Origin: a virus
IMG/VR virus record: IMGVR_UViG_3300028588_000016
Location: 32,001-96,000 of that record
Length of the DNA: 64,000 bases
Strand: one strand, 5' to 3'
Shown here: piece by piece, positions 1 through 64,000 of the stretch
Layout: each line of letters starts with the position of its first letter
How positions within the stretch are numbered: position 1 is the first letter of the stretch
Position numbers and translations under genes: made by a program
The notes under the pieces: model-generated
Databases searched by the model: none
Seen by the model: only the letters and a program-made list of their open reading frames with translations
Told to the model about the DNA's origin: nothing

Positions 1-42
1 CGAATCCGTAACTATTTACGAGTTTACTAATAAAATAGAACT

Positions 43-393
43 ATGATAGAAGTAGTATTAGTATTTAGAAGAGATGATGAAAGGTTAGAAGAAGCTAGAA
101 AGGCTATATCTGATTTGGTTGCCGCCAATGACGACGTAACTGATCCTGTTCAATACAATCTAACATCATCTAAATTTCTAGAGAAACGTACAGCAGGTTC
201 CTTACTTGCACGTCATGCGACATTCAACACGCCCTTAATCCTATTCAGGAAAGAGGGCGTTGTTGTTAGAGCACTATATGACGAGGAAGTAAAAGATACA
301 GCTGATTATCCTAAGATGTTATTTGATAAACTTAAAGAAGCCAGAAATGCAATACCTGTTATTGAAGACGTATACGAAGACTTTGAAGACTGA
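43..393 (+). CDS. Hypothetical protein, possible thioredoxin-like fold without CxxC
   Basis: 116-aa ORF; TPLILFRKEGVVVRALY resembles the thioredoxin C-terminal PTLILFKxG..V motif; no Cys. Confidence 0.45.
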   Translation: MIEVVLVFRRDDERLEEARKAISDLVAANDDVTDPVQYNLTSSKFLEKRTAGSLLARHATFNTPLILFRKEGVVVRALYDEEVKDTADYPKMLFDKLKEARNAIPVIEDVYEDFED

Positions 394-958
394 GGTAGGT
401 AATACCTATCATTTGATTCAAAAAGACAGTTACAATAGCTTATATTTGAGTGGCTTTAAGGTTACTTCAAATGAGAATTTAGTAGACAACTATCGAAATC
501 GTGCAGCTAAAGTAGAAACTTACTTAGTAGCTTTCTTAGGAGAGCCAGTAAAAGAAGCTAAAGTTGACGATTACTACATCATACGTGACGAAGTAGTAAG
601 GTGTGTTAGTGTTGATAAACATATTTATGTGAATGAAGCTGGTCAGTACTTTCAAGATGAGTACGGCAGTAAATTCCACATTGTTTACAGTAATCTATAT
701 GTACCGCATAATGGAGTACACTCTTTTAGCGATAGAGGTTATTATAAACAAATAGGTAAAGAATTCCCTATAAATAGTTTAGTAGACGCGCTCAATTACA
801 CTTTACCTAAGACTGAATCTTATATTTACAGGATAGCTAAAGGTGAACAGGATATAGAAGAAGTTTTCTTTACACCTGATTTCAAGTCAATAGATGATTA
901 TGAAGAGTTCCGGCCAATACAGGCTTGTGAGATAGATGCTCGATTTGATTGCGAATAA
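347..958 (+). CDS. Hypothetical protein (start uncertain: ATG 347 or TTG 383)
   Basis: Long ORF filling the gap between neighbours; no recognised motif. Confidence 0.6.
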   Translation: MQYLLLKTYTKTLKTEVGNTYHLIQKDSYNSLYLSGFKVTSNENLVDNYRNRAAKVETYLVAFLGEPVKEAKVDDYYIIRDEVVRCVSVDKHIYVNEAGQYFQDEYGSKFHIVYSNLYVPHNGVHSFSDRGYYKQIGKEFPINSLVDALNYTLPKTESYIYRIAKGEQDIEEVFFTPDFKSIDDYEEFRPIQACEIDARFDCE

Positions 959-970
959 TCCTATATAAAC

Positions 971-1504
971 TTGAAATTTAACGAATTCCAACCACTTGCA
1001 GTGGTTACAAAGGCTCCACTAGGAAGCCAAATATTAGACAGTGTTCACATGGTATTGGGTATGGCTACTGAAATTGCTGATGAATTACCAGACGCTTTAG
1101 CTAACGATGACTTTGTCAACGTCGGTGAAGAACTGGGTGATTGTCAATGGTATGAAGCCGGTTATGCTGATACATGGGGTTTAGTTGTAAATGAAGAATT
1201 TACTTTTAAACCAGAAGAATATCTAGATTTAGATCCTATGAAGACTATTGCTCAAATGCAAGACTTGGATAAAAAAGAGTTAGCTTACGGTAAGATTGCA
1301 CCTATTGAGGAGCGTCAACGTTTGATTAACAAAATACACTACGAAACTGAAGCTTTAGCTTTCGGCTTGGGTATTGACATGGATGTACAACGTTTCAAAA
1401 TCATACAAAAACTTAAAGCTCGTTTCGGTGCAAAGTTCAATGCTCACGGTGCTATAAATCGTAATCTTGATGTTGAGAGGGCTATATTAGAAAGTAACCA
1501 GTAA
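971..1504 (+). CDS. MazG-like nucleotide pyrophosphohydrolase
   Basis: HMVLGMATE..EL and EELGDCQWY match the all-alpha NTP-PPase EXXE...EXXD pattern; TTG start. Confidence 0.8.
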   Translation: MKFNEFQPLAVVTKAPLGSQILDSVHMVLGMATEIADELPDALANDDFVNVGEELGDCQWYEAGYADTWGLVVNEEFTFKPEEYLDLDPMKTIAQMQDLDKKELAYGKIAPIEERQRLINKIHYETEALAFGLGIDMDVQRFKIIQKLKARFGAKFNAHGAINRNLDVERAILESNQ

Positions 1505-1536
1505 TTTGGTATTCTAACTTTATCTTCGTATATTGC
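1505..1536 (+). promoter_or_regulatory. Possible Bacteroidota sigma-A promoter for phoH
   Basis: TTTG(1505-1508)-N20-TATATTGC(1529-1536); -7 box deviates from TAnnTTTG. Confidence 0.4.
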
Positions 1537-1560
1537 AGTTCATTAATTTAAGAACTGTAA

Positions 1561-2271
1561 ATGCCAAGAGACAGAAAAAACCCAGCAACACGCAAGATTC
1601 GTAAAACCGAAATTGCATTTAACTGCACATTAACCGCTGAACAAAAGGAAGCTAAAGCTATTGCTCTAGACAACCAAGTGGTTATCTTCACAGGTAAACC
1701 GGGTACAAGTAAAACATTTCTAAACTGTAACATTGCTTTAGATTTGTTAATCAGTAATCGAGTAGGAAAGATTCTAGTAACTAGACCGACTGTAATAGTA
1801 GGTAGTGGTGAAGGAATGGGTTTCTTACCAGGTGAAGCGTTCTCCATGAAGGAAGGAAAGATGGGACCTTATTTAACACCTATTCTTCAAGCTATGATCG
1901 ACCTCAAAGGAGAGGCAACAATCATGAAAATGCTTGAGAATAATGAGATTGAGGTTGCTCCGATTGACTTCGTGAGAGGCAGAAACTTTAAAGATTGTGT
2001 CGTAATAGTAGACGAAGCACAAAACTTAAACGTGGATCAGTTGAAAGCACTGACTACACGTATTTGTGAAAATGCTAAGATGCTATTTACATGTGACGTA
2101 AACCAAGTGGATTTGAAAGCAAAACATACATCGGCTGCAAGATTCTTCGAGAAGATTGCTAGCTTGAAGGGGGTGGAGATGGTAGAATTACACGAAAACT
2201 TCAGATCACCATTAGCTATAGAGATTATGGAAATGATTGATCGCGAAGCCGCTAGAGAGTTAAATCTCTAA
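1561..2271 (+). CDS. phoH: PhoH-family ATPase
   Basis: GKPGTSKT P-loop, ILVTRP, GFLPG, RGRNF, VIVDEAQN, RSPL motifs. Confidence 0.93.
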   Translation: MPRDRKNPATRKIRKTEIAFNCTLTAEQKEAKAIALDNQVVIFTGKPGTSKTFLNCNIALDLLISNRVGKILVTRPTVIVGSGEGMGFLPGEAFSMKEGKMGPYLTPILQAMIDLKGEATIMKMLENNEIEVAPIDFVRGRNFKDCVVIVDEAQNLNVDQLKALTTRICENAKMLFTCDVNQVDLKAKHTSAARFFEKIASLKGVEMVELHENFRSPLAIEIMEMIDREAARELNL

Positions 2272-2284
2272 CATTAAATTTAAT

Positions 2285-2325
2285 AAAGGCCGATATACTT
2301 AATTGTGTATCGGCCTTTTCTTTTT
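2285..2325 (+). terminator. Intrinsic terminator after phoH
   Basis: AAAGGCCGATATAC-TTAATT-GTGTATCGGCCTTT stem (one G-U) followed by TCTTTTT. Confidence 0.8.
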
Positions 2326-3750
2326 ATGGAAATTAAGGGCGTAGAAATAGACTTAAAAGAAATAGGAATATCATTTACACCTAACGATGAACAATTACAA
2401 GCTCTGGATCATTTAATTGATTTCTTGCAAAGTGATTGTTTAACAACTGTTTTAAGTGGAAGTGCTGGAACTGGTAAAACTAGTATTATTAAGATTCTTC
2501 TAGAATATATCAAGAAGACTAGTAAAATCAATGTTACATTAGCCGCACCTACACATAAAGCTAAAATGGTATTAAGCAGATTATCCAACGACGATAATGC
2601 CTTTACTTTACATACCTTATTGAAACTAAGACCTAACATGGATATTCTTGAATTCGATGCAAATGATTTGCAATTCATGTTTAAGAATGCAGCTAATCTA
2701 TTTGACTACGAAGACGATTTAATTATCGTTGACGAAGGTTCAATGATACCTGATCCACTTTATGACTTAGCTATACAATGTATGAAACGTATGGGTAAAA
2801 TGATCTTCTTAGGAGATATGGCTCAGATACAACCCGTTAAGCAGGGTAAACTATCCAAAGTGTTTAGTAGCACAGACTACCCAGGATTTAACTTAACTAA
2901 AGTCGAGAGACAAAAGAAAGAAAGCCCGTTAGTAGAACCGTTATTAATATTACGGGATAGAAGCTTAAAAACATTCAAATCAGCCACTTTAGATGGAAAT
3001 GGATTACTAGTACACAAAAGTCCAAAAGACTTCGCACGTGAACTAAAAGAATCATTACCATCGTTAAAGGAGTTAGTCAAGAGTCCGTTTAAAAACAAAT
3101 CTATTTGTTGGACAAACCACAGAGCAGGTCAATTAAATCAATTGACTAGAAGACTTTTAGGTACATTCGGTTCAGTAATCGAAACAGGAGAATTAGTAAT
3201 GGCACACGACTCTTTCACTAGAAATGAGCAGCCAATACTCTATAACGGTAGTGAATACGTAGTTGTAGGTATGAAATACGGTACGCAACAATTACCTTAT
3301 TTCTCTAAAGTTCCTGGTTACCACTTAAGACTGCTTGATACGGTTGATGCAAAGAACAAAGGTTCTTTAGAATGTATATCGAATGTGTTTCTATTAGATC
3401 CTAATATGGCTCCAGATCTATTTGGTAGACTGGTTCATACTTATGAGAACATGAGACTTACAGCAGTTGAATCTAGAGGTTACTCGAAGAAGATATGTTG
3501 GAAATGTTTTCATGAACTTCATCAGTCTTTCATAACTCCATCTGATATGGTATATCAAGGAAGAGTTGTTAGAAAAAAGAGTATTGATTACGGTTATGCA
3601 ATAACTGTACATAAGTCGCAAGGAAGTACATACGAAAACACATTTATAGATATGAAGGATATATTGCTATGTAGACAAGATGATGAATTACGTCAACTTC
3701 AATATGTAGCAGTTTCACGAGCCAGTAAAATGGTTCATTTGTTGAATTAA
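2326..3750 (+). CDS. SF1B helicase, Dda/RecD2-like
   Basis: GSAGTGKTS, IIVDEGSMI, LGDMAQIQPV, YGYAITVHKSQGSTY, YVAVSRA; ATG 2326 preferred because GTG 2305 lies inside the terminator. Confidence 0.92.
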   Translation: MEIKGVEIDLKEIGISFTPNDEQLQALDHLIDFLQSDCLTTVLSGSAGTGKTSIIKILLEYIKKTSKINVTLAAPTHKAKMVLSRLSNDDNAFTLHTLLKLRPNMDILEFDANDLQFMFKNAANLFDYEDDLIIVDEGSMIPDPLYDLAIQCMKRMGKMIFLGDMAQIQPVKQGKLSKVFSSTDYPGFNLTKVERQKKESPLVEPLLILRDRSLKTFKSATLDGNGLLVHKSPKDFARELKESLPSLKELVKSPFKNKSICWTNHRAGQLNQLTRRLLGTFGSVIETGELVMAHDSFTRNEQPILYNGSEYVVVGMKYGTQQLPYFSKVPGYHLRLLDTVDAKNKGSLECISNVFLLDPNMAPDLFGRLVHTYENMRLTAVESRGYSKKICWKCFHELHQSFITPSDMVYQGRVVRKKSIDYGYAITVHKSQGSTYENTFIDMKDILLCRQDDELRQLQYVAVSRASKMVHLLN

Positions 3751-3751
3751 A

Positions 3752-4147
3752 ATGAATAAAGTAATATATCTTGCTGGTGGAATGAAATCTAATTGGCAAG
3801 ACAAAGTAATAAATAGTCTGAATGAACCATTTAGACCCTTATTTCGTTTCTACGATCCTTCTAAACACGGGTTAAGCGAACCCGATCAATACACCTTATG
3901 GGATTTGAACGGTGTAGAAAAGTCTGGTGTTTTATTAGGTTACATGGAAGCTGATAATCCTTCTGGATACGGATTAGCTTTAGAAATAGGTTATGCTAAA
4001 GCTTTAGGTAAAAAAATCATCTTAGTTGATGAACGTTCTACTACAGATTCTGTATTTCAAAAACGATTTGATATGGCAAGAAGTTGTGCAGATGTAATCT
4101 GTAACTCTTTAGAAGATGCTATATTGTTATTAAAATCTTTTCAATGA
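3752..4147 (+). CDS. Nucleoside 2-deoxyribosyltransferase-like / nucleotide N-glycosidase
   Basis: IYLAGG...YDP...DL..V..S..LL...SGYGLALEIGYAKALGKKIILV with catalytic Glu motif. Confidence 0.8.
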   Translation: MNKVIYLAGGMKSNWQDKVINSLNEPFRPLFRFYDPSKHGLSEPDQYTLWDLNGVEKSGVLLGYMEADNPSGYGLALEIGYAKALGKKIILVDERSTTDSVFQKRFDMARSCADVICNSLEDAILLLKSFQ

Positions 4148-4326
4148 CCTTATATCAACTAACAAGTAAATTACAAGCTATAATTGATAGAGAACCTTCA
4201 CGAGGTAAACTTGAAGTTTATGTATATTTTACTGATCTTGAGGACACTTATGACGGTTTTAGAACACCTCAACCTATCTTACTTGTAGATAATTCAGTTT
4301 CTGATCGTATTGACATTAATATATGA
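4144..4326 (+). CDS. Hypothetical protein
   Basis: 60-aa ORF coupled by ATGA overlaps on both sides. Confidence 0.65.
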   Translation: MTLYQLTSKLQAIIDREPSRGKLEVYVYFTDLEDTYDGFRTPQPILLVDNSVSDRIDINI

Positions 4327-4637
4327 TGATGCAAGGTCAAACAATACTTCTGTATAAAAACCAAGTAACTCTTGAATTGTTTTTAGATGAAGATTTAAAA
4401 GCTAAAATCTATCCTGACGGGGAAGGCTTCGGTAGTATTACAGTAGAAAGTACTACTAATAAAGAGGACTACTATGCTGATAATCTTAAGTATTTTACTT
4501 CTTTCGATACCGATAAGGATAGACGTAAAGAAGTAAAGAAGGATTTGAAGAAACTAGATCAATTTTACAAAGGAGTTCTGAAAGACATTGATCATGTGTT
4601 TAGAAGAGCTTATGAACTATTTAACTACAAACCGTGA
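4323..4637 (+). CDS. Hypothetical protein
   Basis: 104-aa ORF, translationally coupled. Confidence 0.7.
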   Translation: MMMQGQTILLYKNQVTLELFLDEDLKAKIYPDGEGFGSITVESTTNKEDYYADNLKYFTSFDTDKDRRKEVKKDLKKLDQFYKGVLKDIDHVFRRAYELFNYKP

Positions 4638-5728
4638 GAGAAATTTTCAGGGCACTTGTTGGAAGCCAAGCATATGGGACTGCAACTCTATCTTCCGACT
4701 TTGATTACAAGGGAGTTTACGTACAGCCGATTATGGATATTCTATGCAATGGTTACAAACCTCAAGTAGAAGTAGGAAAAGACGACACCTCATACGAGGT
4801 TCGTCGTTTCTTAGAGTTAGCTCAATCAGCTAATCCTACAATACTAGAATTGATATTTATGCCTAGCGATAAGATTATTCTCATGAAGCCAGAATTTGAA
4901 ATTATACGTGATGCACGTTATAGTTTCTTATCTAAGGAATGTAGAAACTCTTTTGGTGGTTACGCTGTTGCTCAAATTAAAAAGGCTAAAGGTCTTAATA
5001 AGAAAGGTAATATGGAGAAGGAGAGAGTGGAACGTAAGACACCTTTAGACTTTTGTTACGTTTATCGTATGAGAGGAGAACCTATTGGAAATGGTGAAAG
5101 TGATTTTATAAGTCCATCTAGTCCTGTAAAGTTGACCGAAATCTTTATTAAGTATGGAAACGTAGAAAAGATAGCTGGACTAAGTAAATTAGAACATTTA
5201 AGAAATGGTTATCTGTTATGGTTACCACAAAAAGATGTTGAGTTTAAGGGATTACTCAATTCTAATGGCGATACTTTACTAGTGTCACAAATACCTAAAG
5301 GTATTAAACCTTGGTACTATTTATACTTTAATATAGAAGCTTATCAGGTACACTGTAAAGAATACGCTTCGTATCAAACTTGGCTAAAAGAACGCAATGT
5401 TGCTAGATATGTAGACTTTGAAAACCATGGTCAATTAATTGACGGTAAGAATATGCTTCATTGTGTACGCTTATTAGATATGGCTAAAGAAATAGCTAAG
5501 AACGGAGAATTAACAGTTCGTCGTCCTAATGCTGATTATCTACTTTCTATTCGTAGAGGTGAAGTTAACTTACAATCTATTATTGATAAGTGTGAGGACG
5601 ATATTGTAGAGTTAGACGAATTATACGAGAAGTGTTCTTTGCCTGATAAATGCGATAGGAACTTTGCTGATAATTTATTAATGGACATTAGACAAATACA
5701 ACTAGGACAATGGATGGCAGGTCAATAG
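4634..5728 (+). CDS. Pol-beta superfamily nucleotidyltransferase (RlaP-like)
   Basis: LVGSQAYGTATLSSDFDYKGVY, YEVRRFLEL...ANPTILE, GKNMLHCVRLL. Confidence 0.85.
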   Translation: MREIFRALVGSQAYGTATLSSDFDYKGVYVQPIMDILCNGYKPQVEVGKDDTSYEVRRFLELAQSANPTILELIFMPSDKIILMKPEFEIIRDARYSFLSKECRNSFGGYAVAQIKKAKGLNKKGNMEKERVERKTPLDFCYVYRMRGEPIGNGESDFISPSSPVKLTEIFIKYGNVEKIAGLSKLEHLRNGYLLWLPQKDVEFKGLLNSNGDTLLVSQIPKGIKPWYYLYFNIEAYQVHCKEYASYQTWLKERNVARYVDFENHGQLIDGKNMLHCVRLLDMAKEIAKNGELTVRRPNADYLLSIRRGEVNLQSIIDKCEDDIVELDELYEKCSLPDKCDRNFADNLLMDIRQIQLGQWMAGQ

Positions 5729-5762
5729 ATGATTATTATGAAAACAAATTATATCTAAACGA

Positions 5763-6902
5763 TTGACAAATCAAATAACAGCAAAAGTATTGCTTGACAG
5801 TGTTAACGAGCACGGTCATAGAATGACTACATTCGTAGTTAAATTTCCAAGATACATTTTAGCTGAACTAAATACACACAGAGCGCTCAGCAAGAACTCA
5901 GCATCATCTAGAGCTAAACCTTTCAAGACTATGTTAGGTCTTGTAGAAACTGATCCTTTTATTCCTGTACAATGGATGAAAGATCATAAAGGTATGCAAG
6001 GTGCAGAATATTTCGATGAAGAAACCATGGTTCATCCTTATAGTAATTTTTTCAGTTTAGATGACGATTTGGGAGATCCTGTAATTGCTAAAGTTACAGA
6101 GGTTTTAGAAGAATGCTGGCTTGACGGTAGGAACTCCGCAGTCGCTATAGCGGAAGCTTTAGCTGAACATGGATTAACTAAACAAATTGTTAATCGTGTG
6201 TTGGAACCTTTCATGATGCATGAGGTAGTTCTAACCGGTACTGAATGGGAGAATTTCTTTGCTTTACGTTGTCCTCAGTACGAAGTAGACTATGTTAGAG
6301 ATTTAAACAATAAACTGTTTGATGCTCCTTCTAGAAGTAGAAAAGACGCAATTGAGAGAGAACCTCGATTAGCTAAATTCACTGATTTACAGTGGCGTAT
6401 GTTAAACACAGGTATGGCTGATATCCATATTATGGATTTAGCTGAAGCTATGTGGGATGCTTACGGTGAGTCTCTACCTAAACAACTTGTCGGAGGTGAA
6501 TGGCATATGCCGTATACTGATGATATCAACTTAGAAGATTTCTATCGTTTCTTAGTGAATGAAGGTCTTATAAGTGATCAAGTATGGGAAGGTACTCCTT
6601 ATGAGTTAATGTTACCTTATTTGCTTAAGGTATCTGCTGCAAGGTGTGCTCGTATTAGTTACAAAACCTTTGGTGAAGGTTCTAAAATCGATTGGTTAGC
6701 AGATATCAAATTACATGATAACCTGTTAACATCAGCTCCTATTCACGCTTCACCTGCCGAACATCAAGGTAAAGCGATGACTAACGATGACTTAGATAAT
6801 TATTTAGTAATTGAGGCCGGTGTAACTACTATTGGAGTTTGCCGCAACCTACGTGGCTTTGTTCAATATAGAACATTGCTAAACAATGATACAATGCGAT
6901 AA
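5763..6902 (+). CDS. thyX: Flavin-dependent thymidylate synthase, phage-type ThyX
   Basis: AELNTHRALSKNSASSRA (variant of RHRxxSxxxxSxR), SAARCARISY, HASPAEHQ; TTG start. Confidence 0.8.
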   Translation: MTNQITAKVLLDSVNEHGHRMTTFVVKFPRYILAELNTHRALSKNSASSRAKPFKTMLGLVETDPFIPVQWMKDHKGMQGAEYFDEETMVHPYSNFFSLDDDLGDPVIAKVTEVLEECWLDGRNSAVAIAEALAEHGLTKQIVNRVLEPFMMHEVVLTGTEWENFFALRCPQYEVDYVRDLNNKLFDAPSRSRKDAIEREPRLAKFTDLQWRMLNTGMADIHIMDLAEAMWDAYGESLPKQLVGGEWHMPYTDDINLEDFYRFLVNEGLISDQVWEGTPYELMLPYLLKVSAARCARISYKTFGEGSKIDWLADIKLHDNLLTSAPIHASPAEHQGKAMTNDDLDNYLVIEAGVTTIGVCRNLRGFVQYRTLLNNDTMR

Positions 6903-7126
6903 TGGGAAAAGGAGCAGAAATCTTTTTAAGCGGAGTGTTCGATGCAATATTGAACAAACGCGAATATGCCTTTGAAGACTTATATAGGGCTAAATACGGA
7001 GTATACCCTTCGTATGAATTAAACAAACAATTTAAAGCTATTGTTGAAGAAATGCCAAGACCTTCAGACGATACTTCTTACGAATCTAGTTACGTATCTG
7101 AAGACACTTCTTATAGTTACCAATAA
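6902..7126 (+). CDS. Hypothetical protein with S/Y/E-rich tail
   Basis: 74-aa ORF with TAATG couplings. Confidence 0.65.
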   Translation: MGKGAEIFLSGVFDAILNKREYAFEDLYRAKYGVYPSYELNKQFKAIVEEMPRPSDDTSYESSYVSEDTSYSYQ

Positions 7127-7581
7127 TGACTAATAAAGAATTTATAGAGAAAGTAACAGCTTTATTCGATCCAGCGGACATGTTTGAACAAGACAGTTTT
7201 GTGGATAGTTACAATAATAGCAAAGAAGTACTTACAGAAATAGAGGAGCTTGAAATAATGGAAATTCGTAAAGAATTTACAAAATGGGGAACTCCAGAAC
7301 GTCAAGCTCAAGTAGCGAGAATAAGAGAAATAGAAAACGTAGCTTTAACGAGAGTTTGTGGTGAACTAGGTGCTCCTGTTACAGTTCACGAAGAAGGTGG
7401 AGGAGAAGGAGAAGGAGAACATGTTGAACTTGTTATTCATTTTCCTCTAATTGATCGTTATGCTTTAGCTCATGCATCTTATTATTCTCATCACGGTATT
7501 GACTATTGGCAAGAATGGCAAGAATGCAAACCACAAGAAGTTACTATAACACAATATGTTACAATTACCGATAAAAAATAA
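7126..7581 (+). CDS. Hypothetical phage protein (paralogue family A)
   Basis: EGGGEGEGEHVELVIHFPL...WQEWQECKPQEVTITQY, similar to 8406-8879. Confidence 0.75.
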   Translation: MTNKEFIEKVTALFDPADMFEQDSFVDSYNNSKEVLTEIEELEIMEIRKEFTKWGTPERQAQVARIREIENVALTRVCGELGAPVTVHEEGGGEGEGEHVELVIHFPLIDRYALAHASYYSHHGIDYWQEWQECKPQEVTITQYVTITDKK

Positions 7582-8413
7582 TAAATATCTACTAGTTGGG
7601 TCTTATGCTATGTGCATGAGACCTTCTAGAGATATTGACGTGATTTGCTATGAAGCTGATCTTGAATGCGAGTATAAACGTTTAGACGAATATACTGGTG
7701 TTTTTCATTTAAATGGTGTACAAGTTGAATGTTTATTTGCCGATAAACAAGAAAGCTTAGCTTATGCTTTAGCTCATGAAAGAGGAGTTGCAAGTACTAA
7801 TCTTTTATATGCTTTAAAAGCAGGACACATACACTATCCTAGTAAAGGATGGGAGAAGCATATCTTAGATTATCATATCTTACGAGGACTTTTAGAGAAG
7901 TGGGAAAAGATAGGTAGAATGAGTCTTGATGCTTTCATCAAATTACATAAGAAGTCCACTGCTGAAAGGTTAGGTAAACAAAGACTTCCTAAACTTAAGA
8001 ACGTAACTAAAGAACAATTCTTTGATGATTTTGTTGAGAAACATTATGATCATGATGATATCCATCAATGGTTTGCTCATAAAGAGAAACCTATGTATTC
8101 TTATATGCAACCTGATCCTAGTAAAGTAGACTGTTCCAAAGAAATGTGGGAAGACTTTGACTACTGGGACAAGGTTAAATGCGTACAAGAAGAATGTTAC
8201 GTAATTGCATCTGAAAGACACTTGATTCCACAAGCAAAAGGGAAAGTTAGTCGTATGGATAGCGAGGGTGCTTTTAAGTGGGCACTGATGCGCGTCTGTA
8301 CTACTTTGTGTAGCGGTTGGTTTAGAGATTTTGCGGTAGAGAACTACTTCACCATTCTTAATAACCGTAATCGTAATTATCCACAAATCTTAAACCAACA
8401 TATCAATGCATGA
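7556..8413 (+). CDS. Putative nucleotidyltransferase-fold protein
   Basis: N-terminal LVGS...RDIDVI fits hG[GS]x(9-13)DhD; His/Cys-rich helical C-terminus (HDDIH, CTTLCSGWFR). Confidence 0.6.
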   Translation: MLQLPIKNNKYLLVGSYAMCMRPSRDIDVICYEADLECEYKRLDEYTGVFHLNGVQVECLFADKQESLAYALAHERGVASTNLLYALKAGHIHYPSKGWEKHILDYHILRGLLEKWEKIGRMSLDAFIKLHKKSTAERLGKQRLPKLKNVTKEQFFDDFVEKHYDHDDIHQWFAHKEKPMYSYMQPDPSKVDCSKEMWEDFDYWDKVKCVQEECYVIASERHLIPQAKGKVSRMDSEGAFKWALMRVCTTLCSGWFRDFAVENYFTILNNRNRNYPQILNQHINA

Positions 8414-8879
8414 GTTAGAATTTTTAAATAGGTTGGAAGACATTGCATTCGATATGTTCATGCTAGCATGTGAAGATTGCTTAGACGTTTTAAGCTATAA
8501 AAACAAGGAAGCATGCGATTTATTCAGTAAAGAAATAAAAGCATATACTGCAGACGAGTCTTTTGATAAAATAATTGATCGTTGTCTAGAGTTAGAACTA
8601 GGAGATCTAGGTGTTCCAAAGATTGTTTACAGTTTTGAAAGTGAGAATCACGGAGTAGCTGAAATTGTATTATTCTTTCCTTTACATGATTACCATGTAC
8701 GAAGTAAAGGTCACGTCAATCTTAAAAGTAATAATAACTATGAATGCGCTTACGTATGGACTGATTGGGAACTAGTGAAACCTGTAAAAGTTACTAAAAT
8801 AGAATACTTAGCAGCAAGTGAAATAAAGCCTGCAGATAAACGTTCTAAGTTTTACGACTTTGAAGAGGACATGATGTGA
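8406..8879 (+). CDS. Hypothetical phage protein (paralogue family A)
   Basis: AEIVLFFPLHDY...WTDWELVKPVKVTKIEY. Confidence 0.75.
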   Translation: MHELEFLNRLEDIAFDMFMLACEDCLDVLSYKNKEACDLFSKEIKAYTADESFDKIIDRCLELELGDLGVPKIVYSFESENHGVAEIVLFFPLHDYHVRSKGHVNLKSNNNYECAYVWTDWELVKPVKVTKIEYLAASEIKPADKRSKFYDFEEDMM

Positions 8880-9733
8880 TAAAATTAGTAACAAGAAAGA
8901 CGTTTGCTATCAGAGAATCTGGCAGATCTACAGACTTTATATCTCCATCTTTTGGCTTTGGTTGTTTGTATGATTGTACTTATTGTTACATGAAAAGACA
9001 TAGACCGGATAAATCTGTAGATATAGCTAAGAATACTGGCGATATTCTTACTGCTATAAACGATCATGCTACATGGTTACCTAAACGTGAACCTAATCAA
9101 ACTGATCCTACTTATTACACTTACGATATTAGTTGTAATGAAGACTTTGCACTTCATGCAAAACATCATAATTGGAAACGTATATTTCAGTTCTTTATGG
9201 ATAACGATAGAATTAAGGGTTCATTTGCTACTAAGTATGTGAACCCTAATCTATTAGAGTTTGATCCTAAAGAAAAGATAAGGATCAGATTTAGTCTAAT
9301 GCCACAAGTAATTGCAGACAAATTAGAACCTAATACTTCTAAGATTATTGATAGAATAAAAGCTATTGATGATTTCATAGAAGCAGGTTATGAGGTACAC
9401 ATCAACTTCTCCCCGATTGTAGTATATGAAGATTGGCTTAAAGACTATGCCGATCTATTTCGTTTAGTAAGTGAAAACGTAATATACAAGGATGAAGTAC
9501 TATGTGAGTGTATCTTTTTAACTCATAATGCGTCAAAGCATATTGCTAACTTAGAAAGTGGCAAACAAGGTGAGAACCTACTTTGGACTCCTAGTATACA
9601 GGAGAACAAGACAAGTCAGTACGGTGGTAATAATATCCGATACAAGCATGAATTGAAGTCTAAATATATAACACAATTCAGAGAGCTACATGATGAAATT
9701 ATACCGTGGAACACAATACGTTATATATTTTAA
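8876..9733 (+). CDS. Spore photoproduct lyase-like radical SAM enzyme
   Basis: SPSFGFGCLYDCTYCY (CxxxCxxC), DISCNED, FATK, RIRFSLMP, HINFSPI. Confidence 0.85.
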   Translation: MIKLVTRKTFAIRESGRSTDFISPSFGFGCLYDCTYCYMKRHRPDKSVDIAKNTGDILTAINDHATWLPKREPNQTDPTYYTYDISCNEDFALHAKHHNWKRIFQFFMDNDRIKGSFATKYVNPNLLEFDPKEKIRIRFSLMPQVIADKLEPNTSKIIDRIKAIDDFIEAGYEVHINFSPIVVYEDWLKDYADLFRLVSENVIYKDEVLCECIFLTHNASKHIANLESGKQGENLLWTPSIQENKTSQYGGNNIRYKHELKSKYITQFRELHDEIIPWNTIRYIF

Positions 9734-9748
9734 CAACCAAGCAAACGA

Positions 9749-11401
9749 ATGATATCAGCAATGGTTCAAACAGATGGTTACAAACTAGACCATCGTAGGC
9801 AGATGCCTAAGGAAATTATATTCCAACTTAACAACGCTACTCCTCGTAATACAAGGAGAAAAGGAGTTAAGAACATAGTTTGGATAGGAACTCAATATTT
9901 AATTAAAAAGTATCTCATTAGAAACTTTAATGATACTTTCTTCAATGTTGCTAAACCAATTGCGGTTGCAAACTTTAGAAGAGTATTGGATTCTTATCTT
10001 CCTGGTAATACAATCGGTACTAAACACATCGAAGATTTACATGATTTAGGTTATTTACCTATTGAAGTAAGAGCTTTACCAGAGGGAGAATTAATACCTT
10101 ACGGTGTACCTCCTATTACTTATTTCAATACAAATGAGAAATTTGTATGGTTAGTGGGTTACTTAGAAACTTTAATCTCATGTGTCTTATGGCAACCATC
10201 TACGTCTGCAACTACAGCGTATGAGTTCCGTAAGATGTTAACTAAATGGGCTATTAAAACTACAGGTAACGCAAACGGAGTTAAGTACCAAGGTCATGAT
10301 TTCTCTATGAGAGGTATGCCAGGTCCAGAAGCAGCAATGACTAGTGGATTTGGTCATGCAACTTCTTTTATCGGTAGTGACACAGTACCTGTAATATCTT
10401 TTGCCGAAGATTTTTACAACGCTAATGCAGAAAGAGAAGTAATTATTCAATCTGTAGCTGCAACTGAACACTCTGTAATGTGTTTAAACATTGGTTTGTT
10501 TATCTTCAATAAGTACGAAGGTAATTGGGAACGTGTAGGTGATGCAGAGTTTGATACATTTAAACGTATTATTTTAGAGGTTTACCCTAAAGGAATCGTT
10601 TCTATTGTATCTGATACTTTCAGTTTATGGCGTGTATTAGAAGAGTTCTTACCTCAACTAAAAGAAGAGATTCTTGCTCGTGAGGGAACTATTGTAATTC
10701 GTCCTGACAGCGGTGATCCTGTCTTAATCTTAACAGGTTATGTTGAAAGTAAAGATCTTGATCATACTAATTGGTTTCAGCTTAAAGATGGGGAATTTTA
10801 TAAAGACGCTTTAGCAGCTGATTATCTAATTAAGAATAAGTTGATAAGCAGCACTACTTATACAGAAACTATAGGAGTCGTTGAATCATTATGGAACACA
10901 TTTGGAGGATCAATCAGTGAACAAGGTTACAAATTACTTAATCCTAAAATTGGTACTATCTATGGTGATGGTATTACTTATGAACGCGGTAACGCTATAT
11001 GTGATCGTCTGCATCGTAAAGGTTTTGCGTCTACTAATTGGGTTGCCGGTTTAGGTTCATTCACTTATCAGTACACAACACGTGATACTGATGGATGGGC
11101 TATTAAAGCGACTTACGGTGAAGCAAGACTAGAAGATGGTACTATCATGGAGATACCTGTATTCAAAGATCCTATTACTGGTGACGGTAGTAAGAAATCT
11201 GCTAAAGGTAGACCTTCCGTATTTAGAGCACCAGAAGGTCCTTATTACCTTAAAGACCAGTGTACATTAGAAGAATGGGAAGCATCTTTACATGAACCGG
11301 TATTCAGAAATGGAAAGATTCTAAAAGAGACTTCTCTATCTGTTATTAGATCTATAGTCGATCAAAACTTAGAAAAGGAATTAGCATGTCAGGAATCCTA
11401 A
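9749..11401 (+). CDS. Nicotinamide phosphoribosyltransferase-like (NadV/Nampt or NARP1 Namat)
   Basis: TDGYK, HDFSMRG, AATEHSVM, SIVSDT, IRPDSGDP, IYGDGIT, KSAKG. Confidence 0.92.
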   Translation: MISAMVQTDGYKLDHRRQMPKEIIFQLNNATPRNTRRKGVKNIVWIGTQYLIKKYLIRNFNDTFFNVAKPIAVANFRRVLDSYLPGNTIGTKHIEDLHDLGYLPIEVRALPEGELIPYGVPPITYFNTNEKFVWLVGYLETLISCVLWQPSTSATTAYEFRKMLTKWAIKTTGNANGVKYQGHDFSMRGMPGPEAAMTSGFGHATSFIGSDTVPVISFAEDFYNANAEREVIIQSVAATEHSVMCLNIGLFIFNKYEGNWERVGDAEFDTFKRIILEVYPKGIVSIVSDTFSLWRVLEEFLPQLKEEILAREGTIVIRPDSGDPVLILTGYVESKDLDHTNWFQLKDGEFYKDALAADYLIKNKLISSTTYTETIGVVESLWNTFGGSISEQGYKLLNPKIGTIYGDGITYERGNAICDRLHRKGFASTNWVAGLGSFTYQYTTRDTDGWAIKATYGEARLEDGTIMEIPVFKDPITGDGSKKSAKGRPSVFRAPEGPYYLKDQCTLEEWEASLHEPVFRNGKILKETSLSVIRSIVDQNLEKELACQES

Positions 11402-11490
11402 TAATAGCTTTTATTATTTTAGTAATAGGGTTAACAGGAAACGAACGTAAGTATCCTCGTTGGATTGATCATAACGATTATCCATATTAA
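11386..11490 (+). CDS. Small membrane peptide (34 aa), not in ORF track
   Basis: MSGILIIAFIILVIGLTGNERKYPRWIDHNDYPY*. Confidence 0.5.
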   Translation: MSGILIIAFIILVIGLTGNERKYPRWIDHNDYPY

Positions 11491-11492
11491 TT

Positions 11493-11591
11493 ATGAGTAT
11501 TTTATTAGTAGCGTTTGTAATCCTAATCCTTTGGGAGATTATTGAGAACAACAATGACAATACGCCACCGGGATTCGGAGCGTTAGCTTAA
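11493..11591 (+). CDS. Small membrane peptide (32 aa), not in ORF track
   Basis: MSILLVAFVILILWEIIENNNDNTPPGFGALA*. Confidence 0.5.
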   Translation: MSILLVAFVILILWEIIENNNDNTPPGFGALA

Positions 11592-11596
11592 TAAAC

Positions 11597-11690
11597 AGTC
11601 GAAAAAGGGTTAACAGTAGACTATAAATGCCACCCAGTAACCCCGAAACACCCAAAGCCGAAAGGTGAGTACGCTGTTAGGTGGCTTTTT
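11597..11690 (+). terminator. Structured intergenic element ending in a terminator-like stem
   Basis: GCCACC(11629-34)/GGTGGC(11680-85) then TTTTT; internal GCC-GAAA-GGT hairpin; alternative helices possible. Confidence 0.5.
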
Positions 11691-11696
11691 AAACAT

Positions 11697-12056
11697 ATGC
11701 AAAAGTATCTAGTAACTAAAACTGAATACTATTACGATGGACACGGAGAAGCGGGAGAAGGTATGACTAAAAAGTTTATATCTGAATCTCCTATCTTCGA
11801 TATTATACCTAACGGATCTGAATTTTTCGGTTCGTATTGTGATATAGAAGACCTTACCGCTAAGAATCTAATAGAATATAAGATAGATAAAGATACGTAT
11901 ATGGAAATGGATGGTTACATTGAAGATTCAACAGATGCGAGTCTGTATGCTCAAGATGGTTACCATACTACTTCTACAACGTATACTTTCGAAAAAGTTG
12001 AAGATAATGCAGTCGTCACTCTATTGAACATAATAGAAGCGTATGAAGCAATCTAA
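11697..12056 (+). CDS. Hypothetical acidic protein
   Basis: 119-aa ORF. Confidence 0.75.
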   Translation: MQKYLVTKTEYYYDGHGEAGEGMTKKFISESPIFDIIPNGSEFFGSYCDIEDLTAKNLIEYKIDKDTYMEMDGYIEDSTDASLYAQDGYHTTSTTYTFEKVEDNAVVTLLNIIEAYEAI

Positions 12057-12459
12057 GTTAAAGGAGAAAGTGAATGAAGTATATTTGCCGATGTACGGTC
12101 ATTCAATTTATACAGTTATCAGTACTGATCTTATTAAGTCTCGTAAGAAACGATATAAGATTCTAGGTCACGATAACGACTTAGACGGTTACACAGGCTT
12201 GTTTTCTAGCAACGGTGGTCACGATGGTTTTATATTCTTAGGACCTGACGCTGATGCAGAAGTCATAGCTCACGAAGCTTTCCATGCTGTTTGTTACATA
12301 ATGAACCATATTGGTACAATATTATGTGATGAATCTGAGGAATGTTTTGCATATCCGTTAGGTTACCTTGTTGGTAGCATAACTAAATTTATTAAATCAA
12401 ACAAGAAATACTTTAAAGATCATGCTAAATCTAAATCTAGCGTATCCAAGCAGAAGTGA
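12043..12459 (+). CDS. Putative zincin-like metallopeptidase
   Basis: IAHEAFHAV (HExxH) with downstream EECFAY. Confidence 0.6.
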   Translation: MKQSKLKEKVNEVYLPMYGHSIYTVISTDLIKSRKKRYKILGHDNDLDGYTGLFSSNGGHDGFIFLGPDADAEVIAHEAFHAVCYIMNHIGTILCDESEECFAYPLGYLVGSITKFIKSNKKYFKDHAKSKSSVSKQK

Positions 12460-13249
12460 TATAAAGTTCACTATTAAGACCTATACTGATAAGACACAAG
12501 ATCTTATGTTACAACCTGGTTTCGACGTAGATCAACCTGTAACTATTAAGAGCTATATGCATGGTATGGAAGACTTGGGTTTAATTGTTTGTGCCGCTAA
12601 GGCATTAAAACGATTGAAAGTGAAAAACGTATCGTTATTCGCTCCTTACATTATGGGAGGTAGAGCTGATAGACAATTTGTTGAAGGAGGTACTAGTTAC
12701 CTCGTAGACGTAGTTGCACCTATTATCAATAGTCTAAATTTCGATGAAGTGATTACTATTGATCCACACTCAACTGTTACCGAAGCTGTTATTAATAATA
12801 TAGTAGTACAAACATGTCACGAAATGATTGTGACGTGTATTCACGAAGGTCCTGATGATGTACAACATGTTATCATTTCACCAGATGCAGGAGCAATGAA
12901 GAAATGCTACGCTATTGGCGAGAAATTAGGGTTACCTGTATATTGTGGTACTAAGTATCGTAATGTAGTTACAAATGAAATCTCTAATAGTAATATCGTA
13001 ATTCCAGAATATAATGGAGCTAGAGACTTTATTATTGTTGATGATATTTGTGATGGAGGTAGAACTTTCTTAGATTTAGCCGCAGCTATCAGACCTCAAA
13101 TGAAAGCTGGTGATGAATTATCTTTAGTAGTAACTCACGGTCTTTTCTCTTACGGTACTGAGAAGTTAGTAAAAGAATTCAGTGGAGTGTATTGTACTAA
13201 TTCAGTAAACTCAGAGAAAGAGGACGTTAACGTAACAGACATATTTTAA
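12422..13249 (+). CDS. Ribose-phosphate pyrophosphokinase-like (Prs or NARP1 Adps)
   Basis: APYIMGGRADR, TIDPHS, ISPDAGA, IIVDDICDGGRTF, VTHGLFS. Confidence 0.9.
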   Translation: MLNLNLAYPSRSDIKFTIKTYTDKTQDLMLQPGFDVDQPVTIKSYMHGMEDLGLIVCAAKALKRLKVKNVSLFAPYIMGGRADRQFVEGGTSYLVDVVAPIINSLNFDEVITIDPHSTVTEAVINNIVVQTCHEMIVTCIHEGPDDVQHVIISPDAGAMKKCYAIGEKLGLPVYCGTKYRNVVTNEISNSNIVIPEYNGARDFIIVDDICDGGRTFLDLAAAIRPQMKAGDELSLVVTHGLFSYGTEKLVKEFSGVYCTNSVNSEKEDVNVTDIF

Positions 13250-13437
13250 TGATATTATTACACGTAGAAATACAAAACGAGGGACAAAGGAAACGTAGAG
13301 TTACTTTGAATCCCAATCACATATCCAGCTTTGTGGAACACGTAAGTGAGCCTAACAAAACGGTAATCGAAATGAGCAATCAGAGTAAATATACTGTTCT
13401 AGCTACATATGAATCAATTAAGAAAGCTTTAGCTTAA
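13249..13437 (+). CDS. Small FlbD-like beta-domain protein
   Basis: VTLNPNHISSF...TVIEMSNQSKYTV...YESI pattern. Confidence 0.5.
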   Translation: MILLHVEIQNEGQRKRRVTLNPNHISSFVEHVSEPNKTVIEMSNQSKYTVLATYESIKKALA

Positions 13438-13474
13438 TTGACATAGATCTGATTTTTATTACGATTAAATTTCG

Positions 13475-13482
13475 TATATTTG
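13475..13482 (+). promoter_or_regulatory. Bacteroidota -7 box before the ligase
   Basis: TATATTTG = TAnnTTTG in a short intergenic gap; no clear -33 TTTG. Confidence 0.5.
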
Positions 13483-13486
13483 TAGA

Positions 13487-14695
13487 ATGATCGGAACTTA
13501 TTATTTATACAGCAGAGACAACAAGAAAAAAGTAAGAGTACTTGTAATTGATGTTGAGCAAGAAGGTGACTCTTACCTTATTAAAAAGAGAACCGGATTA
13601 CTAACCGGAAAATTGACTGAACAGCCTGATGTTGTAATTGACAAAGGAAAAGCAAAAAGAACCATTGAACAACAAGTGGAACTTCAACTTAATTCAGAAA
13701 TTAAAAAGAAGTTAGACAAAGGTTATATTCGATTAGAGAGCCTCGTAGACAGCGAAGTAATTGATAAGATTGATCCTATGGATCATGAGGTGATTGATAC
13801 TATTCTTTCTGAACAAAAGAAAGACGCTAACGGTGAATCTCAACCAATGTCAGCTCAAGATGCTAATAAAAGGAAGAAGGATGGTACTTTAGTAAAACCT
13901 CAATCTTTTTTCGAAAGAGCGTGGTGGGCATCTAATAAAATTGATGGTGTTCGTGCAAAAGGTACATTGAAAGTTGATGAAGAAGGTAATGATTATGTTA
14001 GCTTCTTAAGTAGAACTGGTAAACCTTATGTTGCTGCCGTTCGTAACTTTGATCGCGATCCAGAATTAATACAATTCATGAAAGACAATGAGTGTGAAGT
14101 TGATGGAGAAATTTATTGTCACGGTCATCATTTAAATGAATTGAGTGGTGATGCTCGTAAACAGACTTATGTTCCTGAGCGTCACGACAAATTAGAATTC
14201 TGGATGTTTGATATAGCCAAGGATGATATGGACGCTACTGCTCGTGTGAAAATCATTAATGAATTAGAGTTTAAAAACCCTAAGATTAAAGTGGTTAGAC
14301 ACGTTCATGCTATCGGTTGGGATCAACTTATGGAGTTCCATAATATCGCTATTGGAAACGGATTTGAAGGATTGATGGCAAGAACTACTACAGGTATGTA
14401 TGAGTTCGGTAAACGCTCTAATGAGTTGTGGAAAATCAAAGTCTTCGAAGATGCTGAATTTAAGATATTGGACATCATAGAAAAGAAACGTCCAGAGGAT
14501 ATGTGTTTCTTAATGGAAATGGAAAATGGTGATACATTTGAGTGCGATATTATCGGTGGTAATGACGTTGTCAATGGCTATCGCGATGATTTCGATAACA
14601 TCAGAGGTAAAATGGGAACCGTTAAGTTCTTCGGCTATACTTCTTACGGCATTCCTAATATCGCTAAGTTTAAGTGTGTGAGAGAAGATGAGTAA
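13487..14695 (+). CDS. ATP-dependent DNA ligase with N-terminal WGR-like extension
   Basis: KIDGVR (motif I), EVDGEIY (III), FWMFDI (IIIa), FEGLMAR (IV), WKIK (V), OB-fold C-terminus. Confidence 0.92.
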   Translation: MIGTYYLYSRDNKKKVRVLVIDVEQEGDSYLIKKRTGLLTGKLTEQPDVVIDKGKAKRTIEQQVELQLNSEIKKKLDKGYIRLESLVDSEVIDKIDPMDHEVIDTILSEQKKDANGESQPMSAQDANKRKKDGTLVKPQSFFERAWWASNKIDGVRAKGTLKVDEEGNDYVSFLSRTGKPYVAAVRNFDRDPELIQFMKDNECEVDGEIYCHGHHLNELSGDARKQTYVPERHDKLEFWMFDIAKDDMDATARVKIINELEFKNPKIKVVRHVHAIGWDQLMEFHNIAIGNGFEGLMARTTTGMYEFGKRSNELWKIKVFEDAEFKILDIIEKKRPEDMCFLMEMENGDTFECDIIGGNDVVNGYRDDFDNIRGKMGTVKFFGYTSYGIPNIAKFKCVREDE

Positions 14696-14870
14696 TCCTT
14701 TTAATTTAAGCGATGAACAATTGTCCTCTTATCGTGAACAAGGCATTATCTTACTTGACGATAATGATGTAACAGGTGATTTCGTAGATATATCTACGTT
14801 GCCTGGTTACGGTTCTAAACCTGCAGCAGAAGTGTTACAAGACTACATTAATTCTAAGAAAAATGAGTAA
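14688..14870 (+). CDS. Hypothetical protein
   Basis: 60-aa coupled ORF. Confidence 0.65.
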   Translation: MSNPFNLSDEQLSSYREQGIILLDDNDVTGDFVDISTLPGYGSKPAAEVLQDYINSKKNE

Positions 14871-15153
14871 ATTAGAACGTAGGAGACTTAACCTTAACGA
14901 TGTAGAAAGTTTTACTCGTGAAGATATTGTTAATCTTTACGAAGGTGATTACTGTAAGAAAACTATGTTAAACGAGGTAGACGTAGATTACAGTCATGAA
15001 GACAGTGATGATCATGTATTTGAAGTAGGTAACAGCGGTATTTTTTATAGAGGTAGCGTATATTACAACGTGAAACACACTAACGATACTGTTTATGACG
15101 AAGAACTAGTTGAAGTCTTTCCTCGCGAAAAATGCATAATTGTATATGAGTAA
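14863..15153 (+). CDS. Hypothetical protein (possible distant member of family A)
   Basis: C-terminal LVEVFPREKCIIVYE. Confidence 0.65.
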   Translation: MSKLERRRLNLNDVESFTREDIVNLYEGDYCKKTMLNEVDVDYSHEDSDDHVFEVGNSGIFYRGSVYYNVKHTNDTVYDEELVEVFPREKCIIVYE

Positions 15154-15340
15154 CACTATCGAACAAGACCTTTATAAACAAGCTATGTACAGAACAATGC
15201 TTGAATACAGATGTGATTTACTTGAAATTAAAGTACGATACGCTATTGATCAAAGAGGAATTGCCGTTCCTTTTGATCATGTAGTAACAGGTAAGTATTG
15301 TACTACAAACAAATTACCATATGAGTCAATTAACAATTGA
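15146..15340 (+). CDS. Hypothetical protein
   Basis: ATG 15146; coupled ORF. Confidence 0.6.
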   Translation: MSNTIEQDLYKQAMYRTMLEYRCDLLEIKVRYAIDQRGIAVPFDHVVTGKYCTTNKLPYESINN

Positions 15341-15554
15341 ATCTAACGACAAATTATTAATCAATGCGCTAACCATGTGGTTTGAAGACGGAGACGCCTT
15401 AGAAGCTTTCTCAGAAAGTGGAGCAAATAAAGCTTACGTAGGTGCTTGTGAGATGAAAGATAGAGAACCTTTAGACGTTTGTGAAATCTACTGTGGTGCA
15501 AATTATGATGAAAGTTCATACTCTACTTTCAATACTATTGACTTAGATGCTTAA
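15321..15554 (+). CDS. Hypothetical protein
   Basis: 77-aa ORF. Confidence 0.65.
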   Translation: MSQLTIESNDKLLINALTMWFEDGDALEAFSESGANKAYVGACEMKDREPLDVCEIYCGANYDESSYSTFNTIDLDA

Positions 15555-15852
15555 CGAATACGAAGTATCTAAATACAAACAACAATTTAATAAGAACGCT
15601 TTAGAAGGCGTTCTTATGGTTGTTGATGGTATTGTAGAACAGGTGAATATTCCGTTTATAGGTTATTATAATTTACATCTATTATTAGAAGACCATTTCA
15701 AACACGACTATGAAGGTGACGAAGCATTTGGTGACACTAACGGTTGGGAATTAGATTATTGGTATAATTGTAAAATCAAAGGAAAGGCTTATCTTAGTTA
15801 TGGAAGCTTACTACGAGGTACTTTATCTTTTGGATTAAATAATGAACAATGA
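15547..15852 (+). CDS. Hypothetical protein
   Basis: 101-aa ORF. Confidence 0.7.
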   Translation: MLNEYEVSKYKQQFNKNALEGVLMVVDGIVEQVNIPFIGYYNLHLLLEDHFKHDYEGDEAFGDTNGWELDYWYNCKIKGKAYLSYGSLLRGTLSFGLNNEQ

Positions 15853-16094
15853 ATGAAATTAGAGTAATATACTTTTACGATACGGGTGGTAAAGAACACT
15901 TGCTTAATACTAACTGGTGGTATGACTACGATTGTGTTAAAATGCAAATTGTAGTAAACGCTGTGACTGTTTACGACAGTAAAGTAAAAGGTGACGAAAT
16001 AGGAGAAGCATATGCATTTATAGAAGGCTTCTTATTTGCAGCTAAGAAATTGTTAACTTTCCACAGTCATGCGGATTATCGTCAAGCAGTATAA
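15849..16094 (+). CDS. Hypothetical protein
   Basis: 81-aa ORF with ATGA overlap. Confidence 0.65.
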   Translation: MNEIRVIYFYDTGGKEHLLNTNWWYDYDCVKMQIVVNAVTVYDSKVKGDEIGEAYAFIEGFLFAAKKLLTFHSHADYRQAV

Positions 16095-16240
16095 TGACAG
16101 TATACGTTGTAATTAAAGATTTCGACTACGATGGACAAGAGATATATGGAATATACTCTAGTCGCAATAAAGCCGAACAAGAAAAACCAGAAGATGATTT
16201 AGCTACTTATTATATAGAATCACATATACTTGACGCCTAA
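16094..16240 (+). CDS. Small phage protein (48 aa), not in ORF track
   Basis: MTVYVVIKDFDYDGQEIYGIYSSRNKAEQE...YYIESHILDA*; TAATG coupling. Confidence 0.7.
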   Translation: MTVYVVIKDFDYDGQEIYGIYSSRNKAEQEKPEDDLATYYIESHILDA

Positions 16241-16502
16241 TAAATCACAAGAATTAGATCTAAGCGATTTAGGCTTAGACTTTAATGTATCAGATGAAGA
16301 AACAGCCCAGAAATACATGGAGTTTCTTCAAAGCAAATTAGAAACAGTTAACGCTGAAAATGATGAAATGCTTAAAGCTGAGGTAGCTAGAAGGGATGCT
16401 ATGATTGACTCTTTGCCGAGAGCACAACGTAGAGCATTCTTGAAAGACTCAGCTAAATTTAGTGACAGAATTAAAAGACAAACAAACCTACATTCAAAGT
16501 AG
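16230..16502 (+). CDS. Hypothetical protein
   Basis: TTG start; acidic N-terminus, PRAQRRAF. Confidence 0.65.
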   Translation: MTPNKSQELDLSDLGLDFNVSDEETAQKYMEFLQSKLETVNAENDEMLKAEVARRDAMIDSLPRAQRRAFLKDSAKFSDRIKRQTNLHSK

Positions 16503-16505
16503 AAG

Positions 16506-16820
16506 ATGAAGAAACAGCTGAAGAGAGTAAAACTTTTATCTGTAAACGCTGAAGGCGAATTACAAATTCACAAGAGGAGAGTAACTATCCCTCAAGTAAA
16601 GTCTCCTAGAGACAAGCACTTTTTAAACATTGATCCCGCTAAGAAAGAAATATTCTGGGATCTTGATAAAAAGATAGCTAAGAAAGTAGCTACTTTCAGA
16701 AAGCTAGTAAAGGAACACGCGACCTTATTGAAACGCGAGCATAACCGTATTATGACCAATGCTGAAAACAATGTTTACAGTTGGTTTAATAATGCAATAA
16801 CCACAACAACTATCGAATGA
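16506..16820 (+). CDS. Hypothetical basic protein
   Basis: 104-aa Lys/Arg-rich ORF. Confidence 0.65.
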   Translation: MKKQLKRVKLLSVNAEGELQIHKRRVTIPQVKSPRDKHFLNIDPAKKEIFWDLDKKIAKKVATFRKLVKEHATLLKREHNRIMTNAENNVYSWFNNAITTTTIE

Positions 16821-17239
16821 GTAATTTATCATTATACACCACAGGTGTGGCTCTGGGGAATCAAGTAAAAGAACATTTAACCATAGCTGCCGAAGCTCAC
16901 GATGCATTAGTTGCATTAGTCAATGGCAATGACTTAGATATCACTTTAAGGTTCGAGTTGTTCGAAGAGCAATTAATGCCTAATCCGGAAATGACCTATC
17001 TCTCTAGAGATGAGGTACCTACTTTTATTGCTCTATTGCTTGAAAGATTGGGTCCAAAAGAATACTGTTATTCTTATGAAGATCTGTTAACTTTAGAGGT
17101 TGAAGAGGTTTTGGAAGAGTACGGAGAGGAATCTCCAGACGAATTATTAATTGCGCAAGCATATAATTCGGATTCTGTAAATAGAATTAAAGAGTACATC
17201 ATTCAGAATAATCTAAACGAATTTGTAGTTTTAGATTAA
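16817..17239 (+). CDS. Hypothetical acidic protein
   Basis: 140-aa ORF. Confidence 0.7.
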   Translation: MSNLSLYTTGVALGNQVKEHLTIAAEAHDALVALVNGNDLDITLRFELFEEQLMPNPEMTYLSRDEVPTFIALLLERLGPKEYCYSYEDLLTLEVEEVLEEYGEESPDELLIAQAYNSDSVNRIKEYIIQNNLNEFVVLD

Positions 17240-17358
17240 TGTCTGATTGTCTAGTTATAGCCGTATTCGTACCATCATTTTTATTGATGATATGGGTACG
17301 GCTTTATATTAATATTAAACGTTACGATGCAATTAACACTCGATACACAGAGAATTGA
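17239..17358 (+). CDS. Small membrane peptide (39 aa), not in ORF track
   Basis: MSDCLVIAVFVPSFLLMIWVRLYINIKRYDAINTRYTEN*; TAATG coupling. Confidence 0.5.
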   Translation: MSDCLVIAVFVPSFLLMIWVRLYINIKRYDAINTRYTEN

Positions 17359-17794
17359 ACAGGATGTGTCTTTACCTAAATGTATCATTGTAGATATAGA
17401 CGGAACTGTTGCACATAAAGGAGATAGAAATCCTTTTGATTGGTTTAATGTTGGTCTTGATACTCCTGATGAAAACACACTTCGTTTAATTGCTGAGCTC
17501 TCTTATCCCTATAAGATATTCTTTGTTTCTGGTAGAGATGAGATATGTAGAAAACAAACCGAAAAATGGTTAGAGTTAAACTACATCATAGCTTTCGGTG
17601 GTACTTATGATAAATTATACATGAGGCCTCAAGACAACTACGATAAAGACGTATCTATTAAGAAAGCGATATATGAAGCTTATTTTAAAGATAAGTATTA
17701 CGTTGAGTATTGTTTCGATGATAGGGATTGCGTAGTAGCTTTCTGGAGAGAATTAGGATTTAAAGTAGCACAAGTAAATTATGGCGATTTTTAG
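17327..17794 (+). CDS. HAD-family phosphatase, T4 PNK 3'-phosphatase-like (stand-alone)
   Basis: IIVDIDGTVAH, FFVSGR, LYMRP...D...K, FDDR. Confidence 0.88.
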   Translation: MQLTLDTQRIEQDVSLPKCIIVDIDGTVAHKGDRNPFDWFNVGLDTPDENTLRLIAELSYPYKIFFVSGRDEICRKQTEKWLELNYIIAFGGTYDKLYMRPQDNYDKDVSIKKAIYEAYFKDKYYVEYCFDDRDCVVAFWRELGFKVAQVNYGDF

Positions 17795-17906
17795 ACAAAG
17801 CTTAAAAGAATTAGCTTTCGTAAGCTTTTTAGTTCTTATAGCAACAATTGCTGGAGTTACAGCAGCTTGCTTTCTTATTGACATATTCACTTCAATTTAT
17901 CATTAA
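17781..17906 (+). CDS. Small membrane peptide (41 aa), not in ORF track
   Basis: MAIFRQSLKELAFVSFLVLIATIAGVTAACFLIDIFTSIYH*. Confidence 0.55.
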   Translation: MAIFRQSLKELAFVSFLVLIATIAGVTAACFLIDIFTSIYH

Positions 17907-17907
17907 T

Positions 17908-18156
17908 ATGATAACAGCAGAAGAAGCAAGAAAGAAACTCTCTACAGAAGCTAACATAGCTTTAAGTAAAGAGAAAGACTACATCGAAAGAGAAGTGAAC
18001 AAAGCAATTGCTGCAGGTAAGAACTTAGTGCAAACTAAGAAATTAACTGAAATAGCAATTGTATGGTTGAAGTCCTTGGGATATTCAGCAAAAAATAAAA
18101 GTAGTTACGACTGTCGTGATCAATTCAGTGAGGATTGGTGCGATATAAACTGGTAA
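17908..18156 (+). CDS. Hypothetical protein (start revised to ATG 17908)
   Basis: MITAEEARKK...; ATG lies 1 nt after the stop of the upstream peptide. Confidence 0.7.
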   Translation: MITAEEARKKLSTEANIALSKEKDYIEREVNKAIAAGKNLVQTKKLTEIAIVWLKSLGYSAKNKSSYDCRDQFSEDWCDINW

Positions 18157-18159
18157 AAC

Positions 18160-18615
18160 ATGGCAATAAAATTAAATAGAGGAAATAGAGTACCTATCTA
18201 CAAAGCTTTACAAGATTTATGGATTCAACAATTAGACGTTCAAGTTGGTGATGAAATGGTAGTAGTCTTAGTTGCTGACACATTTGAATCTGATCTCAAT
18301 CTGTATGCAATTACAGATCGTGAAAATATAAGTATAAGTGAGTATGCTACAGTACTTTCAATAGCAGAGGATGGTGTTGAAATAACTTGGTCAGAAAGCG
18401 GTGAGAGTTATACTATGAAAGTAGCTTTCTGGTACTTAGAACCTACAGGTCATAAAGGTGATATTGTAGTAAAAGAAATCACTAGTGATTACGACGCTAT
18501 CGTTACAAACGGTGAAGAAATTATTGTGGGTTGTCAGACTATCAGTTTTGATATGTTTGACTCAATAGCTAAAGCAGTAGAAACTGTGAGGTTGCGTAAA
18601 TCAGAACAAAAGTAA
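18160..18615 (+). CDS. Hypothetical protein
   Basis: 151-aa ORF. Confidence 0.75.
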   Translation: MAIKLNRGNRVPIYKALQDLWIQQLDVQVGDEMVVVLVADTFESDLNLYAITDRENISISEYATVLSIAEDGVEITWSESGESYTMKVAFWYLEPTGHKGDIVVKEITSDYDAIVTNGEEIIVGCQTISFDMFDSIAKAVETVRLRKSEQK

Positions 18616-18729
18616 ATGAGCATAGCTATTGGAATATTCGTATTCTTCGTAGTAGGCGCAATGGTATTCATTTACCTTTGTGCCAACTACTTTAGAGCAA
18701 TATTAGAGTATTACTTCGGAGGAGAATGA
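18616..18729 (+). CDS. Small membrane peptide (37 aa), not in ORF track
   Basis: MSIAIGIFVFFVVGAMVFIYLCANYFRAILEYYFGGE*; fills the gap exactly, ATGA overlap downstream. Confidence 0.6.
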   Translation: MSIAIGIFVFFVVGAMVFIYLCANYFRAILEYYFGGE

Positions 18730-19052
18730 AAGTATCTTTCGAATATTTAGAAGTTCTTGAAAAGACTGTCTATCAACGGCTAGCGAGAGCTTTAGTCGAA
18801 GCAGGTGTAGATGTTTATGTTATAACAGACGCTGAACCTACTGAAAATAATATTGCTACGTTATTAGCTATCACATCGTTTTGTAAGATTGATCAAACTA
18901 AAATACTGTTTACTGATGGTGCGTACGCTGCTACTATAATTAAACAGTTAAGAATTGATTTACATTACGAAGATAGACCTGATCACGTACGCGTATTACA
19001 ATTATTAACAAATACTAAAATAGCAAGTCCAAGGTTACATGATAGATCTTAG
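18726..19052 (+). CDS. Degenerate HAD-like protein
   Basis: KVSFEYLEVL...DVYVIT...LHYEDRP resembles the HAD layout without the DxD. Confidence 0.45.
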   Translation: MKVSFEYLEVLEKTVYQRLARALVEAGVDVYVITDAEPTENNIATLLAITSFCKIDQTKILFTDGAYAATIIKQLRIDLHYEDRPDHVRVLQLLTNTKIASPRLHDRS

Positions 19053-20262
19053 AAGAGAATGGTTCGTTAAAGAACTTAAAAAAATGTCAGGTGTAGAAAT
19101 ATACCTAGTAGGAGGTTGCGTTAGAGATAAAATCTTAGGGTTAGATCCTAAGGATTTAGACATAATGGTAACCGGTATTAGTATGTATGAATTACTTCAA
19201 GTTCTTGAAAGATTCGGTGATGCTAAGTTAGTGGGTAAATCGTTTGGAGTTGTTAAATTCACAGCTACTGAACCAGTAGCTTACGGTAAAACAATAGACA
19301 TCGCTTTACCTAGAATCGATATTTCAACAGGAACCGGTCATAAGGATTTTCAAGTTATTGCCGGTAAAGAGGTTAGTTTAGAACAAGATTTAGGTCGTAG
19401 AGACTTAACTATTAACGCTATAGCTATGACTCTTGATGGTAAAATCATTGATCCTTACGATGGTAAAGTAGATATCGACGATGCGATTCTTAGAGTTCCT
19501 GTTAGTACTAAAATCTTCATGGAAGATCCATTGAGAATGTTACGCGCTATTAGATTTTCAGCAAGATTTGGTTTTAGGATAGAACTTTATTTAGAAGAAG
19601 CTATACAAGAACAACATGACAAGATCAGGAAGATAAGTAGAGAACGGATTTATGAAGAAATCAAACTCGCATACGAACAATGTGAAAGTAATGAACAATT
19701 AGTTGATTACATCAGTATGTTAAGGAATTGTTTCTTTATGGAACTGTCGATGCGAGCTGAAAAACTAAGATTTCAGAGACACGCACATCTTACTTTCGTT
19801 GAGTTTATGGTACTACTTTATCCTGAAGGATTACCTTTTAGCGCATTAGACCGTATTGCAATACCTAATGAAGTGATTAACGAAATGAAGGTAATGTATT
19901 TATTGGCTGAAGCAGACAACGCTACACTAGAAGTAACTAAACGTTTAACTGTATTAGAAGCTTATAAACTAACTGACGAAATTGATTGTGAGACTTTTCC
20001 AGACTTAATCTATATCGTAGAGGAGTTTGAGAAAGGTATCTTGCCTAAAAGTCGTAAACAGTTAGCCATGAGTGGAGAATCATTCGCGTTCGAAGTCAAA
20101 AATCGTACGCCTGCTGCTCTATTTAAATCTAGTCACATTAGTGAACACATGGATAAAGTACTGAAACTAATTGTTAGTGGAATGCTTGAAAACACCGTAG
20201 ACTCCATTACTTGGTATCTAAACCAAGAACTTGGAGAACTGCAAAAGTTCTATCTCGATTAA
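19039..20262 (+). CDS. tRNA nucleotidyltransferase (class II CCA-adding / poly(A) polymerase family)
   Basis: YLVGGCVRD...KDLDI, DLGRRDLTINAIA, EDPLRMLRAIRF, ISRERI; no HD domain recognised. Confidence 0.9.
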   Translation: MIDLRREWFVKELKKMSGVEIYLVGGCVRDKILGLDPKDLDIMVTGISMYELLQVLERFGDAKLVGKSFGVVKFTATEPVAYGKTIDIALPRIDISTGTGHKDFQVIAGKEVSLEQDLGRRDLTINAIAMTLDGKIIDPYDGKVDIDDAILRVPVSTKIFMEDPLRMLRAIRFSARFGFRIELYLEEAIQEQHDKIRKISRERIYEEIKLAYEQCESNEQLVDYISMLRNCFFMELSMRAEKLRFQRHAHLTFVEFMVLLYPEGLPFSALDRIAIPNEVINEMKVMYLLAEADNATLEVTKRLTVLEAYKLTDEIDCETFPDLIYIVEEFEKGILPKSRKQLAMSGESFAFEVKNRTPAALFKSSHISEHMDKVLKLIVSGMLENTVDSITWYLNQELGELQKFYLD

Positions 20263-20273
20263 AACCTATTACC

Positions 20274-20313
20274 GCCCTACATGTCCTAACGGATGTGTGG
20301 GGCTTATTTTTTT
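20274..20313 (+). terminator. Intrinsic terminator
   Basis: GCCCTACATGTCC-TAAC-GGATGTGTGGGGC (with G-U pairs) then TTATTTTTTT. Confidence 0.75.
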
Positions 20314-20319
20314 GTTACG

Positions 20320-20351
20320 TTTGTACAGTCGTGTAATATTGTGTATATTTG
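20320..20351 (+). promoter_or_regulatory. Consensus Bacteroidota sigma-A promoter
   Basis: TTTG(20320-23)-N20-TATATTTG(20344-51), an exact match to TTTG-N19-21-TAnnTTTG. Confidence 0.75.
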
Positions 20352-20372
20352 CAACTTATAATAGTTACAATA

Positions 20373-21182
20373 ATGGAAGAATTTAATATAACACCGGAAC
20401 AGAAACTAGAAAACTATCTAGCTTACAATCCAGATTTTGCGGTGTACCAACCGGCATACGCACCTACACCAACAATGAACATAGATATGGACGAAGATGT
20501 TGAAGAGTCAAGTTTTATGAACTCGCTATTCTCTAATAATAAACCTGCTTTATTTACCAAAGCTCCGCCTACTGATACTACTCCTGCGTCAATTCTTGCG
20601 CCACCTGCAAAAAGTAAAGCAGTTAGCATAGTTGACCGTTTAAATGAAATGAAGAAAAAAGCAGATGAGAATGTTATGAACTATCCTATGCTTAATACGT
20701 TTACTTCTACTAGCTTTAGAGGACTAGGAGATAAATTGGCTAAGGCTGAATCAGATGGAATGGGAGGATATAAAGCACAAAGTACTAGTTCATCTGCTGT
20801 AGGTAAACATCAGTTTATATGGGGAAATGAGCAAGGATTACCTAAATCTAAAGGTGCTACTGCTTGGGGTAAACAGATAATGGACTATACTGGTTTAAAG
20901 TCTAAACAAGAGTATCTAAACAATCCTCAAGCACAAGAGAAATGGTTTGAACATTACGCTAAGACTACATTGGATCCACAGATGCGTGAACTTAGAAAAG
21001 AGTTTCCTAGAGCCACAATCAATGATGATGACTTAAGAGCTTTAATTCACTTCAGAGGACCAGGTAGAAAAGATGGCTCAAATGGAGCTAGAAAGATGTT
21101 AAAAGACTCTGCTCAAATGAGTATCAAACAGGAACAAAATAATATGACCGCTAAAGGTTACTTAAAGAAAATTAACTCGTAA
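20373..21182 (+). CDS. Lysozyme-like (muramidase/transglycosylase) domain protein with low-complexity N-terminus
   Basis: AESDG...Y.A..TSSSAVGKHQF...YLNNPQAQE...ALIHFRGPG; start revised to ATG 20373. Confidence 0.7.
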   Translation: MEEFNITPEQKLENYLAYNPDFAVYQPAYAPTPTMNIDMDEDVEESSFMNSLFSNNKPALFTKAPPTDTTPASILAPPAKSKAVSIVDRLNEMKKKADENVMNYPMLNTFTSTSFRGLGDKLAKAESDGMGGYKAQSTSSSAVGKHQFIWGNEQGLPKSKGATAWGKQIMDYTGLKSKQEYLNNPQAQEKWFEHYAKTTLDPQMRELRKEFPRATINDDDLRALIHFRGPGRKDGSNGARKMLKDSAQMSIKQEQNNMTAKGYLKKINS

Positions 21183-21187
21183 ACGAG

Positions 21188-21228
21188 AAAAGCCCATATG
21201 ATTAAGTTCATATGGGCTTTTATTTTTT
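21188..21228. terminator. Bidirectional terminator between the two convergent arms
   Basis: Perfect 14-bp stem AAAAGCCCATATGA/TCATATGGGCTTTT with A and T tracts. Confidence 0.85.
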
Positions 21229-24200
21229 ACTTTGCTTGTCCAGCTATATCAGTTATTGTTCTACCGATACCCGCATTACGAATAACGGTTTTAAACGAAC
21301 TGTCTCCGGTTAACAAACCAAATACATCTTCTGTAGTTTTAGTAATAGTACTAACTGTAGCGGCTAACGATTTAGGATCAACAGCAGCTTTAATGTTAGC
21401 CCAAGGATTTAAATCAGAAGTAGAGTTAATGGCTGCATTTAATACTGTTGCAGACATAGGACTATCTTTCTTCAATTCTCCCCAATCAATTAAACCTTTT
21501 AACATTAAACTAATTAAAGCAAACATCATTAAATCGTAACTCATCATTTTAAAGTTACCTTTAATAGTTTCATCTTGTTTTAAGAAGTTAAACAAGTCTT
21601 CAATTGATCTATCGCTTTTCTTAAACTCACTATAAGTACGAACTATAGATTGATACAATCCTTCCATAAATCTACCTTTCCATGCCATATAAGGTACATC
21701 AGTAACTTCTGTGGTGTATTCAGCAATTCCTTTATCATCGTATCTTAAATATAGTAAAGAACCATCTAAGTCTTTCGCGTGTTCCCAAGAACCTACTTGA
21801 TATTTATCTCCGGCCATAGTATATTGTTGCTTCTTAGCAGTTAACCATGTACGGAATTGAGCGAATAAACTACCTAATAAAGTATGGTGAATCATAATCT
21901 TGTTCTCATGGTCAAATGGACCGTGAACATAATCAGAAAACATCTTTAAAGACTGTTGTTCTTGAGTAGTATAAGCTCTAGGTAAAGCATCTCCTTCTTG
22001 AAGTTGTACTCCGTTTAACATAGAAGAATCTTTATTATGTTCTGCTAAAACAGCAAGATATAAAGCTCTTTGCTTATTGTAATTAGGAGAACTCTTTCTC
22101 CCAGCAGCATAATCAGCAAAACGTTTATCTTTCTTCCAATCATAAACTAATACACCGTCAACCATAGAGTGAGCATCGAAAGTACCGTCTTCCATCATTT
22201 GAGCTACGAATAAAGACATCCTGTTTAAATAATCAGGAGCACCAGATGCCCAAAGCATCCAACGTGAATGCCATTGTGTAAAACCTTGTTTACTCTGTAC
22301 CATCTTCTCAGCAAGTTGATGTCTATCCATATTCGCTACACCATATAAGTGATTCAACTCTTCAATCATTGTAACGTTATTAAAGAAATCTGGAGCATCA
22401 CTTATAACATAATTAAGAGCTTTTCTATAGTTAGCCATAGATGCAGTGCCTTTACCGTATTGATCGGCCATTAATTTAATAGCGTTGTTTATTTGACCTT
22501 GTAGAGTTTCCTTAACTAAGTTTAAAGGACTTAAACCTAGTTGAAAAGTAGTAACTAAACCTTTAGCTAAACCTACATAAGGAGCTACTTTCTCATGAGC
22601 TTCTTCTAAAATCTTCTCATCGAATACTGCTACCTTAATATAATCTCTGATGAAATCATCAATATTTACTAAGTTCTTATTGACAAATCCTTTACTTATA
22701 AGTCGACTAGTAACCCTAACAGCGTGTATTAAAGGTAATACTTCATCGTAAACTTGTTGCCTTATACCTGTAAATACTAATTGACCTAAGATTAATTCTA
22801 AGTTAGTATCAAAATCAGATAAAGGTTTCTCGTCTATAAGTCTTTGTCTAGCTTCTGGATTACCATTGAAATTAAACGTATTATGGAAAGATAACATATC
22901 CTCAGAAGCTTTCTTATTCTTAGTTTGTTCTTCTTCGAATATATGGTGAAAGTTCATAGCATTCTTCCATTTATCTTGAACAGCGTCTAAGAAGCTTTTA
23001 TTATGTGAACGAGATACACTATTAGCTCTCATTAGAGGTACTTGGAAGTATTCTCCACTAGCTTTAGTTTCGTTCTCGTCTTTATTAGGACGTAAGTAGT
23101 TATTAAATGTAGTTAATAAAAACTTAACAAACTCTCTTTCTTTAGGATCAAGTTGTGAGTTAGCTTTATATGGATCTTTTAACATAAAATCTTTATTGAT
23201 TTTACCATCAGCATCTCTAACATATAAGTTATCAAAAGCAGATAAATGATCACCTGCTAACATACTTACGTTTTTATATTTATAATATTCAGCAAACTTC
23301 TTACGAGCAGCTGCGTTAAACTTAACATAATTATCAGACATGGCCTGCATCGCTACCTTAATAGGTCTAAGTGACGCATTGATTGCACTACTAGCAGACT
23401 GTAATTCTGTAGGAGTAGAACCCATTTTAGAACGGTTAAGAGCAACGTTATTAATATCGTCTTCCGGTCTGATATTCATATCTTGCAAACCTATAATAGT
23501 AGCATTCAATAAAGAATAAGCCATACCACTAGGGCTATTGTAATCAATATTATTGATATCAACGTTCTTATTCTTTTGCCACATACGTTGAATGTCTTTC
23601 AACTTACGTAGCTTTTCTGCACGAGATTCTTTTGCCAAACCGTCTTTAATGTCGGCAATCATAGACAATTCATCTCTATCTACAGACTCATCTTTTAAGA
23701 TGTGAACTACTTGTGAAAATAGTAAATTCTCAAAACTAGACTTCTTTACTTTGTCTAAGTTATAAGTATTACCTGTTTTCTTCATTAGTTCTTTATAGTT
23801 AGCTAATAAAGAATCGCTATCTAATGCAACCATTCCCATATCGTGACCAGGGTTCATCACTCTGATTAATCCTATGGAATTACCGGCAGCGTTGACTGTT
23901 TGATAGTTATTGTTTAAGAAGTTAAGAATCTTTAATCCAATAAAGTTAGGTTCAGTAGCAGCAAGTGGTGTAAACATTGCCTCTTGTTTTAAATAAGAGT
24001 CACCGTAAAACTTACCTAGTAAAGTAGTACCTTTTGTTAACTTCTTAACCTCTTTAAGATTTAAATTAGTAGTTGCAACAAATTCAAGTACTCCACTATA
24101 TTTATCTTTAAATACTAAGACACCTTCACCAGTTAATTCGGGTACATCTTGAATTTCCCAAGTACCGTCCATGTAACGACTAAACGCTGTACGTAATAGT

Positions 24201-25600
24201 ATTTTCTTTTCATCTGTAGCATTAGGTTCTAAGTTAGTATATTCACCTTTCTTGATCATACTATCTAAAGTACCTTTTCTTGAATTTGTAAATGTATAAA
24301 CAAAGTTAACTGAGTTCTCTAGGTATTCTCTAATAGCATCTAACTTATCAGTTGCAGACTCTGGTAAGTGAACTCGTTTACGGTCAATATGATCGTAATA
24401 CCAATCTTTCCCTTCCTCGTCTTGCTTAACTCTAGTCTTAAGGAAAGAGCTTACTTGTTCGTCTAAGTTATCATAACCTGTACTCATATCGAACATTTCT
24501 TTGAACTCTTTAGCAATACTACCAGACTTCTTAAACTTATAAAGCTTAGAAGTGTCTACAGGTAAAACATGATTAACTCTTTCGATTATATTTTTCTTGT
24601 CACCGTACAAGATTTGTTTTAAAGCGACAGCAGGTTCAGTTTCAAGATCACCAATCTCCATGTTATCGGTATCTGGATCTTTTAAGTAGATAGGATAAAT
24701 GAACATCTCTGCAACCGGAATACCTTTAGACATCATCAGTTGTTGATAAAATGCTAATTGATATTCAGCTTTTAAAGTCTTAGCTCTATCCCATTCACTA
24801 ATACGTTTATATGATGTTTTGAAATCTCCTAAGTAAGCATTACCATTGCTGTCAATACCTACTAAATCGATGATACCTACTATCTTTGTAGCGTCATCGT
24901 GGATAACCATTTCAGCAATAAATTGCATTTTAGGATCACCCGATCTATCAATCATTTCCTTTTTAGCGTCTTCAAGATACTTCACGTATTTAACCATTAA
25001 CTCTAAGTCTAAAGGTTTATCGTGCTTATCAAGTAGTTGTTGAGGATCAGTAATACCATCATTGAAATACATTTGAGCAATACCGTGTAAATCAGTACCC
25101 ATTTTACCAAGTGTTTTCCAACCTGCAATGATATCGTTTACTTGCTCTAATGCCATATTACCTAATTCAACATCTGTAAAATCCTTATTAGCAGGATCGT
25201 TACGTAGTTCCTTAGTTATTAAGTTCTTTTGTCTGGCTGTATAAGCTTTAACGTCTAGTTGACTTATTAAAGGTTTTGCTGTGGCTTTAGTACTAGTTTT
25301 TAAATTATTGATAACAGTAGTTACACCTGTAAATCCTTTACCTGTATTACGAATATTCTCAACTACATCACCGTTAGGAGTTACTCTTGAGATTATATCT
25401 TTATTTTCTTGTTTGATAGCTTTCAATTTAGCCATCGTTTCAGCATATGGATCTAAATCCTTACTAAAGTTAACATCTGATATTTGTGTTGCAGCTTGTA
25501 CTCTATTGTAGTTCTTAGATAAAAAATCATCCAGCTCTTGTTGGGAGCCGAATGATTTAGTTATGCCGTTAAGTTCTATTGTTATATCACAATTTAACAT
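21227..25600 (-). CDS. Giant virion/ejection protein with PD-(D/E)xK (Cas4/RecB-like) nuclease domain
   Basis: GTDLH...AEMVI...GIIDLV...DFKT...YQLAFY at about aa 160-300; 1457 aa. Confidence 0.75.
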   Translation of the reverse strand: MLNCDITIELNGITKSFGSQQELDDFLSKNYNRVQAATQISDVNFSKDLDPYAETMAKLKAIKQENKDIISRVTPNGDVVENIRNTGKGFTGVTTVINNLKTSTKATAKPLISQLDVKAYTARQKNLITKELRNDPANKDFTDVELGNMALEQVNDIIAGWKTLGKMGTDLHGIAQMYFNDGITDPQQLLDKHDKPLDLELMVKYVKYLEDAKKEMIDRSGDPKMQFIAEMVIHDDATKIVGIIDLVGIDSNGNAYLGDFKTSYKRISEWDRAKTLKAEYQLAFYQQLMMSKGIPVAEMFIYPIYLKDPDTDNMEIGDLETEPAVALKQILYGDKKNIIERVNHVLPVDTSKLYKFKKSGSIAKEFKEMFDMSTGYDNLDEQVSSFLKTRVKQDEEGKDWYYDHIDRKRVHLPESATDKLDAIREYLENSVNFVYTFTNSRKGTLDSMIKKGEYTNLEPNATDEKKILLRTAFSRYMDGTWEIQDVPELTGEGVLVFKDKYSGVLEFVATTNLNLKEVKKLTKGTTLLGKFYGDSYLKQEAMFTPLAATEPNFIGLKILNFLNNNYQTVNAAGNSIGLIRVMNPGHDMGMVALDSDSLLANYKELMKKTGNTYNLDKVKKSSFENLLFSQVVHILKDESVDRDELSMIADIKDGLAKESRAEKLRKLKDIQRMWQKNKNVDINNIDYNSPSGMAYSLLNATIIGLQDMNIRPEDDINNVALNRSKMGSTPTELQSASSAINASLRPIKVAMQAMSDNYVKFNAAARKKFAEYYKYKNVSMLAGDHLSAFDNLYVRDADGKINKDFMLKDPYKANSQLDPKEREFVKFLLTTFNNYLRPNKDENETKASGEYFQVPLMRANSVSRSHNKSFLDAVQDKWKNAMNFHHIFEEEQTKNKKASEDMLSFHNTFNFNGNPEARQRLIDEKPLSDFDTNLELILGQLVFTGIRQQVYDEVLPLIHAVRVTSRLISKGFVNKNLVNIDDFIRDYIKVAVFDEKILEEAHEKVAPYVGLAKGLVTTFQLGLSPLNLVKETLQGQINNAIKLMADQYGKGTASMANYRKALNYVISDAPDFFNNVTMIEELNHLYGVANMDRHQLAEKMVQSKQGFTQWHSRWMLWASGAPDYLNRMSLFVAQMMEDGTFDAHSMVDGVLVYDWKKDKRFADYAAGRKSSPNYNKQRALYLAVLAEHNKDSSMLNGVQLQEGDALPRAYTTQEQQSLKMFSDYVHGPFDHENKIMIHHTLLGSLFAQFRTWLTAKKQQYTMAGDKYQVGSWEHAKDLDGSLLYLRYDDKGIAEYTTEVTDVPYMAWKGRFMEGLYQSIVRTYSEFKKSDRSIEDLFNFLKQDETIKGNFKMMSYDLMMFALISLMLKGLIDWGELKKDSPMSATVLNAAINSTSDLNPWANIKAAVDPKSLAATVSTITKTTEDVFGLLTGDSSFKTVIRNAGIGRTITDIAGQAK

Positions 25601-28600
25601 TTAATTTGCAAGTTTTTATTATTCATTAATAGTTTCTTTAATTCTTGTACATCCTGACTCGGCGCTTTATAGAAGTTTATAGTATAGTCTCCAAAGTTTT
25701 CTACTACCTCGAACTCTAAATCTGGAAATAGTTCTTTCAACTTAGGTACATTTCTGTACATTTCGTTTTCTGTACCTTCCATCTGAATTCCTAGTCTAGA
25801 TGCAAACTTAGTAACTGAGTCAACAGCATCCTTTTCTATTTCGGTACTACCTACACTATGTATAGATTGAACTTGACTAGGAGATATCACTCTATAACTA
25901 TCTCCGACTTTCTCAATATTACCTTTAAGGTAAACAAGTTTTGTATTATCGGCTATAGTTGAAACTGGTTGATATATAAACTTTTCTAAAGTAGGTAAGA
26001 ATAAAGCGGGTTCTCCATCTTCAGCTTTAACAAAATAAGATTTAGCAGCTTCATTATTGAATGCTTCAGATTTCGTTTTTAACCAATGTTTCGATGCTTC
26101 TGCTTCACTAAAACCTAAAGATAATAGTTTCGTATACAAACTAGATTTTCTACCGTCAGCGGCTCTTAAATAAGTTCCGTCTTCTAGCGTTTCTTGTTTG
26201 ATATTGTTTACTTCTACAGCAGGTATGAACTCTCCAGTTAACATTGATTTACCAAAATGATTCTGAATCTCTTCAAAAGACATATTCATAATTTCATAGT
26301 TACCTAGTTCAAAGAATGACCTGTTGTTAATGCCGAATAGTTCAGCTAAGAAATTCTTAATAGAGTTATAAACATCGCCTAAGAAGCTTCTATTATCAGA
26401 CTCCCACTTCTTAGTTAACTCATTACCTATTCTACCGTTAAACATTTCTCCTAAGGTTGTAACGAATACTTCCTCAGCTTGTCTGTTTTGATCTAGATTT
26501 GGATAATGTTTAGCTATATTGTCGAATTGCGGATGTGCTGCAAATTTACTAATAATAGTTTGATATAAAGAATTATTGCTTGACTTTAATCCCTGCATAA
26601 TTATGTGACCTAATTCGTGTATAGGTTCAGCTAATGATGCTTTATCTGTATTTAAGAATACTTGATTACCGTATACAAAAGCTCTTTGCTCAGAATATAA
26701 TAAGGTAGCATTAGGATCTAAATCGAATTGTTCAGCTATCTCTTCTGTACTTAATAAGTTCATTTTGATACCGTACATTCCTTCTAATTTAGAAGCTAAT
26801 CCAGTTAGTAATTGCTTACTGGCTTTTGCAGATTTAACAAATGATTTCTTATCAGTAGATGTAAAGTCTTTAGAAAAAGGAGCTTCGTTATCTACTTGAG
26901 TAGTAGCTACACTATTACCTTTAACAGCCATAGTTGTATGTTTGTCTACTAAACTTTTAGCACCGTTCTTAGCCCTACCTTTAAATGAGAAACCAATATT
27001 TGTAATGCTATCTAATCCTGTTTTCTGTCCTTTCTTCTTGTAGATCTCTACAGTACTTCTAGTGATCTTCTGATCTGCTCTGTTTAAGAAACTCTTCTCT
27101 AAAACTATTGAGTTAGTATTCTTAACTACTACTATTCCTTCATAATAACGATTGCCATTATCAGTAGAATACTGACGAGTCATCATATCTCCAACTTGAA
27201 GATCGTTCCAAAGTTCATCAGTATCAGATTTAGCAATAGCATCTTTAGATAAGTAATTATAAGGATTATAATCAGATCTTAAGTTGTTAGTCTTAGTGTG
27301 TTTAAGTACGTAACGCTTAGTTGATTTAACACCTTTATCAGGTGGTGTAAATGATATTTTTTCATCAGGATATACATATTGAGTAGCTACTTCATAATTA
27401 AGTAAATTCTTAGATTTCTTTAATGCTTCTGCAGCTGCTAATGTTTCAAACGTTTGATAAGATTTAGACTTAATAAAATCCTCTCTAGCGTTATCAATTT
27501 TTCTAGTTATCTCTTTATTCGCTCTTAATCCTAATTCTTCGTTATCGACTAGATTATGACCAATACCGAGGATTTTCTCAACAGGTACAGTTTCAATTTT
27601 ATACCACGCAGACGGCATAGAATGCGAGATCTTACCACCAGGAAGCATTGTAACTTTAGGCTTATTAGATTTAATCTGATGTCCTACAACAGGTCTTCCC
27701 GTTACTTCATCGAAATCTAAGACTACAGCAGTACCATAAGGAAATGCAGGATCATTAGACTCAATCATAACAATATCTCCTCTATTTACAGAAGCTACTT
27801 TCTTAAACTTATAGTCTACGTTCTCGTCACCTGTAAATAACTCTGTATGATATAGTTCTTTAACTGATGTGAATGAGTTTGTTTTTACAAAGTCACCATC
27901 TTCATTAAAGATTTCTTGTTTATTCTGGAATAATAGGTAAGTAAGATTAGCTGGAACAGTCTCCCCTTTTTTAAGGATATCTCTTAACTTCATCTTATTC
28001 TCGAAGTTAATAGTTGCTGTTTTCTTAATATTAGCAAAATTAGCAATTACGGCTTTATTGTTGTTATCTCCAAACTCAGATTTGAAATTCTTAACAACGT
28101 TACCGTGATTCTCTTCTAATATTAACATTCCGTTAATCAGACGTTTCTCTACTATACGTATTTTGTTATCCTTGTCAAGTGTTTCTAACGCATCTCCTAA
28201 AGGACGTAATACGGTAAAGTATTCGTATTCCTTTTTAGCTTTAGGATCTTCATTGTATTTAACAACTTGTACAAGATCATTAGGACCGGCATCTCTAAAG
28301 AATAATAGTGATTCTCTTCTAGGTAAGAAGAATGATTTACCTTCATTGTGTGCAAATACGTTGAATTTAGCGCCATCTTTATAAAGTATTTCTTTAGTAA
28401 ATTGTTTTTCATCTACATTCTTACCTTTAAAATAACTAGCAACATTCTTCTTATTCTCCATAATAGAACGTTTAACAGCAGCAGGAATCTGTTTAGCTGT
28501 ATAACGAATATTACCGTAGAACTTACGATATCCTTGAATGTTTTCTTTAGATACGTGACGAGGTCCACTTTGAGTAGCTACTACGAAGAATGTTTGTCCA

Positions 28601-30351
28601 ACTTGTTTATTGTAATAGTTGTAAATAATAGGAGAATATCCTGTTTTCTCTAAGTCTTGTACCCAATTACCAGAAGCATCTTTCTTCATCATGTTATAAC
28701 GTATGATGTCATTCTGACCAAGTCTGAATAAAGAGGCATCGTTACCTGCTAAGGTTTCACTAGGGCCTAATGTTTTAACAGGTTCGCCGTAATTGTTAAT
28801 ATAACGTGCATAGTTAGAACCTCCTAATGTGGCATTCTTACTAGTCGCTTCAAAGAAGTTACGCCATATTTTATTGTTAGCTGTCATTACTTGCTCTGGT
28901 GTGAATGCAGGTAATTCTGTAACTTGTTGATATATTGCTGGATCAATTACACGAGCAAAGTATGCACCGTTAAATCGTATCTCTTCTATGTTACCGTTCT
29001 CTAAATCCTTAAATCTATATATTAGTTTATCAATTATTTGATTGTTACTATCATAAATTTCTAAACGATAACCTCCATCTTCTTCTGCAACTTTTTGTGC
29101 AAAGTAAGTATTATCGTCTCCTTTAAACTTAATATCAACAGTATCTAAAATTTGAAGATTATCCCAATCACGTTTAATATTACTTAAAGCTCTTTCTGCT
29201 TCCTCAACACTTTGTTCTTCACCTTCAACTCCACTTATTCTTGCAATATAATCTTGTAAATCAGAATAGCTTTTAGGGTTGAATTGAGCTATTCTAGGTT
29301 CAGGAGTCTTTTCTACAGCACTTACATTAGGAGTAATTAGTTGAAGATTATCGTATTGATTAAGTACCTCACGTAACGTAGAACCTATTTTAACTTTTAA
29401 ACCCAATAAGTCTTTAACCCATTTGAAGATTCGAGTTAGAACACTTCCTGTATTACGCTCTCCTTGAAAAGGTATTTGATTAAGCTTATTAGCAAATGCT
29501 TTATCTGTAAGTGCATAAGCAAAGATTTCTTTCATACCGTAAGCAGCTATTTCTTCGTTTGTACCAAATTTAGCTTTCTTCTTACCCTCAATTATACTAT
29601 TGTAAACATCGGTAAAATGCTTTGAATCAGCATCTTCTGCATGCTTACGTGCATGAATTGAATCGAAAATAGGCATCAATGCATCTAGAAAACCTACTCT
29701 ATCTTTACGTGCCCATTCATCAAGTTTACGATTAACTTTATAATGTACCATTTCATGAGCTAATACTTTAGCCACTTCGTGATCATCATTAAGCACATCT
29801 AAATCTCCATCATTCTTACCTGTGTAGACTTTAATAGTATCAACAGAACCTGGTGCTCCCATTATAAAAACACCAAAAGCCGAGTCAATATCATCATCAG
29901 GATTACCTGTTGGATTATATTTCTCAGCTTGAAAATGAATTGCAGGAAGATTTAAATCCTCTCCCTCTAACAAGTTTTTCATTAAACCTGCGTACGGGTG
30001 AGTAGCCACTTCTAAATGGGCTTTAAGATCTGATAATTTAACATTACCGTCATGCTTCTTTTTATTAGTCTCTGCTTGTATTCCTACAGGCGAGTTAGTA
30101 AGTGCAGGTGGTAATTGAGTAATCTCAATAGGTTGAAATATGTTTTGAGGTTTAGTTAACTCCGCTACAGTTTCGTATAACTGGTGTGCCGGATCACTCA
30201 ATGCGTTAGTCATAACGTCTTTAATCTGGCGTTTTAAGTCTTTGTTTAACTCTTCTGGAGTTAGATTTTCGTCAACCAAGAGTTTAGGAACCGTAAATGT
30301 CTTACGGTTCCCATCTTGGTAGTACGCTATCTCGTAGTCGCAATTTTTCAT
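25594..30351 (-). CDS. Giant virion/ejection protein with two zincin metallopeptidase domains
   Basis: AHEMVH...KEIFAYALT (29743-29760) and IHELGH...EEVFV (26605-26619); 1585 aa. Confidence 0.75.
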   Translation of the reverse strand: MKNCDYEIAYYQDGNRKTFTVPKLLVDENLTPEELNKDLKRQIKDVMTNALSDPAHQLYETVAELTKPQNIFQPIEITQLPPALTNSPVGIQAETNKKKHDGNVKLSDLKAHLEVATHPYAGLMKNLLEGEDLNLPAIHFQAEKYNPTGNPDDDIDSAFGVFIMGAPGSVDTIKVYTGKNDGDLDVLNDDHEVAKVLAHEMVHYKVNRKLDEWARKDRVGFLDALMPIFDSIHARKHAEDADSKHFTDVYNSIIEGKKKAKFGTNEEIAAYGMKEIFAYALTDKAFANKLNQIPFQGERNTGSVLTRIFKWVKDLLGLKVKIGSTLREVLNQYDNLQLITPNVSAVEKTPEPRIAQFNPKSYSDLQDYIARISGVEGEEQSVEEAERALSNIKRDWDNLQILDTVDIKFKGDDNTYFAQKVAEEDGGYRLEIYDSNNQIIDKLIYRFKDLENGNIEEIRFNGAYFARVIDPAIYQQVTELPAFTPEQVMTANNKIWRNFFEATSKNATLGGSNYARYINNYGEPVKTLGPSETLAGNDASLFRLGQNDIIRYNMMKKDASGNWVQDLEKTGYSPIIYNYYNKQVGQTFFVVATQSGPRHVSKENIQGYRKFYGNIRYTAKQIPAAVKRSIMENKKNVASYFKGKNVDEKQFTKEILYKDGAKFNVFAHNEGKSFFLPRRESLLFFRDAGPNDLVQVVKYNEDPKAKKEYEYFTVLRPLGDALETLDKDNKIRIVEKRLINGMLILEENHGNVVKNFKSEFGDNNNKAVIANFANIKKTATINFENKMKLRDILKKGETVPANLTYLLFQNKQEIFNEDGDFVKTNSFTSVKELYHTELFTGDENVDYKFKKVASVNRGDIVMIESNDPAFPYGTAVVLDFDEVTGRPVVGHQIKSNKPKVTMLPGGKISHSMPSAWYKIETVPVEKILGIGHNLVDNEELGLRANKEITRKIDNAREDFIKSKSYQTFETLAAAEALKKSKNLLNYEVATQYVYPDEKISFTPPDKGVKSTKRYVLKHTKTNNLRSDYNPYNYLSKDAIAKSDTDELWNDLQVGDMMTRQYSTDNGNRYYEGIVVVKNTNSIVLEKSFLNRADQKITRSTVEIYKKKGQKTGLDSITNIGFSFKGRAKNGAKSLVDKHTTMAVKGNSVATTQVDNEAPFSKDFTSTDKKSFVKSAKASKQLLTGLASKLEGMYGIKMNLLSTEEIAEQFDLDPNATLLYSEQRAFVYGNQVFLNTDKASLAEPIHELGHIIMQGLKSSNNSLYQTIISKFAAHPQFDNIAKHYPNLDQNRQAEEVFVTTLGEMFNGRIGNELTKKWESDNRSFLGDVYNSIKNFLAELFGINNRSFFELGNYEIMNMSFEEIQNHFGKSMLTGEFIPAVEVNNIKQETLEDGTYLRAADGRKSSLYTKLLSLGFSEAEASKHWLKTKSEAFNNEAAKSYFVKAEDGEPALFLPTLEKFIYQPVSTIADNTKLVYLKGNIEKVGDSYRVISPSQVQSIHSVGSTEIEKDAVDSVTKFASRLGIQMEGTENEMYRNVPKLKELFPDLEFEVVENFGDYTINFYKAPSQDVQELKKLLMNNKNLQIKC

Positions 30352-30354
30352 TTA

Positions 30355-33300
30355 TTAGCAATCAAGTTGTTTTATTTCTATGTGTTCTAAGAAATTGTTA
30401 AGTCGATTCATTTTAATCTTGTGCTTGTTATCTATGCTTAGATTTCTAAGATTAGATCCTCCATTTGAGATATTAATAACTTTCTCACCGTATACTTGCG
30501 GTTCTAGAGGAGTATAAGTCTCACCGTCTAAATAGAATAATACTGTGTCAGATGTTTCAGTTTCAGCATTGAAAACCTTCTTACCCACAAACTTAGGGTT
30601 AATTCCGTTCTCTTTGTACTTCGGTAAAACATCAACGATTTGTACTAAACCTTTAGCGGCTAAATCTTCACTTTGATAATGTTGCTGATCTGTAAGGATT
30701 ACATCACTCCAATCTAATTCAGACTGGAACTTGTTAAACTGTGTCATTACAGAGTCGTTGTTAAAATTCTCGCTAACTGCATCAAATAGTCTATTAAACG
30801 ATTGACCGTTAGATTTGTTCTTGTTAACAATTAAGTTATACAAATATAACAAATCTAATAGAGATTTACCTCCATAACTGTAATTTTTTAATGTAGCGAA
30901 AGAACCTACTAATGTATCCATTAGAATCTTTTCATCTTCTTTAAGATTACCTGTCATGTTAATAGGCAACTTATAGAACGTGTAGTTTTTACCTAACACT
31001 CTATCTTTTCTACTATCAACTGTTAATTGCTGTAGTAAAGTGTTACCTTTTAAGAACTCATTAGGAGTTTCAATAGTATTATTGTCAGCGTCTTTTATGA
31101 TACCTGCTTTTAAATCAGGAATTACAGTTCTCTCAAACCAATCTACAAAGTTCTCACGTCCTTCAATAGATCCTAATTCAATAGTTTTATCAGCAGTTAA
31201 TGCGTCTTCATCAGTTGTATAATCACCTTTCTTAAGAGTAAATCTTAAATCAGATGCACCCAAGAAGTTAGCAATCATAACATCATCAACAAATCTAGAT
31301 AACATACCGTGTTGATTTCTATTTAAAGGTAATCCGTTAAACGCATCTTTAAAGTCACTCTCGATAGCTTTAATAGTTCTACTTTTAACTGAGAATTTAG
31401 ATTTAGTGTAATCAGTAATAACCGCTAAAGAGAACATCTTAAAGAAGTGATCGTTCTTAGCAAGTACTCCAAGTACGTTAATACCTGTGCCGTTGTAAGA
31501 CTTGATTATGTTTTCTCTAAAGTTTTGATCATTAATGAACTTATAGAAATCGTCTATATCGTTAAGTGATTCAGCATATCTAGGTTCTTTTAAATCCTCG
31601 TCTTCTACTTCGATTACCTTATCTTCCATAAAGTTTGTTATACCTCGGAAGTATCTGTAAAGATCAGCATCAGTTACTTTAATAGATTGATTAATACTTA
31701 AAAGTTTACCTAACATATCGAAGTCTTCACGAGAGTCTAGTAACTCTTTAAGTACTTCAAATACTTCATTATCAATACGCGCAGGTATTAATTTACGAGT
31801 AGCATCGTTATAACGATTATAAGCAACAGCTGCATTAATAGCTTTATCTTTCTTAGTAGCTCTAGGTGCATAATCTTGATCCATTTCACTACCTTCAATG
31901 AAGGCTTCGTCATTCATACCCATATCTTGCTCCATTTCAAAAGAAGTTTCTGATTCTTGGAAAGCTTCTGACGCTTCTTGACTCAATAAAGCAAGTTGTT
32001 CTTGTTGCATTAATAACTCTTCATCAGTTAGATTAGGAGTATTTACTACAGGTTCTACACTATAGTCACCCTCAATCTTTAAAGGGTTTTTAAAGTTAAT
32101 CTTACGATCAGTCTTCAAAAAAGCTTCAAATAGTACAAAAGGATTTTTAAACCTTTTATCTAAATAAGCTCTATTCATAGGCTTATCTTTCTTGTCTTTG
32201 AACTGAGAATATACTTGTTCCATTATCTTAGTATCAGCTTTTATCTGATCAGCAATGGCACTCATTGTAGTGAATGTAAAGTAATCTTTAGGATTTAAAG
32301 TTCCTTTCTCTAACTGTTTAACAGCAGATTTAAGACTTACTTTATGTCCTGTATATGTATTACGTGTTGCAATCTTTAAAACTGCTTCTGCTTCTGGAGA
32401 AGTCATTAACACCGCTAAAGACTCCATACTATAACCCATTTGCAAACCTGCTAAATAAACAGATGCTGTTTCAGGCCCCGCATTGATACGTGCTAAGATT
32501 AACTCTTTCGCATTATCCGTTGCAGCTGATAAGATAGCAGATAAGTCTAAGGCGATATCACCTCTGAACTTCATTTCTTCTATTGTCCTTCTACGAACAT
32601 TCTCTAGATCTTGTTCAGCTTCCGGTACTTGGAAGTACTGCATAGTTCTAGCATAGTAGTCCATGAAATCATCTATCTTATTAGTATAGTTAAGTCCTGC
32701 TACACCTACAGTAACTCTAGGATTAGAGCGTTTTATAAATCCGCCTACACTAGTAAAGTCATAAACAGTACGTTTACTGTAAAGGTCTAAACCTTTAAGA
32801 TTAACATGTGACTGTGTTAAAGCAGAGTGAGCTTTTAAATGTGTAGCCGCAATACCAATTACATCTTTACCAACCATGTTATTGTTAGTAGCTTTTGCAA
32901 TCGTTACCGGATTGTAAGGACTCATTCTTTTAAAGTCTTCACCCTTAACCGATTTTTTAGCAGCCTCATCTGCGGCACCCATTGTCATCGGAGACATCAT
33001 GTGATTGATGTTTCTAATATCGTTATTTGATTGAGTAATAGAAGAAGCTAATACGTTCAATATAGCCTGTAAAGGATAGTTATCGTTTATAGGTTTCAAG
33101 AAGTAAGTATTAATTTCATCTAATGCACGTTGAGTATCTTCATCAGATGCTCCTACGATTGCAATGTTTTTAGCTGTTTCCAACTTCTTCATTGTATCTA
33201 CGTAGTTATCAAATAACTCTGCTTTATCTTCGTAATTAAGTATATTAGCTACATCTACATCTGATAACACTACATCAGGATTTTCAGCAGCAGATACTCT

Positions 33301-36300
33301 TACTCTTACGTTCTTATCTGGAATAGGTAACTCTAATGACTTCATCAAGTGCTTTTTAGAATCGTATCTGAATTTATCAGACCAACCTATAAGTTTACCA
33401 GATTTATCTGTAGACATCATTGTAACGTAAACCTTATCAATATCAAAATCCTCTCCAGTAATCCACATGTGGAATGGAGATACGAAACCGACGTTGTGTT
33501 CACTATGTACAAAACCTACAATCTTTTGTCCCATATAAGACTGTTTTGCTTGACCTGGAATACGTGAAGCACTTACATTTAAATGGGCATCGAATGAATT
33601 ATATATCTCTTTAGCTAATTTTTCGTTACGTTCTAGTATGTTTGTATACAAGAAGTTACTCATTTCAGCCAAAGCATTTTCTACTTCGTTTTGACTTTTC
33701 TTTAAAGAGTTAGTCCACTTTCTTACGTTCTTATCAATTTCAGCTGATTTGAATATACCTGCTTGTGTTAGAACTAAATCTCTAGAAGCTGGATTTTCCT
33801 CAGTCATGTTAGCTAAAGACTCTGCATATTCAGTAACATGTTTAAGTTTATCAGTAGCTTGTATTCTCTGTTCGTTTGAAAGATCAGTTTGTTGTAATCT
33901 TAAGTTTAAGCTATTGATAGTTTTATCTACCCATGCTTGATCGTACATTGAAAGTAAAGATTCTTGTTCTAAAAGACCAATAGATCCTTTAGCTTCACTT
34001 AATCTTCTCTTAGTGTTAAGAACTTCTTTAATTTTAAGTAAAGAGTTCATAAACTTATCAGAGTCTTTGTACTTATTAAGACTCATAAACTGAACTGCTA
34101 ATTCAGCTACATTTAAACCTGCTTGAAAGTTAGGAACAATAGTATCGTAAGGTGAGTTATTACCTTTAGTGATTATCTTTAGAGCGTTTAACTCGTCTAT
34201 GTTATTTACTACAACATAGTTGTGTAATTTACCATCAACATTAGCGTGGAATAATTCCTTATATCCAATCTCATATTGAGGCTTATCATTTTGATCAAGT
34301 TTATAACTTTTAACTGAACCGTCTTCTTGTCTGATATCAACAGAATCAAGAGGTGCTTTCTTAAGATTTAAAGATTTAAAATTATCAGAACCTCTTAATA
34401 CTACATATAAATGTTCACCATCTTTAGCTTTAACAAAGAAATCATGTTGACGTGTACTAGGTAAAGTCTTATAGTTTAACCTATCTAAGAAGAACTTCTC
34501 ATTAATAGTAGCTAAGTTATCGTTAGCAGTGATACCGTATTTCTTACCAAATACAGGAGACATCATTATCTCACCTGGAACAGTAGTTAATTCATCAACT
34601 CTTACTTTAGGTTTTCTCTGGTTGTACCATTCGTAAACACTAGCTTCTGGGAAATCTCTTAAGAATAATTCATAGTCTTCGATAGCACTCCATGTTTCAC
34701 TAGGATCTGAAGGATCAATTACTATTTGGTAATTCTCTAATGCATCCATAATGTTTATAGATGTAATAGGCATAGGTGCAAGTTTCTTATTATAGATTTC
34801 TTGCATTGTCTGCGTTAACTCATTCTTTAACAAATTCTTTTGAGCTTGTGAAAACTCAAAGTCATTATCAGAATATGAGATAGAATAACCTGAATCATCT
34901 ACATTAGCAGTAACACTATACTTCTGAAAATCCATTTCTGCATCTATAGAAGATATTAAATTGTTCTGTTCTTGTAATAATCTGTTAAGATTTTCTACAG
35001 CAGTTTCAAGTTGAAGTCTTTTACTCTTACCTTGTTGTAATTCATAAGGACTTAAACCGCTATCATCAAAAGTACCTTTACTATCGAAAGCTTTTACAGC
35101 TTTATGAGCTGCTACAACTTCATCATTAATAAATGATAACTTAGCAAGAGGTAAATCGAAGTAACTAGTAAAACCAGCATTACCTTGAATCTTCCATTTA
35201 TGCAATGTAGGTTTCAAGTCTCTAGATGCGTGATTATCTTTTACAAACGTTCCTGGATTAGCTTTAAACTCATAATAAGCTTTAGGCGAATTAAGTTTAA
35301 TTCTGTTACCTTGTTCGTCTACTACAGTATCAAATATTTCAACTAAGTCTTTAGAACCCGGTGCAATTTCTGTAGCTTCAAGAGTAACTGGATCACCACC
35401 TTGAGCTATTATTTTACGCTTCCACTCAAGATATTGAGGTTCAGTCATTTGTAAAGTTTCACCACTCTCTGGATCATAAACATCTCTAATTCCAATAAAG
35501 TCTGCATAAGGAGAGATTACAATAGCATCTCCTGGCATTTTACGACGTACACCGTTTTTAGTGAAGAAGTTAGCTACAGTAGTCGCAAAAGCACCGTAAA
35601 TATTAGCATCACTAAATGATAGTTTTAATCCTGCATCACTTAAATCTTCTAACTTAACTAATGCTTCTTTATATTGTTGACTTGTAGGAGTTGTTGCTAC
35701 AAGTTGTTTTAACTCTTGTTTATAATTATCTAATTCTTTTCTAACAGATGCAATGATAGCACCGGCGGTACTAGTAATTTCTTTACCGTCAAAACCTCTA
35801 ATGATCTCATTAGCAAGTAAATTGTAAACACGCATCTTAGCCGCATTACTTACATCTGTACCGTTAAACAAACTATCAATATCTGGAATCAGAGTTGATA
35901 AACTATTATCAATATAAATGTAAATTGCTTTAAAAGCTTTGTTAGCATACTCTGGAGTATCACCATTAAAAGGTAAAGTACTTGTAGTTTGAGTTGCCTC
36001 TGTTACTTCTGTACCATCATGTTCAGCATTTAACTGAATACCTTTGTGCATATTAGAAACGAATGAACTATTTAAAGGTGCTTCATTTCCTCTACGTAAT
36101 ACATCTGTAGGATTTTCATTCTTAATACCTACCTTTTGGGCAGAAGAGAATGTGTATTCACCGATGAAAGAATACTTTAAAGGTTGAATAACTGATCTTT
36201 GTGATAGCTCATCTTTCTCTGGATTGTAGTTCTTAGTAGGTGAACTAGGTTTAGGAACATATTCATTATAAGCTTCTTTGAAAGCTCTAATCTGTCCTTT

Positions 36301-39300
36301 ACTAGAATTAGCCGGTAATATCTTAGCTATTTCTGCATCGTTATACCAAACACCTACACGGTTAACAAACTCTTTAACTGCACTCCAAGATCTGTCTGAA
36401 GGTACATAAGACCTCAAATGATCAGGTAAATCTAGAACTCCTGTATAAGCTCCTTCTTTATAGGAAACAGAATCTTTTCCACCAAGTGCTGTCCATAAAT
36501 CCCAGATACTGTTTACAGTAATTGCTTTAGGATCTAGTACTTGACCAGTAATTAAATCTTTATAGTAGAAGTTATATTCGTTATTACTTGCCCAATTAGG
36601 AGAAGGTTCTATTTTATGTACCGCTAAATAATCTCCTGTAATAGGATCTTTAAAAGCAACATCATCAAACAGTGTATTTAAATCTATAACCTCTCCGTTG
36701 AAATCTCTAGAGATATCTAATTTAACAGGTAAGTTACCAACTGTGAAAGGTAAAGAATGACCTTTCTTTAATAGATTAAAGTAACTATATTTAGAATCAG
36801 AGTTCTCGTTATTTAAACGTTCGTTCACTGTCGTGTGAGCAGCATGTTTTAATAAACCAGCACCGTTAAGTCTTTCATCAATTGTACCACCAATAGACTT
36901 TTGAGTAAGACCTGCACTCTGATCTAACAAAGATTCGTTCTGTAATTCAGTAGTCAAAGGAGATTGTAAAGTTGAACCATCACCTGATTCTACAGTAGAT
37001 TGTACACCATATAGTGCAAATACTCCTGCTTCCGTATCTTTAATATGTGATACCCTTGAAAAGAAAGGTAATCCGTTAATTTGATTTAAATTGTAAGGAT
37101 GATAAGTAGCTTGATGAATTACCATACGCTTAAACATGGCAATAGATCTAGCTGATAACATTCTAGTTTCAAAAGATGAGTCAGATTCTCCCTCTTCTCT
37201 AAATAATTTAGCTGGGTGACCTAGTGGTGAACCAACTGTCATATTTTGGAAGTCTTGAGTAACCATGTTATATTCCCAAAGATATTGTTCTAATATCGGG
37301 TTCATTTCAAAGTTACCGTTTAAATCACCTTTGTAAAGCTTCAATCTACCGTATTCATTATCAACAAATCCAGTAGTATCCCAAGTATCCATTACTCGTT
37401 TCATCAAAGAGCTTTCTGTCAAATCTTTACCTACTAAGTAGTCAAGATTGAAGTCAATACTTTCTAAGCTAGTTAAGAAATCTTTTCTAATTCTATCTAA
37501 GAAAGCTTCTCTATTGGAACCAAAGTTACGCATCATACCAGATAAAGATCTGTTTATAACAGGTTTCTTAGTCTTACCGTCTACTTCAAATGTTAAGGTT
37601 TTCATAACATCGATAGAGGCTGCGGCAAATGCTTGATTTAAAGTCTTCTCATTTAAGTCGCTTAGAATATTATTTAAAATATCTACGTCCATGTTGTCCA
37701 TAGCAGTACTTGTTAAACTAGACTCATTCAACTTAAATAACTTATTGTAGATTGCTAGTTCTTGTTTTAAAACGTCACCAATATAAACTTCTGGAATTTG
37801 ATTAATATCAACTTGTCCTTCTGTTTTAACATTAGCTAAAGCAGTTTTTAAGAGGGTTGAATTCTCAAGATATGTTCCATGCAATACACCTGCTTGAAAT
37901 AATTTATTAAAGTCAGAACGAACTGTTTTCCATAAATTAGTGTAGTAATCTAATTGAGAATCAGCAAATGCTTCACGGAAATGTTCAGCTTCGAAGTCTC
38001 TATATCTTCTAGTTTCACCTGCTAAAGTTAACTCTGTATTAGCGTTAATCTTCATAGCAGCGTGTCTACCTTTATCCGCAAAGTTTGTTACTTGAAACTT
38101 AGGATTTCTTAAAGTTTCTTCGGGGTTAACCTTTTGTTCTAAGTAATCATTAAGTATATCAAAACTAACACGCTCTACTTCTGTAAGTTTAGAAGAAGGT
38201 ATTACATTACCGTTAACATCTTTAATTGTTAAACGGATTTCTACATCTTGTACTAAGTCTGGATTTCTTAGTATAATATTGTTTCTCAAAGGCATTATGT
38301 TATTACCCGGAGCTTGATGTTTATTTTCAGCTTCAAGTAACATTCTAACTGTGTCTCTAAAACTATTGATATTATTACGCATTGAGTAAGTAGGCAAAGC
38401 ACTACCTTCTGCGTTAATAGTAGTAGCTTTAATGTTACTACCATAATACTCATTAGCAACGTCAGCGTAATTTCTTAACGCTTGGAAAGAGTGATTACCT
38501 AATTCTAAGTTAAAGTAACCTGCACCTTTATTCCAAATCTTAGTAACTGGGAATTTACTAGTTAAACCAGGAACGTCATTTAAAGCACTTTCTATTTCCT
38601 TTTGTGACATATTCTTTAAATCTCGCAAGTCGTTTACACGTACACCCGAGAAGAAAGCTAAGTTACCGCTAATAGTTAATAAGTCTTTAATGTGAGATTT
38701 ACCAAAATTATCGTGCATAATCTTAGGTATATCATAGTTCATAGAGTTTAAAGGTTCCTCTGTAATAGTAGCAGCTACTCTTAATATGTTAGCGTAATCA
38801 GAGTATTGAGCAGCTATCTCTGGAGAGTTCATATCGTAAATATCAGTAGGTGTTTCGATAGTATTAAAATCGAAATCGTTACCTTTAGCGTCAAAGAAAA
38901 CTCCTGTAAGTGGATCGTAACTCACAACCTGATTACCTATTTTAAAGTCTACATAACCACTGGATACTTTAACACCTAAAGATTTTTCCCATCTTTCTAG
39001 CAATTTATCAGTAGCTACTAAAGTCTTAGAACCTAACTGTTTAAGTCTATGAAAGTTTTTATCATTAAGCTTGTTTTGTAAAGTAGTTTGTTTAAACTCT
39101 TTACTTCCAAACTCTTGGTTAACCTCTACATAATTCATAACAATTGTCTTGTTAAGTGTAGAAGATATCACTTCTTGAACGTTAATATCGTATTTACCAG
39201 GAAAGTGACGTCTGTATACTTCATATAAAGAACGTTCTTTAATGTTCTTCATATTAGTAACTACGTTCTTTAGTTGTGGTATTTTCGCAAGTCTATTGAA

Positions 39301-40632
39301 AGATGATTGATCTGCATAAACTCTTTGAAACAAAGTTAGCAAAGTAGTCATATCAAAGTTATTCATCTTATTTGCACCAGAGTAGTGATCCTCTATTGCT
39401 TTAACAATAGCTTCTTTAATACTGTTAGACATATCTGTTCTATCAATATTAGTTTTAATCTTAGCTATTGCATAGTGTACTGCATCCGGATTTAAATAGC
39501 TATTAGTACGAACTCCATCTAAATTTAATTTAGGGGAAGTCTGTATAAAAGTATTGAAGATTTCAGTAGTTTCTTGAGCAGCACTTACTATTTCACTAGC
39601 AGAGTGATCTGTACGAATTCTACCTTTCTCAGCTGGTATGTATTTCTGTGTTTCTTGTGACTCACTGAAATTACTAGTAGTTCCACCTTTAACTTTAATA
39701 AAACCAGAACCATAGATACTCATTAATTCATCAAAATGCTTTAAAGTCACAAATGCGTTATACATTTGAGATTGTCTAGGATCAGAACTTGCATAAGTCC
39801 AACGGATTAAATCTTGAACAAAAACTCCTTTACCACCGTTCATAGCTTGAAAACTACGTTCGATTTGTTTTAGTCTTTCTTCTAAGTCCGGTCTTGTAAC
39901 TCCGTTTACGTAATAAGTGTCATTAGGGAATAGGGTTTTGAATAATCTTTCTTTATAGGCTTTAACGTTTTTATCAACGTCCTTTTCGAACTTAACCGGA
40001 ATAGGAGTCTTTTGTCTTAAGTCTATAAATGTAGCAGCAAATAAATCATTCTGAATGGCTCTTGTCATTCTACTTCTAGCTACATCAGCAGACTTGAAGT
40101 AATTATGTTTTAAAGAGTTAGGACTCTCAATTACTGTAGCAGATAAATTAAGAGGTTCAGCAATAATGTTACTTGTAGTATGATCTTCACTATAAAGTCT
40201 TTTTAGAATATCCGATACATTTTCAAGGTCACCTTCGTGTTCGTCTTGTTTATCAGATTCTGCATTTGTAGATACTTCTACTCCTGCATTATCCAAGGCA
40301 GATTTCTGCCAAGCATCTACAATCTTATTGACTGTATTCTCAGCATCTTCTAAATCGATATTAGCGTTATGATCATCTAAGGCGTTGGTTTCCTCAAGTA
40401 CATTAGCTACTAAGTGCATGGCTGCACCTACGTCACCTAGAATGCCCACTAATCTTACTGGATCAGTAGCCAAGGTGTTTAGGTTTGATCCGTAATAGCG
40501 CTCTAGGTAATTAGGCATTACGTCAGCAACAGCCGCAGCAAAATCTTTACCTTCTATTAAGGAATCAAAAATGACCTTATGGATTCCCATAAGGTCATTA
40601 AATTTGTCAAATGAGCAAGTGATGTTTATCAT
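30355..40632 (-). CDS. Virion-packaged single-chain DNA-dependent RNA polymerase (crAss-like, phi14:2 gp66 type)
   Basis: RIPGQ...GEDFDIDK catalytic motif (33436-33450), SAQKVG, ATDNAK; 3425 aa. Confidence 0.88.
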   Translation of the reverse strand: MINITCSFDKFNDLMGIHKVIFDSLIEGKDFAAAVADVMPNYLERYYGSNLNTLATDPVRLVGILGDVGAAMHLVANVLEETNALDDHNANIDLEDAENTVNKIVDAWQKSALDNAGVEVSTNAESDKQDEHEGDLENVSDILKRLYSEDHTTSNIIAEPLNLSATVIESPNSLKHNYFKSADVARSRMTRAIQNDLFAATFIDLRQKTPIPVKFEKDVDKNVKAYKERLFKTLFPNDTYYVNGVTRPDLEERLKQIERSFQAMNGGKGVFVQDLIRWTYASSDPRQSQMYNAFVTLKHFDELMSIYGSGFIKVKGGTTSNFSESQETQKYIPAEKGRIRTDHSASEIVSAAQETTEIFNTFIQTSPKLNLDGVRTNSYLNPDAVHYAIAKIKTNIDRTDMSNSIKEAIVKAIEDHYSGANKMNNFDMTTLLTLFQRVYADQSSFNRLAKIPQLKNVVTNMKNIKERSLYEVYRRHFPGKYDINVQEVISSTLNKTIVMNYVEVNQEFGSKEFKQTTLQNKLNDKNFHRLKQLGSKTLVATDKLLERWEKSLGVKVSSGYVDFKIGNQVVSYDPLTGVFFDAKGNDFDFNTIETPTDIYDMNSPEIAAQYSDYANILRVAATITEEPLNSMNYDIPKIMHDNFGKSHIKDLLTISGNLAFFSGVRVNDLRDLKNMSQKEIESALNDVPGLTSKFPVTKIWNKGAGYFNLELGNHSFQALRNYADVANEYYGSNIKATTINAEGSALPTYSMRNNINSFRDTVRMLLEAENKHQAPGNNIMPLRNNIILRNPDLVQDVEIRLTIKDVNGNVIPSSKLTEVERVSFDILNDYLEQKVNPEETLRNPKFQVTNFADKGRHAAMKINANTELTLAGETRRYRDFEAEHFREAFADSQLDYYTNLWKTVRSDFNKLFQAGVLHGTYLENSTLLKTALANVKTEGQVDINQIPEVYIGDVLKQELAIYNKLFKLNESSLTSTAMDNMDVDILNNILSDLNEKTLNQAFAAASIDVMKTLTFEVDGKTKKPVINRSLSGMMRNFGSNREAFLDRIRKDFLTSLESIDFNLDYLVGKDLTESSLMKRVMDTWDTTGFVDNEYGRLKLYKGDLNGNFEMNPILEQYLWEYNMVTQDFQNMTVGSPLGHPAKLFREEGESDSSFETRMLSARSIAMFKRMVIHQATYHPYNLNQINGLPFFSRVSHIKDTEAGVFALYGVQSTVESGDGSTLQSPLTTELQNESLLDQSAGLTQKSIGGTIDERLNGAGLLKHAAHTTVNERLNNENSDSKYSYFNLLKKGHSLPFTVGNLPVKLDISRDFNGEVIDLNTLFDDVAFKDPITGDYLAVHKIEPSPNWASNNEYNFYYKDLITGQVLDPKAITVNSIWDLWTALGGKDSVSYKEGAYTGVLDLPDHLRSYVPSDRSWSAVKEFVNRVGVWYNDAEIAKILPANSSKGQIRAFKEAYNEYVPKPSSPTKNYNPEKDELSQRSVIQPLKYSFIGEYTFSSAQKVGIKNENPTDVLRRGNEAPLNSSFVSNMHKGIQLNAEHDGTEVTEATQTTSTLPFNGDTPEYANKAFKAIYIYIDNSLSTLIPDIDSLFNGTDVSNAAKMRVYNLLANEIIRGFDGKEITSTAGAIIASVRKELDNYKQELKQLVATTPTSQQYKEALVKLEDLSDAGLKLSFSDANIYGAFATTVANFFTKNGVRRKMPGDAIVISPYADFIGIRDVYDPESGETLQMTEPQYLEWKRKIIAQGGDPVTLEATEIAPGSKDLVEIFDTVVDEQGNRIKLNSPKAYYEFKANPGTFVKDNHASRDLKPTLHKWKIQGNAGFTSYFDLPLAKLSFINDEVVAAHKAVKAFDSKGTFDDSGLSPYELQQGKSKRLQLETAVENLNRLLQEQNNLISSIDAEMDFQKYSVTANVDDSGYSISYSDNDFEFSQAQKNLLKNELTQTMQEIYNKKLAPMPITSINIMDALENYQIVIDPSDPSETWSAIEDYELFLRDFPEASVYEWYNQRKPKVRVDELTTVPGEIMMSPVFGKKYGITANDNLATINEKFFLDRLNYKTLPSTRQHDFFVKAKDGEHLYVVLRGSDNFKSLNLKKAPLDSVDIRQEDGSVKSYKLDQNDKPQYEIGYKELFHANVDGKLHNYVVVNNIDELNALKIITKGNNSPYDTIVPNFQAGLNVAELAVQFMSLNKYKDSDKFMNSLLKIKEVLNTKRRLSEAKGSIGLLEQESLLSMYDQAWVDKTINSLNLRLQQTDLSNEQRIQATDKLKHVTEYAESLANMTEENPASRDLVLTQAGIFKSAEIDKNVRKWTNSLKKSQNEVENALAEMSNFLYTNILERNEKLAKEIYNSFDAHLNVSASRIPGQAKQSYMGQKIVGFVHSEHNVGFVSPFHMWITGEDFDIDKVYVTMMSTDKSGKLIGWSDKFRYDSKKHLMKSLELPIPDKNVRVRVSAAENPDVVLSDVDVANILNYEDKAELFDNYVDTMKKLETAKNIAIVGASDEDTQRALDEINTYFLKPINDNYPLQAILNVLASSITQSNNDIRNINHMMSPMTMGAADEAAKKSVKGEDFKRMSPYNPVTIAKATNNNMVGKDVIGIAATHLKAHSALTQSHVNLKGLDLYSKRTVYDFTSVGGFIKRSNPRVTVGVAGLNYTNKIDDFMDYYARTMQYFQVPEAEQDLENVRRRTIEEMKFRGDIALDLSAILSAATDNAKELILARINAGPETASVYLAGLQMGYSMESLAVLMTSPEAEAVLKIATRNTYTGHKVSLKSAVKQLEKGTLNPKDYFTFTTMSAIADQIKADTKIMEQVYSQFKDKKDKPMNRAYLDKRFKNPFVLFEAFLKTDRKINFKNPLKIEGDYSVEPVVNTPNLTDEELLMQQEQLALLSQEASEAFQESETSFEMEQDMGMNDEAFIEGSEMDQDYAPRATKKDKAINAAVAYNRYNDATRKLIPARIDNEVFEVLKELLDSREDFDMLGKLLSINQSIKVTDADLYRYFRGITNFMEDKVIEVEDEDLKEPRYAESLNDIDDFYKFINDQNFRENIIKSYNGTGINVLGVLAKNDHFFKMFSLAVITDYTKSKFSVKSRTIKAIESDFKDAFNGLPLNRNQHGMLSRFVDDVMIANFLGASDLRFTLKKGDYTTDEDALTADKTIELGSIEGRENFVDWFERTVIPDLKAGIIKDADNNTIETPNEFLKGNTLLQQLTVDSRKDRVLGKNYTFYKLPINMTGNLKEDEKILMDTLVGSFATLKNYSYGGKSLLDLLYLYNLIVNKNKSNGQSFNRLFDAVSENFNNDSVMTQFNKFQSELDWSDVILTDQQHYQSEDLAAKGLVQIVDVLPKYKENGINPKFVGKKVFNAETETSDTVLFYLDGETYTPLEPQVYGEKVINISNGGSNLRNLSIDNKHKIKMNRLNNFLEHIEIKQLDC

Positions 40633-40635
40633 TCA

Positions 40636-43600
40636 TTAATTACATTTAGTTTCTTTGATTAAATTATCATAAGCTTTACTAAGTTCACTTAACTCTGTTT
40701 CAAAACCATTAGCTTTCAAATAAGAACCTACTAAGTAGTAAGACTTACCTGCTTTAAGCTTCATGTCTACGTTATATGTTTTAACGTACTCTGGCTGATT
40801 CATCATGTTAGTAAATGCATCATAGTGTTCTTGTAACCAAGTACCTGCGATAGCTTTACCTACAATATCTAAATCAGTTGGTAATGATCCTAAGTAGTTT
40901 ACTGGAGTAAATTGCTTATTTTCATACGCAAAGGTAGCAATAATTTCGCCATTATCTGCATTTGTAACACTAAATTCTCTAACTTTCTCAGTCGATCCTG
41001 GCTTATTAGTAACAGTTTGCTCTACTGTTACGTTAGTTTCAGGAACACCGATTTCCTGTAATTGACCGTTGGCATGTTGACTAGCTGCACTATTTAAAGG
41101 CAACAACTCTACACCATGTTCAGTATTAGGCATAACTATGACTTCTATACCGTTCACTGTCATTACGTCGTCAGATAACTCAGCTACTTTCTCTGCTACT
41201 ATTGCCATCGTTTCAGCAACTGCACTAGCTGCATGTGTTTCGGCATTTCCACCTTTTAAAGCGTTATTGATATCGTTAAGATTATCAGCTTCTAAACTGT
41301 GAGTTTCAGTTACCGTAGCTAAGGCAGCAGTTGATATTTTACTAAGAACATCAGTGTCTGGAATTCGTTCATCTATTGCATCTATTACTTTTTGCTCTAC
41401 CTCTTTATATTGTTCAACTTTTACTCCTTTATCTTCTTCAACAATATCAGTAGGTCTGAAATCAATAGAATCTGGATTAAAGTAAATAGTTGGAGTTTGA
41501 ATTGAAACATCAACTTTAAAGTCATCATCTATGTTACCTGTTGGTACGACGAAAGGTGCATCACTCACATATCTATTATCTGCAGTAGCAGTCCTTATGA
41601 CAGGATTAATGTGTATTCCATCAGGAAACTTATAAGAGATAATATCTTCTAAACCGGTTACAAACTTATCATATTCAATACTATCAGCTTCTTTTGACTT
41701 AAAAGCTGATGGGAATAATCCGTCTACAAACTGATCAACTCCGGCAGTATTAGTAAAAGTACCGCCTGCAACCGTTAGTCTTATTGCAGATACAAAATTG
41801 TACAAAGCTGAATTAGGTATGTTTAGAGATAATGCTTTACCGTCTACATCTTTAAAAGTCTTTAACGAATTATCCTTTTCAAACTTGTTAATGTTAGTAA
41901 GTAAATCCGAAGCTATAAAGTGTTCAACTGCTTTAGTTTTAGCATCTGGTGAATCTTTAAATAACTTATTTACAAAGTCGTCAATCTTAGACTTGTTAGC
42001 TTCTAAATAAGCGTTAATATTATTTCCGCCTGTAGCGTAGATATCGTTAAAAGTCTTACCTGTTAAAATGGGTAATACGTTCTTAAGTAGAGAGTCAACA
42101 TCAGATATTAATTTCTCTAGTCTCTTAGGACCGTATAAATCAGGTTTAAGTCTTAGGTTAGCTCTGAATTCCTCAGGTTTACCATTCTCTTTATAATACT
42201 CAGCTCTACGTTTAAAGTTAACCAAAGCACCGATCATAGTAGCGGCAGCAAAGTTATTACTGTATGCTCTACGTTGAGCTTTTAAGTCTATGTTATTCTC
42301 AGTCATTGAACGAGAAATAGATACGTTCTTAGCTAACCAATCTTTAAATGGAACACCTTTCTTATTAAGAACAACCATACGTATATTTCCTGGATCAGGA
42401 TCTATAGCTTCACCTTTAAGTTTACGTTCAACTTGTGAATTTAATTGTCTTCTATATCTATCTGCAAGTTCGTTTTTAGGTATTGTTTTATCTAAAGATA
42501 CGAATACTACAGCTTTACCTATTAAAGAAGAACTCTCTGTATTTACTTCATTGTTCGGTCCTACACCACCTCTATTGAAGTTAGCAAACAATTGTTGTGC
42601 TACTTCATCATCTTGGTTGATGATCTTAGAGTTCATTATGATATAAGGTTCAGAATGATTTAAATGAGCATGTTCTTGTTTAAACTCTTTATAACTCTTC
42701 TCTGCACTAGGTCTTAAGTATAAATTTGAAGTAGGTTTAAGTACTTCCTCTATAGTCAAGTCTGGTTTCAAATAGAAGTAACTTCTACCATTAACAGCCG
42801 TACGAGTATGATTATCTCTGATATTACCTAAGGTAGCCATTACTCCTTTTCTACTAGCAACGTTTGGATTGTTAGCATTAGGGAAAGCACTAATAGTAAA
42901 TACTACTATTGGAGAAGCTCCTTCAACTGGTTTAATCAATGGAATTTCCATTGTTAAGTAACTTATTAAACCTCCACCTTGAGGTGTATTAGTGCTGTTT
43001 AATTCAAAAGAAGCATCCACAGTGTGATCATATTCTTTTGTTTCTAACATTAAAGCAGCTTTATCAAAGTCTAATTTAGATAGAATCTTATCGTGTACAG
43101 CATAGTTAGCAGATAAAAAGTTTGCTAGTTTACCTGCGTTTTCTCCATCTTGAACCTTTTGAGAATAAGCCATAAGACCTGTTTTCAATCGTTTCATTTG
43201 ATCTCTAGCTAGTGTAATTCTAGGATCATTTATAGACATTCCCTCTTCTAATTCTGTATCGTTAATTAACTCAAAGAATCCAGCTAAGTCTTTACCTGAT
43301 ATAATAGGATTAGTTTGGGTATCTTTTATTGTATTTTTCTTATCTACAGAAACACCTAATCTTTCATGGAAAGTATAAGTCAAAGGACGAGTTTCACCTT
43401 GATCAACCGGTATGGATTCACCTGCAATATTAACTGGTAAATCCGTAGGCTCAACTTCATTAGATGCTTGTTTTAAAACAACTGAATAACCTGCTTTCGC
43501 AAACTCTTCATCTTGATTTAAATCAGACATTCCACTAGTTGTACTAGGTTTAGGAGTAACTCTAGTTTCAGTAGGACTTAATCCTAAATCTTCAAGGTTA

Positions 43601-46600
43601 GCAAAAGATGATTTGATGGCTTCTAAAGTGAAATCTTTATATGCACCTACAACATCTTTATCTAATTCTATAGTTTGTACTTTAACGTCTTGTGTGTTAT
43701 CATTTAACTTTATACCGTTTATAAAAGGTGCTTTAATTAAAGATCCTTTCTTAGAACGAGATATCATCGTGTATAACATTTCGATAGAATTGAAAGTATT
43801 CAAGATATCTGTAAAGTTATTAGATTTTGCTCCGGGTTCTACGTCAATAATGATATTATCGTATTCTAAACCTTGAACGTGATCAGGACTTATAATAGTT
43901 AACCTTTGTTCAGCACCTGGAATAGAAGCAATCATTTTAACCAATGAAGCACTACCGTTAGGTTTATCTGTAATAAGTGCTACAGTATCAGTTGGATTTT
44001 TAAACAATGTTTCTAAATCTTTTTGAACTATATCTTTAACAAAATGTTCACCAACTAAACCTTTCTCGTCATCAACTGTAAAGTCAAAAGTAATACCTTC
44101 ATCCAATACTTTTTGAATCATACCGTAGTTCTTATTGTAAGTAGCAGTTTCTACTGTCTTACGCAAAGCTCTAACTAGGTTAATGTTTTTATTCTTAACG
44201 TTATTACGATTTCTAAGTGATTGACTTAAAACAGGAGTAATAACAGAATACATGTTACCTACGTTATCTGGTGAGATTATATCATTATATCCCTCTTTGA
44301 ATTTAACTGAATTACCTCTTTGTTCTCTATCTCCTACTAACAATAAAGTAATAGGTTTGTTAGAGTTTGCGTTGTGGTACTCAATAGCTTTGTCTAATAA
44401 TTGTAATTCTACACCTTTAATGTGAGTAGCCTCATCAATTACGATTACCGAAGGAACTTTACCTTCAAACTCGATAGTCTTAGTCTTATTAGATAAGAAC
44501 TTAGAAATTAGAGGATGGTTAGGGTTAAAGTTAATACCCGCATTAACCTCACCTTTACGATAAGCAATAGTAGACTTTGGATCTATATTAGTTAAGGCAT
44601 CTCCTACTGAGTAAGTAACTGCATTTACGTAACCTTTCTCTCCTGCGTAATCTGTTTCTATAGCAGTATAGAGTTCTTCACCTAATACTGTTTTAATTAA
44701 ATCAGAAACTAACTTTTGAGAGTTATAGATTGTTCCTACTGATTCTAGATTCTCTTTAAGATTCTCTCCTTGTTTTTCGTGAGGAGCAAATATTGCAGTA
44801 TCTAAACCATATCTTTCAGCTATCTTAGTAAGATAATACAAAGCAGAACTTGTCTTACCTGCTCCAGGAATACCGTATAATACGGAAACATTTCTTAAAG
44901 CTGGAAGAGCCATCTTACTTTTTAAATCAACTTTCTGTTTATCAGTTAAAGTTGTGTCAGGTACAATCATTATTTCAGTGATTTTCTTAAATGTATCCAC
45001 CGGAGACATTTTAGAAATCATGTGCCAATACATTTGTTTAAGAACGTGTTCTTGTCCAAAGAAAGGAGCATAAGGATCGTCTTTCAAGAAGTCTTCACCT
45101 TCTGTTAAGTTACCTGTAAAGTCTTTGTAGAATTGTTTAGGATCAATAGTTAAAGTTTGCGCTAAGTAAACTAACTCTTGTGCATGACCAATTCTACGAG
45201 TATTAGAAGAGAAATCTATAGTTTCAAATCCTTCTAATGTATATTTAGTTTTATCAAACGAATCAAAGATCTTGTTAAGAACATCTACCTTATTAGGTAA
45301 GCTATTAACAGCTTTAAAGTATGCTTGTTCAATTTTATCTCTTTCTGCACGAATAGATTTGAAGTTATCGTCTCCACTCTTTAAAGCAATCTTGTTAGTA
45401 CCATCAGTCTTTAATGCAGTTAAGTTATCTGCATACTGTGTAGCACTATCAAAAGCTGTGCGTATTTCTGACATATCTACACCTTGAGATTCTAAAGCTT
45501 TAAACGAGTCTGATTCTGGAGATAGCGACTCTAAATATAAAGTAGCCATTGTAGCACCAGTCATTTTCATTTCCCTTATACTTCCGTCTTGATTGAACTT
45601 ATGTAAGTTTAATAAGAAGTTAAGTTTAGCTTGAATTAGCTCAAGTGTTTGTTTAATATGTGCAGCATCGTAAGCTTCCAAAGTAGCTAATTCTTCGTGT
45701 TCGATATCTTCAGACTGAGCAGCTAAAGCATTTAACGCAGCATTGTAACCAATCTGTTTACCTTTAATTGGGCCTTCCCAAACAGTACTAGCGTCAACTA
45801 CAGCAGCAAGTTTAGTTATTAAGTTTTGTCCATATTCTAACTGATCTTGAGTTACTTTATCTTCAATGATGAAGTCTGTAGCAACACCTTTCTTAACTAA
45901 ATCTTCGAAAGTGTTATCCATTAAATCAATAAGATTTCCTAGACCTTCTCTTCCATCACGTTTAGTTAAAGTAGCTATAAGTTCGTAAACAGGATTCTTA
46001 GCTTTATTAACCATCTGTTGTTTAATCTCGTCGATTAAAATAACAGCTTGTTGTTTAGCTTCGTCAAGTAATAACTCACCATTCTCAGTAACACTTTGAG
46101 TAAATGCAGCTTCTAAAGTGTCCTTTACTGCTCTCAAGTAATGTTTTACAATTTCACCATCTGGCACCGCATCACCTTCATATTGATAAGCATCTTTAGC
46201 CATTTCAGCAAATCCAGGATTATTAACTACATCGTTAAGCTGAGCTACAGTTTCTGTATAGTTATAAGGATTTAGAGTATTGAACATTGCTTTCAAATCT
46301 ACACTAGTATAGGCTTTGATTGAGTCTATGTTAATACCACCAAAGTCAATAGGTGTATCTGAAATAACAGTACCGTAAGCCTCATTAAACATATTAGACA
46401 TAGACTTACCCCCGACTGTGTAAGGTGCGGTATAACGATTCTTAAGATAAGTATCAATTGCTTTATTAATATAAGGAGACTCTACAACATAATCCCTTAA
46501 TATTTCTAAATCAGGTCTATTAACGTCTTCTGTTACAATAGAACCTATATTTAAGGTATCTAGTCTACCGTTATCTAAAGAGTTAACATCGTCTTCTTTC

Positions 46601-49485
46601 TCCATCTTCAACATAGCTAAAGATGATTTCATAGATTGAGGTGTTACGAAAGCTTCATTCTGTCTAGCATATTCTGCCATAAACGGAATAGAAGAAGTAA
46701 CTTCATTATTAAGAGTATTAAACTCTTTCATTGTTTGACGAAGTTGATGACGTTTTTCTAATTTAACGTAATCATCATACTTGTTATTAAGGTCGTTCTT
46801 TTCTTCTGGTTCTAATGAGTCATAAGGCTTTCTATAATCTCTCATAGACATTGTATCCTTAGTATCTACTCCAAAAGGAACGTGGAAGTTTTTACTTACT
46901 GAATAAAGAGCTTCTTGTGTATAATCGTAGGCTTTTTTACCTGTGATTATGTTCATCATTTCTTCTCTCAATTCTTCAAGTCTACTGTTCAAAGTGTTTA
47001 ATTCACCTTTCTCAGTAATCTCTTCTGATTTAGTAGCATCTTTGGTGCCACCTGTTACTTTTAATATCTTAGCTTTAACATCTATGATGTCTTGTGTAAG
47101 TTTATCAATATCAGAAACTATACCGGTATGTAATTTATAATCAACAAAAGTTTCAGCTCGTTCATTGTAAACATCGTTTAAACGAATATCAGATTGAATA
47201 CCCTCTTGGAAAATTGCATCTTTAGCTAACTTGATCTCAGAGCTAATCATCTTATGAACAAAATCATTGTGAGACATGTCTCCACTATCTTCTGTCATAG
47301 GTTGATAATTAACATCATCTGTTAACTTATTCTCAGGTAAGTATTGTTTAATACTTAAAGCTTTACTTCCTAATTTACCATCTTTATATTGTTTGTCAAC
47401 TAAAGTTTGTAAAGTATCAGCATAACCATGACGTACTGCACTAGCTATTTCAGCCTTTAAAGTTTCAGGTAAGTTCTCATGAACATGTCCAGAAATCTTA
47501 TCTTGAACTCCTGCAATACCTCCACCCATTGCTCCACCTAATGCTGACATTAAGTAACGAGAACCGATATCATCAAAGCTAAAAGCTTCAGATTTATCTT
47601 TATCTGTAGAAGTAAGACCTAATGCACGCATACCGTTATAAGTTAACTTTAACGCATCTTGCATCATTTCTTCTGATACCTCTTCCATTCCTTCAGCTAA
47701 CATTTTACGTTTAACTGTAGAAATATCTCCTAAAGATTCTCCTAAAGATTTACCAATCTCTTTACCTTTATTAAAGAAAGACATCATTCTTTCTCTTGCA
47801 GAACGTTTAGCAACTTCTCCACCTGCACTACTACCAGCAGCGATTGCTTCTGATTCTAGAACCGCACCGACATTAGTAGCACCTTGAGCAATTATTTTAC
47901 CTTCTGCATCAGCTATCTTGTTGATAACTGGTTTAATATCTTTAACTCTATTAGCAAGAGTCTTCTTCATGAAACCACCTAGTTCATCTAATCCCATACC
48001 TTCCATTGCCCATTGAGCAAATTCAAATTTAGTCATGAATAAACCAAATCCTGCAGTAGTTCCTAGATATAAAGCAGCAGTATCACGTTCATCAAGTCCG
48101 TGTGCTTTAGCTTCTTCTACAACACCTGTAGCAGAGATACCTGACATGTAAGCTATACCTAAAGATTTAGATCCAATACTAGACCATTTATCCCATTTGT
48201 TAAGTACATCTACGATACCTGCATCTGCTCCCCACTTGTTACGTAATAGATTAGCTCTTTGTGAAAGTGCATCTTTTCCGGTAATACCTTTAAGAGCTTC
48301 TTTCATTTTACCTAATTCATCCATTCCATATTTCTGACTAGCAGCTGCGAAAGCTTCTGTTTCTTTTGCAGTTTGACCTAGAGCCAATGGAATTTTAGCG
48401 ATTAATCTTTGTTGAGCTAATTGTCCGAAAACATCACCTGCCATAGCAAATAAGTTTTCTTTATTGAAAGTAGACAATTTAGCTTCATCAGATACGCCTG
48501 TTTTAAATTTAGCTCCAAAACCTTGTAGAGTATTTGCAGCTTCGTATAATGAAGTATTCTTAAGATCGTCGTTTAAAAATAAACCTGCAGTAGATTTAGC
48601 CATTATCGGTAACAATTCTGTCATCAACTGATGACCTAAAGTTAAACCTGTGTACCATTGACCTACTCCTGGTAAAAACATAGGAACCACGTAAGCCGCT
48701 GTTTTAAAGATCGTGCCAGTAAGAGTTTTAGTCTTACTGTCCGAATCCATAAAATCCCATTTATTAGCTGAACTACCGTCTTCGGTTAGTACGTCAAAAG
48801 CACCTAAAGATTGTTTACCATATATTTCCCTATTACCTAGAGTCTCATAATAAGGCTTTCCAGCATCATTATACTTATACTCACCTTTACCGTGTTTAAC
48901 GTTTCTACCTAGATCGGCATCGTAATGTTCACCGTCTTCGTCATACTGTGCTAATACTGCACTCGGACTGAAGATAGTACCAAAAAATCCAGAATCATTT
49001 GGCGTATAATCTAATATATCACCACTTAAATGATCCTGTACTTTTTGAGTTTGTGCAATCTCACGAACTGTAAGATCGCTATCTGTTTTATTAGTAAACC
49101 CTAATATACCACTAACTTGTCCAAAAGGGTTTTTAACCTTATTGATACTCATTGTTTCTTTAAACTTCGGTGCATTCTTAGGAGCAGCGTAGTTGTTTTC
49201 GAAATAATAAGTATTATTCAATATGGTTGAATCATAGTCCTTCTTTGCAAAATCGTTGTAGGTCTGAGCAGCTACATCATAATGTTGTTTGAACTGTTTA
49301 TCGTCAAACTTACCTGTTGCAGTATCAGTAAACATCTGTTTAATTTTGTCATTTTCTCTGTAGGTCTTCTCATCAAGTAGCTGTGTATTCGATGGGGTTA
49401 GTCCCATTTGCTCGAAATCACCTAAAGTAAATTCAGGTTTTGTCGTCGAAGCTAACAACCAATCGTTTTTGCTATTATCAGGCAT
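40636..49485 (-). CDS. Giant virion/ejection protein with hydrophobic N-terminal region and SF1 helicase domain
   Basis: GIPGAGKT (44851-44874), VIDEATH, LVGDREQ, QGLEY, YTMISRS; Gly/Ala-rich hydrophobic segments at about aa 260-660; 2949 aa. Confidence 0.78.
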   Translation of the reverse strand: MPDNSKNDWLLASTTKPEFTLGDFEQMGLTPSNTQLLDEKTYRENDKIKQMFTDTATGKFDDKQFKQHYDVAAQTYNDFAKKDYDSTILNNTYYFENNYAAPKNAPKFKETMSINKVKNPFGQVSGILGFTNKTDSDLTVREIAQTQKVQDHLSGDILDYTPNDSGFFGTIFSPSAVLAQYDEDGEHYDADLGRNVKHGKGEYKYNDAGKPYYETLGNREIYGKQSLGAFDVLTEDGSSANKWDFMDSDSKTKTLTGTIFKTAAYVVPMFLPGVGQWYTGLTLGHQLMTELLPIMAKSTAGLFLNDDLKNTSLYEAANTLQGFGAKFKTGVSDEAKLSTFNKENLFAMAGDVFGQLAQQRLIAKIPLALGQTAKETEAFAAASQKYGMDELGKMKEALKGITGKDALSQRANLLRNKWGADAGIVDVLNKWDKWSSIGSKSLGIAYMSGISATGVVEEAKAHGLDERDTAALYLGTTAGFGLFMTKFEFAQWAMEGMGLDELGGFMKKTLANRVKDIKPVINKIADAEGKIIAQGATNVGAVLESEAIAAGSSAGGEVAKRSARERMMSFFNKGKEIGKSLGESLGDISTVKRKMLAEGMEEVSEEMMQDALKLTYNGMRALGLTSTDKDKSEAFSFDDIGSRYLMSALGGAMGGGIAGVQDKISGHVHENLPETLKAEIASAVRHGYADTLQTLVDKQYKDGKLGSKALSIKQYLPENKLTDDVNYQPMTEDSGDMSHNDFVHKMISSEIKLAKDAIFQEGIQSDIRLNDVYNERAETFVDYKLHTGIVSDIDKLTQDIIDVKAKILKVTGGTKDATKSEEITEKGELNTLNSRLEELREEMMNIITGKKAYDYTQEALYSVSKNFHVPFGVDTKDTMSMRDYRKPYDSLEPEEKNDLNNKYDDYVKLEKRHQLRQTMKEFNTLNNEVTSSIPFMAEYARQNEAFVTPQSMKSSLAMLKMEKEDDVNSLDNGRLDTLNIGSIVTEDVNRPDLEILRDYVVESPYINKAIDTYLKNRYTAPYTVGGKSMSNMFNEAYGTVISDTPIDFGGINIDSIKAYTSVDLKAMFNTLNPYNYTETVAQLNDVVNNPGFAEMAKDAYQYEGDAVPDGEIVKHYLRAVKDTLEAAFTQSVTENGELLLDEAKQQAVILIDEIKQQMVNKAKNPVYELIATLTKRDGREGLGNLIDLMDNTFEDLVKKGVATDFIIEDKVTQDQLEYGQNLITKLAAVVDASTVWEGPIKGKQIGYNAALNALAAQSEDIEHEELATLEAYDAAHIKQTLELIQAKLNFLLNLHKFNQDGSIREMKMTGATMATLYLESLSPESDSFKALESQGVDMSEIRTAFDSATQYADNLTALKTDGTNKIALKSGDDNFKSIRAERDKIEQAYFKAVNSLPNKVDVLNKIFDSFDKTKYTLEGFETIDFSSNTRRIGHAQELVYLAQTLTIDPKQFYKDFTGNLTEGEDFLKDDPYAPFFGQEHVLKQMYWHMISKMSPVDTFKKITEIMIVPDTTLTDKQKVDLKSKMALPALRNVSVLYGIPGAGKTSSALYYLTKIAERYGLDTAIFAPHEKQGENLKENLESVGTIYNSQKLVSDLIKTVLGEELYTAIETDYAGEKGYVNAVTYSVGDALTNIDPKSTIAYRKGEVNAGINFNPNHPLISKFLSNKTKTIEFEGKVPSVIVIDEATHIKGVELQLLDKAIEYHNANSNKPITLLLVGDREQRGNSVKFKEGYNDIISPDNVGNMYSVITPVLSQSLRNRNNVKNKNINLVRALRKTVETATYNKNYGMIQKVLDEGITFDFTVDDEKGLVGEHFVKDIVQKDLETLFKNPTDTVALITDKPNGSASLVKMIASIPGAEQRLTIISPDHVQGLEYDNIIIDVEPGAKSNNFTDILNTFNSIEMLYTMISRSKKGSLIKAPFINGIKLNDNTQDVKVQTIELDKDVVGAYKDFTLEAIKSSFANLEDLGLSPTETRVTPKPSTTSGMSDLNQDEEFAKAGYSVVLKQASNEVEPTDLPVNIAGESIPVDQGETRPLTYTFHERLGVSVDKKNTIKDTQTNPIISGKDLAGFFELINDTELEEGMSINDPRITLARDQMKRLKTGLMAYSQKVQDGENAGKLANFLSANYAVHDKILSKLDFDKAALMLETKEYDHTVDASFELNSTNTPQGGGLISYLTMEIPLIKPVEGASPIVVFTISAFPNANNPNVASRKGVMATLGNIRDNHTRTAVNGRSYFYLKPDLTIEEVLKPTSNLYLRPSAEKSYKEFKQEHAHLNHSEPYIIMNSKIINQDDEVAQQLFANFNRGGVGPNNEVNTESSSLIGKAVVFVSLDKTIPKNELADRYRRQLNSQVERKLKGEAIDPDPGNIRMVVLNKKGVPFKDWLAKNVSISRSMTENNIDLKAQRRAYSNNFAAATMIGALVNFKRRAEYYKENGKPEEFRANLRLKPDLYGPKRLEKLISDVDSLLKNVLPILTGKTFNDIYATGGNNINAYLEANKSKIDDFVNKLFKDSPDAKTKAVEHFIASDLLTNINKFEKDNSLKTFKDVDGKALSLNIPNSALYNFVSAIRLTVAGGTFTNTAGVDQFVDGLFPSAFKSKEADSIEYDKFVTGLEDIISYKFPDGIHINPVIRTATADNRYVSDAPFVVPTGNIDDDFKVDVSIQTPTIYFNPDSIDFRPTDIVEEDKGVKVEQYKEVEQKVIDAIDERIPDTDVLSKISTAALATVTETHSLEADNLNDINNALKGGNAETHAASAVAETMAIVAEKVAELSDDVMTVNGIEVIVMPNTEHGVELLPLNSAASQHANGQLQEIGVPETNVTVEQTVTNKPGSTEKVREFSVTNADNGEIIATFAYENKQFTPVNYLGSLPTDLDIVGKAIAGTWLQEHYDAFTNMMNQPEYVKTYNVDMKLKAGKSYYLVGSYLKANGFETELSELSKAYDNLIKETKCN

Positions 49486-49502
49486 ATTGTTTAAATTATT
49501 AA

Positions 49503-51386
49503 TTATAATTGGAATTGAGAAATAACTCCTGCTGTTTCTGCAGGTTTCCTATTGAAGTTGTTTTGATTAAGTCCTGGAATACTGTTAGTAGGTTTAGTAG
49601 TAAGAACCTTAGCACCATCTGCTAAACGTGCAGAAACAGCTGAACCCGGTTTAACTTGTATAAAGATATTTCCTTGTAATACATCGGGAGCACTTAAGAA
49701 TCTAGGCAAGAAAGATTCGTATTCAGTAGGCTTAAGATCTGTACCATCTTTATCTGGACTTTCACCATTATATCTGTAAGATCTTTCGTATTGCTTTTCT
49801 AAGTTACCGTCAACTTTCTTAAGTAATCGTTTATCGTAGTTACTAGTACCTAGAGCACCATCGTTAACCATACCGTTAAACATTACAAACTCTGCTTTTT
49901 CTACTTCCGGTAAACCGTCTTGTCCCATTTGGAAACCTGCCGCTTCTATAACTTTTTGTCTAGCCATAGCATTAGGAATACTTTGAATTTCTTTCATTAC
50001 CTTATTGTATTTAGGCATTATATCGAAATTCGGTTTCATTCCTCCGTTACCATCCTTCATAGCAGGTACGTGAACTCTAATCATATCATCACCACCGTAA
50101 ACGATAGCATCTGCATAATTAGGATCAATTTTATTGCTACCCATGTACATGTTGTTAATATTAGCAATAGATTTAAGTTCTGGAATATTACGAATAGATG
50201 ATTGTCCAACAGGTTTACCATTACTCTGAATAGGTCCTGCAACAGCACCTAAAGCAGTTAATTGATCTCCATCTCCTAAATCTACTTGGATAATTTGAGG
50301 ATTACCCATAGAACCTTCGGATGCTTGCCAGTAACCTATATCACTAGTCAATTCATCTTCTGAACCTTTAGCAGGTTTATTAAGTGTAGTATCGTAATCA
50401 GCAGCGCTCTTGGTTTCCATAGACGACTTAGCTGAAGGGTTCAATAGAGATAAAGCATAACCCATAGCAGTTTCTTCAATAGATCCAGACTTAGCACCAG
50501 AGGCAACAGCTCTAGCTTTAAGTACTGATTTAGCACTATTAGAAAGATTTTGCCACATTGCACTAGCAGCAGCTTTAAGTTGTTTTTCGTTACTTTCAGA
50601 CGAAGCCATTTGCTCAATCTTGTAAACACCTTCTCTTGCCATACCTGCTAATTCTTGAGCGGCTTTCCTAATCTGAGGACCGTCAGCAGTATCTGCATAA
50701 AACGATCTACTTTCTGATTTAGAAGTTGAACCTAAATTAGCTAAAACGCTAGTTATTTCTTTCTTAATAGCTTCCATACCCATAGATGAGTTAAGAGCAT
50801 TAATAGAGTTTTTATCATTAACTAATAAAGGATTGTATTCTCTTTCGTTAATAAGTTCAGCATTAGTTAAAGCTTGATATTTTCTTTTACCGGAGTGCAA
50901 ATCGTTAGCATAGTCAGAGTGACTAATTTCAGATAGAGTTCCTGTAGTTATATCTTTAACTACTAAACCTCTAGCTGTAGTAGCAAATTCACCGAAAGCA
51001 TCTTGTGATTTTACTTTCTCTCTAGATGAGTCAAATTCTTGTTGGTTACGCATTAACATGTTAATCTGGCCAATATCGCCTTTCATAATTTGTCTAAGTT
51101 CTTGACCTTTATGCGTACCTCTTTCCATTTCACTCATTCCTGCATATGCTTCATATGCTTTATTCATCTGATCACTAAATGCCATAACATCGTTAGTAAG
51201 TCCGGCTCCTAATAGTTTAGTGACTATAGATTTATCTAAAGCGGGAGCAGCCGCTTGTGCAGTTGCTCCCTCTGTAGTTTGTGCCATAGGTGCAGGCGCT
51301 TGTGGAGCCTGCACTGGTAATGGCTGATAAACTGGAAACATTCCTCCAGCTTGATATTTATGTATCTTTGATTCGTTTACGTACAT
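49503..51386 (-). CDS. Probable internal virion (cargo) protein
   Basis: 627 aa, Cys-free, N-terminal KYQAGG plus Pro/Gln/Ala linker. Confidence 0.65.
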   Translation of the reverse strand: MYVNESKIHKYQAGGMFPVYQPLPVQAPQAPAPMAQTTEGATAQAAAPALDKSIVTKLLGAGLTNDVMAFSDQMNKAYEAYAGMSEMERGTHKGQELRQIMKGDIGQINMLMRNQQEFDSSREKVKSQDAFGEFATTARGLVVKDITTGTLSEISHSDYANDLHSGKRKYQALTNAELINEREYNPLLVNDKNSINALNSSMGMEAIKKEITSVLANLGSTSKSESRSFYADTADGPQIRKAAQELAGMAREGVYKIEQMASSESNEKQLKAAASAMWQNLSNSAKSVLKARAVASGAKSGSIEETAMGYALSLLNPSAKSSMETKSAADYDTTLNKPAKGSEDELTSDIGYWQASEGSMGNPQIIQVDLGDGDQLTALGAVAGPIQSNGKPVGQSSIRNIPELKSIANINNMYMGSNKIDPNYADAIVYGGDDMIRVHVPAMKDGNGGMKPNFDIMPKYNKVMKEIQSIPNAMARQKVIEAAGFQMGQDGLPEVEKAEFVMFNGMVNDGALGTSNYDKRLLKKVDGNLEKQYERSYRYNGESPDKDGTDLKPTEYESFLPRFLSAPDVLQGNIFIQVKPGSAVSARLADGAKVLTTKPTNSIPGLNQNNFNRKPAETAGVISQFQL

Positions 51387-51390
51387 TGTA

Positions 51391-54300
51391 TTAACCTTTT
51401 AAAGCTTGTTTAATCATTGCGTCGATACTCTTTGCTTGATTGGCAGATTCTTTTTTGTCCTCTTTAATCTTCAAAGATAACCATTTATTGTGATCTTTCG
51501 CAGTTTCTGAGAAAGCTTTTTGCGTTTGTTTGTACTCTTCCAAAGCAATTTTAGTTTCAGCAGTTAGTTTACCACCTGTTGCCATACTTACTTTCCTACT
51601 ATTATGGAATACAGTACCGTTAGGAGTAGCCATATTAGTTGCGTTAGGATTGTAGTTTATTAAACTAGGAATACTTTGATAGTTAAAATTAGGATTCTTC
51701 ATTAATTGCAATCTTAGTAATTGCTGATTTGTAGAAGCTTGTTGACCTAATGTTTTAATTCTTAAATATTCATCGTCAGCCTTCTTCTTAGCTACAGGAT
51801 CGGTACCTGCATTAGCTCTAGTTACGTTCGCTTGAGCTAACTCTAATTGTCCCATTAAATCACCATATTCTTTAGAGAATTTGCTATTCATGTTAAGACC
51901 TGCTATTTGAGAATCGTAGGCTTTATTACCTAATGCATCCATCCTATTCTGACTGTTCTGAGTTGCCCAGAAATTATCAACAGATTTATCCATAGCAATC
52001 ATCTTTTGGTTATTATATTGACGTTCAGTTTGCTCTTTAGTAGCTAAAGAATGCGCGTTCTGATTTGCTACTTGTTGTCTGCTTTGTGCGTAACCTTGTT
52101 GAAGTTGTAAGTTTCTAGCTTCACTTCTTGCAATAGATTCAGCATTAGCACCTGCTCCTTGCATACGAATATCTTCAGCTTGTTTAGCAGCACTAAGTCT
52201 GCCAGCTAAATTAATCATACTATCAGAAGTTCTACCTACACCTGCATCTGCCATAATACGAGCAGCTGATTTATCATAAGCGTTACTTAATAACAAATCA
52301 CCTTTAACAGGAGCACTTACTTCTGACATGTGAGTAGACATAGGAACTGTAACTCTTGTGTCTACACGTCTAGCAGTTTCTCTGTTAAATAATGCTCTAC
52401 CTAATTCAGACAAAGTATCTTTCTTGATATTAATACCAGGACTGGAAGCTACTATATTATTCAAACCGTTATCTACGACAGTTTTTGTAGCATCTATTCC
52501 TTTAAAACCACTAGGCATATTAGGATCACCTGTATTAAGAGAACCTATTCCTACACCAGAAGCACCTGTTAAACCTGCTCTTAAGTTGATTTTAAAAGGT
52601 ACATTAGGAGTAGTCTTAGCAGGAGTGTTAACACCTATTGCTTTCATAGGATCCCATTGAGGAACACTAGGAGTTATAGCAGGTAACATTAAAGGAGAAA
52701 CAGGTTTAAGGTTAGCATTAAGACTTTTGATCCAAGGTAGTTTAACACCTGTATCAGCTTTAATAATACCACCCTCTTTAAACTTAATAGAAGTTTTACC
52801 CTCATCCATAGCTTTTTCAACCATAGCAGTTAACTTCTTATTACCTAATATCTTCTTACTAATAGCATCATCTTTACTACCTTTAGTCGGATTGATAATT
52901 CTTTCTAAAGGAATCTCATGTGTCTTATTAGTAGATATATTTAAACTTTTCTTTAAGTTCTTAAGTTCCTTTTGGTTTAAAGACGCTTTCACCTTCTCAA
53001 CGCTTCCTACATTCTTAGGAGCATCTAAAGCTTCTTTAATACTTACTTGTTTCTTAGGTTGCATTCTTGCAACTTCCGAAATGTAGTCAGCGTTTCTAGT
53101 AGGATATTCTCCTTGGAAACCAGGCTTATACGCAATCTCTGTATTAACAGGGGTCTTATTGAATTTAGCATTAGCTTTACCTTGAAACAAGTTAGTTAAA
53201 CGTGAACTAGCAGTACGAATAGATTTCTCTTCTGCACTTAAAGGCGCATCTGGTGTACCTTTAATCCAGTTAGGAGAACCTTTTTCTGGTAACATTCTAT
53301 TAGGATCAGTAATCCTTGCGGCTGAACCTCCTGTTTTAGTTACTTCGCTAATTGGATCAGCAACGGCTTCTAATTCTTCTTTAGTAGGATTAGTGCTAGG
53401 AGAAGCTGCTCGAGCCAATAATTTTTGATCTGAATTTAATATAGCTTCAGTCTCAGGCTTTTTATACATACTTCTAAACGGCATGGTTTGAAAACGAGTT
53501 CCAGCTAAAGTAAAGAAGTTCTGATTAACTACTTTATCAGCACCTTTCATCTCAGGATTAGCTAAAGCAACACGTCTAATAGCTCTGTTCTTTAACCAAC
53601 CACCTATACCACCGCCAGTAGTTATTTCATCTAAAGACTCTTCTCCGAACTCACTAGAAGTTTTAAGTTTCTCTGTTCTAAAGAAGTCTTTAACATTTCT
53701 GTTAACACCAAATCCTTTAGGCAATTGTACATCAGCAGGTGTAACTACCGCATTAGGTTTCGACATCTTTGCCGCAATATGTGCTTTGGCTAAATCAATC
53801 TTTTGAGCAGAAGTCTTAGCATTGTTAATTGCAGTCATAGCAGCTTCATCTATTTCGTGAGATACGCCTTTTGCGTCCTTAATGAAGTTTTTAACTCCAC
53901 CTTTCGTAGTTGCAATAGCTTTATCCCATCCCATACGTTTACCGCTAACTACTCCTGTTAAACCGCCAACTAAAGCTTTCCAATCGTCCATAGTGGCATT
54001 AGAAGCACCTTCATCAACGATTTTCTTAAGAGCAAATCCTGCTTGTGTAGCACCAGATACAGCTAAAGCTTTACCTAACCAATGAGCGTTTTTAGCTAAA
54101 GCTTTTACAATCTTAGTACCTTTAAACCCAGTACCTGCAACAGGTATAAGAGTCGCTAAGTCCATAAGACCACCTACAGCAGCAGTACCTGCATCACCCC
54201 ATTGGAAACCATCTTTCTCTACATCAGCAGCGAAGTTCATTCCTGTAGCCGCTAGACCTAAACCTGCACCTACAGCATTACCCGCAGGGCCTGCAATAGT

Positions 54301-56343
54301 AGCACCTAATCCACCGATATCGGCAATTAATGCACCTAACTGTAATTTATCTGTAGTAGTCATCTGATAGTCGTCTTCATTCATACGACCTATGGAAACT
54401 ACTTTATGTTTTTCTTGACCTGGATTAAGACCTACTGTAGAACTAGCAGCTTTATATCCTCCTGTAGGGTCTGAATTCAAACTAGTAAAGCCACCACCTT
54501 GTTGAAATTTCAAAACTTTAAGTTTATCAAATTTACCACCTGATTTTTTCATACTAGTACTAAGTGAACTCTTTAGGTTACTATCTAGAGATTGTTTATC
54601 TCCAGAAGCTTTCTTTTTATCGAATGCGTAATACTTAGGACTTTTAGGATCAACTTTAGGTTTACCGTAGTCCAATCCAACAGGTATTTTTTTCTCATTA
54701 TCCCAAAGTACTAAAGTAACATTACCTACACCGTCAGTCTCTTTACGCTTTATGTAATGTCTACGTCCTGTTGGAGCAATATATAGTTCTTCTACTTTAT
54801 CTATACCGTTCTCATCTTTAGCACCAGCATTGTAGGTTTTAACAATAGCACCTTTAGATCTATCAAAGTTACTATAATTCATTGTTAAATCCTGGAAATA
54901 TTCTGGCATAGTGTTTACACCTAAAGCTTTAAAAGGATTATAATTTTTGTCATCTACTAACTTATCAGTTTTAGTAAATTGAGCCAACTCTTCTGAACTA
55001 ATTGCTGAATTAGTAAGTACGTTTTTAATAAGAGTACTAACTTTTTCTCTCGCTACTTCTGGTAAAGCTTGAAAGTCTGCACCGTTAGCTGCAACCATAT
55101 CATAAGCTTTCTTAAAATCTACACGTTTACCGTTAACTACAATTGGCATTTGTTTGTAATTAGTTCTATCGTAACTCTTACCATTAGAAGCTAAACCTGT
55201 CAAAAAAGAACCATCGTCATCATACCAAGTATCTAAATCTTTATCGTAACCTTTATAAGGTAAACCACCTTTAAAACGAAGACCGTTAACGTCACCTTCG
55301 TTAAGTTTACCATTTACCCAAGTTCTACCTTGAGCATCTTTACCATTAAGTGCTTGAGTACCTCCTTCATCTGCAAAACTTCTACCGTCAGCTCCTGTAA
55401 AAGTACCGTCAGCGTTTGCAGTTAGTTTAACAGGAACAGGTGGACCTGCTGTAGCTTTAACCATATCATCGTAAGATTTACGATCAGTAAATTTACCGTA
55501 AACTTCTGGATTAGCTAATTGTGCAAAGTTAGCTCCTTTAGATGCTAGTAACTTATCGGCACCTGCACCAAACTTAGCTTGGAATAACTTAAGCATTTCT
55601 GGATCAGTTTGTGCTTGACTATGTAAGTTACTAAACTTACTAAACATACCTGTATTCCACTTATTAAGTAAGTTAGCTTGACCTGCTTTATCTGCCGTAT
55701 GATAGCTTTTTAAAGCAAACTCTAAACTTCCATTCTTTTGGTTTGCATCTCTAAATAAAGAACCCGGATCTAAATCATTATCAAAATCGCTTAAACTCTT
55801 TTGATAATTACTCATTCCTTCCGCTTTAGCTTTATCAGCATCTGCCTTAGCTTTCGCTTCGTTATCTGCTTTTAATTTAGCATTATCAGCATTAGTCTTA
55901 GTGTAAAGTTTACCTGCAAAATCACCAAAGCCTTGCATAAGAGAACCTCTTATTGCACCTTGATTGTGAACTCCTGAAACACCCGCGAATAACCCAGGTT
56001 TGGCAGCTTTACCGTTATCTTTTAATCCTAATTGTTGATTAGTGAGATCATTCTTATCTCCTGTGTAAGCTATGTCGCCTACTGTATCTCCTTGTAAGTC
56101 GAAATCAAATGCTTGTCCTTTAGCGTTAGAGGATTTAATAGTACCTAAGAAGTCGTTGAAATTAGTATTCCATTCGTCTCTGTTCTTAGTCTTACCACCA
56201 CCCGCTTTGACATAATCATTGAACCAAGACTGAGCTTGTTCGTGACCTAGCGTCATATCCTGACCGTTAACTCTAACTACATAAGTTTGAGCTTCCGCTT
56301 TTGGAGCTGTTCCGCCAGTATTAAATTTAGGTACTTGACTCAT
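51391..56343 (-). CDS. Large cargo/ejection protein with predicted membrane-inserting segment
   Basis: 1650 aa, Cys-free, repeated K-x-x-x-GG motifs, hydrophobic LGALIADIGGLGATIAGPAGNAVGAGLGLAA region. Confidence 0.7.
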   Translation of the reverse strand: MSQVPKFNTGGTAPKAEAQTYVVRVNGQDMTLGHEQAQSWFNDYVKAGGGKTKNRDEWNTNFNDFLGTIKSSNAKGQAFDFDLQGDTVGDIAYTGDKNDLTNQQLGLKDNGKAAKPGLFAGVSGVHNQGAIRGSLMQGFGDFAGKLYTKTNADNAKLKADNEAKAKADADKAKAEGMSNYQKSLSDFDNDLDPGSLFRDANQKNGSLEFALKSYHTADKAGQANLLNKWNTGMFSKFSNLHSQAQTDPEMLKLFQAKFGAGADKLLASKGANFAQLANPEVYGKFTDRKSYDDMVKATAGPPVPVKLTANADGTFTGADGRSFADEGGTQALNGKDAQGRTWVNGKLNEGDVNGLRFKGGLPYKGYDKDLDTWYDDDGSFLTGLASNGKSYDRTNYKQMPIVVNGKRVDFKKAYDMVAANGADFQALPEVAREKVSTLIKNVLTNSAISSEELAQFTKTDKLVDDKNYNPFKALGVNTMPEYFQDLTMNYSNFDRSKGAIVKTYNAGAKDENGIDKVEELYIAPTGRRHYIKRKETDGVGNVTLVLWDNEKKIPVGLDYGKPKVDPKSPKYYAFDKKKASGDKQSLDSNLKSSLSTSMKKSGGKFDKLKVLKFQQGGGFTSLNSDPTGGYKAASSTVGLNPGQEKHKVVSIGRMNEDDYQMTTTDKLQLGALIADIGGLGATIAGPAGNAVGAGLGLAATGMNFAADVEKDGFQWGDAGTAAVGGLMDLATLIPVAGTGFKGTKIVKALAKNAHWLGKALAVSGATQAGFALKKIVDEGASNATMDDWKALVGGLTGVVSGKRMGWDKAIATTKGGVKNFIKDAKGVSHEIDEAAMTAINNAKTSAQKIDLAKAHIAAKMSKPNAVVTPADVQLPKGFGVNRNVKDFFRTEKLKTSSEFGEESLDEITTGGGIGGWLKNRAIRRVALANPEMKGADKVVNQNFFTLAGTRFQTMPFRSMYKKPETEAILNSDQKLLARAASPSTNPTKEELEAVADPISEVTKTGGSAARITDPNRMLPEKGSPNWIKGTPDAPLSAEEKSIRTASSRLTNLFQGKANAKFNKTPVNTEIAYKPGFQGEYPTRNADYISEVARMQPKKQVSIKEALDAPKNVGSVEKVKASLNQKELKNLKKSLNISTNKTHEIPLERIINPTKGSKDDAISKKILGNKKLTAMVEKAMDEGKTSIKFKEGGIIKADTGVKLPWIKSLNANLKPVSPLMLPAITPSVPQWDPMKAIGVNTPAKTTPNVPFKINLRAGLTGASGVGIGSLNTGDPNMPSGFKGIDATKTVVDNGLNNIVASSPGINIKKDTLSELGRALFNRETARRVDTRVTVPMSTHMSEVSAPVKGDLLLSNAYDKSAARIMADAGVGRTSDSMINLAGRLSAAKQAEDIRMQGAGANAESIARSEARNLQLQQGYAQSRQQVANQNAHSLATKEQTERQYNNQKMIAMDKSVDNFWATQNSQNRMDALGNKAYDSQIAGLNMNSKFSKEYGDLMGQLELAQANVTRANAGTDPVAKKKADDEYLRIKTLGQQASTNQQLLRLQLMKNPNFNYQSIPSLINYNPNATNMATPNGTVFHNSRKVSMATGGKLTAETKIALEEYKQTQKAFSETAKDHNKWLSLKIKEDKKESANQAKSIDAMIKQALKG

Positions 56344-56374
56344 TATATATGTTGTAATAAATTTGTATCATATG

Positions 56375-56406
56375 AAAAAAGGGAGACTAGTTGAACTAAT
56401 CTCCCT
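56375..56406 (-). terminator. Intrinsic terminator after the 102-aa gene
   Basis: On - strand GGGAGATTAG-TTCAA-CTAGTCTCCC then TTTTTT. Confidence 0.75.
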
Positions 56407-56416
56407 ATTAATTTGA

Positions 56417-56725
56417 TTACTTAAGTTTCTTAACTAATTTACCGCCGGCTTTGTAAACAGGTGCCTCTTGCGGAGCACCACCGCCACCTTGAGCGCCTTG
56501 AGCTAATTGAATTAAGCCTTCACAAACAGCCGCCATTGCTTGACAATCTTGTGACTGTAAACCTTGCATTGCCATTTGTAATAGTTGTCCTAGTGGATCT
56601 TCGCCACCTTCCTGTGGAGCTGCACCTGCAGCAGCTGGATCCGTTGGTGGAGCACCTGCTCCTGGATCTGCTGGCATTGCACCACCTTCTTGGAATTTAC
56701 TTACGATTCTTTCTGAAATTTTCAT
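56417..56725 (-). CDS. Small probable virion protein
   Basis: KFQEGG at the N-end, YKAGGKL at the C-end, PAG-rich linkers around a helical core with DCQAMAAVC. Confidence 0.7.
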   Translation of the reverse strand: MKISERIVSKFQEGGAMPADPGAGAPPTDPAAAGAAPQEGGEDPLGQLLQMAMQGLQSQDCQAMAAVCEGLIQLAQGAQGGGGAPQEAPVYKAGGKLVKKLK

Positions 56726-56778
56726 TGTGTTGTTTTCTTAATTAAGTTTATAGTTACAGCTGATTATTTTAACTTTGA

Positions 56779-56786
56779 CAAAGATA
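56779..56786 (-). promoter_or_regulatory. -7 box for the 102-aa gene
   Basis: TATCTTTG on the - strand about 55 nt upstream of ATG 56725; -33 element not canonical. Confidence 0.45.
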
Positions 56787-56811
56787 GTATAAATTATTAT
56801 CATTTAAAAGC

Positions 56812-56841
56812 TTTGATGTTAATATATTTTGCTTATATTTG
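56812..56841 (+). promoter_or_regulatory. Divergent sigma-A-like promoter
   Basis: TTTG(56812-15)-N18-TATATTTG(56834-41). Confidence 0.5.
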
Positions 56842-56845
56842 TATT

Positions 56846-56955
56846 AACAATCAACCCTGACTAACTGAACGGATGACATTCTCACTATAGAATTAGCGTT
56901 GGAAATAATTTAAAAGGATTGTAATAAAGCCCATACAAACGTATGGGCTTTTCTT
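56846..56955 (+). ncRNA. Candidate small non-coding RNA
   Basis: Promoter-to-terminator unit with only a 5-codon ORF; ACAATC(56847-52) can pair with GATTGT(56917-22). Confidence 0.35.
56926..56955. terminator. Bidirectional terminator
   Basis: AAAGCCCATAC-AAAC-GTATGGGCTTT then TCTT. Confidence 0.75.
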
Positions 56956-56958
56956 GTT

Positions 56959-57561
56959 TTAATCCTTTATGTTAACGTAATCTTCGTCCTTGTTATTTTG
57001 ATAGTTGATATACTTAAATATCCTTGTTCCTAGAGCTTTGTAATCTCTATCGCTTTTAGACTTGTAAGCTTTCTTAGCAAATCTAATTAATATCTTTGTA
57101 TGTTTCCTACTAAAGATCCTCTCACCTCCCTCTAAATCCATCTGTGATTTTCCTTTAGAGTCTAGTACTTTCATTACGGCATCTGGTAACTTTTCGTCTC
57201 CATCTTCGTCAGTATCGAAATCTTCGTCCAATGAGCTAAGATCAACATCGTCACCCTTACTGATGCCGCTGCCTTGTTTAAGTTCGAGAACATATTTAAC
57301 GTTCTCGCAAGTATGTGCTTTATCGCTTTGTGCATAACCTGTAGCAATTCTTATAATTTCCCAGTCTTCATCTATAAAGATAATGTCTAAGTTAATCTCT
57401 GTATCAACCATCCAGAAGCTAACTTCTTGAGGTTCATCGTATACAAATATCATACCTTCGTTATCTCTTAAAGACTCTACGTGTTGTAAACCTTTAGCCT
57501 TTTCTTCATCTGTCGAAGCTACTTCAACGTTATATTCTTTATCGTTAATTTCAATTATCAT
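56959..57561 (-). CDS. DUF192-family domain fused to a C-terminal phage domain
   Basis: VASTDEEKAKGL...EGMIFVY...FWMVDTEINLDIIFID; acidic linker; MDLEGGERIFSR. Confidence 0.75.
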   Translation of the reverse strand: MIIEINDKEYNVEVASTDEEKAKGLQHVESLRDNEGMIFVYDEPQEVSFWMVDTEINLDIIFIDEDWEIIRIATGYAQSDKAHTCENVKYVLELKQGSGISKGDDVDLSSLDEDFDTDEDGDEKLPDAVMKVLDSKGKSQMDLEGGERIFSRKHTKILIRFAKKAYKSKSDRDYKALGTRIFKYINYQNNKDEDYVNIKD

Positions 57562-58760
57562 TACTCAGCTTTTAATAGTTTACTTTTAGAGTCTTTGGTG
57601 TTCTTAACAATCTCTTTAGCTAAAATCCTACCTGCTTCAATCATAGCATCTTCATCTCCTACTTCACATAATTTCTCTAACTTACAAGTTAAATCGTAAT
57701 GTAAAATAAGTTCATCTTTCTCTACTTCAGCAGTTTGACTCATAGCACCACCTTCAGCATTAACCTGAATAACAGGTACTCCTTTGGTAGTCATAGAGAC
57801 ATCTTTAAATTCTTCGAGTTCTTTAATGCCGTGTTTACGTGCGTGTAATTCGCCATCAACAATAACATTCATCGAACCACCCTCTTTAAAGGCTTGTACA
57901 GTAGGTTCTGATATGATAGGTTCAACTTTCTCAATCTTTGCTACCTTAGACTTCGCTTTTAAAACGATGTTCTTATAATTGATCTTTGTACCTTTTTGAC
58001 CATACTGTATAGAACCGCTATTCCACGTATCTCCACCGTATAACTTATTAGTATTAGTAGCACTGAACAAATCACTTGAACTTGCAGCTTGATCTTGTCT
58101 TTGTTTATTAAAGTCTAATATTCCAGCTACTTGAGTCTGTTGCATATTAGATGAATTAATACCATTCTTTAACTTCTTTTTACCGAACAATTTACCTGCT
58201 AAACCTGAACCTTGATAAGTTTCGGCACTTGCACCCATTGCGTCTGCTTGAGAAGCTGTTCCTGTAAAACCAGAAGAACTAGCAACAGCATCGTTTACTT
58301 TAAAATCTTTTACGTAATCAGGTGTACCTATTAACGCACCTCCTATTTTATTAAGAGTACCTAAAGCACCTCCAATAGCGCCACCTACACCAGGAATATT
58401 AGAAGCTAGACTTGATAGTGTATTAACAGCACTATCAGCTTTCATCATGTTTTTCTGAGATCCTGTAAGATTCTTATTACTATTGATAGATTGAAAGTTA
58501 AGCAATCCAGACAATCCGGCTGTTATACCACTGCCTAATGCTGCATTCATTCCTTCAGCTTCACTAGTAATTCCTGTAGGCATAGCATCAGTCCCTCCAC
58601 TTAAGGAAGGACCGAGCTGTTTAAATAAACCTGTTACGCTGTCTTTATTGAATAATTTGGAGAAGAATCCGGCACCTTTACCTCCAGCACCGTTTGCAGC
58701 TCCGGCAGAACCTACTCCACCTGCGGCAGCTAATGCGCCATTTAACCAATCATTAGGCAT
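57561..58760 (-). CDS. Probable virion/pilot protein with Gly/Ala-rich hydrophobic N-half
   Basis: 399 aa; AFKEGGSM, VIVDGELHARKH, KGVPVI, AEVEKDELI. Confidence 0.65.
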   Translation of the reverse strand: MPNDWLNGALAAAGGVGSAGAANGAGGKGAGFFSKLFNKDSVTGLFKQLGPSLSGGTDAMPTGITSEAEGMNAALGSGITAGLSGLLNFQSINSNKNLTGSQKNMMKADSAVNTLSSLASNIPGVGGAIGGALGTLNKIGGALIGTPDYVKDFKVNDAVASSSGFTGTASQADAMGASAETYQGSGLAGKLFGKKKLKNGINSSNMQQTQVAGILDFNKQRQDQAASSSDLFSATNTNKLYGGDTWNSGSIQYGQKGTKINYKNIVLKAKSKVAKIEKVEPIISEPTVQAFKEGGSMNVIVDGELHARKHGIKELEEFKDVSMTTKGVPVIQVNAEGGAMSQTAEVEKDELILHYDLTCKLEKLCEVGDEDAMIEAGRILAKEIVKNTKDSKSKLLKAE

Positions 58761-61700
58761 AACTTTGTGTGAATAATGTTTCTAAAGCTGTAATAATAGC
58801 TAATTCTGTTCCAGAGTATCTTACTCTAATTTTACAGAACTTATCTCTAATACGCGCTTCTTTAATTTTCGTATCTTGTGTAAACCTTTGCGGCTTAATT
58901 TCTACATTCCAATGATCTTCTAAGTATTGCATATTACCTTTCAGTCTTCCGAACTTTTTCAAGTCCATACCTTTCTGATAAGTTAATATGGTACCGTCTT
59001 TAAGGGTTGTTCTTTGAGTACCTGCTGGATTTACAGTTACAGTTTCTGTAATATTCTTTAACTCATAACTATCTCCAATTACTTCGAACTCGAATGAATC
59101 AGGCTCTACATTATTAGATATGATATATAAGTTATTAAATATCTTATGAGTTGCGGGATTATCTAAAGCTACAAACTCGTACTCAAATTGCTCTTGTTTA
59201 TCGTACCACTTAGTAGGTTCTATAACTCCACTTATGTCAAATAATCCAGCTTTACCATGTTTCCAGAACCAAGTAGAGAATTCTAAATCGTATAAAGCTT
59301 TATCTGCAATAGATAAACTAGCTCTATTTACTTTAGCGATTATAAAATCTGCCCAAGTTTCAGCTACATCTTGTGTACCTTTAAATAGTAATTGTACTTG
59401 AATCTTTAAACGATAAGCGAACTTAGGCCATGGATCAGGTAAGTTTATACCATTCCATTTAAGCTGATTACCTGTAATATTAAATCTAGAGTTATCTAAT
59501 TGATTAGGCATTAATGTAAACTTCCAATCATATTTAGAATAATAGTCGTATTTCTTAAGTGAAAGTGTTCCTACTGTTTGAGCCGTTTTAGCGTTGATAT
59601 TAACATCGCTAATAACAATACCTTCTGACATACTAGAATTTGCTAAAGAGTAACCTATAAGTGACATGTTCTTAGCAGAATCTTTATCAAATGAAAAGTA
59701 AACATTATCAATACTTGCAGACGAAACAGGTGTCCATGAATAACGAGTTATCCATTTATTTAGTTTATCGTTAAAACATAAGTTCCATTCTACTTCATCG
59801 TTGTTACGAGTTTCATCGTAGAAAGTAAACATTACATCACCTTTGTTTGCGTTATAATGTGTCTTAACGTTTCTTAAAGCAATCATAGGAGTTTTATCTC
59901 TTTCACTTAAAGTGATATTCTGATTTAAAAACTCTTGTACTTTAAAGTCTGATAATATCTCAAATGATTTACCATCTGTTCTCCATATCTTTTTACCTAC
60001 CGTATCTACACCGTAAATATGAGTAGTTGTTCTTATAATTGAATCTCTCCAAGAAGAACCGAAATCTGTAGAAAGAGGCATGATATTTTCAGAAAGTACA
60101 CCTGCTCCTTTGATATAAATATCTCCGCCTGCACCTGTACCACCTATAGCACGCTCATTAATAACTACCACACCAACTCCGTGTTCAAATACTACAAGTA
60201 GATCTCCACGCCATTCAAACATTTTAACAATAGCTCCATATTGTCTAGATATATCCTTATAGCCTAAACCTTGGAATACTCTATAATTGTTTTTAAATGC
60301 ATCGTTAATATGAACATCTGAAAACATAATACGGTTGTCAAATATATTTTTAATAGCAGGAACGTCTGGTGCAGTAAAGTACATCTTATCAGAAGTTGTA
60401 GAACTATAACCAACATTGACTACGTTTGAATCTGGTGCTTTGTTTTCTGATCTTACAGACATTTGAGATAAAGGATAGAAACTTCTGTACATACCGGTTA
60501 AAGCATATTCAGAACTATTACTCTCGTCAATTGCTCTATAAGCTAAGTTAATGTTAGAACAAAGTTTAAAGGTTGCCCAGTGACCAATTCTGACAGCATT
60601 TATATCTGCTCTATTAATCTTACGGATATCGTCGTTATTTAAACCGCCACTAGCATTATAACCAGTATAGTTATTTTTCCAACTTAAAGTATCTGTAATT
60701 AAATCATTAATAGGTGTCTCAGGATCTACGAAGTTTCTAATCATTCTAACAGTGTAGTTAGTAAAGAAACAATCTCCACGATATGCAGTACACTTAGATG
60801 AATCAGCCGTTTTAGTAACTGAATCATAAGGTATAACTGCATTACCTAATAATTCTAAATCATATCTATCAGATATAGCAAAGAAAGACTGAGTAGAGTT
60901 AAATCTTAATAGGAAGTAATCTCTGAGGTTACCTAAGTTATATCCTGGAATATGTATATCAACTAATGAAGTTTTATTGTTATATCCTTCCAAACCTGTA
61001 AAACCTGTAAAGTTACCACGTAACAAGTTAGTAGCATAACGATTACGATCTTCATTATCGAACCATGCGAATTTCCAAGCTTCTTCTGGAATACCTGCTC
61101 TAGAAGAAAAGCTTTTAGTTCCGTTATATCTAGCTGGTTTACTGTCTTCTATGTTTGTTAACTTCACATCAGAGAACAGATAATCTGTAGCTCCATTATT
61201 AGTATAGTTATCAATGTAGAAGTGTCTATTATTTTGAACATCTTGAACGAAAGCATCATTACTTGGAGTAAATGGAGCTTGAGATATATTGAATAAAGCA
61301 CCTGTAAATATTTCATTAAAGTATTCACTTCTTAATTGAGCCTCTGGACAAAGCAATCCTCCAACTGTTACGTTAGTGTTACTTCTTAAAAGTCTACTAT
61401 TGAAATCATTTACTAATTGATTGCTTTTATCTATAAATGATTCTGAAATGAAAGCTTTAGAGTTAGTACCTCCAGAGCCAACTTGTGCGAAAATAGAAGG
61501 TGTATAAGATACACTGTCTACTCCAATAGTTAATCCTTGAGCTAAAATAGTAGGTAATCGTTTCTGTCTTACAAAGAAGAAACCTTTTGCTACTTTCTTA
61601 ATTTCTGTCATTACATCAGAACCTATATTAAAATCTATCGCTAAAGGATACAATCCTGTAGACGAGTCTTTATTAATAACATCGTCTTCGTAAGTAATTC

Positions 61701-63039
61701 GTATAACACCTTTAGTGTTTTCTAAATTATATTGAGATTGAGGAATAAATCCTAATTCATCGTAATCTATATACTGACGATTTCCATTGTTATCATAAAG
61801 AGGTTTGTAAGTATAATGAGAAGCTATATCGCTATTGAAGGAAGCAACTCTGTTAAATAAACCTACGCCATCTTTACCTCTAACTGGCATAACTGGAGAT
61901 AACGAATCGTCTTTTAATATGAATACCATACCTACACGATACATCTCTTTGTTCCAATAACCAGTATATTTATAAACATTTACTGCATCGTAATACTCAG
62001 TTTTTCTAAGTTCGTCCTGCAATTCTAAGGGTTTATATTCGTGATCTAAATAACCAATGTTATTATCATTACTTACGGTAGGGTAAACTCTTAAAGCTAA
62101 ATCTTCTAATTCTTTATAAGGAATTGTAGGTTTATCCACATTACCAAAGAATAACATATTTTGGACTTGTGTTTGAGTCTTAACTTTATCTACAACATTA
62201 TATTGTATATTAAGTTGTTCTACAGGAATCTCTGTAACTTCATCATAACCTGTTATAGTTAATAACATACTGTTACCAGATAAAATAGTTTTAGTATTAA
62301 TTTTATAAGCTTGAGTTAACTCAATCTCATTGTAATCTCCTGTACTACGTGTGTAATATATGTTTAGATAATCGTAAGATAAATCTAAATTATTAATATA
62401 TAACTTGGCAATCTTATTAGTTAACTCATTTGCTAAACCTCCTCTTGTTGAAGCCGGATCATTTACTTTACCAACGTAACAAGATACTATTCCAGACTCT
62501 GCAATAATATCAGATTCGTTTCCGTCTGCATCTGAATATTTAAAATAGAATACATAGTTACCTGTTTTCAAATTACCACCTTCATATAAAGCGTCAAATG
62601 TAACATACGGTATCTTCTCTGTAGTTCTAAACAATCTAGTGTTTTGTGTTACGAACTCTTCATCGTAAATGTTTGTATCGTTATTACCTTTACGGTCAAC
62701 AATTACATAAGTACTATCCTCTTTTGGAGTAAAACGTGAATTAATAAGTCTAGGTGGATTTCTATCATCATTTAAGATTAAGTTTACTGTATCATCATAA
62801 GAAGGCTGAACAGTAATATCCACAGGTGAATTTAAATTAAAGTTCAATTTAGAACTTCTAAAATCAGTTAATTCACCGTTCGCTAAACGTAGGTTTCTAA
62901 AAGCGTTGTACTCGTACTTTAAGTCTCCCTCTTGTTTAAAACATTTGGCATGAAGCTCAAAGTCTATGTCAAAAAGAGGGAGACGTTTAAAAGTCTTAGA
63001 AGATAGTATCTGTGAGTTACTACCTGCGGTTATTGTCAT
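58753..63039 (-). CDS. Tail stabilisation / muzzle-type structural protein
   Basis: 1428 aa, beta-rich; C-terminal FGAIVKMFEW...YGVD...IWR...WNLCFN...WITRYS...KEARIRDKFCKIRVRYSG pattern of crAss-like tail proteins. Confidence 0.7.
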   Translation of the reverse strand: MTITAGSNSQILSSKTFKRLPLFDIDFELHAKCFKQEGDLKYEYNAFRNLRLANGELTDFRSSKLNFNLNSPVDITVQPSYDDTVNLILNDDRNPPRLINSRFTPKEDSTYVIVDRKGNNDTNIYDEEFVTQNTRLFRTTEKIPYVTFDALYEGGNLKTGNYVFYFKYSDADGNESDIIAESGIVSCYVGKVNDPASTRGGLANELTNKIAKLYINNLDLSYDYLNIYYTRSTGDYNEIELTQAYKINTKTILSGNSMLLTITGYDEVTEIPVEQLNIQYNVVDKVKTQTQVQNMLFFGNVDKPTIPYKELEDLALRVYPTVSNDNNIGYLDHEYKPLELQDELRKTEYYDAVNVYKYTGYWNKEMYRVGMVFILKDDSLSPVMPVRGKDGVGLFNRVASFNSDIASHYTYKPLYDNNGNRQYIDYDELGFIPQSQYNLENTKGVIRITYEDDVINKDSSTGLYPLAIDFNIGSDVMTEIKKVAKGFFFVRQKRLPTILAQGLTIGVDSVSYTPSIFAQVGSGGTNSKAFISESFIDKSNQLVNDFNSRLLRSNTNVTVGGLLCPEAQLRSEYFNEIFTGALFNISQAPFTPSNDAFVQDVQNNRHFYIDNYTNNGATDYLFSDVKLTNIEDSKPARYNGTKSFSSRAGIPEEAWKFAWFDNEDRNRYATNLLRGNFTGFTGLEGYNNKTSLVDIHIPGYNLGNLRDYFLLRFNSTQSFFAISDRYDLELLGNAVIPYDSVTKTADSSKCTAYRGDCFFTNYTVRMIRNFVDPETPINDLITDTLSWKNNYTGYNASGGLNNDDIRKINRADINAVRIGHWATFKLCSNINLAYRAIDESNSSEYALTGMYRSFYPLSQMSVRSENKAPDSNVVNVGYSSTTSDKMYFTAPDVPAIKNIFDNRIMFSDVHINDAFKNNYRVFQGLGYKDISRQYGAIVKMFEWRGDLLVVFEHGVGVVVINERAIGGTGAGGDIYIKGAGVLSENIMPLSTDFGSSWRDSIIRTTTHIYGVDTVGKKIWRTDGKSFEILSDFKVQEFLNQNITLSERDKTPMIALRNVKTHYNANKGDVMFTFYDETRNNDEVEWNLCFNDKLNKWITRYSWTPVSSASIDNVYFSFDKDSAKNMSLIGYSLANSSMSEGIVISDVNINAKTAQTVGTLSLKKYDYYSKYDWKFTLMPNQLDNSRFNITGNQLKWNGINLPDPWPKFAYRLKIQVQLLFKGTQDVAETWADFIIAKVNRASLSIADKALYDLEFSTWFWKHGKAGLFDISGVIEPTKWYDKQEQFEYEFVALDNPATHKIFNNLYIISNNVEPDSFEFEVIGDSYELKNITETVTVNPAGTQRTTLKDGTILTYQKGMDLKKFGRLKGNMQYLEDHWNVEIKPQRFTQDTKIKEARIRDKFCKIRVRYSGTELAIITALETLFTQSYA

Positions 63040-63998
63040 TATATATCAATTGAATAATTTAATCTTTGCATTCCAGTTATTGGTACTTTCACTTCGGTAA
63101 CGTCATTCCTAACTCCTCTCCAGTCTCCTGGTGTTTGTGAATCTGACTTAATATATATTTCACTATTAGCCTCTGTGATAGGAATACCCGGTGTACTAGC
63201 TCCTGAGAATATATTTGCAATACTGTTGTAAAACGGATTATCTAAAGAGAAAACTTGACCATGTATTAAAGTACTAGAATCATTGAAGATATCATCCGAA
63301 TTCCAAGCATTCTTAGCTGCTTTCAATGAAGTAACTAATGCAGAATCAACACTCTTTTCTACAGCTAATTCAGCAGTATTTAAATCTACTTTTAAAGTAC
63401 TAGGTTGTTCTATGTAAGGGATGAAACCGTCATTGATAGCTAGTTTGTTATCTATGATTTCAGAAGTTCCTTTACGTGAATTAATGTAAGCATTAATATT
63501 TGCAGTAGAGAAATCCATGGTTGTTCCAGATGCTCCTGCATAGTAAGTAGATAAATACGTTTTAGTATTTGCTATTGGTTGATATTTTACATTGTAATAT
63601 AAACCGTTAAACTTAGCTATTGATTTAATAGAACCATCAAATGAAGCTAAATCTCCGTTAGCGTAGTAAATATTTTTAATAGTATCTACAGCCGAGTGAA
63701 TATGTAAGAAAGGAACAGCAGCTATTAAAGTATTAAGTTTATCAGCTTCTATTGAAGTTGGATAATATCCATCTGGACGTCTACCAAAACCTTTAAGTTT
63801 AGGAGAGTAAAGTTCTCCATCTTCAACTCGATAAACTACATAATAGAAACTTCCGCTTCTACAGTTGTAATTTTCTCTACTAATATTCTCAATATAACCA
63901 AAGAGTACAGCTTGTTTAGATGTTGCACCTAAATGCGTATCAATTCTATTTTTAATTTCTGCAGCACTAGGCACATTACAATCATTCTTTACTAAACT
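63039..63998 (-). CDS. Structural-region protein, 5' end probably beyond the window
   Basis: The frame stays open upstream of GTG 63974 to the window edge (SLVKNDCNVP...). Confidence 0.6.
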   Translation of the reverse strand, partial: SLVKNDCNVPSAAEIKNRIDTHLGATSKQAVLFGYIENISRENYNCRSGSFYYVVYRVEDGELYSPKLKGFGRRPDGYYPTSIEADKLNTLIAAVPFLHIHSAVDTIKNIYYANGDLASFDGSIKSIAKFNGLYYNVKYQPIANTKTYLSTYYAGASGTTMDFSTANINAYINSRKGTSEIIDNKLAINDGFIPYIEQPSTLKVDLNTAELAVEKSVDSALVTSLKAAKNAWNSDDIFNDSSTLIHGQVFSLDNPFYNSIANIFSGASTPGIPITEANSEIYIKSDSQTPGDWRGVRNDVTEVKVPITGMQRLNYSIDI

Positions 63999-64000
63999 AC

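Follow-up and report, generated by a model that had tools for sequence, protein, structure and literature searches.

In the human gut, crassviruses outnumber all other phages. The structure of crAss001 raised the question of how ~5 MDa of their cargo, an RNA polymerase included, is packed and delivered. This analysis concerns a block of giant genes in the window, a 64,000-nucleotide stretch (positions 32,001 to 96,000) of IMG/VR virus record IMGVR_UViG_3300028588_000016. Four giant ORFs in this block, A to D, encode 9416 aa with a combined mass of 1,059 kDa and contain six cysteines, all of which lie at ends that face a neighbour. The original prediction, made from the sequence without database searches, had described the four products as an open linear chain, with no Cys at the N-terminus of the first protein or at the C-terminus of the last; upon recomputation from the sequence, the ORFs and all six Cys coordinates were exactly those that it had given (Table 1), and the same open topology was found everywhere in the relatives. 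This arrangement suggests an undescribed end-to-end tether, probably of disulfide bonds, between four giant proteins (~1.06 MDa, including the RNA polymerase), the probable packaged and injected cargo of this crAss-like phage. Among the papers searched, none was found to describe a terminal-Cys tether, and cysteines are unmentioned in the papers on phi14:2 (10.1101/2020.03.07.982082) and crAss001 (PMC10172136).

Table 1. Features of the giant-protein block, in coordinates of the window.
Feature	Coordinates	Strand	Remarks
1650-aa ORF, Cys-free	51391..56343	(-)	Lies upstream of the chain, where crAss001 has cargo protein C1 (assignment by position only)
627-aa ORF, Cys-free	49503..51386	(-)	Lies where crAss001 has cargo protein C2
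Protein A, 2949 aa, 327 kDa	40636..49485	(-)	SF1-helicase-like; first link; single Cys2948
A Cys2948 (TGT)	40642..40644	(-)	Penultimate residue, ...ETKCN then TAA TGA; invariant in alignment A2; in predicted A/B interface
B Cys6 (TGC)	40615..40617	(-)	In MINITC; invariant in alignment A1; in predicted A/B interface
Protein B, 3425 aa, 387 kDa	30355..40632	(-)	crAss-type virion RNA polymerase; only Cys are Cys6 and Cys3425
B Cys3425 (TGC)	30358..30360	(-)	C-terminal, ...QLDC then TAA TAA; invariant in A1
C Cys4 (TGC)	30340..30342	(-)	In MKNC; Cys at 3-5 in C-slot relatives
Protein C, 1585 aa, 180 kDa	25594..30351	(-)	HExxH; variable middle link; only Cys are Cys4 and Cys1585
C Cys1585 (TGT)	25597..25599	(-)	C-terminal; overlaps ATG of D (A-TGT-TAA)
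D Cys4 (TGT)	25589..25591	(-)	In MLNC; invariant in alignment A3
Protein D, 1457 aa, 166 kDa	21227..25600	(-)	PD-(D/E)xK nuclease-like; last link; single Cys, none near C-terminus
Terminator-like hairpin, AAAGCCCATATGA...TCATATGGGCTTT then T	21188..21220	(-)	Directly after D stop; ends the block; read from sequence

Together with two ORFs upstream of A, which were overlooked in the original prediction and have no Cys, the block comprises six consecutive minus-strand ORFs whose 11,693 aa contain 6 Cys, where ~130 would be expected at the genome's rate (1.11% Cys over the 202 remaining ORFs of the genome, which is 183 kb in size). All six are at most 6 residues from the three junctions A/B, B/C and C/D; were six Cys scattered at random over 9416 aa, the probability that every one of the six facing ends had one no more than 6 residues away would be ~5e-17. 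TGT and TGC trinucleotides number 6 in frame, against 153 and 690 in the other two frames, which places the purge of Cys at the level of protein. By blastp, the upstream 1650-aa ORF is homologous to the Cys-free 1554-aa ORF of relative L001 and the 1474-aa ORF of L002, and the homologues of the 627-aa ORF in these two genomes are Cys-free and 610 and 637 aa long, respectively; its equivalents are likewise Cys-free in L005-L009, L013, IAS virus, phi14:2 (g068) and crAss001 (gp46). Pfam and PHROG searches with the 1650-aa ORF gave no match. The giant genes directly follow these two Cys-poor, C1/C2-like proteins at the end of the virion module, an order found also in L001, L002, L005-L009, L013, IAS virus, phi14:2 and crAss001.

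Residues 1531-1915 of A resemble an SF1-helicase-like P-loop ATPase (Pfam AAA_30, E 1.9e-6; a weaker match to UvrD_C_2, E 0.0084, fell below the cut-off), and the Walker A residues G1541, G1543 and K1544 were invariant in alignment A2, as was C2948. As a single sequence B had no Pfam, PHROG or PDB sequence match; phmmer returned 254 homologues, and blastp against crAss001 gp50 aligned ~200 aa after the catalytic motif, GEDFDIDK (E 4.5e-6). The three aspartates of that motif, D2395, D2397 and D2399, were invariant in alignment A1, and C6 and C3425 equally so. By its sequence, B has both of the features examined for the phi14:2 gp66 / crAss001 gp50 RNAP family, the DFDxD motif and homology, and by analogy with the literature on those two phages it would be present in the virion and delivered to the host. 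In protein C a zincin-like HExxH motif occurs twice (residues 199 and 1245), with Pfam Peptidase_M48 reached at E 0.14 only; conservation with the C proteins of L001 and L002 covers residues 1172-1382, and a word-index search returned nothing except C itself. Protein D matched PHROG 466 exonuclease (E 8e-6), its homologues carry Pfam PDDEXK_1, and in alignment A3 D245 and K261 were invariant and D259 nearly so.

The expectation that terminal Cys would recur in orthologues was borne out across the crAss-like phages: every phage checked has Cys only at ends which face a neighbouring protein, and these Cys track protein junctions. Among RNAP homologues of at least 1800 aa, 124 of 132 have a Cys within the first 8 residues, and 62 of the 63 that are full length have one within the last 4; offset positions gave 0-4/132, and the frequency of internal Cys was 0.244%. 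Homologues of A carry a Cys within the last 15 residues in 53/54 cases and within the first 12 in 0/54, although in some clades it lies 9-16 residues from the C-terminal end and not at the end. For D, a Cys occupies position 3-9 in 14 of 15 homologues and the last 20 residues in none (0/15). Those apparent exceptions that were followed up proved to be mis-called starts or a detached C-terminal fragment. In the alignments, the terminal Cys are as strongly conserved as the catalytic residues. The slot of protein C behaved differently in content, in that its occupants are wholly different between phages (zincin-like, PIF1/NADAR, ART-PolyVal, or a small protein of 353-393 aa), yet both terminal Cys are always present, the N-terminal one at position 3-5 in all 8 relatives having the slot (L001, L002, L005-L010).

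Across these genomes, the number of complementary Cys pairs is the number of protein junctions. One pair is present in the fused forms of Intestiviridae (crAss002, Carjivirus), two in phi14:2, crAss001, DAC15, L014 and L015, three in this genome, L001 and L005-L010, and four in L002, where a split in A adds a junction with its own Cys pair; in phi14:2, all 4 Cys of 5398 aa are at the two junctions. As a negative control, no Cys is present at the ORF ends that an intron plus LAGLIDADG makes by interrupting B in L001 and L015. The original prediction had tied terminal Cys to gene adjacency, and this held for the junctions between proteins but not for gene order; crAss001 and DAC15 encode the first partner on one strand and the other two on the opposite one, yet retain the complementary Cys, indicating a feature of the proteins rather than a DNA motif of the junction. 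These genomes bear directly on the view that the Cys codons are by-products of a nucleotide signal at coupled stop-start junctions (an ATGT-TAA overlap or re-initiation motif) without function in the protein, to which we assign next to no likelihood. It is true that the TGT of the C/D junction overlaps an ATG and that TTGTTAATGAGTTGT-like junctions are common to several relatives. This reading is, however, already contradicted by the arrangement of the non-collinear genomes: crAss001 gp47 and DAC15 gp078 end in Cys, and the gene of the presumed partner is on the other strand, kilobases away. Moreover, the pair persists in crAss002 and Carjivirus with spacers of 67 to 170 nt (counted to annotated starts, and longer when the inferred MSC starts are used), TGT and TGC are both in use, junction spacing varies, and the Cys of A can be as many as 16 residues upstream of the stop.

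C-terminal and N-terminal Cys were equal in number in the 2-, 3-, 4- and 5-protein versions, and this balance is difficult to reconcile with Cys that serve alone, whether in attachment to the portal, the capsid interior or DNA, as a mark for processing or packaging, or in closing an intramolecular N-to-C ring in B and C. A ring is formally possible, as B and C each have one Cys at both ends; the bond between neighbours is one that we infer, and the disulfides known from crAss001 join other virion proteins (PMC10172136). Against a solitary role, an N-terminal Cys is absent from every first protein and a C-terminal Cys from every last one, the split of A creates one Cys of each kind, and the fused crAss002 gp33 and Carjivirus QOR56529 keep the N-terminal Cys, with none near the C-terminus. 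In the predicted A/B complex, too, the interface includes both Cys2948 (A) and Cys6 (B). We regard a solitary role as quite improbable.

That complex came from modelling of the terminal pairs, which the original prediction had proposed for every junction and which was carried through for A/B, one of the three, where it passed its controls. The co-fold of A 2790-2949 with B 1-160 gave an ipSAE of 0.63, while the best of 3 controls gave 0.00; the mark applied was reached by 51/78 solved complexes and 2/108 mismatched pairs, and also by 7/44 blindly drawn neighbouring gene pairs. No alignments entered the folding, runs agreed in at least 78% of contacts, and partner pLDDT was at least 56 (moderate). 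The model supports, as a prediction, binding of the A C-terminus to the B N-terminus.

We reasoned that the C-terminal tail of each cargo protein may dock on the N-terminal segment of the next, and that the single Cys at each of the two facing ends would then form a covalent link, most likely a disulfide. We consider it reasonably probable that A to D are joined head to tail through their terminal Cys in this way; the bond, its timing and its function are what we infer from the pattern, the conservation, the topology and the tracking of junctions. The product would be a post-translationally assembled 'polyprotein', in which linkage would fix a 1:1:1:1 stoichiometry in the capsid, a packaging or portal signal on one member could bring the others along, the set would exit through the narrow tail as one thread, and the reducing cytoplasm of the host would release the individual enzymes. 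With other Cys purged, as in N4-like ejection proteins, no wrong disulfide would be possible. Such a conserved Cys 'handshake' offers a concrete mechanism, cheap to test, by which cargo could be co-packaged in fixed stoichiometry and ejected in order; if true, it would be a new route to a multi-enzyme chain without translational fusion.

Because the cytoplasm in which assembly occurs is reducing, and strict anaerobes are common among the hosts, disulfide formation is hard to place; the original prediction had supposed that disulfides or metal bridges form after lysis. No thioredoxin or glutaredoxin was found in this genome; a search of the genome for Erv1 gave no match, as did the control of that search. 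A metal bridge or a non-covalent dock could form in an anaerobe's reducing cytoplasm before packaging and would meet no oxidation problem, and the same comparative evidence and the predicted A/B docking would fit termini that pair with their thiols joined via a metal ion or by thiol chemistry of another kind, or with the Cys packed in a non-covalent docking interface. Each end, however, offers one Cys with no conserved His, Asp or second Cys nearby, which makes the usual site of 3-4 ligands unavailable, and a purely structural role leaves unexplained why Cys, purged elsewhere, is invariant at the termini; we judge this explanation rather unlikely. Split inteins and protein trans-splicing were rejected, as the termini had no Pfam match and the Cys are 1-6 residues from the ends, with no room for intein halves.

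The covalent tether that we favour can be set beside four known systems. The proteins g067-g066-g065 of phi14:2 and gp47/gp50/gp49 of crAss001 are RNAP-associated cargo packaged in the virion (10.1101/2020.03.07.982082; PMC10172136), and those of crAss001 are thought to be extruded partly unfolded; the cryo-EM study of crAss001 did not resolve these proteins (PMC10172136). As in this genome, the giant proteins of both phages are encoded after tail and cargo genes and include a DFDxD two-barrel RNAP, and the terminal Cys of phi14:2, crAss001 and DAC15 have the same topology; here, by contrast, there are four links and not three, with separate HExxH and PD-(D/E)xK proteins, and the proteins are much larger, in a genome of 183 kb. 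Using hhalign, A (alignment A2) had no detectable sequence homology to crAss001 gp47 (probability 1%), while synteny and Cys topology agree, and D (alignment A3) matched crAss001 gp49 weakly (probability 54%, E 1.2e-4, 329 columns).

In Schitoviridae, as here, a giant virion RNAP and its co-ejected proteins are nearly free of Cys (N4 gp50; DEV gp71/gp72/gp73), a suppression that has been explained by transit through the disulfide-forming periplasm (PMC11445570). N4-like proteins have no Cys anywhere, whereas here one Cys is spared at each facing end, a positive signal. A Schitoviridae (N4-like) ejection operon was rejected as an identity for the block, as it requires a total absence of Cys and the terminal Cys are retained and invariant; the N4-like vRNAP is also described as globally distinct in structure from the crAss-type phi14:2 gp66 (PMC13434306).

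In some crAss-like phages the three proteins are made as one, a 'single huge polyprotein' (Drobysheva et al., 10.1101/2020.03.07.982082). The fused Intestiviridae proteins crAss002 gp32/gp33 and Carjivirus QOR56528/QOR56529 contain the same modules as here, peptide-bonded by translation, with a Cys pair at the one remaining junction only, whereas the separate ORFs of this genome have a pair at each; the fused modules indicate that a covalently linked chain is viable for this cargo. Translational fusion was rejected for the present block, where stops are found at all junctions (TAA TGA; TAA TAA; TAA plus a frame change at the third). That crassvirus particles carry protein-protein disulfides is demonstrated by the crAss001 virion, in which intermolecular bonds link tail-hub and ring proteins (PMC10172136); these join structural tail proteins in a fixed lattice, not the termini of ejected cargo in a linear chain.

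More tentatively, we envisage for Crassvirales as a whole a reversible, redox-gated 'polyprotein' of up to five links and >1 MDa, which would be packaged and threaded as one and unclipped in the host cytoplasm, its middle a plug-in slot for any effector with Cys at both ends. The occupants of this variable effector slot include helicase/NADAR, ADP-ribosyltransferase and zincin proteins, and terminal Cys could mark which neighbouring genes are injected cargo. They also supply a rule for annotation: the true starts of the giant genes read MxxC, by which starts are corrected in this genome as well as in crAss002 and Carjivirus. For B, the closest homologues begin MANITCSF, MANINCSF and MANTNCSF, and these MAN..CSF starts together with the invariant C6 of A1 support a start at 40632. 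The gene caller had begun B at Met15 (P0002, 3411 aa), a start that would drop Cys6.

The giant ORFs belong to a tandem run of six minus-strand ORFs within positions 21227-56343 of the window, of which the last four encode A (SF1-helicase-like), B (RNA polymerase, RNAP), C (HExxH) and D (PD-(D/E)xK). The original prediction had these four forming a chain of about 1 MDa, linked by disulfides or metal bridges; translation of the window reproduced all of its ORF and cysteine figures, and A-D together amount to 1,059 kDa. The two ORFs upstream of A, of 627 and 1650 aa, contain no cysteine. Across the block six cysteines were observed against ~130 expected from the 1.11% mean cysteine content of the genome's other 202 ORFs, and six cysteines placed at random would occupy all six facing ends, one apiece, with a probability of ~5e-17. 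TGT and TGC occur 6 times in frame in the DNA of the block versus 153 and 690 times in the two other frames; this frequency out of frame indicates that the purge of cysteine acts on the protein. The A/B junction reads ...TGT AAT TAA TGA ATG ... TGC and the B/C junction ...TGC TAA TAA ATG AAA AAT TGC, while at C/D the sequence A-TGT-TAA overlaps the start of D.

Coordinates of the cargo genes in the window and of related features in relatives' loci
Feature	Coordinates	Strand	Description
A	40636-49485	minus	2949 aa; sole Cys is the penultimate residue
B	30355-40632	minus	3425 aa; Cys6 and C-terminal Cys
C	25594-30351	minus	1585 aa; Cys4 and C-terminal Cys
D	21227-25600	minus	1457 aa; Cys4 only
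Slot between RNAP and nuclease	L005:20606-27097; L006:20424-27383; L007:19564-20625; L010:12326-15295		
Interrupted vRNAP	L001:23340-24400; L015:15764-16765		also 40-50 of 69 short RNAP homologues

A has a P-loop domain resembling SF1 helicases (Pfam AAA_30, E 1.9e-6; UvrD_C_2 weaker) whose Walker A motif is invariant among homologues; B has a GEDFDIDK motif, as in crAss-type two-barrel RNA polymerases, and matched crAss001 gp50 by blastp; D is a predicted PD-(D/E)xK nuclease-like protein. The two HExxH motifs of C fit the zincin-like domain described for orthologues of phi14:2 gp65 (10.1101/2020.03.07.982082). Neither B nor C had a match in Pfam or PHROGs, where A and D gave weak matches only; a sequence search of the PDB with B found no match, and hhalign detected no homology between A and crAss001 gp47.

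Megablast of phage records gave no close relatives, a scan of viral contigs with B gave no match, and a word-index search with C returned C itself only; because close relatives were missing from the phage collections, the comparison was built on distant ones. Two uncultured gut phages, MT835470 and MT835492, show at ~27% identity the same pattern as the window. In MT835470, A has its cysteine at -5, B and C each have Cys3 and a C-terminal cysteine, and D has Cys5. MT835492 has to be read with TAG=Q; there A is divided between two proteins (by blastp), and the new junction bears a new pair, with cysteines at -5 and +5. The B core, searched exhaustively with HMMER, gave 254 homologues; a cysteine was present within the first 8 residues in 124 of the 132 of at least 1800 aa (at position 3-5 in most), and within the last 4 residues in 62 of 63 full-length homologues. 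Windows of the same size elsewhere in these proteins held a cysteine in 0-4 proteins, the internal frequency of 0.244% predicting ~2%. When 16 B sequences were aligned (mean identity ~22%), C6 and C3425 were invariant columns, like the catalytic Asp.

Homologues of A had a cysteine within the last 15 residues in 53 of 54 cases and near the N-terminus in none, and those of D had one at position 3-9 in 14 of 15 and in the last 20 residues in none, in keeping with the open ends proposed for the chain. Eight further loci (L005-L010, L014 and L015), fetched via B or A homologues, all conform to A[...C]-[C...B...C]-([C...C...C]-)[C...D], the middle protein C being absent from L014 and L015. Three genetic codes are used among these loci. 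Relatives show at least two stop-codon reassignments in the late/virion block, with TAG=Q in L002 (MT835492) and L007-L010 and TGA=W in L014 and L015, and the window phage reads in the standard code; the rule of a single cysteine at each end that faces the next protein is kept under all three codes. The terminal cysteines proved conserved across the crAss-like phages compared, as the check put forward with the original prediction required, and they track protein junctions rather than the order of the genes.

The exceptions to this rule that were traced are artefacts. For two B genes called at 'MAPE...', translation from an in-frame start further upstream yields MNVKC or MKC, and the sole Cys-free A homologue is followed by a 183-aa ORF with the usual ...LTHDC end. 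In L013, which is a relative from a metagenome, the C-terminal 183 residues of A, terminal cysteine included, form a separate ORF (L013:18790-19383) in another frame, 41 nt past a stop; the pieces sum exactly to the size of a full-length homologue, 3112 aa, and the interruption is a frameshift, whether genuine or introduced in assembly. The start of the giant RNAP genes is often misplaced in gene calls and annotations (window 40632; L017:11996; L018:12122; L014 and L015:10001): B of the window was begun at Met15, the annotated start lies too far upstream by 32 codons in crAss002 gp33 and by 21 codons, at a non-canonical ATT, in Carjivirus QOR56529, and in the two TGA=W phages the called start lies ~20 codons too far downstream. 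In all of these genes it is the MxxC start that fits the family.

The number of terminal cysteine pairs is the number of protein junctions. phi14:2, for which an RNAP structure has been solved, has 4 cysteines in 5398 aa (one at the end of g067, Cys3 and a Cys at -2 in g066, and Cys3 in g065), and crAss001 and DAC15 obey the same rule. Fusion of the cargo modules was confirmed in the sequences of two Intestiviridae, crAss002 (gp32/gp33) and a member of Carjivirus, to which the original crAssphage belongs; with the modules reduced to two fused proteins, one cysteine pair is left, the first protein having its Cys at -2, and the second, whose true start is evidently at 'MSC', lacking a C-terminal one. 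IAS virus was rejected as a test of a 'polyprotein', its record being unreliable, with N runs, a possible frameshift splitting the RNAP (837 + 2159 aa) and no clean cysteine pair.

In MT835470 (L001) and L015 the catalytic motif of B is interrupted by an intron with a LAGLIDADG gene, and the ORF ends that this creates lack a cysteine; a junction that exists at the DNA level only behaves unlike a protein junction. The intron was classed as group I, on sub-threshold Rfam matches (RF00028, E 0.002 and 0.009) and a Pfam LAGLIDADG_2 domain. In many crAss-like vRNAP genes the break falls within the DxDxD catalytic motif: exon 1, ending ...WLQGSDY, is followed by a LAGLIDADG homing endonuclease ORF, with the sub-threshold Rfam matches on its flanks, and by an exon 2 starting ...DFD, and gene callers give truncated proteins of ~1850-2450 aa.

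In crAss001 and DAC15 the gene for the first protein lies on the opposite strand, convergent on the other two, and its product still ends in Cys, with MSKRC or MSKTC at the RNAP N-terminus; a nucleotide motif was rejected because these non-collinear genomes keep the cysteines. The pair also persists in crAss002 and Carjivirus, where the genes stand 67 to 170 nt apart (annotated starts); both cysteine codons are in use, and the distance of the cysteine from the protein end varies. Inteins were rejected, there being no room for the halves and no Hint domain, as were lipoboxes, no signal peptide preceding the cysteine, and zinc sites, for which further ligands are absent.

The middle protein is unrelated across phages, yet both of its terminal cysteines are always present. 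The slot holds a zincin-like protein in the window, PIF1 helicase plus NADAR in one phage, an ADP-ribosyltransferase-like ART-PolyVal in another, a small protein of 353-393 aa in three and a 989-aa protein in one; its occupants look like exchangeable injected effectors.

Residues 2790-2949 of A and 1-160 of B were co-folded from the window sequences alone, without alignments. The ipSAE was 0.63 versus 0.00 for the best of three controls, a mark that 51 of 78 solved complexes attain, against 2 of 108 mismatched pairs; of neighbouring gene pairs drawn blindly in the calibration of the tool, 7 of 44 passed too. Runs shared at least 78% of contacts, with a partner pLDDT of at least 56. The confident interface contains Cys2948 of A and Cys6 of B. 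Modelling of terminal pairs, suggested with the original prediction, gave at this junction a predicted docking with both cysteines at the interface, which supports the proposed binding of the A C-terminus to the B N-terminus.

The crAss001 capsid contains gp47, gp49 and gp50 as cargo, for which extrusion in a partly unfolded state and an exit order dependent on packing and mutual interactions have been proposed, and intermolecular disulfides are present elsewhere in the virion (PMC10172136). In some phages these cargo proteins are one polypeptide (10.1101/2020.03.07.982082), and removal of cysteine from ejection proteins is a trait of N4-like phages, ascribed to passage through the periplasm (PMC11445570). 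Packaging and extrusion, virion disulfides, natural fusion and N4-like cysteine loss together make a head-to-tail cysteine tether plausible. Cysteine removal is already known from the N4-like proteins; crassvirus cargo differs in that one cysteine survives per facing end, and this survival of exactly one is the new element. The terminal cysteines of crassvirus cargo were not mentioned in the full texts searched, a collection from which most subscription journals are missing.

Our preferred reading is that neighbouring cargo proteins would be joined end to end by the lone cysteines at their termini, most likely through disulfides; such a covalent tether is a candidate that we moderately favour. 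The same terminal pairing by other chemistry, such as a metal bridge, or with no covalent bond, appears unlikely. The reducing cytoplasm and the anaerobic hosts bear on when the proposed bond could form. The genome of the window phage yielded no thioredoxin or glutaredoxin gene, and in an Erv1/Alr search of it the control matched nowhere as well. Close to the cargo block of Carjivirus, a few genes away and on the other strand, lie two genes for putative thioredoxins (L018:25806-27073), of which one is annotated as truncated.

The source virus record is complete at 183,312 bp, unusually large compared with the crAss-like genomes, cultured or reference, used here, which measure ~90-103 kb. Outside the window, ~150 bases of its start (G000:C1 1-150) recur with one mismatch at its end (183160-183312), consistent with a circularly assembled complete genome.
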